Shown piece by piece: positions 1 to 64,000 of a DNA stretch of 64,000 bases (positions are counted from its first letter, which is position 1; each line of letters opens with the position of its first letter). The translations under genes and the position numbers were made by a program. Source of the DNA: Macrostomum lignano (lineage: Eukaryota); NCBI GenBank assembly GCA_002269645.1, contig NIVC01002239.1, positions 1 to 64,000 on the forward strand, read 5' to 3'. Below the pieces are notes generated by a model. That model was not told the DNA's origin. It ran no database searches and saw nothing but the letters and a program-made list of their open reading frames with translations.

Positions 1-261
1 AGCCTACTGCTGCATGCAGGAGCGCCCCGCCTTGGCCATCAGCCCCCCAGCAGAGGACCGCAACTTGGACATATTCGACACAAGGCTCTGATCGGTTTCG
101 AGCAGCAATTTTCGAGCTCAAGGCGCGGCAGCCTTCGACCAGCAGAACGCGTCCCCGTCGTCAAAAGCTGCAAAATAGCCGATAATCCAGCGAAGAGGTT
201 CAGCAGCAGCGATAACCGACTGGCTGAGATTGAAGAGACCAGCCAGCTAGGAGAAGAAGAC

Positions 262-2845
262 ATGAGCCGGTGCGTGTCGCTGCGGGAGTCGGATTGCAAG
301 TAGAGTTTTGCTAGATCTCAGTAGATCTCTGCTAGATCTCAGTAGATTTCTGCTAGATCTCTGCTAGATCTCTGCTAGATCTCAGTAGATCTCTGCTAGA
401 TCTCAGTAGATCTCTAGATCTAGATCTCAATAGATCTCAGTTAGATCTCTGCTACATCTCAGTAGATCTCAGTAGATCTCAGTAGATCTCTGCTAGATCT
501 CAGTAGATCTCAGTAGATCTCTGCTAGATCTCAGTAGATCTCAGTAGATCTCTGCTAGATCTCAGTAGATCTCAGTAGATCTCTGCTTGGATCTCAGTAG
601 ATCTCAGTTAGATCTTGCTAGATCTCAGTAGATCTCAGTTAGATCTCTGCTAGATCTCAGTAGATCTCTGCTTGGATCTCTGCTAGATCTTAGTAGATCT
701 CTGCTTGGATCTCAGTAGGTCTGCTAGATATCTGCTGGATCTCAGTAGATCTCTGCTAGATCTCTGTAGATCTCAGGTAGAACCTAGTAGATCTTTGCTT
801 GATCTCAGGTAAATCTCAGTAGATCTCTGCTAGATCTCGATAGATATCCGCTAGATCTCATGAGCATGTATGTCGGATGAAAGCATGGATATATGAATAT
901 GATACTTAAGAAGATCTCTAGTTAGACTTCAGGTGCATCTTTGAGTAGCTGGATCTCAGATAAGCTCACTGCATGGATCCGCATAGCTTGCAGATCCACT
1001 ATTAACGACAGCATTTTTAGAAACTGAAAGAGGCAGCGAGTGGGAAAAATAAAATCAGTAGTGCAGACGCATTTCGTCAGTAGCTTGAACGCGCATGACC
1101 ACACAAATTTGGCGATAATCGGACAAAAAAGTTCATGCACTCAAACCGCGGCCCACTATTGACAGCAGCTTCCAGCAGTACAGCCGGCAGAGGGTCTCCA
1201 CCAGCAGCAGCAGCGGCGGCGGCGGCGGCTTAGGCGGCTTCGGCACCGGCCTCGCTCTACCCCGGCGAACTCATTCAATCAGCTCGGACGGCTGGGGCCG
1301 CAGCGGCGGCAGTTCCGGCTACCAGCGGCAGGTGTTCCGGCAGAGCTTCCGGCAGGCTGTAAGCTGGGATGGGGTCGGGTTGGTGTGTATCAGGGGTCGG
1401 CAAACTTTATTACCTCAAGGGCCTGATAGAGAATCCTGCTCATGGCTGCAGGCCAGATGAGTGGAAAGGAGAGGGAATGGAGGATGAGATATGAATGAAG
1501 AGAGGAGAGTCGGGAGATGGGACGTGGGAAGAGATGAGAGAAAAGATTTGAGGAGAGAAGACGGGAGAAAGAAGAGGGGAGAAAGAAGAGGAGAGAGAGA
1601 AGAGGGAGAGAGAGAGGAAAAAGAAGAGAGAGGGGAGAGAGGAGAGGGGGAGAGAATAGGAGAGAGGGGAGAGAGGAGAGAGAGGAGAGAGGAGAGGAAA
1701 GAGAGGAGAGGGGAGGAGGAGAGGGGAGAGAATAGGAGAGAGAGGAGAGAGAGGAGAGAGGAGAGGGGAGAGAGGAGAGAGGGGAGAGAGGAGAGGGGGG
1801 AGAGGAGAGGGGGAGAGAATAGGAGAGGGAGAGAGGAGAGAGGAGAGGAAAGAGAAAAGAGGGGAGAGAGGAGAGGGGAGAGAATAGGAGAGAGGGGAGA
1901 GAGGAGAGAGAGGAGAGAGGAGAGGGGAGAGAGGAGAGAGGGGAGAGAGGAGAGGGGGAGAGGAGAGGGGGAGAGAATAGGAGAGGGGAGAGGGAGAGAG
2001 GAGAGGAAAGAGAGGAGAGGGGAGAGGAGAGGGGGAGAGAATAGGAGAGAGGGGAGAGAGAGAGAGAGAGGAGAGAGGAGAGGAAAGAGAGGAGAGGGGA
2101 GAGAGGAGAGGGGAAGAGAATAGGAGAGAGGGGAGAGAGGAGAGAGGAGAGAGGAGAGGGAGAGAGGAGAGAGGGAGAGAGGAGAGGGGAGAGAGGAGAG
2201 AGGAGAGAGAGGAGAGGGGGAGAGAATAGGAGAGGGGAGAGAGGATAGGGGACAGAGGAGAGAGGGGAGAGAGGACAGAGGAGAGAGGAGAGGAAAGAGA
2301 CGAGAGGGGAGAGAGGAGAGGGAGAGAGGAGAGAGAGGAGAGGGAGAGAGGAGAGGAAAGAGAGGAGAGAGGAGAGGGGAGAGAATAGGAGAGGGGAGAG
2401 AGGAGAGAGAGGAGAGGGGAGAGGAGAGAGGGGAGAGAGGAGAGGGGAGAGAGGAGAGGGGAGAGAGGAGAGGGAGAGAGGAGAGGGGAGAGAGGAGAGG
2501 AAAGAGAGGAGAGAGAGGAGAGGGGAGAGAGGAGAGGGGAGAGAGGAGAGGGGAGAGAGGAGAGGGGAGAGAGGAGAGGGAGAGAGGAGAGGGGAGAAAG
2601 GAGAGAAGGGAGTGAAAGGGGGAGAGGGGAGCAAAAGAGAGCTGAGAAGACACAAACCTTGAGCGGGCCGGATTGCTATTGTGAAGTTTCAAAGGACCCG
2701 AGGGCCGGATGAAGAGGCTTCGCGGGTCGGAGTTTGCCGAGCCCTGGGTCTGCCTGGACCTCAAACAAGTCCACTCCTCTTTGCCAGGCGCCGCCACCTG
2801 TGCTGACGGGCGGTCGCCAGCAGTCTTTCTACTCCTACAGCAGCA

Positions 2846-2876
<31 letters not shown>

Positions 2877-4797
2877 AGGCGGCGGGGCAGGCTGGCTGCA
2901 GCACCACCGACCTCCGTCAGCCGCTCTGGGAAGCAGCGGCACCAACAGCAGGAGCTACTTTGTCACCACTGAGACGTCGTCCGCGGGCGGTGTCGGCGGC
3001 GGCGGCGGCGGTATCAGCGGACGGCAGTCGTCGGCGGGCGGCGCGTACTTCTCCGAGGGTCTGGTCATCAAGCCGGGCGGTGCGTCAGCCAGCTCGGCCA
3101 TGCTGCAGCAGCAACAGCAGCAGCAGCACCAGCAGCACCAGCAGCACCAGCAGCACCAGCAGCACCAGCAGCACCAGCAGCTGTTTCGACGCGACTCCAC
3201 AGGCAGCGTGGAGCGGGAGCTGCTGCGCTATCAGCAGCGAGACAGCGGCGGCAGCCGGCAGTATAAGGTGAATGCTACTAATTGGCTTCGCGGTATCTTT
3301 AGACCCGAGTAGGCTGATGCATTCACGGCCAGAGCTGCTGTAAGTTAAGCAGAACTGGCTGTGGTTAGTATCTAGAATTGCGTCTGAATGGCCGCATCTA
3401 GAGAACCAATCTAGAGTCGAGCCGTGAAATCCGCGGTTATCATTGTGAACCGGCTTCCTCCCCCCACACGCCCGTCAGGTGGAGGCCCGGCAGCCGGACG
3501 AGAACGTGCACTCCGAGGGCTTCCTAGTTCAGCGCCGGTCCATCGGTCGCTGGGGCGGCGGCGACGGCGGCGGCATCGCCAGCCGGGAGCAGCGGACGGC
3601 CATCAGCGAACAAGAGGAGCAGCAGAGATTTCAGCGACAGCAGAACGCCGACTACCCGGTGCTGAAGGTGCACCAGCCCTACAAGATGAAGTTTCTCATG
3701 AGCAAGGAGGCTCCGCCCGCAGTGTACAGCAGCGGCAGCGCCGAAGAGTCCTCGGTCAGAGAGAGGTTCGCCAGCGACCTGTACCGCGGCCGGCACGGCA
3801 GGCAGAGCGTCGTCGGTGGCTTCGGCGGCGACGGTGGCGCCGTCCGACAGTTCAGCCAGCAGCGGTTCATCTATGGCGCCAGAGCCGAGTCGCCAGAGGC
3901 ATCGGCGATCGTCCAGACCCATACAAAGACATCGGACAACTACGGCGGCACCATCAGGGAGGGCACCATTCAGCAGCATCTGGCCACGGAGAAGTCGGCC
4001 GGGTTCAAGGACGACGAGCTGGAGGCGGCGCTGAGCAGGCTGGAGCTGAGCGAAGGCGGCCAGCGGGATGAGGAGACTACAGAGACTAAAACAACAAAGA
4101 CTACGACACAGACTGTGCAGAGCGGCGAGTCCAAGGAGACGTCGGCGGCGGCGGCAGCTGCTGCACTGAAGCGCAAGCAGTCCACCATGTCGCGGGTGTC
4201 GGTGCAGAACGACAAGGAGGAGGAGGAGGTCAGCTACTTCATGGACGGCGACCGGCTGAGGAAGCGGGTGAAGCGACGCCGCTACGCGGATGGCAAGCTG
4301 GTGAACGAGAAGGAAGAGGTGGCCAGCCTGACGGAGGCCGAGCAGCGGGAGATCAGCGAGCACCGCAGCCAGTGGCAGTGGAGCAGCAGCGGCGGCGGCG
4401 CGCCGGCAGCAGCAGCAGCAGCAAGACAGTCGTTGTCACAGAAGACGGGAACCGCGCCGTCCGGCGCCCCAAGAAGCGCCGCTGCGCCTGCTGCTACCCG
4501 CGGCACAAGCGCTACAAATCGGTGCCAGAGACGGCCCAGCCGCAGCAGCAGCAGGCAGCGGCCCAGCAGTCCAGCTGGAGCAGCCGGCGCGGCCCCGACG
4601 GCGCCGTGATCACCGAGACAACGACTACGACAACGACGGCGAACGGTGGCTCCGTCACGGAGACAAGGACGAGAAAACAGAAATCGAAAAGCGGCGGCTG
4701 CTGCGGCCGGAAGAAGCGGAACAGCTGGCGGGCTGAGCAGCAGAACGGAGCCGGGGCTGCGAGTCAGCCGGTTGTCACCTTTGATGAGCGCAGGTAG
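262..4797 (+). CDS. Low-complexity Ser/Gly/Gln-rich orphan protein, about 655 aa, 4 exons, one apparent 1-nt frameshift near 4400
   Basis: Phase-compatible exons 262-269 (ATG AGC CG|gtgcgt), 1166-1358, 2821-3267 and 3479-4797, with GT-AG ends. ORF 3479 switches to ORF 4372 inside a (GGC)n run, restoring SGGGGAGSSSSSKTVVVTE. Frame 1 is open to position 1, so the start could lie upstream. No recognisable domain. Confidence 0.6.
301..860. repeat. Minisatellite of 10/11-bp units (CTCAGTAGAT / CTCTGCTAGAT) with an AGATCT core, in intron 1 of the orphan gene
   Basis: Directly visible tandem units. Confidence 0.9.
1485..2640. repeat. Homopurine (AGAGG/GGAGA)-type repeat, in intron 2 of the orphan gene
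   Basis: About 1.15 kb almost exclusively A/G on the + strand; explains the S/P/L and E/R/G pseudo-ORFs. Confidence 0.95.
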
Positions 4798-5091
4798 ACG
4801 GACGCGAGCAGATTGGACTGACCATTAAATTGTTATAATCGGTAATGGTTGCATACGCTCGTAACAATACTGCTTATTGAGTTTTTATCAATGCGCGTCA
4901 GCTGATCAGGCTAAAATTATACGCGGCCAATAGCTATATTAGCTAGCTCGTATATTGTTTATGGCTTCTACAAATATAATTAATTATTGATGATTATTGT
5001 GCTCCAAATATCACGGGAACTCCGACACAGCCTTAAAAGCTTCCAATTTTCACTACTGTGTATCTTGTGTGACTCGTCTGTTACGGTAAAT

Positions 5092-5718
5092 AAGAACACA
5101 ATGATGCGGTCCAGTTATCCCAACTACAATCGAAAACACAATGATGCGGTCCAGTTATCCCAACTACAATCGGTGAACACAATGATGCGGTCCAGTTATC
5201 CCAACTACAATCGGTGAACACAATGATGCGGTCCAGTTATCCCAACTACAATCGGTGAACACAATGATGCGGTCCAGTTATCCCAACTACAATCGGTGAA
5301 CACAATGATGCGGTCCAGTTATCCCAACTACAATCGGTGAACACAATGATGCGGTCCAGTTATCCCAACTACAATCGGTGAACACAATGATGCGGTCCAG
5401 TTATCCCAACTACAATCGAGAACACAATGATGCGGTCCAGTTATCCCAACTACAATCGAGAACACAATGATGCGGTCCAGTTATCCCAACTACAATCGGT
5501 GAACACAATGATGCGGTCCAGTTATCCCAACTACAATCGAGAACACAATGATGCGGTCCAGTTATCCCAACTACAATCGAGAACACAATGATGCGGTCCA
5601 GTTATCCCAACTACAATCGGTGAACACAATGATGCGGTCCAGTTATCCCAACTACAATCGAGAACACAATGATGCGGTTCAGTTATCCCAACTACAATCG
5701 TGAACACAATGATGCGGT
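5092..5718. repeat. 40/41-bp tandem repeat (GAACACAATGATGCGGTCCAGTTATCCCAACTACAATCGGT), about 15 copies
   Basis: Directly visible, between two convergent genes. Confidence 0.95.
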
Positions 5719-6905
5719 CCCGTGTACGAGTGTTAGTGTACACGCATCATTAAGTCTAAATTGTAGGTAAATCCCTGATTATTTGGCTTGCATCATTTCT
5801 AATTTGTATCTTTCGAATGAAACATACGAACTAGCCTAAAATATTAATTAAATATTCGGTTTCACAAAATAATTTAGAAACTCGAACAGCAGCCGTCTTC
5901 TTTCATTAACCATATAATGCCACTGTAAATATGAATGGCAATATTCGCCAGCTAATAATATTAGTAGTTGATTACTGCCTTGTGCATTCCATGCCTGTTG
6001 TAAAAAAGTTTATTTAATATAAAAATTATCTAAGGAATTTATGACAGGCGGACAGCCGTAGCGAATGCGGTCGAGGTTTTTTAAAGTGCGCTTTGGGATG
6101 AGTGGGGGGGACAACAAAAATGACAACAAATAAATGAATTAAATATTCGATGCGAGAAAAGATCAAATAAACAGCTTTGTGACCAATTAATTAATAATTA
6201 ATCATTTACTGACGCTGAAAAAGTCATGGCTGTGACACTTGGGGAGTAAACAACACAATCACCAGAGTTAGTAGTATAGATAGATTATCAACTGAGTAGT
6301 TGTAGCGAATCTGATTTGGTAATTCGTGAGAATAATGCGACGAAAATTGATTGAACCATATGGCTAGCAAATCAGGCAGAAATTCTACAAAAAAAGAAGA
6401 CAGAAAAGCAAAAAGCAGAACAGCGGCTAGCGACTAAAATTTGGTTAGACAGGAGAAAAAAGCAGAAATGTTCCTGAAACACGGCAAAATGGAATTTTTT
6501 TAAATTAAGGTTATTGTTGGCAAAATTATTTTTTGCGTCGAAATTTAGGATTAAACATTTGTTAACATACTACTGTGAAAAATCACACGAATCTTTTTAA
6601 TGAATAAGCAATAATACGGCAAATAAAACAGAATCGTAAATTAGTAAAAAACTGGCGGCTTCATAAAAAATTCGTTTAACTGAGAAAATAATTAATAGAG
6701 AGCTAACTAGAGGGGAAATTTTTATCGTTAAAAATGTTCATGTCGCGATATACTTTCCATACTACTCAGGCCAAGCAATAGTAGTCACCTTTGCTTATGC
6801 CTGCCTTAATATATTTTTCTCTCGGAGAAAACGGGCTGTAAAATTATTTTTTTCAACTCCCAGAAAAATGTCCTGTTTCTTAGAAAACAAATCGATCAGT
6901 CAGCT

Positions 6906-9900
6906 TCACCACAGGCTGCCTGAGCTGGCACCGCCGGGCGGCTGGTGCGTCCGGATGCCGCTCCTGGCCGGCTTGGTGTCGTCGAACTGGGCGCCGGACA
7001 GGCTGAACGAGCTCTCCTGCATGTGGCGCCCGCCGCCCCGGGTTGGCGGCCTGTGGAAGACGTTCTCTGCGGCCGCCTCCGGGCCGCCGCCGCCGCCAGC
7101 GGCTCCCGGCTGCTCCTTGGCCGCCGCCTTCTGGCGCTCCTGCTCGGCCTTCAAATCGATGACCGGACCGTCGTAGGCGTCCCTAGCAACCGCCACGGTG
7201 CCGGCGGACTTGGCAGCCTCGCGCTTCTCCAACCGGTTGTAAACGTAGGGCGGGAAGGCCGGCATCGGCACGAAGCGGCCGGCGCCCTGCGTGACCTTCA
7301 GCTGGCGCTCGTCAACCACGAGGCGGCCGCCGCTAATAACGAACTCGGCGATGCCGTGGCACACCATGCCTTCGAATATGTTGAAGTCCACGTTCTGGTG
7401 GTGCGTCTTGGCCGAGATGGTCCTGCGAGTGTGCATTCGGATGATGATACAGTTTCATGCTTTCGCAAATAAAGTCCACTTGGCTTTCTTATGGTTATAG
7501 AAATTAGCAATGAAAATCCCCCCAACTTGCACAACATGGAGAATACTCAATGGAAAATCATCAACTTGCAAATATGGAAAATCTTCAATAGAAAATCCCC
7601 AACTTGTACAATATGGAAAATCCTCAATGGAAAATCCCCAACCCGCACAATATGGAAAATCCTCAATGGAAAATCATCAACTTGCAAATATGGAAAATCT
7701 TCAATAGAAAATCCCCAACTTGCAAAATATGGAAAATCTTCAATGGAAAATCCCCAACTTGCACAATATGGAAAATCCTCAATGGAAAATCCCCAACCCG
7801 CACAATATGGAAAATCCTCAATGGAAAATCCCCAACTTGCACAATATGGAAAATCCTCAATGGAAAATCTCCAACTTGCACAATATGGAAAATCCTCAAT
7901 GGAAAATCCCCAACTTGCAAAATATGGAAAATCCTCAATGGAAAATCCCCAACTTGCAAAATATGGAAAATCCTCAATGGAAAATCCCCAACCTGCACAA
8001 TATGGAAAATCTTCAATGGAAAATCCCCAACCTGCACAATATGGAAAATCCTCAATGGAAAATCCCCAACCCGCACAATATGGAAAATCCTCAATGGAAA
8101 ATCCCCAACTTGCACAATATGGAAAATCCTCAATGGAAAATCCCCAACTTGCAAAATATGGAAAATCCTCAATGGAAAATCCCCAACCTGCACAATATGG
8201 AAAATCTTCAATGGAAAATCCCCAACCTGCACAATATGGAAAATCCTCAATGGAAAATCCCCAACCCGCACAATATGGAAAATCCTCAATGGAAAATCCC
8301 CAACTTGCACAATATGGAAAATCCTCAATGGAAAATCCCCAACTTGCACAATATGAAAAATCCTCAATGGAAAATCCCCCAACTTGCACAATATGAAAAA
8401 TCCTCAATGGAAAATCCCCAAACCAAGAAGTCCTCAAGCCTCACCTGGTCTCCTTGGCATTCCAGACCACAATGTCGGCATCGGATCCCACAGCGATGCG
8501 GCCCTTCTGCGGGTACAGGTTGAACACCTTGGCAGCGTTGGTCGAGGTGGCGGCCACGAACTGGCAGGGGTCCAGGATGCCGGTCTCCACGCCCTTCTCC
8601 CACAGCACGCTCATCCGGTCCTCCACGCCGTTGACTCCGTTGGGGATTCGGCGGAAGTCGTCTTTGCCCAGCGCCTTCTGGTCGGCCTTGAACACGCAGT
8701 GATCGGTGCCCGTGCAGGTCAGCTCGCCCGTGGCCAGCATGCGCCACAGGCGCTCCTTGGTGCTGGGGTCGCGCAGCGGCGGGCTGAGCACGTGACCGGC
8801 GGCGTGACGCCAGCAGGTGTGCTGAAGGAGGGATGGTGGGAGATGCCAGTTGGCTCAATGGGGAGTTGCTGAGATGCCAGTTGGCTCAATGGGGAGTTGC
8901 TGAGATGCCAGTTGGCTCAATGGGGAGTTGCTGAGATGCCAGTTGGCTCAATGGGGAGTTGCTGAGATGCCAGTTGGCTCAATGGGGAGTTGCTGAGATG
9001 CCAGTTGGCTCAATGGGGAGTTGCTGAGATGCCAGTCGGCTCAATGGGGAGTTGCTGAGATGCCAGTTGGCTCAATGGGGAGCTGCTGAGATGCCAATTG
9101 ACTCAATGGGGAGTTGCTGAGATACCAGTTGGCTCAATGGGGAGTTGCTGAGATGCCAGTTGGCTCAATGGGGAGCTGCTGAGATGCCAGTTGGCTCAAT
9201 GGGGATTTGGGAAGGCACAGAGAGTGTACATGCCTGATGATTAGAAAGTCAGGGCCGCTGTGTACACTCTGTGTGAGCGTGTGTACAGCATCTGCTGTTA
9301 ATATTAATTTTTCGCTCTGCTACTGTCAGTAATGCAATAGAAAATTGATAACAGACCAGAACATTCCCATAGCCAAACCTGATAGCTGGAGTTGTCACAG
9401 GCCAGCCCGGCGGCGATGGGCTCGCCGTAGCAGACCTGGCCACGCCGGCGCGCCTTGGAAATGGCCTCGCCGGCCTCGGCGCTCATCACGTGCACCACAT
9501 AGAGCGGGCAGTTGGCCTCGTCAGCTATGGCCAGCGCGCGCGTAGTGGCCTCGATCTCCATGGCCTCCGGGCGGGAGTAAGAGTGACCCTCTGGCCCGCG
9601 GATTCCGTCAGCGACCAGTTGTTCGGCTTTGCGCTCGATAATCTGGTTGGGGGAGGGTGGGGAGCGGATTAGCGAGGAGCGGGATGACAGTATTGGAAAT
9701 CGATACAGGCTTTACTGTCAAGATGAACTGCGCTACTGGGGGAGATGACTAAGAGACTGGTTTATTTTGAGACAGGGAGAGAGGGAGATGAAGACGGAGA
9801 GAGGGAGATAAAGGCAGAGACAGGGGGATGGAGACGAAGAGGTAGAAAGAGATGGAGAGAGGGAGATGGAGACGGAGACAGGGAGATGGAGACGGAGACA

Positions 9901-12900
9901 GGGAGATAGAGACAGAGAGAGGGAGATGGAGACGGAGAGAGGGAGATGGAGACGGAGACAGGGAGATAGAGACGGAGAGAGGGAGATGGAGACGGAGAGA
10001 GGGAGATGGAGACGGAGAGAGGGAGATGGAGACGGAGACAGGGAGATAGAGACGGAGAGAGGGAGATGGAGACGGAGACAGGGAGATGGAGACGGAGACA
10101 GGGAGATGGAGACGGAGAGAGGGAGATGGAGACGGAGAGAGGGAGATGGAGACGGAGAGAGGGAGATGGAGACGGAGACAGGGAGATAGAGACGGAGAGA
10201 GGGAGATGGAGACGGAGACAGGGAGATGGAGACGGAGACAGGGAGATAGAGACGGAGAGAGGGAGATGGAGACGGAGAGAGGGAGATGGAGACGGAGACA
10301 GGGAAGTGGAGACGGAGAGAGGGAGATAGAGACAGAGAGAGGGAGATAGAGACGGAGAGAGGGAGATGGAGACGGAGACAGGGAGATAGAGACGGAGACA
10401 GGGAGATAGAGACGGAGACAGGGAGATAGAGACGGAGACAGGGAGATAGAGACGGAGACAGGGAGATGGAGACGGAGACAGGGAGATAGAGACGGAGACA
10501 GGGAGATGGAGACGAAAACAGGGAGATAGAGACGAAAACAGGGAGATAGAGACGGAGACAGGGAGATGGAGACGAAAACAGGGAGATAGAGACGAAAACA
10601 GGGAGATAGAGACGGAGACAGGGAGATGGAGACGAAAACAGGGAGATAGAGACGGAGACAGGGAGATGGAGACGAAAACAGGGAGATAGAGACGAAAACA
10701 GGGAGATAGAGACGGAGAGAGGGAGATGGAGACGGAGACAGGGAGATAGAGACGGAGACAGGGAGATGGAGACGGAGACAGGGAGATGGAGACGGAGAGA
10801 GGGAGATAGAGACAGAGAGAGGGAGATGGAGACGGAGAGAGGGAGATGGAGACGGAGACAGGGAAGTGGAGACGGAGAGAGGGAGATAGAGACAGAGAGA
10901 GGGAGATAGAGACGGAGAGAGGGAGATGGAGACGGAGACAGGGAGATAGAGACGGAGACAGGGAGATAGAGACGGAGACAGGGAGATAGAGACGGAGACA
11001 GGGAGATAGAGACGGAGACAGGGAGATGGAGACGGAGACAGGGAGATAGAGACGGAGACAGGGAGATAGAGACGGAGACAGGGAGATGGAGACGAAAACA
11101 GGGAGATAGAGACGGAGACAGGGAGATGGAGACGAAAACAGGGAGATAGAGACGGAGACAGGGAGATGGAGACGAAAACAGGGAGATAGAGACGAAAACA
11201 GGGAGATAGAGACGGAGACAGGGAGATGGAGACGAAAACAGGGAGATAGAGACGGAGACAGGGAGATGGAGACGAAAACAGGGAGATAGAGACGGAGACA
11301 GGGAGATGGAGACGAAAACAGGGAGATAGAGACGAAAACAGGGAGATAGAGACGGAGACAGGGAGATGGAGACGAAAACAGGGAGATAGAGACGAAAACA
11401 GGGAGATAGAGACGGAGAGAGGGAGATGGAGACGGAGACAGGGAGATAGAGACGGAGACAGGGAGATGGAGACGGAGACAGGGAGATGGAGACGGAGAGA
11501 GGGAGATAGAGACAGAGAGAGGGAGATGGAGACGGAGAGAGGGAGATGGAGACGGAGACAGGGAAGTGGAGACGGAGAGAGGGAGATAGAGACAGAGAGA
11601 GGGAGATAGAGACGGAGAGAGGGAGATGGAGACGGAGACAGGGAGATAGAGACGGAGACAGGGAGATAGAGACGGAGACAGGGAGATAGAGACGGAGACA
11701 GGGAGATAGAGACGGAGACAGGGAGATGGAGACGGAGACAGGGAGATAGAGACGGAGACAGGGAGATAGAGACGGAGACAGGGAGATGGAGACGAAAACA
11801 GGGAGATAGAGACGGAGACAGGGAGATGGAGACGAAAACAGGGAGATAGAGACGGAGACAGGGAGATGGAGACGAAAACAGGGAGATAGAGACGAAAACA
11901 GGGAGATAGAGACGGAGACAGGGAGATGGAGACGAAAACAGGGAGATAGAGACGGAGACAGGGAGATGGAGACGAAAACAGGGAGATAGAGACGGAGACA
12001 GGGAGATGGAGACGAAAACAGGGAGATAGAGACGAAAACAGGGAGATAGAGACGGAGACAGGGAGATGGAGACGAAAACAGGGAGATAGAGACGGAGACA
12101 GGGAGATGGAGACGAAAACAGGGAGATGGAGACGAAAACAGGGAGATAGAGACGGAGACAGGGAGGCAGAGACGGAGAAACGGAAAGGTAGATACTCGTA
12201 GAGACGGAGAGGATAGGGAAGAGAAGGAGATAAGATGGAGATACAGATGGGAGAGAGGAGACAGGCAGGTGCAAAAGCCGCTTACCTTGCCATTCTCAGC
12301 GTGCACCTGAGCCACAGCGCCCAGCTTCCGGCAAGCCTGAAACACATTGAGCATCTCGTCATCCTCCAGCAGGAAGACATTCCTGTAGGCCATGAAGCAC
12401 TTGAACGAGTTGATGCCTTTCTCCTTCACCAGGGTGGCCATCTCGTTGGCGGTCTTGTCGCCCCACTGCGGCACGATCACGTGCAGGCCGTAGTCGCAGC
12501 AGACTTTCTCGTCCGCCCAGGTCCGGTACTTGTTGTACCAGTCCATCAGAGAGTCGCCGCGCGGGCAGGCCACGAAGTCGATGATCATTGTGGTGCCGCC
12601 GGCCAGGGCAGCCCGAGTGCCAGTGTAGAAATCGTCCGCCGAATGCGTGCCCATGAAGGGCATCTGCATGTGCGTGTGCGGGTCGATGCCGCCTGGGGGG
12701 GGGGACAGGGATGATGGCAAGGAGTTCGAATTTTTATTGAATTTTGAGAACCATGCTATTGTGTATACTGGGGTCACGCAAGGTCAACTTCAATATGCTT
12801 CATAAAGATACTGTATATAGGGGTCACCTGAAGACAACTACAATAAGCCAGATACTGAATAGTAAGGTCATGTCAGGTCAATCAAACTATGCTAGAGACT

Positions 12901-13251
12901 GTATAGAGAGGTCACGCCAGCTCAACCACAACAGTCCGGAAGCTATTAACCTGGGTCACGCCAGCTCAACCACAACAGTCTCAGAAGCTATTAACCGGGT
13001 TCAAGCCAGGTCAACCCGAGTGCCTCACCCGGCATGATCAGCATTCCAGCGGCATCGATGACGCGAACTCCGCCGGGAGTGAGCAGGCCGGTGCCAACCT
13101 GCTTGATGACGCCGCCCTCCACATAGACGTCGGCCTCCTGAATGCCGTCATCGTTCACCACTTTGCCGCCCTTGATTAGCAGGCGGTTCTGCGACGACTG
13201 CACGTGATGGCCGAGCTTGTTGACTCCGATTTGGACTTTGGCGTCGTTCAT
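6906..13251 (-). CDS. DPYS: Dihydropyrimidinase (amidohydrolase, DHP/CRMP family), 595 aa, 5 exons
   Basis: Exons 13251-13029, 12692-12286, 9642-9379, 8821-8445 and 7422-6906 total 1788 nt, all GT-AG and phase-compatible. Motifs: [78 protein letters not shown]-terminal PPGG. The metal ligands and carbamylated Lys are present, which favours an enzyme over a CRMP. Confidence 0.95.
7505..8420. repeat. 39-bp minisatellite in DPYS intron 4
   Basis: Unit AATATGGAAAATCCTCAATGGAAAATCCCCAACTTGCAC; gives 13-aa repeat pseudo-ORFs. Confidence 0.95.
8840..9205. repeat. 31-bp minisatellite in DPYS intron 3
   Basis: Unit TGAGATGCCAGTTGGCTCAATGGGGAGTTGC, about 11 copies. Confidence 0.95.
9775..12180. repeat. 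20-bp purine-rich minisatellite in DPYS intron 2
   Basis: Unit GGGAGATRGAGACGGAGASA / GGGAGATRGAGACGAAAACA, about 120 copies. Confidence 0.95.
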
Positions 13252-16200
13252 TTTTGTCCGCTTTATTTGTAGCTTTGAGTATCACAGATCGATAAATAGG
13301 GATGTCAAAATCCGGATTCAGACTGAAATGCGAAATTGATTTTTAATGTTTAGATGAAGGTACGCTCGCAGTTATAGACCTGGCTGAAACCCATACATGC
13401 GCAACATCCGGCGAGGGGCCCAGCCAAGGTAAGTCGCAGAAATTCCCCATCAAAAATAGACTAAAAACTAACTAGATGACGAGGCATTTAGCCTTATAAA
13501 TACAGTCTTCGTTACTCCTGACGGTTACTAAAAAATTACATTGTTAAGGTTTGTTTCATATGTCGCATTTTTCGTTAAGAAGTAGGTCGCGCACGGCTGT
13601 TGTAAACCAGGAGAGTTGCGCATGTATGCTGAAATTATCGATAAAAGACGTGACAGACAGACATTGGTATCGACATACAGACAGACACTAAGACAAACAG
13701 ACAGAGGATAGGACAGACCAACAAGTGCTGCTTGCTGCCAGCGCAGTGTAGAGTAAACTGATTGAAATCAGCAACAGTCTCGCAGGCACAAATAATGCCA
13801 GAAATGCAATTGCAAAGGCCCTGCACACTGCAAGCACGTAATCAAGATCTAAGACTGCACAATATAAGTATAAACAGACCCTGCAAACAGGCTCCAGGCC
13901 TCAAGACCTGTAGGCCTGCTTCATGTCACAGTTCTGTGATTCTGTTGCATAGCAAGTTCTTATCTTTTGTCTTGGGTTTACCACCATAAATACAAGCACT
14001 TTTAATACTGGCATGATTGCTTGTAAAAAATCTTATAACACAATGTGTACATTTGCCAAATTTTTTTAAAATTAAGCTTTTAAAAATTTGTAATTCTTTG
14101 GTGGTCATGCATATCTTTTTTATGAAAAATTTGAATTACAAGTAGGTCAAATATTTGAGAATTGATGTTTCTTAATGCTTTCAATGGGCATTCTATTTGA
14201 ATTTTGTATACATTTGTGTTGTGTTTGTTTAGTTCAATAATTTAAGTCTCTCCTTGGCCAATGCACAATATAGAATGTACATTATCAATAAAAGTTAAGG
14301 GGTTTTATGAACCTTTGCCTAGGCTGGCAATTTGTAGTGTTGATTGAGTTTTATTATTAATAGGTCAGATAGACACTATAGAAAAGAGGGAAGTTATAAA
14401 GCTAGCCTAAAATGCAATATGCGAATGAAACAAGCATTTTCAACCTTTTAAATTGCTTTGATCTTGTTTGTATTATTTTATAATATAGAGAAAGCAGATG
14501 TGACATAGAGATGTCACAAGTACATTTGCATATGTGTTTATAGGGAATTTTATATAGTTACTAACAAAACATAATTTTAGGCTATCAGAAGACTGCAAAG
14601 ATCATTTTGCATTAGAGTTAGATGCTTATCTAATATGATTAGGCATAGGGGCCTATTTATCCTTGCATTCTTACAAACTTTAAAAAACTTACTACTTAGC
14701 AATGTCTTATTTTTCTGCATGAAGTAATTTTGGCATCAAATTTTAAACAAACAAACTAAAAAAGTTTGTAAAAATATAGTTCATACATTGTCTTCTTAAT
14801 GTTGGAAAGTCTTAAATTTTGCATATTGAACTTTAAAGACTTGAATGGCTTAATGATCCTTTAATATACTCATTTTCTAAGTTTGTTAAAAAAACTCCGT
14901 GTCAAAATAATAAAAAAACAGAAACTAGGACATTGTCAAAAACTCTAATATTGTTAGTTGCTTCCTATAGACTTTTTGTAGCTTAAATAGTCCTTCTAGA
15001 AGCTAATGACTCTAAAACATTTTTGCCATTGATTAAAAATTTAACTTGGTATGCTTTCTTTTAAATTTGAGCAACTTAACTATAGCATAGTTTTGTGCTT
15101 CATTGTGAAATTACAATTGATTTGAGTCACATAAGAAATAAATGTCAATCAAATGATTAAAAAAGCAAGGTTAAGAAAATATATAAAATTTAAATGTTGC
15201 TCATTTCTTTTTTTATTTTTAGTTCATAATTGTAGTCTAATCATTAAATTAGATTTCATATAGTTCTTTGACTGTTAATTTTTATTAAGTATCAACAAAT
15301 AATTACTAGATATTTTGTTATTGTTTGCATGGTGTAGTCCTACACTACACTACATATATTAAAATTAAAAAAGACTATTCTTGATGGACAGTTAGCAATC
15401 CATCTATGTATTATCTATCGAAATTATCTAGCTTATCTAGATTTTAGTATCTAATATTAGTATAATTACAAAACAACGATTTTATACATTCTCTGCTCTA
15501 GATTTTAGTCATGGTGGTTAGAAGTCAAAATTTAGATTTGCAATTGTTTACTTAGTAACCCATATCATTTATAAAGTTGCTCTTTGTATACGCTTCGTGT
15601 CGCGCAACGCACGATAATATTTTGTTTTGAGTGAGTATTAACGACGTCTGTGAATACAAATTTGCAAAAAAATATGTTGGCAATCATTTTTTATAAACGG
15701 CGGTAATAATCTCTAAATTTTAAAAATCAGGACGAATTTTTGCGTTAAAAAATGTGTGCGTAAATAATAAGTTCATCAAAACAAAACTATATTCTTTTTG
15801 ACTGTCAAGCTTGCTTTTCTTTATCAGTTGATTTTTGAAAATATTGATAATCTATAAAACATTTGTATACAGGATGATAAATTCAATTACTAATAAAGCA
15901 AAGTGACGAACACGGACGTCTTACCATGTTGATTATTGCTTAAATCATATTTGAGTATATTAATTATTGAGGACGGAATTTATGCACCTTCCCAAGCTCC
16001 TTCTAATGTACTTTACTGCCTACTGCCAGTGGTAATGTCATTTTCTTCTTCCTCGATTTTGTTCCCCATTACCATTATTAATTCCTTCCTTTGTTCAGGC
16101 GCCAATCTAGTTGGCGCCAGATGATATGGGAGAATCACATGACTGACAGATTTTGCTCGTCTGTAGGGTCAAACCATGCTTATAATACGAGATAGGGGCG

Positions 16201-16913
16201 CATCGCTGCGAGATAGACTGCAGTTCCAAAGCGACTCCTCCATATACTATAGCAATCAAGCAATCAAAGACTGAAAGATAATCTAAAAAAGTAAACTTCG
16301 GCGTTCGTCTAAAATAGATATTTATAAAAGTTGATACGGAAAGTTGATTACCCTTAAGCTCCCCACGTCAGAATCATATCATATTTCTAAATTATACATG
16401 TACATGTAGGTCAGTTTATTGGCTCAATAAGCAGCCTCTTTGTCGACAGGCAGTTAAATTATGGGGGGGGGATCAGCCATAATTTATAACGCGTACGACA
16501 AAAAGTACATTCAAAGAAAGAATTAGATCATAAATAAGATCAAAAAGCTTTTCCCAGAATCTCTAGTGTAGCAGCAGTTAAAATACCAATAAATCTCTAT
16601 ATCTATATGCTAAAATGAACCTTATTTACAATAGAAGATTCAGGAAGGAGAGAACAGCGGCCAGTGCATGAGTTTAGGAGAAGCCGGCAACGTCTCAAAG
16701 CGGCACTAAGTGGATTTCTTTGTTCGGAAAAGGTGAGAAATTCCAATGATTGCTTTTCACTCAAAGCTTGGAGTGTTGCTGTGGCAACCAAACTAACTGG
16801 CAAAGAAGCTTATAATCACACTGCGCACACATAGGAAATATGCATTAGGTTGGCTCAGACGAGCTTGCTTTCTACCAAGGAGCATAAGGAGGGACTACCA
16901 AACCTCTTGAGTC

Positions 16914-18851
16914 ATGCTACTTCACTCGGAAGCTCTGTACTCTCTGCTGCTGCTGCTGCTGTTCCTGTCTGCCCGCCTGCCTGCAGCTGACGGCCTCGAA
17001 AACTCGCGCGCCTGGCTGAGGGGTTTCGACAACCTCAGCGACTACGAGGAGACGTCAAACCGAACACCTGTATACTCGATAAAACTTTGCCTGTTTGACG
17101 CCTCCGAGGCAGCTCACCTGGTCACCTACAATGAGACTGACAGAACCTGCAAGGAGTTTCGGTGTCGACTGGGTCTGCCGAACTGCCGAAAGTGCCGCAG
17201 CTTGTCACTGGGCGGCTCGGGCGCGAACAATGTCACGGAGGTCTAGGTGAGTTGAAGCCTTTACCGACTGTTTCAACTTTAATCTCGAGAAAGTTTGGCG
17301 CAGATCTTCATTTAGAAATCGCTTTCCTGTCTTGACAATCAAGTGAGCCAGAAGACTTCATTGTACAGTTTTTTTAACACCGCAGACCCCGAAGCCCTTC
17401 GCCGACCAGTGCTGGATCACGGTGCAGCACCGAGTGTCCGACTCCGTGGACTTCAACCGCAGCTGGGCCGAATACAAGGCCGGCTTTGGCGAGGGACCGG
17501 CTGGCAACTTCTGGATCGGTGCGAACTGTTCTTGCTGCACTGCTGCTTGTTTGCCTTTCCCTCTTAATGTGTCTCAAACTTGTCTATGGTTGAGATGCTT
17601 TTGAAGTATAGCGTCGTCATAATTGAGATACGTCTTCTATATATGATGTTCGTGAAATAGTCCAAATTTCTATGGTGATGTCAGTTTGTTAGTCTATGGT
17701 GATGTCAGTTGTTAGTCTATGGTGATGTCAGTTGTTAGTCTATGGTGATGTCAGTTGTTATTCTATGGTGATGTCAGTTGTTAGTCTATGGTGATGTCAG
17801 TTGTTAGTCTATGGTGATGTCAGTTGTTAGTCTATGGTGATGTCAGTTGTTAGTCTATGGTGATGTCAGTTGTTAGTCTATGGTGATGTCAGTTGTTGGT
17901 CTATGGTGATGTCAGTTGTTAGTCTATGGTGATGTCAGTTGTTAGTCTATGGTGATGTCAGTTGTTAGTCTATGGTGATGTCAGTTGTTAGTCTATGGTG
18001 ATGTCAGTTGTTAGTCTATGGTGATGTCAGTTGTTAGTCTATGGTGATGTCAGTTGTTAGTCTATGGTGATGTCCGTTGTTAGTCTATGGTGATGTCAGT
18101 TGTTAGTCTATGGTGATGTCCGTTGTTAGTCTATGGTGATGTCAGTTGTTAGTCTATGGTGATGTCAGTTGTTAGTCTATGGTGATGTCAGTTGTTAGTC
18201 TATGGTGATGTCAGTTGTTAGTCTATGGTGATGTCAGTTGTTGGTCTATGGTGATGTCAGTTGTTAGTCTATGGTGATGTCAGTTGTTAGTCTATGGTGA
18301 TGTCAGTTATTAGTCTATGGTGATGTCAGTTGTTAGTCTATGATGATAGACACGCTGAGCACAGCCGCTCCACTTAAAAGACTCGCACTCCAACATTATG
18401 CCTGTTAACAGGACTGGAGCAGCTGCACTCTCTCACCAACTCAAGCACTCAGTCGCGAAAGCTTCGAATTCTGATGAAGTCGTGGAACAGCACCGAGTTC
18501 TGGGCCGAATACTCCAACTTCAAGGTGGGCCCGGAGTCCGGCAAATACAAGATCAGCTTTTCCAGCTCTTACTCAAAAAGCCACTCAACAATTGGAAACT
18601 CGATGTCTGTCGCTAATGGCCAGCTGTTCTCCGCCAGGGACGCCAACAATGACGAATGCAGCAACAGAAACTTCAACTGCGCAGCCCACTACAACGGCTG
18701 GTGGTTCAGCTGCTGCTCCAATATCTTTCCGAATGGGCAGTTCTTCAACTATCCGACTGCTCTGAGCGCTCCGGACTGGAAAGGCATCGTGTGGCGCTAC
18801 GGATTCGGGCCAGCGTACTCGCTGATGGAGATAGAGATTCTCATCGCCTGA
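16914..18851 (+). CDS. Secreted fibrinogen C-terminal domain (FReD, ficolin/tenascin-like) protein with a Cys-containing N-terminal region
   Basis: Hydrophobic signal peptide; exons 16914-17240, 17386-17518 and 18412-18851. FReD motifs: [27 protein letters not shown]|[40 protein letters not shown]. The exon 1 donor is ambiguous (see findings). Confidence 0.85.
17670..18343. repeat. 23-bp minisatellite in FReD intron 2
   Basis: Unit TAGTCTATGGTGATGTCAGTTGT, about 29 copies. Confidence 0.95.
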
Positions 18852-18865
18852 GTTGTACCGCTGAG

Positions 18866-19380
<515 letters not shown>

Positions 19381-19385
<5 letters not shown>

Positions 19386-21789
19386 TAGATCAAGTAGGCG
19401 GAACCGACTTTCTTATCATAAGCTTTATGCACCCAGTTTTGACCATAGATATCTGTTTGAAAACCCCAAGCGCAAAGCCCCGGAATCAAGTCATCCTTGC
19501 CACGAAATGGCACCAATTCAAATTCGCGTATATATTGAAACCTTCCTTCGTTTCCTTGTGCGAAAATGGCAAACACTGTGGCCCGATGGGGCGTTTTCCT
19601 TGTGCTCCCGGGAGGCAAAGCTACGACACGAGACAAAGGGAGTGAGCATCGGTGGAATGCATCTTGATTTCCTGAGCAGCAGTCCAGATGCTAGCTAGAG
19701 AAGTCCATGATTTCTTCATACATAAGCACAAGTAGCCAAGTCCTTCTCTGCTCCATACTGTCAACATCATTAATAATTCCGTTTAAGGTTTCTGCAAAAT
19801 AAAAGCACTGCAGGTGATCCGTGCATGCAGAATTCATAGCAAAATTTACACTGCAGTCTCATGATGTAGCTCGTAGCAAAGAAGAGAGAGTATGGCTGTT
19901 TTCCTTGTGAAATCATTGATTTATCCCAACGAATGTATGAATAGAAATTTATTTTTTCAAAGAGAGTTTCAGCCTTGGTGGCAAAATTCACTTGGTTAGT
20001 AAAACAGCGTCTAAGAGGTTCGCGGGTGAACATCTGATATTTTAATTTCAAGAATCTTACCATAGAGACCTGAGTGGAATGGAGACGCTTTCATAAGATG
20101 TCCTGTGTTTGCACGTCGTGTTTGCTTAAAAAGCAGAACCGATTTCTTTGCCACGAACCAGCCAGCAGAAAGTTCAACTAAGGGAGACATTAGAAGCAGT
20201 GTTCTACCGGTATGGCGTGCTCCCATAGCAACCTGCATGCGCTCAGCCTCCAAAAGGCAGGAAGTCCTGTTCGACAACGTCAAAATTAAAGAAGCAGCTT
20301 GCATTGGCTAAACTCACTCGTGTAACCACGCCATAGAGAAAGACCGTCAAAGACTCTACTTAAAGGGGGCCATGGTTTGCTTGTTTTCCTTTAGGATGCT
20401 CATTTTGGCAATGACAGGGTCGTGGACAGCTGTACGCTCTCAGCAACGAAGTTTTTCGTCCTTAGCAACCAACTAATTTTCAAATAAGCTTTATTCCTCA
20501 TCGCATATTGCGGCTTCCTACATTAGACTTCTTTCCTTCTCTGCCAGACTCTTTCTCCATAATGTATTCTCTCGCTATTTTGTCCCACATTGCTTCGGGA
20601 TGTTAGACTAGCTGCGACGATGTTGTTTGATGTGAAATTGATAGAAAAAAGGTACCTACGAGGAACAGTTTTCATGGAATTACTTTTAAAGTGGTTTAAG
20701 CAATAGGCATATACTACTGTTGAAGTGGTTACTTGCATCGCCATTCCGCGAAAAAGAGTTGCGGCAAGAAAACTCTCTGGCTTTCTGGCTTCGCAGAAAT
20801 TCACAATATGAAGAACTACCAATAAGTGCAGTTCTGTAAAGCCGAGAGATTTCATGGGCTTCGGTTGCAGTCAGGCTGGCGAGGAAGCTAAGAAACCGTT
20901 TCTAACTCGGCCTTCCTGCTCAAGAAAGAGAATTTTTCCAGCTGTTCGTTAGACAAACACACTTGGCAACATCGGCTGCCGCTGCCAGTCGCCAACGCAA
21001 GTGCGGCATATGGGAACTGGGGGCGTTGCTCAGCGCAATTCGCACATTTCAACAGGTCATTCAAGTCAGTCCAGGCTTGAACCCCATTGAGCATGTTTGG
21101 GAATTCAGCGACGAGTTCAACAGGGTGCATGATTGTGAAGCAATTGTATGAGGGTCTGTCTGATAGTACATGCTATTGTTATTTTGATGTGCTGATGTGG
21201 TGCTTTGGCGAAGATTATCTAGGTATTCTTTATTAGCATTAGGGATAGGGTTGGACTTTAGGTACATGCATGCAGGACACGGAAATTTGGGTAGGACTTC
21301 AAAACTAGCCCTGTTCTTTGTTGGTGTTTTGTCAACCAAAATTTGGTTACTCTTCAACAACTTATACTACTTAAAGTTAGTAGCCTTTAGTCGCTTCGAA
21401 TCCGCTTCGCAAATTGACTAGGTGAGCGCATGATTGGATTACGGGAAGCTTTGTTCAAGCAGTTCTCTACCTGGTAAAGCAGCACTTGCGCTTTCTGCCA
21501 CTTCATTGGAGGCGAATCCATTTAACTCATTTCCTGACCACCCGAACAGAACAGAGAGAAGAACATTTTCTAGCCTATAGCAGCTCCAAGGCTGTTGTCG
21601 GATTTTTCTATTAAAGCTTGGAGTTCTGTTCATCACAGGTTGAGTCACAGGATTGCAAGCACAGAGCTGAACTCAGTCATGAACTGCACTCTGCTGCTGG
21701 GCCTCGCCGTCTGCTGCCTGGCACTGAATAGTCTTGTCCAAGCAATCTCTGCTGATGAGGCTCTTCTAAAAGCAATGGGTCTCAAGTCC
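19381..21789 (+). repeat. Copy 1 of a 2.4-kb direct duplication, ending at the N gap inside exon 1 of channel gene A
   Basis: Colinear with about 22241-24646, with small indels and a few substitutions; contains MNCTLLLGLAVCC...MGLKS from 21679. Confidence 0.92.
21068..21100 (+). mobile_element. Possible Tc1/mariner transposase relic (second copy at 23911-23943)
   Basis: Encodes SPGLNPIEHVW, matching the SPDLNPIExxW motif of Tc1-type DDE transposases; the surrounding context is degenerate. Confidence 0.4.
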
Positions 21790-21872
21790 NNNNNNNNNNN
21801 NNNNNNNNNNNNNNNNNNNNNNNNNNNNNNNNNNNNNNNNNNNNNNNNNNNNNNNNNNNNNNNNNNNNNNNN
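21790..21872. other. Assembly gap (83 N)
   Basis: Run of N. Confidence 1.
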
Positions 21873-22240
<368 letters not shown>

Positions 22241-22245
<5 letters not shown>

Positions 22246-24646
22246 ATAGATCAAGTAGGCGGAACCGACTTCTATCATAAGCTTATGCACCCAGTTTGAC
22301 CATAGATATCTGTTTGAAAACCCCAAGCGCAAAGCCCGGAATCAAGTCATCCTTGCCACGAAATGCACCAATTCAAATTCGCGTATATATTGAAACCTTC
22401 CTTCGTTTCCTTGTGCGAAAATGGCAAACACTGTGGCCCGATGGGGCGTTTTCCTTGTGCTCCCGGAGGCAAAGCTACGACACGAGACAAAGGGAGTGAG
22501 CATCGGTGGAATGCATCTTGATTTCTGAGCAGCAGTCAGATGCTAGCTAGAGAAGTCCATGATTTCTTCATACATACGCACAAGTAGCCAAGTCCTTCCC
22601 TGCTCCATACTGTCAACATCATTAATAATTCCGTTTAAGGTTTCTGCAAAATAAAAGCACTGCAGGTGATCCGTGCATGCAGAATTCATAGCAAAATTTA
22701 CACTGCAGTCTCATGATGTAGCTCGTAGCAAAGAAGAGAGAGTATGGCTGTTTTCCTTGTGAAATCATTGATTTATCCCAACGAATGTATGAATAGAAAT
22801 TTATTTTTTCAAAGAGAGTTTCAGCCTTGGTGGCAAAATTCACTTGGTTAGTAAAACACGTCTAAGAGGTTCGCGGTGAACATCTGATATTTTAATTTCA
22901 AGAATCTTACCATAGAGACCTGAGTGGAATGGAGACGCTTTCATAATGTCCTGTGTTTGCACGTCGTGTTTGCTTAAAAAGCAGAACCGATTTCTTTGCC
23001 ACGAACCAGCCAGCAGAAAGTTCAACTAAGGGAGACATTAGAAGCAGTGTTCTACCGGTATGGCGTGCTCCCATAGCAACCTGCATGCGCTCAGCCTCCA
23101 AAAGGCAGGAAGTCCTGTTCGACAACGTCAAATTAAAGAAGCAGCTTGCATTGGCTAAACTCACTCGTGTAACCACGCCATAGAGAAAGACGTCAAAGAC
23201 TCTACTTAAAGGGGGCCATGGTTTGCTTGTTTTCCTTTAGGATGCTCATTTTGGCAATGACAGGGTCGTGGACAGCTGTACGCTCTCAGCAACGAAGTTT
23301 TTCGTCCTTAGCAACCAACTAATTTTCAAATAAGCTTTATTCCTCATCGCATATTGCGGCTTCCTACATTAGACTTCTTTCCTTCTCTGCCAGACTCTTT
23401 CTCCATAATGTATTCTCTCGCTATTTTGTCCCACATTGCTTCGGGATGTTAGACTAGCTGCGACGATGTTGTTTGATGTGAAATTGATAGAAAAAAGGTA
23501 CCTACGAGGAAAGTTTTCATGGAATTACTTTTAAAGTGGTTTAAGCAATAGGCATATACTACTGTTGAAGTGGTTACTTGCATCGCCATTCCGCGAAAAA
23601 GAGTTGCGGCAAGAAAACTCTCTGGCTTTCTGGCTTCGCAGAAATTCACAATATGAAGAACTACCAATAAGTGCAGTTCTGTAAAGCCGAGAGATTTCAT
23701 GGGACTTCGGTTGCAGTCAGGCTGGCGAGGAAGCTAAGAAACCGTTTCTAACTCGGCCTTCCTGCTCAAGAGAGAATTTTTCCAGCTGTTCGTTAGACAA
23801 ACACACTTGGCAACATCGGCTGCCGCTGCCAGTCGCCAACGCAAGTGCGGCATATGGGAACTGGGGCGTTGCTCAGCGCAATTCGCACATTTCAACAGGT
23901 CATTCAAGTCAGTCCAGGCTTGAACCCCATTGAGCATGTTTGGGAATTCAGCGACGAGTTCAACAGGGTGCATGATTGTGAAGCAATTGTATGAGGGTCT
24001 GTCTGATAGTACATGCTATTGTTATTTTGATGTGCTGATGTGTGTGCTTTGGCGAAGATTATCTAGGTATTCTTTATTAGTTTTTGGCAAAGCATTAGGG
24101 ATAGGGTTGGACTTTAGGTACATGCATGCAGGACACGGAAATTTGGGTAGGACTTCAAAACTAGCCCTGTTCTTTGTTGGTGTTTTGTCAACCAAAATTT
24201 GGTTACTCTTCAACAACTTATACTACTTAAAGTTAGTAGCCTTTAGTCGCTTCGAATCCGCTTCGCAAATTGACTAGGTGAGCGCATGATTGGATTACGG
24301 GAAGCTTTGTTCAAGCAGTTCTCTACCTGGTAAAGCAGCACTTGCGCTTTCTCTGCCACTTCATTGGAGGCGAATCCATTTAACTCATTTCCTGACCACC
24401 CGAACAGAACAGAGAGAAGAACATTTTCTAGCCTATAGCAGCTCAAGGCTGTTGTCGGATTTTTCTATTAAAGCTTGGAGTTCTGTTCATCACAGGTTGA
24501 GTCACAGGATTGCAAGCACAGAGCTGAACTCAGTCATGAACTGCACTCTGCTGCTGGGCCTCGCCGTCTGCTGCCTGGCACTGAATAGTCTTGTCCAAGC
24601 AATCTCTGCTGATGAGGCTCTTCTAAAAGCAATGGGTCTCAAGTCC
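22241..24646 (+). repeat. Copy 2 of the 2.4-kb direct duplication
   Basis: Colinear with 19381-21789 and continues into gene A. Confidence 0.92.
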
Positions 24647-27600
24647 ATCTACAATCGAGAGGTTCGCCCGGAGCCAGACCTGGACAATGCCAACCTCATT
24701 GATGTGTCATTCAACCTGAACAGGCTGGTTAAAGTGGTACGCTCGTAATCGAACTTCTGAAACTCTTGCCTGAATAAGGATCTTACGTAAACCAGATTTT
24801 TAGATTTTTAATAAAGATTTTCTTAGTTTTTTAGCAATCAAAATCCAATATTCTCCTTCTTTTCTGGATTTTCGCTGGAGTTTGGGGTCCTACTTGGGAT
24901 CCAAAGGTCATTGACACACAAGTCATTCATATTCATCGCAAATTCTTTTCATGCTTTTCAGGATTCCGCTGCTCAAGAAATTATGCTCCAGATGTGGTTC
25001 AACTTGGTGAGTCTTCATCCAATAGACTTAGTTGGGTAGGCTCTACAATTCCCTCATGAAGATTTGATCGAGCGCAAAGATCTTCGCCCCAAACCCCGGC
25101 AGGAGTGGACGGACCCTCGGCTGGCCTGGTTGGGAAAATTCAACTCAACTTTCGACAATGTGAGCTCGATATTCGTGCCGGCAGACCTGATCTGGCAGTC
25201 CGATGTCGGCTTCTTCGATCTGTGAGACCCTTCTGCATCATTCTTTAGAGAAACTTTACGAGGAACCTGCTGACTTCATCATTTTTAAACAAATTTCCAA
25301 GGCCCACGGGCAGTGCATTCAGAAGGATGTACTTGGAACACTTTTAAATTATAAAATTATCATCACCTGAAGTCGCTTGATTTAACATTTTCCAATTTTT
25401 GGATATGAAACTTTTTCAATGCATTTTGAAATGCTACTACTCATTTTACGAGTTGTCCTTGTCCGAAATTTAAAGCTTCATTCGCATTCTAGATTGGATT
25501 TCAAGCGAACATCAAGTGAGCGAGTAGTTCTTGTTCTGAAAAACAATGGCATGGTGCAGTACTCAATCGAGGTTCTCACTCTGTCCAAGTGCGAGATGGA
25601 CATGGCCGGGTTTCCCTACGACACGCAGACCTGCACTCAGCAGGTGGGCTCGGCAGTCCAGACAACGGAGACAATCAGGCTCAAGTTGGAAATTCAGAGC
25701 GAGAGGGATACTATAACTACCTATTAGGCTAAGAATACCGACTTCTGCATTCTGAATGTGACAGCGAAACAGACGGTCGATGTTGAGTACGACAAGATCG
25801 ACTTTACTATAAAGATCAAGGTGAGTTCAACTATGAAAAAGAAAGCTAACTATCTGTTCAGTGCCCAACTGGCTGAGAATATTGGCAAGGGAATAAAAGT
25901 ATTATCTAAGCCACGAATCAAAGGGCAGAACTGCAACGCGTTTGACTCTCTCGCGAAAAGTACCTGTCTGGATTCGGTTCCGTGAGCGGTCACACAAATT
26001 TTGTGTTGCTATCCGTATGCGTTCTCAAGGTTTTGTGTCCTGGCTGGCTGTGGGTCAACCGTCATATCGCCTTGATACGGCAGAAATGTTCAAAAAGCCC
26101 CGCTAACGAAGTAACGAATGCACCTCAATTAGTCAAAAGCCAAAAAGAGTAAAATGACAGTAAAAGCACGAAATCTAGCAGCAAAGCGATCGGATTTCAA
26201 TAAAATCTCCTGAAAACTCCTGAAATTTAAAAGCCACTGATGGTAACGCTACAGAAAAATGCTTACTGTGTATTTCAGCGTCGAACCACTTTCTACGTGA
26301 TGAACCTCATCTTGCCCAGCATCCTCCTGCTCGCCATCTCAACTCTGGCCTTCTGCCTGCCGCCAGACTGCGGCGAGCGAATCTCGTTCAGCGTCACCAT
26401 CGTGCTGTCCATGTGCGTGTTCCTGCAGCTCACTAGCAACTACATACCTGCTCAAAGCAATTCCGTGCCTCTACTCAGTGAGTGCAGCTTCAGCACTTTT
26501 TCATTTAGCATCTCTGCTCACTGTCACCCGAATGTAATTTTGCATCAGAATAAAATTTTACCCTGAGCCAAGAGTCCTTTTTGGCAGTAATGTTTAAGCG
26601 CCGAAGGCAGGTGTTTTTTGGGAACTTGACCAGCTGAGCACCCCCATACTATTTACTCCCCTCACTCGAGCCCATCGCCGCGAGCACTTAATTAACCTGA
26701 GACCTGTTTTGCCAGAGAATAAGTACTTCGTTCACAGGCACAGCTACCTTCTGCTTCTCTACCTTCTGAGTGGCTAACTTCCCCTTGACCTCTGCTGTAT
26801 GGCTAACTAACAGCTAATGGCAGCTAAGCAATAATCTCAAAGGTAGTGCCCCAAACTCAATGCCAGGAAACATTACCGAACACCGAATTTCCTTTGCCGC
26901 CAGCCTACTACTGCAGCCTAGCAGTCGGCATGACGATGGTCAATGTTCTAGCGAATGCGTTCGTGTTGAACTGCCACTACCGCCGGCTGACGCAGCCCCG
27001 GGTTTCCAACTGGCTGATCCGCCTGCTGTTCCTCAACCGGTTCGTGGCCCGTCGCAGGCGGCTGTTTGGCATCGATTCGGTGAGCGGCGACGCACTCTGG
27101 CCCAGCAATTGCTAAGCATTGCTGTTGGAATAGCACGGATGTCAAAAGTTCATGGGGAATAGCTCAAATGCTACCCGATCCCTGGGACATTGTCGGGTTT
27201 TTTCAAGCTAGCTATCTGATATGTGCAAAATCTCCTTATAGCGCACTGCATGCGTTTGCTCTAGGCCTATGAAAATGTCAAAAGTGAAATTTTATTTTGC
27301 GTAGGAACTTTAGTTCCAAGAGGGTGCCCGCATGTGCACTGGCTAGCAGTATATATAGTAGATTTGATGTTGTTAGAAATCTACTCTTTGATGGAACAAT
27401 GCGCACGATGTCTCACGTGTGTGCTTTTATAGTTACCTGGACTTTTGGGTACGTAGAAACGGAAAAAGATGATTTTTTTCGCATCAAAGGCCAATAAAGC
27501 GACTTAATTTGTCTATGCTAGTTAATTGTTCCAGTGGAACTCCTCCTCTGGAGGAGAAAGGGGGTGGCAATCCCATCGCCAGAATTCCATTCCCTGAAAT

Positions 27601-28617
27601 CCATCAGCCGAAATCCCATGACTTGAATCTTATCTTTCAAATCGTCTCCAAATCCTCTATAAAACCTTTCAAATCCTTTCAAATACCAAAACTTGTTTTC
27701 CGTGTTCACGAAAACTTTATATTAAATGGCCCAGCTACTTAACAAATCCCAGACCTTTTTGTTTGGAGTTTGAAATTGAACTTTGAGCAGCCGTTAAATA
27801 GATTTCCAACTAAAAGCAGTATCTTTGCACAATCACATGACAAAATGAGAGTTAGAAAGGCTTATAGCCATTTTTTAAACCTAGAATCATAATTACGCAC
27901 GTATTTAAAGAGGTAGACTACACCTTTTCACGTTCAATTTTGAACAAAGTCCAGTTCTAAAAAAACTAGCGGAAATTCAATTCAGACAATTCAGACTGGG
28001 GACAATTTTGTCTATGGCTAAACCTCGCTTCCGTAGCAGAATGTTTTGAACTGGGGTTTGTTGCCCCAGTCTGAATTGTCTGAATTGAATTTCCGCTAGT
28101 TTTTTTAGAACTGGACTTTGTTCAAAATTGAACGTGAAAAGGTGTAGTATTGTTGCATGCACTAGGATCACCCGAAACAGTGAAAACCCGACATGGTAAA
28201 TAAAGCCAGACGGCCCAACTCAGGCTTCAATCGTTTTGTTTGAGCAATCTCACGCTAGTTAACCAAACAATTTCGTTTCAAGTACATGTACTTTTCAGAC
28301 GAGTTGATGCCTCAGTCCTCTTTACTGATTTTCAGCGCACCAGAAAGGCCGTCAACGCTCTGGATGGCAGAGCGGAGGGCTGTCAGAAACCTCCGGGCGA
28401 GTCAGCTGAAGGCAAGGACTCGCCATTGCCGGATGCCGCTCCCAGAAGGCTCGACTCGGCTTTCCTGCATTGTCATGACAACGATTGGGATGTTGTAGTC
28501 TCAGTCACGGACACTGTTTTCTTTCTGCTGTATTTTTTCTTGACCACGGCCATCATCGTGACTCTGGTGATAATCGAGACCAGGAACTCCAAGGTGAACT
28601 GCATCACTGGTGACTGA
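24536..28617 (+). pseudogene. Cys-loop ligand-gated ion channel subunit, gene A (7 exons, a single in-frame TAG at 25725-25727)
   Basis: Exons 24536-24736, 24962-25006, 25103-25221, 25493-25820, 26279-26477, 26904-27079 and 28336-28617. Signal peptide, YNREVRP, WTDPRLAW, Cys-loop CEMDMAGFPYDTQTC, M1-M2 FCLPPDCGERISFSVTIVLSMCVFLQ, M3 and M4. The TAG sits where paralogs have Leu; otherwise the frame is intact. Confidence 0.85.
27917..28148. mobile_element. MITE-like hairpin element (85-bp inverted arms, 62-bp loop) in gene A intron 6
   Basis: 27917-28001 is the reverse complement of 28064-28148; termini acTACACC...GGTGTAgt. Confidence 0.8.
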
Positions 28618-28828
28618 CGTGGGGCAACTTCTCCGACGAGACAATAGAGAAACTAATGACTGACTGATGGAATGAATATTTAAGTTTGATCTATAAGTTT
28701 GTCTTCGTTTTGCAGTGCAGGAGAGAAATTCAGAAATCACTGGCGAACCTGATTACGAATATAAAGAAGATTCGTACATTGCCTATGAGCGTATAGAAAA
28801 GGTTATAGTGTAAAGATGCTTTCGAGCT

Positions 28829-29181
28829 ATTTTTATTAGATGCAGGGGGCTGTGTGCACCCTGGCGCACTTTAAGCGACATTGTCACACAACCGGCGTGA
28901 GGCATTGCTGCCCATTCCGCCGACTCCCCTGAGCAGGCACACAAGCGCGAATACCTACGCAGTCATACGCACAGGCACACACTCACACAGGAGTTTACAG
29001 CGGCCCTGACTTTATTATCGTTAGGCATGTACACTTCATTGTGCCTTAGAGGTTGGCCCTCAAGGCCGGTTAATTGCACGTGCAGAGCCAAGCCGAGATT
29101 CCAATTTAGCCCCAAATGAATGTGACTGCACTTGGAATCGAGAATGGGCCGCTGGCACATCAGAGCGCCGCGGTCGTCCCC
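28829..29181 (-). mobile_element. tRNA-derived SINE, copy 1 (head partly deleted)
   Basis: Homologous to 41492-41854 and 31938-32243; B-box-like TTCTCGATTCC on the - strand; imperfect flanking repeats TGCTTTCGAGCT / TGCTTACGAGCT. Confidence 0.75.
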
Positions 29182-30756
29182 TGCTTACGAGCTTACGAGT
29201 GTCCTGCAGTAGTAACGGAGACAACCTTCATTTTTGGTTCGACCCGAGCGTCTTTGAGCTCTAAGCTACTTTATTTGATTTCGCTGGCCAGCAACACGAA
29301 AGTATAAATCGGTTGCTTGGGTGAGAAATTAGTTTTAAAAAAGAGGAAAAAAATGTGTATTTCTGAGGGCTAGACATGCTAAATTTGGTGTCAGGGGCGG
29401 GCTGGGGGTTAGGGATGATCGCAATGTAGGTAGCGACCTACTCAAACTGACAAGGAAGGATACAACATCATAAGTTTGAACAGCTAAATGTAGGCATTTC
29501 GGTTGTTGGTTCGTCGCAAAGGGACATTTGGCACCGCCGGAAACATTTTTTAATGTATTCATTCATTGTTAACTTCCGGTTAGCAACCAGCCCTCACAAT
29601 GCTTCCAATTCCCCCGACGAGTCGGTCCGGAAAATGCTCATGGTTTGGACGAGTATCAAGGCAAATCTGAAAGTAGCTTTATGTCGGACCTGGACGGAAA
29701 TTGACTGAACTGATTTATTTAGTTTAACTGAGTGGACAGTAGTTGTCATGAAAGGGCATTCAGGACAGAATTTCCACTGCCTCCGTAATCCCATTAACTT
29801 TATCTGTATTGTTCCTAATACCTTGGTTGAACAGTTTGAAAATCTTCCAAACATACATCTACCAATGAATCAATTTAAGGACAAAATGTTCCCAGTTGTT
29901 TTACTAGATTCCTATTCCTAGCTCGAGCCTAACTACAAATTCAAGTACCAGTGCAAGATGAAATGTACCCAGAATGTACGCAAATGTACGAATGTACCGA
30001 AGCCCACCACGGAATGAATTGCTTGAATTTACCACTCCTCTCTCTGCGTCTGATTATTTTGAAGACAGAGCAGCTATCCAGTGAAATTGTACGATTGAAG
30101 GCAGCTGAGGAAAAAACTCCTTTTGCATCAGTTGTCATGGCAACGAGAGGGTCATAGTTGCTGGTACAACGGAAAAGTTCTTCTTTGTCGTGTTCAGAAA
30201 CTCATACATGTTGTTCAAGAGCAAATACAAAATTTGAGTCTTTCGACAAACGTAGCCGAAGAAATCAGGTGAGAATGCATAGGTAGGGACACACTTTAAT
30301 GTTAAAAAAGTTACAATTCATATTTCTATAGAGCCGTATCAGACTTGTTAAAGCCTCGCTGTTTGCTATCGTCCTTGAGAAACGGAGGCTGTAGAGAACT
30401 AGGCAAATACCGCTTGTAGCAGACAGGCTCACTGACATTGTCAGTAAATAAATGGGAAATAAATACGATTGAAGCCCTGTCGAAGCCCTTCGTCAGCATT
30501 TCGACCAAATATCGGAGCGCTCCATCAATCGATAGGCCTAGAGTTGAGATCTACGCGGCTCATGGACCTTCGGCTTCCAGGCAAATAATATCTTTTTATC
30601 TCCCATATCCTAAGTCTAAGTCTAAGAGAGTGCTTGAAAATGTGGCTAATCTTGATCTCAAGACAATCTTGATGTCTGGAACACTATCCGCCAAGCAAAA
30701 TTTGTACTTGCACAGTGTAAATATATGCCAAGAGCAACTGTGGTTGTTGATTGCAT

Positions 30757-31230
30757 TAAAACTCTCCTCTGACGGCAACGGCATCTCCGGCGGCAGCCTC
30801 AGATCGTTTGGCAGCGGCGGCGCGTTGCCTGACCGCCTGAGGGTGGCGTTGTTCCAGGCGGTGATCGAGACCGTCCTGTTGTACAACGCCGAGACCAATG
30901 CGGCACTCTATCACCGCACCGACCTGTTCCGTCCCAGCGAACTGTTGCGCCATCGGCGACTCCAGCTGGCAGGCCATCATCCGAGCCGAGACGTGCTACC
31001 CACAGCCGGTGCAGGAGGTGCTGCTGCTGACGCTGCAGACACCCTACTATCGGCGGGGACAGGTGCGCACTCGGCGCTTTGTTGACTGCCTGCTGTCTGA
31101 TGCCGGCGCCCCGGACACTGCCGGCGGTGCGGCCTACGTTCACGCCCAGGCCCTGAAACGCGACCTGTGACATTGTCCCACACTTTACTGGCTGACAACG
31201 TATTTTGTTATTATAGTTGTTGTTGTTGAG
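30757..31230 (+). mobile_element. 5'-truncated non-LTR retrotransposon (RTE-like) 3' end with an internal deletion
   Basis: LPDRLRVALFQAVIETVLLYNAET...NAALY..RPSELLRHRRLQLAGH, then IRAETCYPQPVQEVLLLTLQ in another frame, resembles the post-RT C-terminus of RTE-clade LINEs; ends in a (GTT)n tail. Confidence 0.7.
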
Positions 31231-31534
31231 AGCATTGTAATTCAGGTTTATCTCGCTCGTGACCTTGCAAAGAAAGGTCTGACAGACAATTTGTGTTGAT
31301 TCCAGCCTCTTTTTGGCCTTGTTTCTCAAGTAGCATCCGTACTTTAACGGCTATAGTCACATTGTTTGAAGAAGGCAAGCAGGAGTGACAGCAAAGAGAG
31401 ACCCAATGAGATCCCTTCAGACAGTGTAAGTGGGCCGCATCCTTGAAGCAGATAGTTATTCACGAAATAGTTTCTCCAACACCTTGGCTGCCAGCCAGAA
31501 CTGAACAGAATATAGCGAACTGTGACTCACTAGC

Positions 31535-33207
31535 ATGCTGTGGGCTGCACTATCAAGCTTCATCGCTCTCTTGCTCTGCCGTGCCGCAGCGGCAGCGGCT
31601 GCCTCGGCTTCTCCAGACGAGGCCTTGGAATTGGCGCTGAAACTGAAATCCGCCTACAACAAGGACGCCAGGCCGCCACCTGACAACGGTTCGGCAAACT
31701 TGGTGACCGTCTTTTTCAACCTGAATAATTTGGTTCGAGTGGTGAGCCTCCAATTTTAATGTGTTTGTGAGCCGATATCATTGCTCTGAGCATGCAGTCT
31801 AGCTTGGATCTTTCCAACCCGCAGGACTCGGCAGCGCAGGAGATCATGCTGCAGGTCTGGTTCAGCCTGGTGAGACTTCTTGTTATTCGATGCGCAGCAA
31901 TCTCGTAATAAAGTCGAAAAATGTCTTATTAAGATTTGGGGGCCGTAGCCTAGTGGGTCTAGCGCGGTGCTCTTATGTGCCAGCGGCCCAGGCTCGATTC
32001 CTGTGCGTATGAATGCGAACGTATCCGCGCGCTTGTGTGCCAAGGATCACTGTAGTGTACAGGACGAAAAATTCAAAGATTGCGTAATTTTAGGGGGTGC
32101 TACAGTGGTCCTTGTTGTGTGCCTGCTCAGAGGAGTCGGCGGAATGGGCAGTAATGCCTCTCGCCGGTTGTGTGACAATGTTCACCTGAAGTGCGCCAGG
32201 GTGCACACAGCCCCGAGTCCCTGCCTCTAACTAAAAAACTAAACTTATAAAGATTTCATCTACGTCGGATGATACGCGACCATTTCATAGGTTAAGTGTA
32301 TTAAAGCTCACAGCAGTAAAATTTACCAACACACAAATGTCTCAAGCAACTAGCATTTTTAAAGAAACAACGAGGCTTTGGATGGACGCCTATCTGCAAC
32401 TGTCAAGTATTTACGCTTTTTTCCTTCCCAGTTTTCCACAATATCCGAATCTGCATGATAAGAGTTAAAAAGTAACAAATACAAGAGTTAAGACACTCAT
32501 AGATAGCAACAACCTTCTAACTAAGAGACGATACTTGGGTAAGTGCATTAGCGCTTCCAGCGTATGTAAAAACTATCGATTTTTTCGAATAAATATCTCA
32601 TGAAAGACAATTCAATGGGTTTGCATGGCATCACGGAAGCTTGTTTACGTACTCGTACGTGCCAACACTATTCCCTGCAGTACTGGTTTGACAGCCGCTT
32701 GGCCTGGAAAGGAAAATTCAACTCCAGCTTTGACAACGTGAGCTCCATTTTCGTGCCAGCCGACCTGCTCTGGCAACCCGACGTGGCCTTTTATGACCTG
32801 TAAGTTCGTCCGTACGAACGATTGATGGCACTGATAAAGGTAGAGAAGTCACTTGTAGATCACAGACACTATAGTACCTGGATAGGCCACTCAGTACATT
32901 TGAGTATAAACTTTGAGTTGAGTATGAGATAATTAGAAGCACTTAAATGTAGTTTAGGTCAAGACTCACCCCTAGCCTCTCTCAATCTTCCGACCGCGTC
33001 TTTACACGCTTATTTACGTTTTCATTTTTTTGTCATTTTACGATATCTTTTATTTTCTATGCTTCCTAAATATAAGATATATAATATATAGTATAATTGA
33101 TTACACCTGCCACAATAGGCAGATGTGCAACTGACTGCTCAGCTATTTTCAGTCATTGCTATCTGAAGGCGCGTACGGCTATTCAGTCCAAGGAAATGGG
33201 AGGGTCG

Positions 33208-33252
<45 letters not shown>

Positions 33253-35430
33253 AATAATCAGAAAGGACTTTCTTAAGCTCATTAGCATCGTAATGAACAA
33301 TGCATTCTAGTCTGGACCTGCGTCGAACATCCAGCGAAAAGATCGTGTTGGTTGTCAAAAGCGACGGCCTGGTGCAGTACACATCGGAGCTGCTCACCCA
33401 TTCCAAGTGCGAAATGAATATGGCTGAGTTTCCTTACGACACGCAGAGCTGTCACCAGCGGGTGTCCTCGGTGGTGCACACGAACGAGACAATCGCGTTG
33501 CGCATTAGGGAATCGAAACCCGGGGACTCGCTGACGGACTTTCTGGTCAAAAATATCGACTTCTGCATTGTGAATGTCAGTACTGCTAAGTCCATTGACG
33601 TGATCTACGATTTTGTGGAGCTCCGTGTTGATATCAAGGTTCGGTCCCAGTTAGAGGTTACATTTGCCCATGAATGCTTGTTTGATGCGGTCCGTTGGTG
33701 ATAGATGTCTTTAATGGTGGATGTCTTTGTGATGGATGTCTTTGTGATGGATGTCTTTGTGATGGATGTCTCTGTGATGGATGTCTCTGTGATGGATGTC
33801 CTTGTGATGGATGTCCTTGTGATGGATGTCTTTGTGATGGATGTCTTTGTGATGGATGTCTTTGTGATGGATGTCTTTGTGATGGATGTCTCTGTGATGG
33901 ATGTCTTTGTGATGGATGTCTTTGATGCATGGATGCCTTTGTGATGGATTTCTTTGATGCATGGATGCCTTTGTGATGGATGTCTCTGTGATGGATGTCT
34001 TTGTGATGGATTTCTTTGATGCATAACAAGAGGCTGATGGAGTGATCATGCATGCAGATATTTAGATAGCATAGCACTGTACTAGAGCATCTGTGGGCTA
34101 GCGAAAAGATGTCACATAATGTAGGACTTACTGAGAATTCCAGAATTTTCCATATCTAGCTCAAGGTTAAAATTTTAATGAGAATAATTTTGCATTCATT
34201 CTTAACTCCCGAAAATTATTGACAGCGGAAAACTACGTTCTACATGATGAACCTAATTCTGCCCAGCTTCCTACTGCTCGCCATCTCAACTCTGGCCTTC
34301 TGTCTCCCACCGGAATGTGGAGAGAGATTGTCCCTGAGCATCACCATCGTGCTGTCCATGTGCGTGTTTCTGCAGCTGACTGGAAACTTCACGCCAACAC
34401 AGGGAGACTCGGTGCCTCTTCTAAGTGAGTTCTTCGTTTTGCCGCAGTAGAAATGTGTCAAGTGTCATGGGGCTCATGGAGGGCTCATAGGGCAGTTGCT
34501 AAGATTTCAAAGGCTCATAGGGAACTGCAGGAATTCTTGGGCTCATGGAGAATCGATGAAATGCCACGGTTCATGGGGGGAATTGCTGAAATTCTGTGGC
34601 TCATGTGTTCAGATGCTTTGAGCCAAAGCCCATAGGGGATCTGATCTTTTAGGCTAGATATTCAGGGCGGATGCTTTTTTGGTTCTAACATCATTTTCCT
34701 TAAAAGATTGACAATAGTGACTGTACAAGGTTAAAAGCCACACGTAGTTTATTCAAAAAAAGATTCTTTCCTTTGTTGCCTCCCCAACGGGGGGGGGGCA
34801 GACGAAATTGCTAGTTGCAGTCTAAATCTTCTTAAAGAACAGCAGCAGAAAGTGTGTTGCTATTAGAAGAAATTGCTTGCAACATTGCAGCCTGGTACTT
34901 CAGCCTCGCGGTGCTTCTGACCATGGCTAACCTGGTTGCCAATGCCTTCGTTCTGAGCTGCCACTTTGAGCAGTTTTCTGAGAACGCTCGAGTCCCCGGC
35001 AGTCTCACTCGGCTGCTGTTTCTCAATAGGCTCTTCTGCGGCCATCCGTCTCGTCGAGAATCTCCGTCGGCACGAAATTCCAATGTGGTGATCGAGCCAA
35101 CTGCTGCTGAAGTGCGTGACCAACAATCATTTACTGTGGATTGTTGATTAGCTTTTGCACAGGTGCATGCATTCACATATTTCATTCCAACTCTAGAACA
35201 CGTCCTCCGACGGAACAGAACTTCGCGTCATCTCTCGGTTAGGAAAAGCCGAATCTGAAACAACGATGCAACCCCCAAGTTTCAAAAGTGACTGGAGCGC
35301 CGTTGTGACCGCCGCTGACCGCTGCTTTTTTGCCTTCTTCTTCTCGTTGACAATGTCGCTAGCGCTGGCGATTGCGATTCTGGATGCCATGAACTCCAAG
35401 ACCAGCTGCATCGTGGGCAAGAATAATTAA
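31535..35430 (+). CDS. Cys-loop ligand-gated ion channel subunit, gene B (7 exons, apparently intact)
   Basis: Exons 31535-31741, 31825-31869, 32681-32799, 33311-33638, 34226-34424, 34891-~35111 (donor uncertain) and 35197-35430. Internal exon sizes 45/119/328/199 match gene A. Motifs WQPDV, CEMNMAEFPYDTQSC, PPECGERLSLSITIVLSMCVFLQ, and M4 DRCFFAFFFSL. Confidence 0.88.
31938..32243 (+). mobile_element. tRNA-derived SINE, copy 2, in gene B intron 2
   Basis: A-box TAGCCTAGTGG, B-box GGCTCGATTCC, A-rich tail, and TSD-like CTTATTAAGATTT (31925-31937) / CTTATAAAGATTT (32244-32256). Confidence 0.8.
33715..34020. repeat. 15-bp minisatellite (GATGGATGTCTTTGT) in gene B intron 4
   Basis: Directly visible. 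Confidence 0.93.
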
Positions 35431-36244
35431 GAAACTATGGTTCTTGCTAACAAATAGTTTGTTGACTGTCCTCTGAGTCCAGGGTTACTGTCGAATTCAA
35501 TCAAGGATGTTGATTGAATGGTAATAGTTTCTGCCTAAATAATAAGTCCGGCTCCGGGAATAAAAAAGCCACTTTTTGACTCGACAGCTTTGAAAATGTC
35601 TTGGCTAAACATTCTGCTCATTTTTCAGACAGATTACCGCATCAGATATTCTTATCAGTGAAAAGCTCTAAAGTATGATTTTCAAAAGACTGTTGAAGTC
35701 GCAGTTAGTAGTAGACGTGTGGTTTTGCACACTTTGTTCTTTCTACTGAAGCCGAGAGCATAGAGTAGAGCGTAACCATGGAAATGGACTTGCTAAACAT
35801 GTTAGATGGACACTCTATGTGATAGGAGCAGAGAGAGAAGATCAATATTTGAACACTCAAAAGCCTGGAAAACAGTTTCTCTTTTCATACATGCAGTTAT
35901 GTTGGCCTCACGCCAATAGTTGGCTTGATCGATACGTGGGTCAGGTTTCTCGCGTGAGCACTATACGATAAGCAGAGCCGTGAATAAAATAGAGTCCCAG
36001 CCATTGTCTTTCACTCCTGGCTAATTCTCGCTCAGCGCGTTAAATTGATTTGTTTCTGCTAGAATTGATCTTAATTTAATTGAGACCCAATTGGCTACTA
36101 GTGCTCTTAACCTTGCAACATCGACGGGAAAAGCCTATCACGATCGGGTCTAAGTTGACAGGAAAGATGCATAGAACGAGTGACGTTAAACCCAGAGTGT
36201 CTACACAAACATACGCTCGTAGCAGCTCAGTCAGACTGAAAACA

Positions 36245-37798
36245 ATGTCATACCAGACTCCCCAAGGCTTCATCGTTGCCATTCTGTACTTTGTATCCTT
36301 CACTGCCGCTGAGACCTCGCCTGACGAAGCTCTGTCATTGGCACTGGGCTTGAAGACCAGCTACAACAAGGACGCGCGTCCTCCGCCCGATGCTGGCTCA
36401 GCGAATCAAATCGGCGTTTTCTTTAACCTGAACAGCCTCGCCAGAGTGGTGAGACTGATCGTTTTTAATCGTCCTTCATCGGCATAATTGGTTATAGCTA
36501 CCTGTAGTTACAGCCAAAAATCAAGGCACACCCCATGGGGTACATCAGCCCCGATTTACTCATTGGCAAGCATGCATAGCACACTCTGCGCCTTGGATGC
36601 TGTGAATCGCACGACAGGCTCCTGCAGGCCAATTTTTCTGTACGGACCGCAAATGATCGCGCGACTGTCTGTAAGACACAACAAAATTGTATCCAAGACC
36701 ATTGATGACCGATTTTACTGCCCACAGAACTCAGCGACAGGGGAGATGACTCTGCAAGTCTGGTTTAATTTGGTATGACTAATTTGCAATTAATAAGTTT
36801 CTGTTAAACTTTCCCACCCCGAAGTTGCAGCAGACGTACACATAAAGTGGCCAAGGTAAACTCAACAATTCTGGGTAATTAGAGAAAATTGGAATAAATG
36901 CTCCTCTAGTTTGGAGTTCCGACGGACCTCCAGCGACAACATTGTTCTAGTTGTCGAAAACAACGGCTGGGTGTCACACACTGCGGAGTTTCTGACCCAG
37001 TCCAAGTGCGCAATGAATATGGCTAGCTTTCCCTACGACACGCAGAGCTGTCGACAGCTCGTGTCCTCAGTGGTGCACTCAAATGACACCGTTAAGCTGT
37101 TCATTCGTCCAACAAAATCAGCGGACTCGCTGACAACCTACCTGGATAGGAACAATGATTTCTGCATTGTCAACGTCAGCACAGCCAAGTCAGTAGATGT
37201 GCAATACGAATATGTTGAGCTCCGCGTTGCTATGAAGGTTTTGTGCTCAGGTTCTTCTCGATTGGTATTTTATGCTGACATTAGATTGTCAATACAATCA
37301 TATCATATACAATCATATATGTTTCTCAATGGATTCGTCTGCGGGCGCCGATTTCGTCGAGAGCCGTCCGGAAGTCAAACTTTTGACAGTGTCGCGCAAC
37401 GAAGCTCCATCGGAGTAAGTGTTCGTTTACTGCTAGTGCCGCTCTATCAGGAGAAGCAAAATCAAATACGCTCATATGTCACGGTCCCACAGGTCAGTGA
37501 TGCTGACAGCAAAGAAATGAGCGATATCTCGTCGCGACGAACCGTCAACTTCGACTCGCAGTTGGAGCAGCCTTCGCGTTGCCGGGCCACTGATGTCAAC
37601 AGCTGGAGCGCTGTCGTGGCCACTGCTGAACGCTGCTTTTTCGCGATCTTTTTCGGCCTGACGCTGGCTTTGGCGCTGACGCTGGCGATCCTGGGGAGGC
37701 AGCGAACTCCCAGACCGTCTGCATCACTGGCAGAGAGAAGTAGCCGGCCAAGGGACGTCTGGGTTTCTAAAATGCAGTGTCTGATAAAACTGGAGTAG
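36245..37798 (+). pseudogene. Cys-loop channel paralog C, internally deleted
   Basis: Has exon 1 (36245-36448), exon 2 (36728-36772) and exon 4 (36910-37237, 328 nt, Cys-loop CAMNMASFPYDTQSC). Exon 3, exon 5 and the 5' part of exon 6 (M1-M3) are absent. The exon 6 tail (MFLNGFVCGRRFRRE) and the M4 exon remain, with a frameshift after M4. Confidence 0.8.
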
Positions 37799-38188
37799 AA
37801 AAAGGTCGCACGTGTAAAATTAGATGCTTAATAAACTTAAAAATCAAGAGATTCTGCTATGAGTAGCGTGTCTGTCTGACAGTTAAAAATAGTTTCTTGA
37901 GTTTAGCTAATAATATATCTTTGGTGACATACTTCTCATACTTTTTGTGGCAGCCATAGGCCTCCAGCTGCCCCATCAAAATGCTTTAATTTTTAATACG
38001 CACTCCACAACAAAACCTAATGCGAGTGAGCAACCCTCTGTGCAATTAGTGGTCCGTAACTATTTTGTCAATTACGCAAATGGGCTTTGAGCAACGTAGA
38101 GGTAATAAAACCTACTTAGCTTCTCCGCAGCCTAACTACCTGCAAACTCTATTTGTCAGAAATTCAATAAATAGTCTGAACTCTTTTT

Positions 38189-40888
38189 ATAAAGGGATGT
38201 GAACTTAAGAGTCAAAATGGAGCCTGAAGCATTGGGTCCCGATTTCACTACGCCAGTCCCTTCATTTGGAGCCAAATAGCTCCCGTTATGCCGAAAACCC
38301 GACCACTTTAACATTTGGGGATCTCTGTGGGGAGAAATGGGATAAATGGTGATTTCATGTGAACTTAAGACTCTAGGAGCTTCAAATCTTTAAATGACGA
38401 GGTGAACAGATTACCTGAGCGTTAGCATGGTCATCACGCGATGAACGACTGACCCATCTGGCGACCAGATCCATCAATTCCAGGACGACCACACCACAGC
38501 CTCTGCTGAAGCGGCCTCTGAAGTGGCCCCTGCCGCGGGGCAGCCGCACATCGAACCCAGCGGCCCACCCACTGCAACTTCAGCTGCCCCCGAGTATGGA
38601 TCCTCCCTTTTCATCCCTGAACACTGTCTCATCACCTGCTGCACCTGTCATCGACGTTAACGCCCTCCTCACCTCCACGACTGCGATGATGCAGCAGAAT
38701 CAGTTGCTTATAGAACAGCTCGCCGCTATATTTATCCTGGCACGACATCAGCGTCGTCGTCCGCTACGAGTGATTGTGATCCGGCCGCTCTCATCCGCTC
38801 CAATGTCCTCCAGAAAGTTCGTCTCCCGACATTCGACGGCATCGACCCTGCCGCATTCCCTGGGTTCTGGGACGCCTTCCTCTACCGCCTCGACCAATCC
38901 CGTCTCAACGTCGACAAGTTCGAACCACTCCGCGGTCTCCTATTCGGCTCCGCCCTCAGAAAGCTGGGCGCCCTCGATGCCTGCCAACCCATCGCTTACG
39001 CTGAGGCCTGCCGCGTTCTCCAGGCTAACTGCGCCGACGCCCAGGAGCAGAAGAACGCCTGCTTCCAACGCCTCGCGCTATTATGCAGCTTCGCTTTTGA
39101 CGTAGACGAGTTTGAAACCTTCACCAACGCCCTCCGACTTGCTATCAGCCAACTTCTCGGCCTTAGCGAGCTCACTGCACCCTCGACAGCCACGTCTAAG
39201 CCCTATGGAGCCGCCTCCCGAACAAGCTCCAGAACGAGATCCGCAACCGCCGTGCTGCAAACGGGCAGCCTCTCATGCCCACTATGGCACAGCTCCAGGT
39301 CCACCACTTCTCGCACGGGCGCTAACCCCTCGCCTCGTCCCTCCGAATGCTTCGCTTCCACCGCCAACCAGCAGCAGCAGAAGCCCAGCCGCCCATGCCT
39401 CTATTGCGACACTTCCGACCATGCCACCATGTCTTGCTGCAACATCCGCAAGCCCGATGACCGGCTTAAAATAGTTCTGAACAAGAACCTTTGCGACAAT
39501 GCCTTCGCCGACACCACACCAGGCACTGCCGCGACACCCGAAACTGTCGTGCGTGCGACGCCCCACATCACACCTCGCTGCAGGGGGCCATCTTTGACAG
39601 CGCTCGCTTCAGCCATCGCTCGCCTAACACAGGCCAAAGTGCCCACGTTAATTCGGGCTGACGCCGACTCCAAAGAAAAAGCCAACTCCCAAGTCTCTGC
39701 CGCAGCCGACGGAGGTCTCGTGCCGACCACCATGGCTACTTTCCGGGCGAAGGCCGTCAACCCGAAAGATGGCCGCTCCGTCGACTGCACAATTTTCTCG
39801 ATTCTCGATACTCGCATCTCGACGGCACTGTTGCCCACAACCTTGGTCTCAAAGCCGCTAAGAGACTCACGATAGCCACCTCCACCTTACACTCGTACTC
39901 GTACTTCCGCGTTAGATTACTGCGGACCTCGTCAGTTTCGACCTCCAGGCCCCAGACAGCCGTCGCTGGACAATCACATCCCTCGCCTCCGATCAGCTAG
40001 TCGCCCCGATCCATATACCGGACATTAAGCTCCCTGAAGATGTCCTAACACCTTCAGCAGTGTCAAAAACGGCGTCTGCAACCTTCCGCCCGATCATGAT
40101 GCAGACGGTACTCTCGACCCCATCCTCGGTGGTGACTGAACCAGTTACTCATCGGCCCTGCCGTTCCTGCCCTCGCTCCGGCTCTAACGGCCCACTTGAC
40201 GCCCTTCGAAGCCATCCTCAACAATGCTATCACTGACACGGATGCCCGCAGCATAAACAGCTTCCTCGGGTCCTCGCAGGCCTCTCAGGTCCTTATCGCT
40301 AACACCTGCCTCAACATGAACAACGATAACGGCTCCTCGAAGTTCTCAGCATCGCGAAGGACGCTGGAAAGCATGGCCCCAAAGACAGCGAGCTGACTCG
40401 ACGCCTCCTCGCGTCCATTACCCGTCGTGACTAAGATGGCCGCATCTCCGTCAACCCGCCATTCAAAGACGGCGATGCTTTGGCTCCAAATAAAGGAATT
40501 GGCGTAGAGAAATCGGGACCCAATGCTTCAGGCTCCATTCTAGAGCCTTAAGTTCACATGAAATCCCCATTTATCCCATTTCTCCCCACAGAGATCCCCA
40601 AATGTTAAAGTGGTCGGGTTTTCGGCATAACGGGAGCTATTTGGCTCCAAATGAAGGGACTGGCGTAGAGAAATCGGGACCCAATGCTTCAGGCTCCATT
40701 CTAGAGCCTTAAGTTCACATGAAATCCCCATTTATCCCATTTCTCCCCACAGAGATCCCCAAATGTTAAAGTGGTCGGGTTTTCGGCATAACGGGAGCTA
40801 TTTGGCTCCAAATGAAGGGACTGGCGTAGAGAAATCGGGACCCAATGCTTCAGGCTCCATTTTGACTCTTAAGTTCACATCCCTTTAT
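38189..40888. mobile_element. Non-autonomous long-TIR (foldback-like) element, about 2.7 kb, with arms built from a 161-bp unit
   Basis: Left arm 38189-38376 is the reverse complement of the right arm end; the right arm 40479-40888 has about 2.5 tandem 161-bp units. Termini ATAAAGGGATGTGAACTTAAG...CTTAAGTTCACATCCCTTTAT. Confidence 0.8.
38440..40420 (+). pseudogene. Degenerate BEL/Pao LTR-retrotransposon gag-protease fragment inside the TIR element
   Basis: Across frameshifts: KVRLPTFDG..FWDAF..DKFEPLRGLL (BEL gag-like), Cys/His knuckles CLYCDTSDH..C and CRQCLRRHHTRHC..CRACDAPHHTSL, and protease-region ILDT and LDPILGGD. No RT, integrase or LTRs seen. Confidence 0.7.
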
Positions 40889-41139
40889 TATCTCAATTTG
40901 TCTTCGCATCCAATAATAATTGCCACTATCGGGTTGTTAACGGGCAGGAATTTATTGGCCTCAGCTTAAGCTGTCAACGCTTTTAGAGGTTTTAAAACAG
41001 AAATAATTACCGAGGCAGACTCTGCCTGGGATGCCCGAGTGGACTGGAGAAGAGGGGGGAATGGAGGGGCTGCAACTGCTGGATAAATAATGAGCCCAAA
41101 CCACCTGTCTGAGCCGCGTCCAGACTCCAGCTCATTAGC

Positions 41140-43605
41140 ATGCCGCAGTCTCCGCTATCAAGCTTCATAGTTTTCTTGCTCTGCCGTGCCGCGGCGGCTG
41201 CCTCAGTGTCCCCGGATGAGGCCCTGAAAACGGCGCTGAATTTAAATTCCGACTACAACAAAGACGTCCGGCCGCCACCGGACAACGGCTCAGCCAACTT
41301 GGTGACCGTCTTGTTCAACTTGAAAAGCCTGGCTCATGTGGTGAGTACTTCGGCTTTGTCGATTTTTTGTGAGAACACGTTGAATTTTCGAGCAGATCGT
41401 GAGCATTAAATTATTTCTAACCAAACAATGAAGGACTCGGCAACGCAGGAGATCGTGCTGCAACCCTGGTTCAATTTGGTACGTGACTCATTCTTTTTAT
41501 TAGAGGCAGGGGGGTTGTGTGCACCCTGGCGCAATTTAAGCGACATAGGCACACAACCGGCGAGAGGCATTACTGCCCATTCCGCCGATTCCCCTGAGCA
41601 GGCATACAAGCGCGCGGATACGTTACGCAGGAACACCCTCACACAGGAGTGTACAGCGGCACCAACATTATTTATTGTTAGGCATGTACACTTCACTGCG
41701 CCTTGGGGGGGTTGGCTCTCAAGGCCGTTAATTGCACAAGCGAGCCAAGCCAAGATTCCAATCCAGCCCCAAATTAATGTGGCTGCACTTGGAATCGAGC
41801 CTGGGTCGCGGCACACCAGAGCAGCTGCGCTACCGCTGGGCTACGGCCCCCCCTGTACGTGACTCATAAGTTCAGTGCTGCCGCAGAGACATTGACATAT
41901 CGAGTTTTATTGCATCATACTCACGGTGCAGCCATGAGCTATCGATTCATTTAATTTGCACTTTCACTACAGTACTAGCGAGACAGCCGCCTGGCCTGGA
42001 AAGGAAAATTCAACTCTACCTTCGATAACGTGAGCTCCATTTTTGTACCAGCCAGTCTGCTCTGGCAACCGGATGTGGCCTTCTGCAACCTGTAAGTGCG
42101 ACACTTTTTCCTTGGGCTTGATCATTCCTATGCAATTGCAGCCATACCGCTTTGCTAAGTCTCCCAATGGCACCCCGATTGTTCTCTTAGAGAAACTTCA
42201 AGATAATGGAGTAACGGTGACATTCATCTAATGGTACTCATGTTGACCTTTCTCATACTCACCTTTCAGCCTGCACTTCCGGCGCACCTCCAGCGATAAA
42301 GTTTTCCTGACTGTGAGCAGCGACGGCATGGTGCTGTTCCTTGTTGAGCTGCTCTCCTGGTCCAAGTGCGAAATGAATATGGCCAACTTTTCCTATGACA
42401 TGCAGATCTGCCACCAGCGCGTATCTTCGGTGGTGCACACGAGAAAAACCACTGCGCATCGAGCCTGGACCACCTGGAATCACGCCTTCCCTCTTCAAGA
42501 ACCACGACTTCTGCGTGATGAACGTCAGCGTTTCAAATTCTATCGATAAGTGGAACTACGATATTGTTCAGCTGCAGGTGGAAATAAAGGTAGAAACTTC
42601 TCAGAATTTGGTTGAGTTGGAACGGGGATCACACACTTTTTGTGGACTCCCCTGTCATAGTCCCCGTTTTTTCGCAGAGCCAGTTTCACCTTTGACACTT
42701 TCAGCGTAAAGCACTATTCTACTTCATGAACCTGATCATTCGAGTCTCGTGCTGCTCTACATCTCTACCCTGGTCTTCTGCCTGCCGCCCGAGTGCGGAG
42801 AGCGAATATCATTGAGATTCACCATCGTGCTGTCTATGTGCGTGTTCCTGCAGCTCAGCAGCAACTATATGCCTCCACAGGGGGACTCTGTGCCTCTGCT
42901 CAGTGAGTTTCGAGCTAATTTCACTCCAACACTTTGTTCGCTGATAGTGAACTACAGGCTGGAATATTGAGACTCATGACCTATTTGTCCTCCTCCAATT
43001 TCCAGCCTGGTACTTCAGCCTCGCGGTCTTTCTGACAATGCTTCACTTGATTGCCAACATTTTCGTACTGAGCTGCTACTTTGAGCATTCGTCCGAGAAT
43101 GAGCATACCAAAGTCCCAAGCCGGCTAACGCGACTTCTGTTTCTCAATAAGTTTGAATGCGCCCGGCTGCAGTGCAGAATGTGCTACCAGGTTCGAAACC
43201 ACGGCGAAACCGCCGCTGTACGGAGCTCGGTGAGAGTAAGGGAGATACGGAGACCTGGGTTGGATTTTGTTAAGCCTGCCAAGCCTGTGTCGGATTTGGC
43301 AGACCTGCAAGTTTCTGTGTCCATTTGCGGTTAAAAATTGGCACCCCATTCGCAGGAATCCAACGAGAGCGAGTTGAACGTCGTCTCGCCCAGGCGACCA
43401 GCTACGCCAAGTCAACCGCAGGCGGAGCAGACTCCGCGTTGCCGGGACAACGACCCTCGCAAAGAATGGATCCCCATTGCTGTTCGCCGCCGACCGCTGC
43501 TTCTTCGCTGTCTTCTTCAGCCTGAAGCTGGCGCTGACGCTGACGCTGTTAATCCTGGAGATCACGAACTCGCGGACCAACTGCGACATGTCGAGTAATG
43601 ATTGA
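41140..43605 (+). pseudogene. Cys-loop channel paralog D, disabled
   Basis: Exons 41140-41340, 41434-41478, 41973-42091, 42270-42589, 42705-42902, 43006-43229 and 43356-43605. TAG replaces the conserved Trp at 41976-41978; exon 4 is 320 nt (vs 328), exon 5 is 198 nt (vs 199), and there is a further frameshift near 43487 before M4. Confidence 0.87.
41492..41854 (-). mobile_element. tRNA-derived SINE, copy 3 (most complete), in gene D intron 2
   Basis: Perfect 13-bp TSD GTACGTGACTCAT at 41479-41491 and 41855-41867; on the - strand, head GGGGCCGTAGCCCAGCGG...GGCTCGATTCC and an A-rich tail. Confidence 0.88.
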
Positions 43606-44552
43606 AGATGAAGAGTTGTGAAGAACTGGGCAGTCACGACCACGAAGTATTTTGGATTAACAGAGACAACTTCGAGTTACAGATGGACTTTAGATAGTGG
43701 GAAGAGTATATCCGAAGAAGGAATATTTATTTATCCTAGGAAACCGCAATGAATACTATATTTTTAACAGCTGCACAAACTACTACTAGTGCTACTCGTT
43801 GCAAATTAACCTACAATAGGAAAGTCCTATAAAATTCTATCACCTTTGACGCAAAAGAAGCATCACTCACTGACTTTGATGCACTTTTTGGGATCAGCAA
43901 AAAGCGGTCATGCTGATTTTATTAATTGAAAGTTTTTGAGCCAACTGACTATGTAGCTCGTGTCAAAGCAAACGGACAGATTTTATTTGCTCAGCGAATC
44001 TCTGTTTGTTAATAACTATCAACGATTGACTGAAAGCTCAAATATGAATAGGATTAGTGAAGGGGAGGCAAAGACAAGACAAACCGAGTGTGGTGATGGC
44101 GAGGCAGCGAAAAGCCAGAGGATGCAACCCTCAGACGATCGTATTTATTTCATGACTTGTTAAAACGAATTAAACTGATTAAAATTTATAATTAGCGAGG
44201 AAAAAAAAATTCAACCGCGAGCAACCCCGCGCAGCCACAAAGGTGGCGGCCTAAATAGGCACGCGCATGCACCAACGCACCCACCACCCCACCAGACAGC
44301 CAGCACCCAAACAGCCCCCCTTGCACTAACAGCGGTTAGCCCTCGCGGGCTCGCGCAAACCGATGCATTAGTGAAGGGGAGGCAAAGACAAGACAAACCG
44401 AGTGTGGTGATGGCGAGGCAGCGAAAAGCCAGAGGATGCAACCCCAAGGCCAAACAAACAAATGAATGAACGAAGGAGAGAATTTACGAAACGGCGGAAA
44501 TAAGGCTCGGGATAAGAACGGAAATAAAACTTTGAACACAAGCAAAAGTTAC

Positions 44553-45585
44553 TCAAAGGCAACTCTCGTTAAAAGCACCAGCAAAACGCGAACCAGCCCG
44601 CACAGAATCAGCAGATGGAAGGTAGGCAGTCACAGCATCACTTCGCCAGTCACCGATGCACTTCACCTCCTGAACAGATAGTCCGAGACGGTAGGCCCAG
44701 GTGGCACCACCTCTGCGCAGGCTGTGCGCTGAGAAAGAACGAGCGTCCTGCTCAGCAGTTGCTAGGCAGCGCTTGAGGAACCTGTCGAATCTTGAGGCAG
44801 ACAGGACAACAGAGGATCCGCTCGCCAACTGGTAGGAGAACACAGGCTGCCTGCAGCCAAGCTTGCTGACACGGAGGTGACCCTCTAGCGCAGCCACTGG
44901 GCAAAGCGGATGTCCTTCTTTTAGCCTTGGAAGCAACACCCGGTGCAGCTTCGCGCCGAACTGATTCGTCTTGCCATAACTGACAGAGAGCACAACCCCC
45001 TTCGGGTGGCGTTGAAAGGCTGAGACGGAAATCGGTGAAGCGGACTGCTGACTGGGCAGGAGACTGGAGCGCCGAAACATCCCCCACCAAGCAGAGCCAG
45101 CAGACTCTGTCAAGCGAACTGCTCGAGTTAAGCCGGTTTTTCACAGACAGCAGCATCGCAGGCGAGATCGGCAGCTTCCGTCTTGGTCGCTGGCCCATCC
45201 TCCGTTTAGCGCCGCGAACGAGCAGTGAGACCAGGTGGTGTTTTGTTAGGTCCTCAGCACCACAGGCTTTGAACCAGCTGGACAGTGCACTGACATGGAC
45301 ACGCAGACTGTTGAACGATCTCAGGCGGCATTCGACCAGGTGAGCCAGGTAGTTGAGTAGCACCGACCGGTCGGATCGAGCCGGGTTGGTCCCGTTCTCG
45401 TTGCAGAAGCTGTGCCAGGACCGGACGGCCGATGAGATCGCCCTGCGTGACTGCGGTGCGTATGCTGCGGCGAGGAGGCTGGAGGCGGCGGCGCCGAGGG
45501 TCGGCGTTGCAGGGAGGCGGCCTGCGAAAATAAAAAACGGGAGGCAAAAACAGAAAACGCGTGATCCGAAAACTCCACAGGGCAA
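44553..45585 (-). pseudogene. Ngaro ORF3, tyrosine recombinase, one frameshift near 45080
   Basis: N-terminal core-binding region AYAPQSRRAISSAVRSWHSFC, RKLPISP, and catalytic end FSAHSLRRGGATWAY..IGDWRSDAVTAY (HxxR, W, Y). Confidence 0.9.
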
Positions 45586-47231
45586 ACTGGTACAGACCCG
45601 TAAACACGGAAAATAAAATTAAGCAACTCATGACGCGAGTGCAGGCGGGACCCTGCATCAGCAAACAGCTGATAAGCACCAGGAACGTGAAAGACCTCAA
45701 ATTCAACGTCAAAACGCAGACAGAGCAACGCCAGACTGCAGCAACCACATCAGACGCGAGTCCTTGGAGACACCTCGCCTTAGAATCCAACACGCCGTCT
45801 CATTGTCGCAGTACACAGCAAGCCGACAACCAGCCAAGGATTGGCCCCATCTCAAAACAGCCAGCAATATAACCACAGCCTCCTTGTAATTGATGCAGTA
45901 ATTCTGAAAAACACCATTTGCGTCGATCTGCCAGTCAATAAAGCACCAATCACGAATCCCATCACCGTCACGGAGCACCGCCGCGGCGCCTGAAGACGAC
46001 GAGTCAGTCTCTATGGCAACACAAGCCCTCGGCGAAGTCCACAGGCCAACACCGATGCGATGTTGCAAAGCCAACCGCCACCAGGAGAGGTGGTGCACCA
46101 CGGAGGGACTAACAAGAACCCTGTCATGAGGCCGATGCAGCTTGTTAACAATGTCGATAAGAGGTCGGAGGAAAACTCTCCCGTGCCGAACAACTTGCGA
46201 CGCCCAGTTTAACTTGCCGATCAACTTCTGCAAACACGACTTTGACAGCCTTTTCTTCGAAGAGCAGAGGGATAAAACATGCAACAAGTCTTGGACTTTT
46301 TCGGCAGGAAGAGACATCTGGCCTGCCACGCTATCAAATAAAATGCCCAGAAAGGTCATCCGCGTTGTCGGCGGAACACACTTGCTACGGTTAACGGTGA
46401 AGCCTAGCCGCTCGAGCAGATCGATGAGATGGTTGTAGAACTTCCAGCAGGACTCCAGATCTCCACAAAGGCGAAGTCATCCATGTAGGCCTCCATAGCG
46501 TAGAAACCATGCTTTAACATCATAAAACGCACAGCTTGGCTCAGCTCGTAAAAGCAGAAGACGGAAGCCGAAGCACCAAACGGGAGCCGCGTGTCGTACA
46601 GGTACACTGGCTGGCCCTCGCCTTGGAGCTGAATCTTCATGCCTGTGACCCGGTGGTCATCAGGGTGCACACCACATGAACGATATGCTTGCGACAGATC
46701 CACTTTGCACATGTACGCGCCGCTGTACAGCTTCGAGGCAAAGTTGCTGGCCGAAGTAAAACGCAACTTCCGTTTCGACTCAAAGAAATCATTCACAGAG
46801 GCGCCAGTTGGCAGGCTGCAGTCGTGAATAAGGCGGATGGAAGACGAATCCGCCTTAGGGATCGCACCAAGTGCACTAACGATGAGCGGCCGGTTGCCTG
46901 CCTGGCAGCGCCTGTAGCGGTCCTGCTTGAGCTCCTGGCGCACCTGGGCCTCAACAGCTTGCTGGTGAATGGTAGCTGATCTGTGATTTGCCATCTCAGT
47001 GTGGTTCTTACAATCCATCACTTTATTAGTAATTCGAAAGCCATTCTTCACACCATCGAGCACGAACCTGACACGGTCCTCCGGCATCTCGGTCCCAGCC
47101 AGCTCTTCCCGCCAAACCGCAAACACAAGGTCGCTCGACAACTCAGTTGAACTCGGGTCACATAGGGGGAGCTCCCCCATGGGGGCACAGGAGGGCGACC
47201 CGACGGCAGACATTGAGTCCTGTGCCCCCAC
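45560..47231 (-). pseudogene. Ngaro ORF2, reverse transcriptase + RNase H, with frameshifts near 46460 and 45730
   Basis: IRLIHDCS, KVDLSQAYR, LPFGASASVFCF, YMDDF; then TFLGILFDS, LIGKLNWAS, IETDSS, INYKEAVVI, CDNET, HVPGAYQLFADAGSR. The 3' end is approximate. Confidence 0.88.
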
Positions 47232-47239
47232 CTCGCACG

Positions 47240-48331
47240 CTAGTTTTTTGAAAATTGGCCTGGGTCCCCATCAGCGTGGGCTCGGGCTTCAGAGTGCGGC
47301 TGTGAGCACCTTCGGCACTGATGGGCGAAGCGGCAGTGAGTTCTGTTGCAGCCGCTAAGACTGTTGAAGTCGAAACAGACAGGTGGCTGCGTTCGCTTTT
47401 TAGGCGCTGTTGCGTTTATCATTTTTGTTGGTGCCATCAAGTGTGTTGCCACCAGACCCAGGTCTGCGCTAACAGCGCTCCACCGCGTTCCATCATGCTG
47501 GAGAAGCCGACATTCGTCATCATATCTCATGACTTTAGTGCGATCGAAGCCTAAATCTAGCAGGTCACCAATTCTAGCGTTATGTCGGAGATGATCGATC
47601 AACTCGGATGAATCGATTCTGCCATCAACAATGCGCAGCAGTTTGCCATCACGCAGCATTTGCACCAGTAAGTTACAGCTACCGGAGATGAAATCGCCAA
47701 ACGACAGTGACTCGGGACTGACGTGTCTCAACCTCTCTGGCTTTGCCGCTCCCACAACAGACTGGCTTCCTTGTCTCCGCTTACGCTCACTGATAAAATC
47801 AACGACTCTGTACACCGCCGGCGCCTGAGCATGCGAAGTTGCAGCCCCAGCCTGCCCGAGTATACACTCGCCAACCAAATCATGCCACTCACCGGGAGTC
47901 TGATCACGTTCTCTCGCAGCCGCCGTGCCACTGTGACGCGCTTCAGCGAGCTCGGCTTCGAGCTGAGCCTCTCTTTTTTTCAGGTCCAGCAGCCGAATGC
48001 GCAGTTCAGTCTCTCGCAGCTGATCCTCGAGACCGCCTCCCGTCGCCGCCCGACCCTCGGCCGAGGCGCCCACCGCCGGTAGCATCTCGTCCTCAGGTGG
48101 AGCCAGACTTAGCTCGGGTGCGCCCGCATTCGTCGGTGATGTCTTGTCATCTTGAGCACGACGAGATGAGCCTCTGTCCTGCTCCAACGCCTGCCGCTCA
48201 AGCTCCTTGGGAATGCTGAGTTTTAGACGACTTGTTAGCTCTTGCTTATTGCCATTAGTAGGCAGGCCGCGCTCACTAAGGGCTTCTCGTAGCGCTTTGT
48301 TAGTTGCGGGCAGTACAAGGCTATCTGCCAT
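47240..48331 (-). CDS. Ngaro ORF1 (gag-like): N-terminal SAP-like motif, coiled coil, C-terminal Cys/His zinc fingers
   Basis: 363-aa ORF starting at an ATG just after repeat A1; LREALSERGLPTNGNKQELTSRL and CFDFNSLSGCNRTHCRFAHQCRRCSQPH. Confidence 0.85.
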   Translation of the reverse strand: MADSLVLPATNKALREALSERGLPTNGNKQELTSRLKLSIPKELERQALEQDRGSSRRAQDDKTSPTNAGAPELSLAPPEDEMLPAVGASAEGRAATGGGLEDQLRETELRIRLLDLKKREAQLEAELAEARHSGTAAARERDQTPGEWHDLVGECILGQAGAATSHAQAPAVYRVVDFISERKRRQGSQSVVGAAKPERLRHVSPESLSFGDFISGSCNLLVQMLRDGKLLRIVDGRIDSSELIDHLRHNARIGDLLDLGFDRTKVMRYDDECRLLQHDGTRWSAVSADLGLVATHLMAPTKMINATAPKKRTQPPVCFDFNSLSGCNRTHCRFAHQCRRCSQPHSEARAHADGDPGQFSKN

Positions 48332-49005
48332 GATTCAGCAAAAAAATTCAACCGCGAGCAACCCCGCGCAGCCACAAAGGTGGCGGCCTAAATAGGCACG
48401 CGCATGCACCAACGCACCCACCACCCCACCAGACAGCCAGCACCCAAACAGCCCCCCTTGCACTAACAGCGGTTAGCCCTCGCGGGCTCGCGCAAACCGA
48501 TGCATTATGAAAAGATTCTGACAGCGGGCCACAAGGCTTGACTCAGAGAGAATGAGTAGAATGCGTTTAGACTCTCTGGGAGCTAGCGAGGAGAAAAACA
48601 AAGAAGAGAAATTGGCACATAAAAAGCAGATACCTGCAAAAACAGGCGATTTAACGTGCAGAAAACGTACAATTCTGAACATTGGAAGGGTGGCCCAGGG
48701 AGAAGCGTGATGTTATATAACGATATGCATATATGCAGCTTTAGTGAGCCACGACCAAATTTGATGGAACAGAGTGCTTTGCCAAGCAAGGTCGGGCCAG
48801 CGGATCCGGGCAGAAGGGTAAACACTGAGGCCAGGGATGTGGAACTGACTGAGATGAGTGGATTCTGAGGGATAGACGAACGGAAAGCACTGCCACTAAA
48901 AAGTATATAGGATGGCCTGCATGACCAGTGGTGGATGCAGTTAAACCCACAAGACTTCAGCTGAAATTCTAAGCAATTCCGTGCGACCAGGGCTACTGAT
49001 CTCAC

Positions 49006-51432
49006 ATGCTGCTACTAGGCCTAATTTTGATCTGCGCTGTCACCGCGACCGCCACGGTGCCAGATGTCTCCTCTGATGAGCGAATTGCCGCGGCACTGCG
49101 CTTAAAGTCTGCCAACGGCTACAACTCGGATGTGAGACCGCCACCGGATAATGGGACGGCTAATCTGGTCCGGGTGCACACCAACTTTAATAGTCTGGTG
49201 GCTGTCGTGAGTTTTGGACGATATCAACTAATGAACTCGACATATGTACGCAAATGTTCCCACATTTACTCATTAATTATTCATTATTTCTGCTGTTCAG
49301 AATTCCGCATCTCAGGAGGTCAGTCTACTCCTGTGGCTTACACTGGTAAGACATATTTAGAGACCGCGAATCACTCTCTAATATTCTGCAGATTTTTCAG
49401 GATCAGCAACAGGTAAAAAGTCATAAACTTTTTTCCAGTCCTGGACAGACCGCCGACTTGCCTGGCACGGTCGCTTCAACGACAGTTTGGACAGCGAGAC
49501 GGCGGTCTACTTTCCGGCCAGGCTGCTGTGGCTACCGGATGTGTCTTTCATCGATCTGTGAGACCGGGATGTGTTCGTTACCATTTTGATTCTCACTAGC
49601 TGCTCTGTTCTACTAGGTAGATACTCGTTTGTGTATTAATTAATATAAATGAAAAAAAATCAATGAGTCCATTGGTTGTTTATACGAGTGTACAGTCTGC
49701 AATGTGGATACCCACTTTGCTTTTGTATATTCCTCTAACTGGTAAGTAGAAGCCCTCTATAGAATATTACTGGGACTTTGTACAACATTTTTCTTGCGGA
49801 TTCAACGAGTTGACGATGCGGCATTACTGAAGCATTTTAAGAGTAAGCAAATCGTGTGTCTGAACTGCATGGTTAATGGAAGCTCTAATAGACGTTACTA
49901 AACACAAGAGCAATAAAGAAGCAATCCACGGGATGCTTGCAACGTTACACTGTCCAACCAAAACTTGCAGCTTGTTCATACAGCGGGTGTCATTTAGCAA
50001 CGCAATGGCTCACGTTAGCTCTCAGGGACCGGTAATGTACACCTCCCAGTACGTGATTACCAGCAAGTGCCCAATGAGCATGTTCGAGTTTCCCTATGAC
50101 AAGCAGCGCTGCGTAGTGCCCATCTCGTCAGCCATTCATTCGAAGCAGGTGCTGGCTTTGCACATCGGAGCCTACCTAGAGAACGACTCCATCACGAAGT
50201 ACCTGGCCCGCAACGACGAGTTTTGCATTACAGGAGCGACAATCAGGAAGACTGTGGACTACTACTTTGATATTCTGCAGTTTGCCATCACTTTCAAGGT
50301 AAGAATATTGCGTCTGTATCTAAAAAATTTAATTGGCTTGCAAAATTTTTAGGCAACATCACGTTCCAATATTTTTTTTCAGAGACGGCCCATTTTCTAC
50401 GTGATAAACCTAATCCTGCCCAGCCTCCTGCTGCTCGCCATCTCCACCGTCACCTTCCGACTGCCACCGGACTGCGGCGAGCGGATGTCATTCAGCATCA
50501 CCATCGTGCTGTCCATGTGCGTGTTCCTGCAGATGGTGAATGAGCACACGCCCACGCAGAGTGAATCCGTCCCTCTGCTAAGTGAGTTCTGTGGACATAA
50601 ATCCAGATATCTGCTGCAGTTAATTGCACAGGAGTTGTGTCACTCGACAAAAAACGATATAAATCTATTCGTTTATGATTTACGTTTATGTTGATGAAAA
50701 TGATTTGTAATGATTTTTGAGTAACAACAGCAAAGTTACTCAAGTTAAAATTCGCAAAAGAAATTTAGCTATAAACTTAGAGTGGCTTGGGTTATCACGT
50801 TCTTTGTTGAGTTGTTTTTTAATGCGAGTCTATCTGCATACCAGACGACCTTGTGAATGAATGACTGCATACTTACTTGCCGGACCTCGTACGAGCTAGT
50901 TTGTTGTTTATTCTTCTTATCAATGTAGCACGAGCTCCGGCATCCTTTACTTGTACCCACGGCTTTGTATGTACCACTTCCTCTCGACGTTAACCCACTC
51001 GATTTCAAATTTTTCTCATAGGCACTCGCCCACTCTCTTCTATTTCCTGGTCCAGCCTGCTACTGCACTCTGGCGGTGGTGATGACAATGACCGTCGTCT
51101 TGGGCAACGCCTTCGTTCTCAGCTGCCACAGCCGGTGTTGCCGCTCCGCTCCCCCGGGACGTCTGCTCCGGACGCTGTTCCTTCACTCGTTCGTCGCTCG
51201 TCGGAGCCGTCGGCAGCCGGAAGCCGACGGTTCAGTCCGGCAGAGCTTGTCGCCCGACAACGAGTCTGAGACCGCCTGCGGGAACGCTCTGCGCTGTCAA
51301 TGGAGCACCATAATTTCAGGCGTTGACACCTGCCTGTTTGCGTTCTATTTTGGCATCACCGTGTCTTTGGTGATAGCACTGGCCGCTATTGGACTTGTTA
51401 CAGATAGCCAGAAGTGCATCAATGAGGACTAA
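49006..51432 (+). CDS. Cys-loop ligand-gated ion channel subunit, gene E (6 exons, intact)
   Basis: Exons 49006-49206, 49301-49345, 49439-49557, 49971-50298, 50383-50581 and 51056-51432, with sizes 45/119/328/199 conserved. Motifs WLPDV, CPMSMFEFPYDKQRC, PPDCGERMSFSITIVLSMCVFLQ; M3 and M4 lie in one exon. Confidence 0.9.
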
Positions 51433-54371
51433 TTAGTTGCGGAAAGAGGAATTGATTCTTTAGAGTTGCAACTTAAAAATTACGCGTTAACGCTTGCGTC
51501 AAGTCGATGGTTCTCTGTTCCTTTCCCTAGACCAGCATATGTGATTCTTTCGTCAGCTTTTATCAAGTCACAGTTAAACAATAGCATTGTGTAGAAAATG
51601 GAAAAATCATTGAGTGACTGCAGTCAAGTTTTAAACTCGACCAAAACAGAGTCTTAAATCTTATCCTGCGGTGTAATTTTCGGTGTAGAAAGAAGTTTCT
51701 GTAGGCCAAGAATGAGTTTTCAGTTGTACTTGTCGAGCATTGCTATCCATACATGCGCATATGAAACGTGAACGTATGCAAAGCATTCGCCGCGCTTGCA
51801 GCAGCTTTTTGCTTTTCATGCATGCAGATCAAACTGAGGCAGGATTGTCTTGGAGATTTTGATGGATCTGTTCTTGCAGTCAGTAGGGGTGCCGTACTGT
51901 ACAGTGAGTTGTACTTGAATGCGAATATGCGATGGGGAATACGAGTGGCGTCTTGCAACAGTAGCCGAACCAAATCGATGCATCATCGGCCAATCTCGAC
52001 GAGAATTTTAACAACAGCAGCCGCAGGACTTCCGGCAAACCTACGAGTAGTTCCGGACTCTGGCTAGCCGCCAGGTTGGGCTGTCAGGTGTCGGGCAAAA
52101 GTTCGCTTGCCATGTGTCACGAAGAGCCGGAATACGTGGCCCCCAGCCGAAAATAATGACCTCAGTGGCCTAATGGCAGGTCTATCAGCATGTCCTGTTG
52201 GACAGACGGGAAAGCGGTCTCGACTGTACCGTGTGCAGTCGTCGACTTCAAGGGTCGGCCCTCTCGAGGGGCTCCTTGAGGGGCTCTCTCGATATTTGGT
52301 GTGGCACAAAAAGCAAAGCAAACAGACAGCAAAAACCTTTGTTCTATGCAAAAAATTTCTCCCTTGACGTGTTGGGCTTGAATGATTTATTATTCTGCAG
52401 TAAAAACAGTTGCAATTAATTTTCCTCGGAAAATCTCTTACCTTGGTTAAAATATAGGCTTCCATATCTTTTTTTGTCAAGTTCGATTTTGATTTTCATA
52501 CTATTAGTAGCATATAGATATGTCACCAGCGTCTGATTCGAATAATCGTGGAATAATTATGAGTCAAAGATAATGTTTTGATTTTTATTCTATGCCTATG
52601 ATAGGTGTGGGTCCACACCTTGAGGCCCAAATGCGAGTAGCTAAGATAGGGTAACTGAAATTCTACTGCTGTTTACTGCACTTCTTGCTGTCTGTCTCAA
52701 AGCAAGGTACACAACGAAGGATCCGCAAAGTTGTTTTCGGCTTTTTTAAACAAGCTTCCGGTACAAATGTTGGTGGAAAGGATATCTTGACAAATCGACA
52801 AGTCTTCAAATATTGAACGAGAGACAAAACGATTATTTTAGACTAATACTAAAAGTATTACTAGTAACACTAATGGTGGTAGTAATGATAATAGCAGTAC
52901 TAATGATACTTGCAAGTGGACTGTAGGCACCCTGTTGCAACGCCTTCAGACACATCGTCCGAAAACCAGTTTCTTCTACTTCTTCTACTTCAAGTAGTAG
53001 TTAACCAAGTTTGAAACCTTTTAAAAACTTTAAACTAACTGAATTATCCAATTCAATGATGTACCGTGCCAGCAAATTTTCGACTCCCTTAACTTAAAAG
53101 TAGCCTCAGAGGTCATGAAATGATCTGAGAGGCTGAGAACAATCACAAATACTGTATGCAGACACGCACACAGGGTGTAAAACGGCCCCGACTTTCTAAT
53201 CGCTAGGCAGGTTTGAAAAATAAATCAATAATGTAAAATGAAAATTCCTGGGCATTGCAGCACTCCGGTTATCGCAGAGAGATTTACCTAAACGAGAAAT
53301 GAAAATAAAAAAAGATTTGAAGAGAAACAGACTTGAGAGTGAGAGAATATGAGAACTCAAGGGCGCAGATGTTAAATTTTAGGAAACTTTAGAAGGCCAG
53401 AGCAAACCATCGCATTGTGTCGGCAGGCCTGAGCACTCCACTTGATTGCAGAGACATCTGAGGACAAAAGTCGCCTTCCCACAGACTTTGGGAGTAACCC
53501 CATGAAGACAGAAAGTCAGACTGAGGCAGAAACGCAGCCTCACCGGCCTATTCAAATCCTCCATTTTATCTTTTCCCTAACTTTTCAAGTGTCCTACTAC
53601 AGGTGGCGAACGTCTCTTCAATGTCATTCTCCAGCAGCCGGGTTTTTCCCAGAGGAAATTTCCAGCCACATAGAAGAGCAAGCAGAATTTCTGCCGTGAA
53701 AGCACACTACCATTAGAGTTCCCGTGTTGCTAGGGTGACTGCAAGCTGAGGGCAGAATGAAGAACGATTAATTCGTTTCCTTCGACAGGTCGTAGTGTAT
53801 TTGAATTATAAGTTCTCTCTTGCAATATAAACTTTTTGTATGCGAGTAATTATTGATTCTACTAGTATCTAATATCATTTTATGCAGGCAGCATCTCTGC
53901 AGTGGCTGTAGCTATAAGAAAGAGAATTTAAAAAGTTAAGACAAACGTTGCATAGAGCTAGAATAGGCAAGGGTAATTGTTCTATAAAGGTAGGACTAAC
54001 CAAGGCAACGCAATACATTTTCGTCGAAAATTCAGAAAGTTACTTTAGGCTAAAAAATATGTCTACTTCTGCCGTACAATTAGTTGAGATACAGTGGTTA
54101 CATATTTAGTTTGTTTATTATCAAGAAAAAAGACGGATTACAAGCTAAGGCAGTTTCTAAATAAAGCTTTTTCGCTGCTTTTCAAAAACTTGGTTGGAGA
54201 AAAACTGAAAATAAATTTTGAACGCAAGCAGGTATATGTAGGTTTCATGAAGTTGAAAATCATAAGCTACTTCGTATAGCAATGTAAGGATATTAAAAAA
54301 ACTTTTTGTAACCGTTTTTAACACACGCAAGATTTCGTCATTGTTGGATCATAATTTCAATGTTAGACTCT

Positions 54372-55124
54372 TCAGAACACGGACTGGCACTCGCAGATGT
54401 ACTTGCGAGCACTGCTGCAGGAGTCATCGTCAACGCCTCCAGTTGAATGGCCATGCCAAAGATTTGTGCACTCCAATGACGCAGGACCGTTCGGCTCTCC
54501 AGAGTGCCATACGCTGGCGTTCACGGGCAGGTTGCAGGCGGCCCAGAACCAGTCAGAGTGCGCATTCGAAGTTCCAGATCCGCCAAGGAAAAAATCAGAC
54601 GAGCTGCCCATCAGCTGCTTCAGCGACCTCAGGTGCAGAGCCTCATCAAGGTCGATCGCATCAGAGAACTTGGTCAGTCCGGGATCCGCACTGCAGGTCA
54701 GGTTGGCGTTGTTCCAGGTGAGTGTCACCGACGTGACCACCTTGTACGATGTGCCGTATCTCGTGTGCTCGTATCCGGACGGACACAGGCGACCCGGAGG
54801 TACGCCGGGCAGAGACCTCACATACACAGTCACCTGGTGAGTGCAGCTCGGCACAGACTGCACACGGTGACTGCACGCATCGAACAGGAACAGCTTGCAC
54901 TGACAGGCTCCAGCTGTCAGCACTGAGAAGGCCTGACACTTGTCCTTCCTAGCGCAGACGAGGCTGCATTCGAGCGGAGTGCACAGACCGGACACGATGC
55001 TGGTGAAGTCGGAGCTCACGCAGTCCAGTCCGGTGGTTTGGTGGAATTTCAGCCTGGCGGAGCTGCAGGACTCGGACAGCACCGCAGGGACCCACAGCAG
55101 CAGTAGAAAAACACAAAGCTGCAT
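54372..55124 (-). CDS. Secreted PAN/Apple-like + C-type lectin domain protein (EPN motif), intronless, 250 aa
   Basis: Signal peptide; C..LECSLVC....CQAF....CQCKL; CTLD CPSGY..SYKV..LTWNNANLTC, FFLGG, WHSGEPNG, ECTNL, DDDSCSSARKYICE. Confidence 0.85.
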   Translation of the reverse strand: MQLCVFLLLLWVPAVLSESCSSARLKFHQTTGLDCVSSDFTSIVSGLCTPLECSLVCARKDKCQAFSVLTAGACQCKLFLFDACSHRVQSVPSCTHQVTVYVRSLPGVPPGRLCPSGYEHTRYGTSYKVVTSVTLTWNNANLTCSADPGLTKFSDAIDLDEALHLRSLKQLMGSSSDFFLGGSGTSNAHSDWFWAACNLPVNASVWHSGEPNGPASLECTNLWHGHSTGGVDDDSCSSARKYICECQSVF

Positions 55125-56056
55125 TGGGCTTAATTTGTTTTGCTTCTAATGAACAAATAATTCGGTAAACGTTAATACCTTTTAAGATACGCCGGGTCTT
55201 AACAGGTTAGAAGGAAATTCTAAGGTTTTTATGAACGGTCAGGAAGCAACTTTTTTCAGTCAGAAAACTTCTGATTGGTTTATTTTTTAACTAGAACGCA
55301 GAAATTTCAGCGAGTAAGTTAGTTACTCAGGATGCATTTTACTTCATTACTCTAGTAGTTTCCTGGAAACGAATGCCATCCTTAAATCTCTCTTAATCAG
55401 CTCAATCGCCACCGTTTCTCTTGCGACGAGCCAGTGCTTTTCTACGAGTAAATACGCTCGTAGCCTCAATTTGGCAGACCTTGATGATATAATTTTATCA
55501 TTTTATATATAGTTCTAAGCTTAGCACCTGTCTGTGGAGTAATTATCGCTTTTTGTAGTCAATTTCTTTATTGGGGCTTGCAAAAGTGGACATGGAGAAG
55601 TAGTTTTTGTAACAGGTAGCATTTTGCGTCCTGCCTACAACTTCTGCTCACGTCGGATAACAAAGAATTGAATTCGAAACACGGTATTTCTGGGCCCAGG
55701 CTGCTGCGGTCCAGCCGAGCCGAGTCCAGCGAAGCCCAGCCGAGGCAATGGGGGGTTAACTGGAAGAGAGAACTCCAGGCAACGGCCAAAGCCACGAGCG
55801 GCTAGCAACATTGCAGGATTGCAGGAAATATCTATGGCACGAATCGAAGTGGCCCAGAAGGAGGAGGCACAAACGTCTATGGCACGAAAGCCAAAAGGCG
55901 GGGAGAGTTCATGGCAATGACAATCCTATTGATTGAATGGAGGGTTGAAATGTCTTCCACCAAAACTTTCAGTGGGGGTGAAGGGGTTTGTGTGAGGGAT
56001 TCCCAGGCAGTAAGTAGTCTGTCCAAACCTGTTGATTCAAGAGTTTTCTGTCCATC

Positions 56057-57513
56057 ATGAGCGACCCGATAATACATTATATTAATTGGGGTAACCTCCC
56101 GTGTGAGGACCTCGGCAACATCACGCAGGATGAACTGAACTTCCTCTCGGAATCCTCTGCCGTTGATCGGCACGACGAAGATTTCGATGCGTTCCTGAAG
56201 TATGTCCAAAATGGTCCAGCTGATACTGGGCTGCCAATGATCGATGGAGATGAAAAGATAGACGTTTCCGAGATGGACAGAATCGAGATCGAGAGTCTGC
56301 CTGAGGATACTCGGAAGCAGATGTACCAGCATGGCCAACGTTTTCGAGACTTCCTGGAAGGGGAGAATCTGCGCAACATTCAGCATGTCAACAATCCTAC
56401 ATTGAACCAATATCTTCGGTACTTCTACTTCAAGCTGAAGAAACAGGATGGCTCGTTTTACTCGCCGGCCTCTCTCATCTGTATCCGGGCTGGAATTCAG
56501 CGTTTCCTACGCATGGTTCTGAAGCTGCCTGTCGATATAATCGGTGGTGAGGAATTCAATTCCTGCAACGAGATGCTGCGTGTCAAGGTTCGTGATTTCC
56601 ATCGAGATGGTGGCTGCACCAGGCAGTATGAACCAATTGAAGAAGGCGACATGCAGAAGTTGCGGTGCTACTTTGAAGGGACTACGGCTGAAATCGAGCA
56701 GGCTAAATTTCTGTTCTATGTTCTTTACTCCTTTGGAGAGCGTGGCCAGGAGCATCTGAAGTTCCTGAGACAAAGGGACTCGCTTGAATTGCACACGGAT
56801 TCTGACGGCAAGGAGTACTACTGTCTTCCTGCTCTGCCAACGAAGAATAAGTCAGCCGATCCTGTGAAGGCGAAGGCCAGGCCGGACAACAAACAAGCTC
56901 GGATCTACGACACGGCCAAAGTGAGGAGATATCTACAACTGCTACCTCCAACAACCAAGGACAACCATCTGTTCCCGCGTCCACTATCCAACACGGATTC
57001 CAATGGACAGCCTATGTTCTCAACAAAGCAGAATCGCGGGGAGAACTACTTCCTGCGTTTCATGCGAAACTTGAGCGAGAAGGCCGGTTTGTCCAAGATG
57101 TACACGAATCATTGCATTCGGTAAGCCTTTTTCTTCATATTGCTTTAAACCAGTTGCATATTTTCTATGCAATACTTTATTTCTGTTGTAGAGTGAGCAG
57201 GATTGCTGATCTAGAGGCTGCTGGGTACAACCTGGCTGACATCATGTCGATAACCGGTCAGGTTTCTGAGAGGACAACTCGCCGTTACCTGTCCAAGCGC
57301 CGTGATCGCTCGCTGCAGTCTACCAGTGAGGCTGTTTCTATGGCACTTGATTTGAATGGTTCTTCACAAGCTGTTGCGACTCCATTGCGTGAGAGTTCAC
57401 CGGTGCCAGTACCTGTGTCGTCTTCCGTGCAGATCACCGGCATCAGTCATGACAATCCGTCGGTCAGGTACAGTTTCCACAACTGTTCATTCAATGGTTG
57501 CAAATTTGAGTAA
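56057..57513 (+). mobile_element. Crypton-like tyrosine recombinase gene (DUF3504/KCTD1-ZMYM related), 2 exons, about 461 aa
   Basis: Exon 56057-57120, intron 57121-57191 (gtaagc...ttgtag), exon 57192-57513. Motifs KKQDGSFYSPASLICIRAGIQRFL, FGERGQE, TKNK, YTNHCIR, IMSITGQ..RRY, and C-terminal FHNCSFN. Element ends not identified. Confidence 0.8.
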
Positions 57514-59440
57514 TGGACTCAACCGTCGTATTTTCTGGACTTTCTCCTGCTGTCGTGATGAGAACATGACCATAGGTTAGACTTGCACTCAATTGACTAA
57601 GCAGTGTTATTGTTGGAACATTTTTTGTTGGACTTCAATAAATATAAGAATTTCACGCTTCGTGTTACTTTTTTCGCCTATGGTATTGTTGTCCAGTCTT
57701 GTTATTTTACCTCCAGAAAATGGCCGGTCATTGTCCGGAGGTCATTGCCATGAACAAATATTTCGGGCAATGGCCATGCCTTTGGGCCCGCAGAAGCGGG
57801 CGAGAGAAGAAGTGAAGCGAGCGCCTACACTGTCTCTCTCATTTTATTTTAAACACGCGTTGGAACGAAAATTCTAATAAGCTACATAAAACAAATATGG
57901 TTTTAGGCACCCCCCCTTCGCAAATACGAGTATGACTGCATTCTATGCAGTCATAGTCTATGGCCCAAACCAAAATGGCTAGAAAGCGCAATCAGTTTTC
58001 CAACTGAGATAATACCAAAAGATGCTGGCAAGTCCTACAGCGTATATATTGCTGTCAAAGGGCAAACAGTTGTAGAAATGGCACTGCATCAAAACCAAGC
58101 AAAAGCTTTGTGGAGGTTCAATCTCTGCCATTGGAGAGCAGGCAACGCGTCAGTCAATCAAGTTGTCAAAAGAGAAGGGCTCTTTCCAGCTAGCCAAGAA
58201 GACATGCAGTTTGGAAGACCTGTATGAATGCACAAGAAGCATTGTCAAGTCTACGTCAAACCCCTTAAGCTCTGTCTATTGTGAGAATTTCCGTCCGCAC
58301 ACTTGCTGTGAAAGAGCTACATAACACGCCATAGAAACGGCTGAGGGCTGGAGTTGTGAATGTCTACCAATTAGGAAAAACAAAGACATAAAGGACTTCC
58401 TAGCTCAATATCCATCCTTGCAGATTTACCTCAGAAAAACTGCCAAAGTTATTGCCACATTTGTCTTCCTCAGTTTCATATGACGAGTGTAACGAATGTA
58501 ATCAGATAATTTGTGTAGTATTTCCCTATATTTCCCCCTGTATTTGGCCTCATCATGGGTGCTGTCTTTGAATTTCTTCTTGCCTGTGTTGTGTCGTGGC
58601 AAGGAGCCCTTAAAAGGGTCGTTTTACTAACTAACTAAAAGGGATATTTTTCTTACTACTCTACTGTAAGTAGGCGTCACCGTAAATGTGATGCAGACAA
58701 TTAATACATTTTCTTGTTGCCAAATTTATCGATCGCGTAATAATTCATGGTTGGATGTGTAATATAAGCGCGGGTTGTCCTAAGTTACTCGCGGTTTTCC
58801 TGTGTTTGTCTATCAAGACACCACAGCCTGCATTTTGTTGAGTTTCCTTTGACGTGATGTGCAGTATTGAAGCAGCAGCTGTCTGTGGGTCACTAGTTTC
58901 TGTCTGCGTGACACTGCTTTCCTTCTACCATGGTTGGTTGATCATTGCCAGGCGCATTGTGCCTTGGGGTCCTCACCCGATCGGCAAAAAGTTTTTGAAG
59001 CGGAACTCTCCTGCTTGCAAGCTTTAGCATCTCCTGCATCTCCTAAAGACTCCTGCTGCATTCACACGCCTTTCTCTATGGAGAAAACGTGTTTAAAGTC
59101 AAGAATTCTCATTCGAAACTCAATTCCCAGAGTCCAACGAATGGTTTCGGTTGAAGATTGAAAGTCATTGTTAAGATAGCTCGCAAGTGGATTACATAAA
59201 AGTCTAGCCCTACGACGCGTAACCCCGCAATTCATATTCATACCGTCTGCGCCCCACTCCATAAACCCCACTAATTCTTAATTCCTTTCATTTAGCCCCG
59301 TTAATCCTAGTCTTAAAACCCTTGCCACTTACGACCTCCCCCTAAACCACTGTCCCTAAACCCTTCGCCCTTCACCCCTGGCCCTAAAATCCCTGTCAAT
59401 AAAAAACCTGGCCCTAAACCCTGTCTTTAAACGCCTGTAT

Positions 59441-60961
<1,521 letters not shown>

Positions 60962-61646
60962 TTGTCGCTAAACAAAAACAGCTCAAGTTCTGCAGAGCAG
61001 AAAGCAGTCCAGCAAAGAAACAGTGGGGACAGAGTCCAGCACACTATTCACACGCTGGCGCCCTCTCCAGTGAGCTCAAGCCTTACCTTGACGGTCTAAT
61101 GGGACCATCTCCGCCTCACCGCTTCTCTACAGAGCCACTCCACCCGCTGTTAAAAGCTGCAGTTTAGTTACCATGGCAACTTGACTGGGGGGGGGGAATT
61201 TCTGCCGCAAAACAGCTGCTTTGAAATTTTGGTTGGGTGAGGCTGTCTTCAACAATGGGGCTGTTTTTCCTTTCAAAAAGAAAAAACTTTCTAAGAAGGC
61301 ATTTTGGCAGGATCCAGACAGATGCATTTTGTGACAGCGCTCATAATACGCTCGCACATAAGAATATATTTGTTGGGACTCACGTATTCTACGTGTAAGG
61401 CAGCTCCTAAAGTAACTTTTTTCAGTAAATTAAATGGACAGATTAACGATAGATCACGGAAAATTAGAAATGGTAGATAATTTTAGTAATAAAACATAGC
61501 TAGAGAAACAAATAATTGTACTCATTAGGCTGCTTTTTCCAGTGGAGTTTCCAGCGTTCAAAGTTTTTTAATTTCCAACCGGCTCAGGGCGTAGCCAAGG
61601 TCTTTCATTGGGGCCACATCGTGGGGGCGTCATCGTGGCGGCTTTA

Positions 61647-61907
61647 GCACCAGGGGCTTTAGCACCAGGAGCTTTAGCTCCAGGGGCTTTAGCACCAGGG
61701 GCGCCAGCACCAGGGGCGCCAGCACCAGGGGCGCCAGCACCAGGGGCGCCAGCACCAGGGGCGCCAGCACCAGGGGCGCCAGCACCAGGGGCGCCAGCAC
61801 CAGGGGCGCCAGCACCAGGGGCGCCAGCACCAGGGGCGCCAGCACCAGGGGCGCCAGCACCAGGGGCGCCAGCACCAGGGGCGCCAGCACCAGGGGCGCC
61901 AGCACCA
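61647..61907. repeat. 15-bp GC-rich tandem repeat (GCACCAGGGGCGCCA)
   Basis: Directly visible; reads (GAPGA)n on the - strand. Confidence 0.93.
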
Positions 61908-62259
61908 ACTGGCAAGGGAACGCCAGAGTTTTGGCATCCCTTCGGCCTCCCTTGGCGCCCGACCCGGCTACGGCCCTGCAATTTTCCATAATATTTCTGT
62001 TTATAGTTTTCCATAATATCCGGATAAATAGAGAATATATCGCTAATATCTATCTAGTATCTAAGCATTGCTAAAGCTAGCCTTAAATCAAGACTGCGAC
62101 TACACAAAATGGTACTCTGTATTGTAAGAGTGGTGCATTCAATGGAGAGCTACAATGGAAAATTTTGCTGGTGCCGAAAGTTTAGTTCATTTTCAGATGG
62201 CCTAAGATTCAAAATGGCCCTGTTAACTATTGTATCAAGAGAAATTGTCGAAGGCAGTG

Positions 62260-63033
62260 TCAGAACACGGACTGGCACTCGCAGATGTACCAGGTTGAGA
62301 TGTCGCATCCATGGTCGTCGATGCCTCCGTTGCCAAAATAAGAGCACAGGTTGGCGCAGCCGCTGCTATTATATTCATTGACTCCGTCGGGCTGCCCGCC
62401 CTGCCAGACACTCGCATCGATGGTCAGGTTGCAGGCGGTCCAGACCCAGTTGGACTTGGTTGTGGCAGTGGATATGTCAGTTGTCAGCTTGCCGCCCAGG
62501 AAGCAGTCGGGGTTGTAGTCTGCCCGCACCAGCAACCTCAGGTACGCGGCTTCCTCGAAATCGATTGCGTCAGCGAACTTCGAAAGTCCCGGTTGCGTAC
62601 TGCAGATTTGGTTGGCAGTTTGCCAATTCTTGTTTGGAGACGATGTAATCTTGTACGAGGTGCCGTATTTGGTATGCTCGTATCCGGTCGGACACAGGCG
62701 ACCCGGAGGTACGCCGGGCAGAGACCTCACATACACAGTCACCTGGTGAGTGCAGTTCGGCACAGACTGCACACGGTGACTGCACGCATCGAACAGGAAC
62801 AGCTTGCACTGACAGGCTCCAGCTGTCAGCAGTCTGAAAGCCTGACACTTGGGCATTTGAGCGCACTGAATGCTGCATTCGAGTGGAGAGCACAGGCCCG
62901 ACACAGTTCGAGTGAACTCGGGGCTCACGCAGTCCACACCGGTGATTGGAGAGAATTTCACTCCGTCAGAGCTGCAGGAATCGGACAGAACTGCCGACAC
63001 CCACAGCAGCTGCAGCAGTGCGAAGAGCAGCAT
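62260..63033 (-). CDS. Secreted PAN/Apple-like + C-type lectin domain protein (QPD motif), paralog of 54372-55124, 257 aa
   Basis: The ATG at 63033 gives a signal peptide MLLFALLQLLWVSAVLS; same Cys framework; WQGGQPDG, GCANL, DDHGCDISTWYICECQSVF. Confidence 0.85.
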   Translation of the reverse strand: MLLFALLQLLWVSAVLSDSCSSDGVKFSPITGVDCVSPEFTRTVSGLCSPLECSIQCAQMPKCQAFRLLTAGACQCKLFLFDACSHRVQSVPNCTHQVTVYVRSLPGVPPGRLCPTGYEHTKYGTSYKITSSPNKNWQTANQICSTQPGLSKFADAIDFEEAAYLRLLVRADYNPDCFLGGKLTTDISTATTKSNWVWTACNLTIDASVWQGGQPDGVNEYNSSGCANLCSYFGNGGIDDHGCDISTWYICECQSVF

Positions 63034-63778
63034 TGGACAGCAGATTGCTGGAATGATCGTTGAGCAGTGGAACTTCAGTGTGAAATAAACGACTACAGTC
63101 TTGCTTCTTGCTTCAATAGCTCCTGTCACGTCTTTCAAGTCTTAGGAGTGATCTTTTTAAGGAGACATTCAGACAGACACTTCTTGCCGTGGAACCTGGC
63201 GCCCGGTGGTTACAAGTCTTCACTTCTCTTTGTTGAGCCTCTTCCAACTTAACTTGTGACTCTGCTGCGCAGAAAATCGAAACAAAAGACAGCATTTCAA
63301 CAGCGCCCTCAAGTCGGTCCTGTGCCTCGCGTCCTCAGTCCCAACCTCTGTAGGATGATTCCACACCCAGTAAAACCCGCGCAGCAGAGCTAAGGACTAC
63401 TAAAGTTACTAAAGCCGTCTTTGAGTAGAGCAAGCTCATGGACAACTGAAGTAAAAGGACGGGGCATTATATTTTCCAAGAAATGTGCAGGAGGCCGATA
63501 AGGCACATATTAGTCGTATCGTTAACTGTAGTGCATTGAGTATGCTGGGAGAAATCCAAATTTCTAGCGAAGTTTTTGCTCCCCCGAATTCGTCTATGGC
63601 AAAACCTATTCAGCGCTTTGCGTTCCCCAAATTATTGGCTGCTATTTTAGACAGATGTGTTTTCGAAACAGTTTACTATGAGTAGCGAGTTGTACACGTA
63701 AACAATAAGTTAGTCTGAGGTAGCAATCGAGCTTGAATCAGGACCATTACAATGGTTCTTACGAGTACTTAATGGTGT

Positions 63779-64000
63779 CTCTTGGTGGGCGCCCTGTCTC
63801 TTAGTCGGGGCCCCTTTTTCTTGGTGGGCGCCCCTGTCTCTTGGTCGGGGCCCCTGTTTCTTGATGGGCGCCCCTGTCTCTTGATGGGCGCCCCTGTCTC
63901 TTGGTGGGCGCCCCTGTCTCTTGATGGGCGCCCCTGTCTCTTGGTGGGTGCCCCTGTCTCTTGATGGGCGACCCTGTCTCTTGGTGGGCGCCCATGTCTC
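63779..64000. repeat. 20-bp minisatellite (CTTGRTGGGCGCCCCTGTCT), running off the window
   Basis: Directly visible. Confidence 0.93.

What the first reader, a model, noticed from the sequence alone, without database searches (positions are those of the whole stretch)
24536..51432. Tandem array of five divergent orphan Cys-loop channel subunits: candidate lineage-specific sensory receptor family
Seen: five same-strand paralogs over 27 kb with identical internal exon sizes (45/119/328/199), signal peptides, a C-x13-C loop and a PPxCGER M1-M2 linker, yet substantially diverged extracellular domains and mixed intact/disabled status. Established: Glu at -1' marks cation-selective pentameric channels, and clustered birth-and-death expansions of nAChR-like genes have produced chemotactile receptors in cephalopods. 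Inference: an independent, possibly undescribed expansion co-opted for chemical or pH sensing, with subunits able to form heteropentamers.
Basis: partly seen in the sequence, partly recalled or inferred. Interest (0 to 1): 0.8.

Follow-up and report, generated by a model that had tools for sequence, protein, structure and literature searches.

The report
Flatworm tandem array of nicotinic-like channel genes
This stretch of the flatworm Macrostomum lignano genome holds five tandem copies (two intact, three broken) of a species-restricted, divergent nicotinic-receptor-like cation channel subunit that has lost the usual acetylcholine-binding residues; this is a familiar kind of gene-family expansion in this animal group, and nothing here shows a sensory role.

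Summary
Five same-strand Cys-loop receptor genes lie at 24536-51432. c2 (450 aa) and c5 (422 aa) are intact. c1 has one TAG. c3 lacks exons 3, 5 and most of 6. c4 has one TAG and two frameshifts. Internal exons are 45/119/328/199 nt in c1, c2 and c5.

The window is Macrostomum lignano. It is 98.4% identical to GenBank contig NIVC01003108.1, and the genes already exist as unnamed public models (A0A1I8GYC2, PAA53260.1).

An exhaustive HMMER search of 1.84 billion representatives found relatives with at least 31% identity only in M. lignano. Everything else is at most about 30% identical and comes from many phyla. The core family has 90/100 NJ bootstrap support.

The family keeps the Cys-loop, the GER (-1' Glu) cation filter and 9' Leu. 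It lacks the loop-B Trp and the loop-C Cys-Cys, and loop C is 7 residues shorter. Pocket loops are 21-26% conserved against 75% for M2. dN/dS is 0.13-0.34 and dS is saturated.

Best reading: old, constrained subunits of cation channels that are unlikely to use a canonical ACh site. The sensory role is untested analogy. This is a new member of a known kind (lophotrochozoan orphan nAChR-like expansions).

The parts
24536..28617 (+). c1: seven-exon gene, open except for one premature stop. Exons: 24536-24736, 24962-25006 (45), 25103-25221 (119), 25493-25820 (328, with TAG at 25725-25727), 26279-26477 (199), 26904-27079 (M3), 28336-28617 (M4 plus stop). The last intron boundaries are inferred.
   Evidence: The counterpart in GenBank contig NIVC01003108.1 (PAA53260.1) reads TTG (Leu) at this codon, but that contig lacks the 1.7 kb that holds the M4 exon.
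31535..35430 (+). c2: intact seven-exon gene, 450 aa. Exons: 31535-31741, 31825-31869, 32681-32799, 33311-33638, 34226-34424, 34891-35111, 35197-35430.
   Evidence: It is 97% identical to UniProt A0A1I8GYC2 (P0001), whose model uses the same last intron. P0045 is 100% identical to its C-terminal 140 aa.
36245..37798 (+). c3: truncated pseudogene. Exon 1 is 36245-36448, exon 2 is 36728-36772 (45) and exon 4 is 36910-37237 (328). An M4 remnant lies at about 37603-37725. Exon 3 (119 nt), exon 5 (M1-M2) and most of the M3 exon are deleted.
   Evidence: Joining exon 2 to exon 4 is out of frame.
41140..43602 (+). c4: pseudogene with splice sites kept. Exon 1 is 41140-41340. Exon 2 is 41434-41478. 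Exon 3 is 41973-42091 (119 nt, Trp codon changed to TAG at 41976-41978). Exon 4 is 42270-42589 (320 nt, frameshifted). Exon 5 is 42705-42902 (198 nt, 1-nt deletion near 42736). The M3 exon starts at 43006 and an M4 remnant lies at about 43464-43584.
   Evidence: The Cys-loop Pro is lost (FSYD). The public fused model P0006 reads Trp where the window has TAG.
49006..51432 (+). c5: intact six-exon gene, 422 aa, the most divergent copy, with a short M3-M4 loop. Exons: 49006-49206, 49301-49345, 49439-49557, 49971-50298, 50383-50581, 51056-51432.
   Evidence: Pfam LBD plus TM domains, PDB matches. It is 94-98% identical to part of the fused model A0A1I8GX25 (P0006).
44553..48331 (-). DIRS-like retroelement inserted between c4 and c5. 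It is not part of the gene family but lies inside the reported span.
   Evidence: SAP-containing gag-like ORF, RVT_1, RT_RNaseH and Phage_integrase (tyrosine recombinase) ORFs in that order on the - strand. The RVT_1 (22.3 vs 29.6 bits) and Phage_integrase (23.3 vs 27.1 bits) hits are below Pfam's curated cut-offs.

Best explanation
The locus is a tandem array, shaped by birth and death of copies, from a Macrostomum lignano-restricted clade of nicotinic-receptor-like Cys-loop subunits. The intact genes c2 and c5 encode non-alpha-type subunits with the standard layout: signal peptide, N-terminal helix, beta-sandwich extracellular domain with a C-x13-C loop, M1-M4, and a short cytoplasmic loop. 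These subunits would assemble into pentameric cation-selective channels. The evidence for cation selectivity is the G-E-R filter with Glu at -1', together with 2' Ser, 6' Thr, 9' Leu and 13' Val in M2.

The canonical neurotransmitter site is dismantled on the principal face. There is no loop-B Trp for a cation-pi contact, no loop-C Cys-Cys, and loop C is 7 residues shorter. The pocket loops are the most variable parts of the protein.

I therefore infer that ACh does not gate these subunits through a canonical site. Either an unidentified, possibly subunit-specific ligand gates them, or they supply only the complementary face in heteromers.

Shown: gene structures, family membership, taxonomic restriction, loss of binding residues, purifying selection, pseudogenisation of three copies.

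Inferred: pentamer assembly, cation selectivity, a non-ACh agonist.

Unknown: the ligand, the expressing cells, the physiological role.

The confidence of 0.6 refers to the full statement including the non-ACh inference. That these are M. lignano-restricted divergent cation-type pLGIC subunit genes, two intact and three broken, I hold at about 0.9.
For: Gene models and lesions.

Family identity: Pfam LBD and TM domains. PDB sequence matches are beta2 2.7e-38, then 5-HT3A and alpha7. The AF2 model of the c2 counterpart has pLDDT 78 and a pLGIC fold, with TM-score about 0.8 (normalised by target) to alpha7, muscle beta and 5-HT3A.

Species: 98.4% nucleotide identity to M. lignano contig NIVC01003108.1, and UniProt and GenBank names.

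Restriction of the family: exhaustive HMMER gave 13,677 hits, but only M. lignano proteins at 31% identity or more; all others were about 30% or less. The core clade has 90/100 NJ bootstrap support.

Binding site and pore residues: alignment. Pocket loops are 21-26% identical against M2 at 75%.

Constraint: dN/dS is 0.13-0.34 with saturated dS. Similarity between copies is confined to exons.

Transcription: the GenBank Mlig_3_7 annotation is built from RNA-seq transcripts (PMC5730564), and it includes the c1 counterpart PAA53260.1 and the related PAA50078.1.
Against: No functional or expression data exist for c2 or c5 themselves. No Logan or transcriptome-derived proteins matching them were found, though the word-indexed searches were insensitive.

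The loop-D Trp is conserved and the best PDB sequence matches are non-alpha beta subunits. Both fit an accessory role in ACh-gated heteromers.

High variability of the pocket loops could reflect relaxed constraint rather than ligand diversification.

The phylogeny is NJ on the top 150 representatives only. It has no curated reference set and no ML.

Clustering at 50% identity could hide orthologues from congeners inside clusters represented by M. lignano proteins.
Confidence: 0.6

Rival explanations
1. Beta-like accessory subunits. The proteins never form the principal face of a binding site. They co-assemble with canonical alpha subunits encoded elsewhere, giving ordinary ACh-gated heteromeric nAChRs with varied kinetics or pharmacology.
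For: The top PDB sequence matches are non-alpha subunits: beta2, muscle beta and beta4. The loop-D Trp of the complementary face is conserved in c1, c2 and c5. Lack of the Cys-Cys pair is what defines non-alpha subunits. The pore and the Cys-loop are conventional.
Against: Identity to any beta subunit is only about 25-30%. In the alignment, beta2 keeps the loop-B Trp that this family lacks. Loop C is shorter than in the alpha-like outgroups by 7 residues. The family is diversified and restricted to one lineage, which is unusual for obligate structural partners. Foldseek shows no preference for beta over alpha7 or 5-HT3A.
Confidence: 0.25
2. One reading: an independent co-option of nAChR-like channels as peripheral chemical, pH or contact sensors, analogous to cephalopod chemotactile receptors.
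For: The family shares several features with chemotactile receptors (CRs): a tandem array, loss of ACh-binding residues, cation-type pore, variable pocket loops and lineage restriction (CR properties from PMC11526382). M. lignano is a free-living marine interstitial worm with ciliated sensory cells (my own background knowledge).
Against: There are no expression data. The family is small and the duplicates are old. The only selection test was pairwise dN/dS by region, and it stays well below 1. Three of the five local copies are dead. The same features also describe many lophotrochozoan orphan nAChR-like genes with no known sensory role (PMC6896357, PMC10338036).
Confidence: 0.15
3. The whole array is a decaying relic. 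Even c2 and c5 are unexpressed or non-functional, and their open frames are only residual.
For: Three of the five copies are disabled. The c1 and c4 lesions differ between haplotypes, which suggests ongoing decay. The region is dense in repeats and transposable elements. No GenBank transcript-based model was recovered for c2 or c5.
Against: c2 and c5 keep complete ORFs and all splice sites although dS is saturated, and dN/dS is 0.13-0.34. M2 is 75% conserved across the family. The c1 counterpart has transcript support.
Confidence: 0.07

Closest known systems
Lineage-specific tandem expansions of divergent nAChR-like genes in lophotrochozoans (Jiao et al. 2019, PMC6896357)
   Same: Same superfamily and cation-type pore. 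Same organisation in same-strand tandem arrays with pseudogenised members. High sequence divergence and unknown ligands.
   Different: The mollusc expansions are very large (99-217 genes in bivalves) and largely intron-poor, arising by retroposition. This family is small, keeps 6-7 exons including a 45-nt micro-exon, and is in a flatworm, a phylum that paper does not cover.
Alpo4, orphan nAChR-like receptor of the annelid Alvinella pompejana (PMC10338036)
   Same: An isolated, fast-evolving lophotrochozoan nAChR-like subunit without the loop-C Cys-Cys. It is not activated by ACh or 5-HT and remains an orphan.
   Different: Alpo4 keeps the aromatic cage, including loop-B W159. The Macrostomum family has lost the loop-B Trp and has a truncated loop C.
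Cephalopod chemotactile receptors (CRs; van Giesen 2020, Allard 2023, Kang 2023, as summarised in PMC11526382)
   Same: Derived from nAChRs, clustered expansion, do not bind ACh, non-selective cation channels, form homo- or heteropentamers.
   Different: CRs have shown sucker sensory expression, hydrophobic agonists and diversifying selection in the pocket. None of this is shown here. The origin is independent: the Macrostomum clade is monophyletic and contains only M. lignano proteins. No CR sequence was compared directly.
Vertebrate non-alpha neuronal subunits (beta2, beta4) and muscle beta
   Same: Best sequence matches in the PDB. No vicinal cysteines. PxDCGE(K/R) M1-M2 linker. Loop-D Trp.
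   Different: Only about 25-30% identity. In the alignment, beta2 keeps the loop-B Trp. The cytoplasmic loop here is much shorter. There is no orthology.
[quoted passage not shown]
   Same: Flatworm Cys-loop receptors of the nicotinic branch.
   Different: ACCs carry an anion motif (PAR or PAK), whereas this family has GER. No proteins from parasitic flatworms or planarians turned up among the roughly 30 close hits whose source species I looked up.

Membership tests
Pentameric ligand-gated ion channel (Cys-loop receptor) superfamily | Neur_chan_LBD plus Neur_chan_memb domain architecture | tested here: met
   c5: PF02931 6.2e-28 and PF02932 1e-20, both above the curated cut-offs.
Pentameric ligand-gated ion channel (Cys-loop receptor) superfamily | C-x13-C loop with an F/Y-P-x-D core | tested here: met
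   Present in all five copies. c4 has FSYD, with the Pro lost.
Pentameric ligand-gated ion channel (Cys-loop receptor) superfamily | Beta-sandwich extracellular domain followed by four transmembrane helices | tested here: met
   AF2 model of P0001 (the c2 counterpart): pLDDT 78; strands at 145-319 and helices at 322-344, 351-371, 383-411 and 488-527. Foldseek TM-score about 0.8 (normalised by target) to alpha7, muscle beta and 5-HT3A.
Cation-selective nAChR/5-HT3 branch | Glu at -1' (the G-E-K/R motif) rather than P-A-R/K before M2 | tested here: met
   GER aligns with the GEK of alpha-like outgroups and of beta2. Ion selectivity itself was not measured.
Canonical ACh-binding (alpha-type) nAChR subunit | Vicinal Cys-Cys at the tip of loop C | tested here: not met
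   Absent in every family member, and loop C is 7 residues shorter than in the aligned alpha9/alpha10/alpha7-like proteins.
Canonical ACh-binding (alpha-type) nAChR subunit | Loop-B Trp (the cation-pi residue) and loop-A Tyr | tested here: not met
   The loop-B position holds A, V, I, Q, M or L across the family. The loop-A position holds F, Y, I, C, L, D or M across the family; only c2 and P0004 keep Tyr.
Canonical ACh-binding (alpha-type) nAChR subunit | Orthology to a conserved bilaterian nAChR clade | tested here: not met
   The nearest sequences outside Macrostomum are about 30% identical or less, come from cnidarians to chordates, and are equidistant (Kimura distance 1.55 or more, against 1.0 or less within the core). 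Core clade bootstrap is 90/100. The tree is NJ only.
Cephalopod chemotactile receptors | Membership of the cephalopod CR clade | not tested
   No CR sequence was available for direct comparison. No chemotactile receptor appears among the best 60 PDB sequence matches or the top 50 Foldseek matches. The clade contains only M. lignano proteins, which implies an independent origin.
Cephalopod chemotactile receptors | Expression in peripheral sensory cells and gating by environmental (hydrophobic) ligands | not testable with these tools
   This needs in situ or single-cell data and electrophysiology.
Flatworm acetylcholine-gated chloride channels (ACCs) | Anion-selectivity motif (PAR or PAK) before M2 | tested here: not met
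   The family has (P/A)(D/E)(C/S)G(E/D)R. ACC motif as given in PMC9874803.
Lophotrochozoan expanded nAChR-like genes (as defined by Jiao et al. 2019) | Tandem arrays of divergent nAChR-like genes specific to one lineage | tested here: met
   Five copies here. A related subfamily locus has three tandem copies on each of three contigs. Several public models are fused multi-copy predictions.
Lophotrochozoan expanded nAChR-like genes (as defined by Jiao et al. 2019) | Intron-poor or retroposed gene structure | tested here: not met
   The genes have 6-7 coding exons with conserved phases and sizes.

The most novel reading that the evidence does not exclude
The Macrostomum clade is a second, independent case of nicotinic-type channels being turned into environmental chemoreceptors, after the cephalopod chemotactile receptors. 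On this reading the variable pocket loops tune different subunits to different external ligands in epidermal sensory cells of a free-living flatworm.
Probability: 0.12. Interest if true: 0.75.

Novelty: new member of a known kind. Interest (0 to 1): 0.35.

Why it matters
If these subunits prove to be gated by something other than ACh, they would add a flatworm example to the list of nAChR-derived orphan or sensory channels. They would do so in a species that can be made transgenic (PMC5730564), where knock-outs, reporters and electrophysiology are feasible.

In practical terms, the analysis gives corrected gene models. Public predictions miss the 45-nt micro-exon, or they fuse neighbouring genes together. 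The analysis also shows which copies are dead.

Without expression or ligand data, this remains an ordinary example of the nicotinic-like gene expansions common in lophotrochozoans.

Tried and rejected
I used a profile of P0001-P0004 instead.
- The word-indexed search for homologous proteins returned only 4 hits and 7 hits. It missed known family members, so it says nothing about family size or about transcript-derived (Logan) copies.
- Literature searches for Macrostomum with nicotinic, Cys-loop or pLGIC terms, and for the gene ids Mlig027167 and Mlig024351, found no description of the family.
- I looked for further copies in the window and found none apart from a 111-nt duplicate of c1 exon 1 at an assembly gap.
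- I considered c3 as a secreted AChBP-like ECD-only protein and rejected it. Exon 3 is missing, and joining exon 2 to exon 4 breaks the frame.
- I considered recent segmental duplication and rejected it. Copies share no intron or intergenic similarity and dS is saturated.
- I considered anion selectivity, as in the ACCs, and rejected it because of the GER motif.
- I did not enter reference sequences (CRT1, ZAC, DEG-3) from memory, so I made no direct tree against those clades.
Full report
WHAT IS THERE

The window is eukaryotic and rich in repeats. On the + strand between 24536 and 51432 there are five clusters of exon-like reading frames. Each carries the hallmarks of a Cys-loop receptor. tblastn with the two complete proteins finds exactly these five clusters and nothing else in the 64 kb.

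I built the gene models from AG/GT-flanked exons with consistent phases.

- c2 (31535-35430) has seven exons and an intact 450-aa ORF.
- c5 (49006-51432) has six exons and an intact 422-aa ORF.
- c1 (24536-28617) has the same seven-exon structure, but its 328-nt exon carries a TAG at 25725-25727.
- c3 (36245 to about 37798) keeps exon 1, the 45-nt exon, the 328-nt exon and an M4 remnant. It has lost the 119-nt exon, the M1-M2 exon and most of the M3 exon. Joining exon 2 to exon 4 is out of frame.
- c4 (41140 to about 43602) keeps its splice sites. It has a Trp codon changed to TAG at 41976-41978, a 320-nt instead of 328-nt exon 4, and a 198-nt instead of 199-nt exon 5. Its Cys-loop Pro is replaced (FSYD).

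The internal exon sizes 45/119/328/199 therefore hold exactly for c1, c2 and c5, and partly for c3 and c4.

WHAT THE PROTEINS ARE

c5 matches Pfam Neur_chan_LBD (6e-28) and Neur_chan_memb (1e-20). Its best solved-structure sequence matches are nAChR beta2 (2.7e-38), muscle beta, beta4 and alpha4, then 5-HT3A and alpha7.

An AlphaFold2 model of the public counterpart of c2 has mean pLDDT 78. It shows an N-terminal helix, a beta sandwich and four transmembrane helices. Foldseek places it equally close to alpha7, muscle beta and 5-HT3A, with TM-score about 0.8 normalised by the target.

WHERE IT COMES FROM AND WHETHER IT IS ALREADY KNOWN

- P0001 (UniProt A0A1I8GYC2) is c2 at 97% identity, with a spurious N-terminal extension taken from an upstream ORF.
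- P0045 (A0A1I8HJY9) is identical to the C-terminus of c2.
- P0006 (A0A1I8GX25, 1792 aa) is a fused model that runs over c4, c5 and downstream genes.
- PAA53260.1 (BOX15_Mlig027167g2) is the counterpart of c1.

The GenBank contig NIVC01003108.1 is 98.4% identical to window 12.9-33.2 kb. The window is therefore another haplotype, duplicated block or assembly of M. lignano. That genome is known to contain about 180 Mb of duplicated blocks at 95% identity or more (PMC5730564).

In the GenBank contig the c1 codon is TTG (Leu) where the window has TAG. That contig, however, lacks window 27864-29572, which holds c1's M4 exon. Likewise, the public model reads Trp where the window's c4 has TAG. The lesions are thus partly haplotype-specific, as expected for copies under relaxed constraint.

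The GenBank annotation was derived from a genome-guided RNA-seq transcriptome (PMC5730564), so at least the c1 counterpart is transcribed.

I found no paper that describes this family. The genes are predicted in public annotations but uncharacterised.

HOW RESTRICTED THE FAMILY IS

I searched 1.84 billion representative proteins with a profile of four family members. This gave 13,677 hits at E of 1e-3 or better.

Only nine representatives are close: P0001-P0007, P0009 and P0045. They share 31-97% identity with c2 or c5 and score at least 198 BLASTP bits. All nine are from M. lignano.

The next hits are about 30% identical or less. They come from a brachiopod, bivalves, gastropods, a nemertean, an annelid, a coral, a sea cucumber, amphioxus and a hemichordate. 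Their automated names are alpha7/9/10-like, and one is a fish 5-HT3A.

In an NJ tree of 153 sequences (323 columns) the core family has 90/100 bootstrap support. In 96/100 replicates the smallest clade holding the full 13-sequence family set, P0009 included, also takes in P0043, another M. lignano protein; that 13-sequence set on its own has only 37/100 support.

Kimura distances are 1.0 or less within the core and 1.55 or more to any outside sequence. The genes are therefore not ordinary orthologues of canonical nAChRs.

Two caveats apply. The tree is NJ only and has no curated reference set. Clustering at 50% identity could also hide orthologues from congeners.

Tandem organisation recurs elsewhere in the family. 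The P0009/PAA50078 locus holds three same-strand copies on each of three near-identical contigs, and only one is annotated. Several public models are multi-copy fusions.

WHAT THE SEQUENCE SAYS ABOUT MECHANISM

I aligned the family with the nearest alpha-like proteins.

Features kept:
- the Cys-loop with FPxD;
- the loop-D Trp, readable only in c1, c2, c5 and the c4-like part of P0006, because the other public models lack the 45-nt exon that encodes it;
- the M1-M2 linker PPxCGER, with Glu at -1';
- in M2, 2' Ser, 6' Thr, 9' Leu and 13' Val.

This is the cation-channel signature. The role of the -1' Glu is established knowledge and is summarised in PMC9874803.

Features lost:
- the loop-B Trp, replaced by A, V, I, Q, M or L;
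- the loop-C Cys-Cys;
- seven residues of loop C;
- a conserved loop-A Tyr, which is now variable.

Across nine family members the pocket-forming segments are the least conserved. Mean pairwise identity is 0.21 for loop B, 0.25 for loop C, 0.26 for loop E and 0.24 for loop F. By comparison, the Cys-loop is 0.57, M1 is 0.64 and M2 is 0.75.

Pairwise Nei-Gojobori estimates give dN/dS of 0.15-0.34 in the ECD and 0.13-0.25 in the M1-M2 exon. dS is about 2 in the ECD, which is saturated. Similarity between copies is confined to exons. The duplications are old, and the intact copies have been under purifying selection.

INTERPRETATION

The best-supported reading is as follows. c2 and c5 encode non-alpha-type subunits of cation-selective pentameric channels. 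They belong to a clade restricted to Macrostomum, whose canonical ACh site has been dismantled. Either an unidentified ligand gates them, or they act only as complementary or accessory subunits.

The array has evolved by tandem duplication followed by loss. Three of the five local copies are dead, and a DIRS-like retroelement lies between c4 and c5.

It rests only on analogy with cephalopod chemotactile receptors (PMC11526382). No expression, ligand or positive-selection evidence supports it.

The rival reading of a beta-like accessory subunit is favoured by two facts: the best PDB matches are beta subunits, and the loop-D Trp is conserved. It cannot be excluded from sequence alone.

COMPARISON WITH WHAT IS KNOWN

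Lineage-specific tandem arrays of divergent, orphan nAChR-like genes are well documented in molluscs and annelids (PMC6896357). Orphan members such as Alpo4 have been studied structurally (PMC10338036). Cephalopod chemotactile receptors show that such genes can become chemoreceptors.

The present family differs from these in five ways:
- it is in a flatworm, a phylum that PMC6896357 does not cover; schistosomes have only about 21 LGICs (PMC9874803);
- it is small;
- it is intron-rich rather than retroposed;
- it retains a 45-nt micro-exon, which from my own knowledge corresponds to the conserved 45-bp exon of vertebrate nAChR genes;
- it has lost even the loop-B Trp that Alpo4 retains.

VERDICT

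It is a new member of a known kind. Interest is moderate to low (0.35), because specialists expect such expansions in lophotrochozoans. It would rise sharply if sensory expression or a non-cholinergic agonist were shown.

Noticed in passing
window 44553-48331 (- strand): A DIRS-like retroelement lies between c4 and c5. Its ORFs are a gag-like ORF with a SAP domain (47240-48331), reverse transcriptase (46404-47231), RNase H (45709-46359) and a tyrosine recombinase (44553-45585). The RT and recombinase hits fall below Pfam's curated cut-offs. Another unclassified ORF block on the + strand at 38596-39875 had no Pfam hit.
   Followed up: partly
window 18868-21789 and 21873-24675, with an N gap at 21790-21872: Both stretches align to a single stretch of GenBank contig NIVC01003108.1. 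A copy of the first 111 nt of c1 exon 1 sits at 21679-21789, directly before the 83-N gap. This is probably an assembly duplication at a scaffold join, but it could be a real about 2.8-kb tandem duplication.
   Followed up: partly
window 27864-29572 compared with L004 13319-13327: A 1.7-kb segment containing c1's M4 exon is present in the window and absent from the 98.4%-identical GenBank contig. That contig also diverges completely from the window after window position 33255, just before c2 exon 4. This is structural polymorphism or an assembly difference within the array.
   Followed up: partly
window 54372-55124 and 62260-63138 (- strand): Two C-type lectin domain ORFs lie downstream of the array; the 62260-63138 hit (20.8 bits) is just below Pfam's 22.6-bit cut-off. 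Another family member, P0007 (A0A1I8GVX6), is annotated as a fusion with a homologous lectin, at 77-100% identity to 61580-63081 on the - strand. This suggests that a receptor-plus-lectin neighbourhood was duplicated.
   Followed up: no
window 1-24000 and 59443-60961: The flanks are mostly satellites and microsatellites. A 20/40-nt purine-rich array lies at 9776-12178. There are 39-nt (7520-8421), 41-nt (5094-5720), 31-nt (8840-9209) and 23-nt (17669-18347) arrays, (CAGA)n at 18868-19385 and 21873-22246, and (AGAT)n at 59443-60961.
   Followed up: no
window 33698-34018 (c2 intron 4): A 15-nt minisatellite (GTGATGGATGTCTTT, about 21 copies) lies inside the intron between the 328-nt and 199-nt exons of c2. 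It creates long spurious ORFs on both strands.
   Followed up: no
L001-L003 (GCA_002269645.1 contigs NIVC01000984.1, NIVC01003722.1, NIVC01003094.1): The related PAA50078/P0009 subfamily forms three same-strand tandem copies on each of three near-identical contigs. Only one copy per contig is annotated.
   Followed up: partly
public models P0002-P0005, P0007, P0009 compared with window exons 24962-25006, 31825-31869 and 49301-49345: Most public gene models of the family lack the 15 residues encoded by the 45-nt micro-exon, which shows as a gap in the alignment. The P0001 model adds a 90-aa N-terminal extension taken from the ORF at 30898-31170. Both look like annotation artefacts.
   Followed up: partly
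exon 5 of c1, c2, c4 and c5 (for example 26279-26477, 50383-50581): The M1-M2 exon has a much lower dS (0.67-0.90) than the ECD exons (about 1.8-2.0). Its nucleotide identity is up to 85% between c1 and c5, which are otherwise the most distant pair. Possible causes are gene conversion or strong codon or nucleotide constraint.
   Followed up: no
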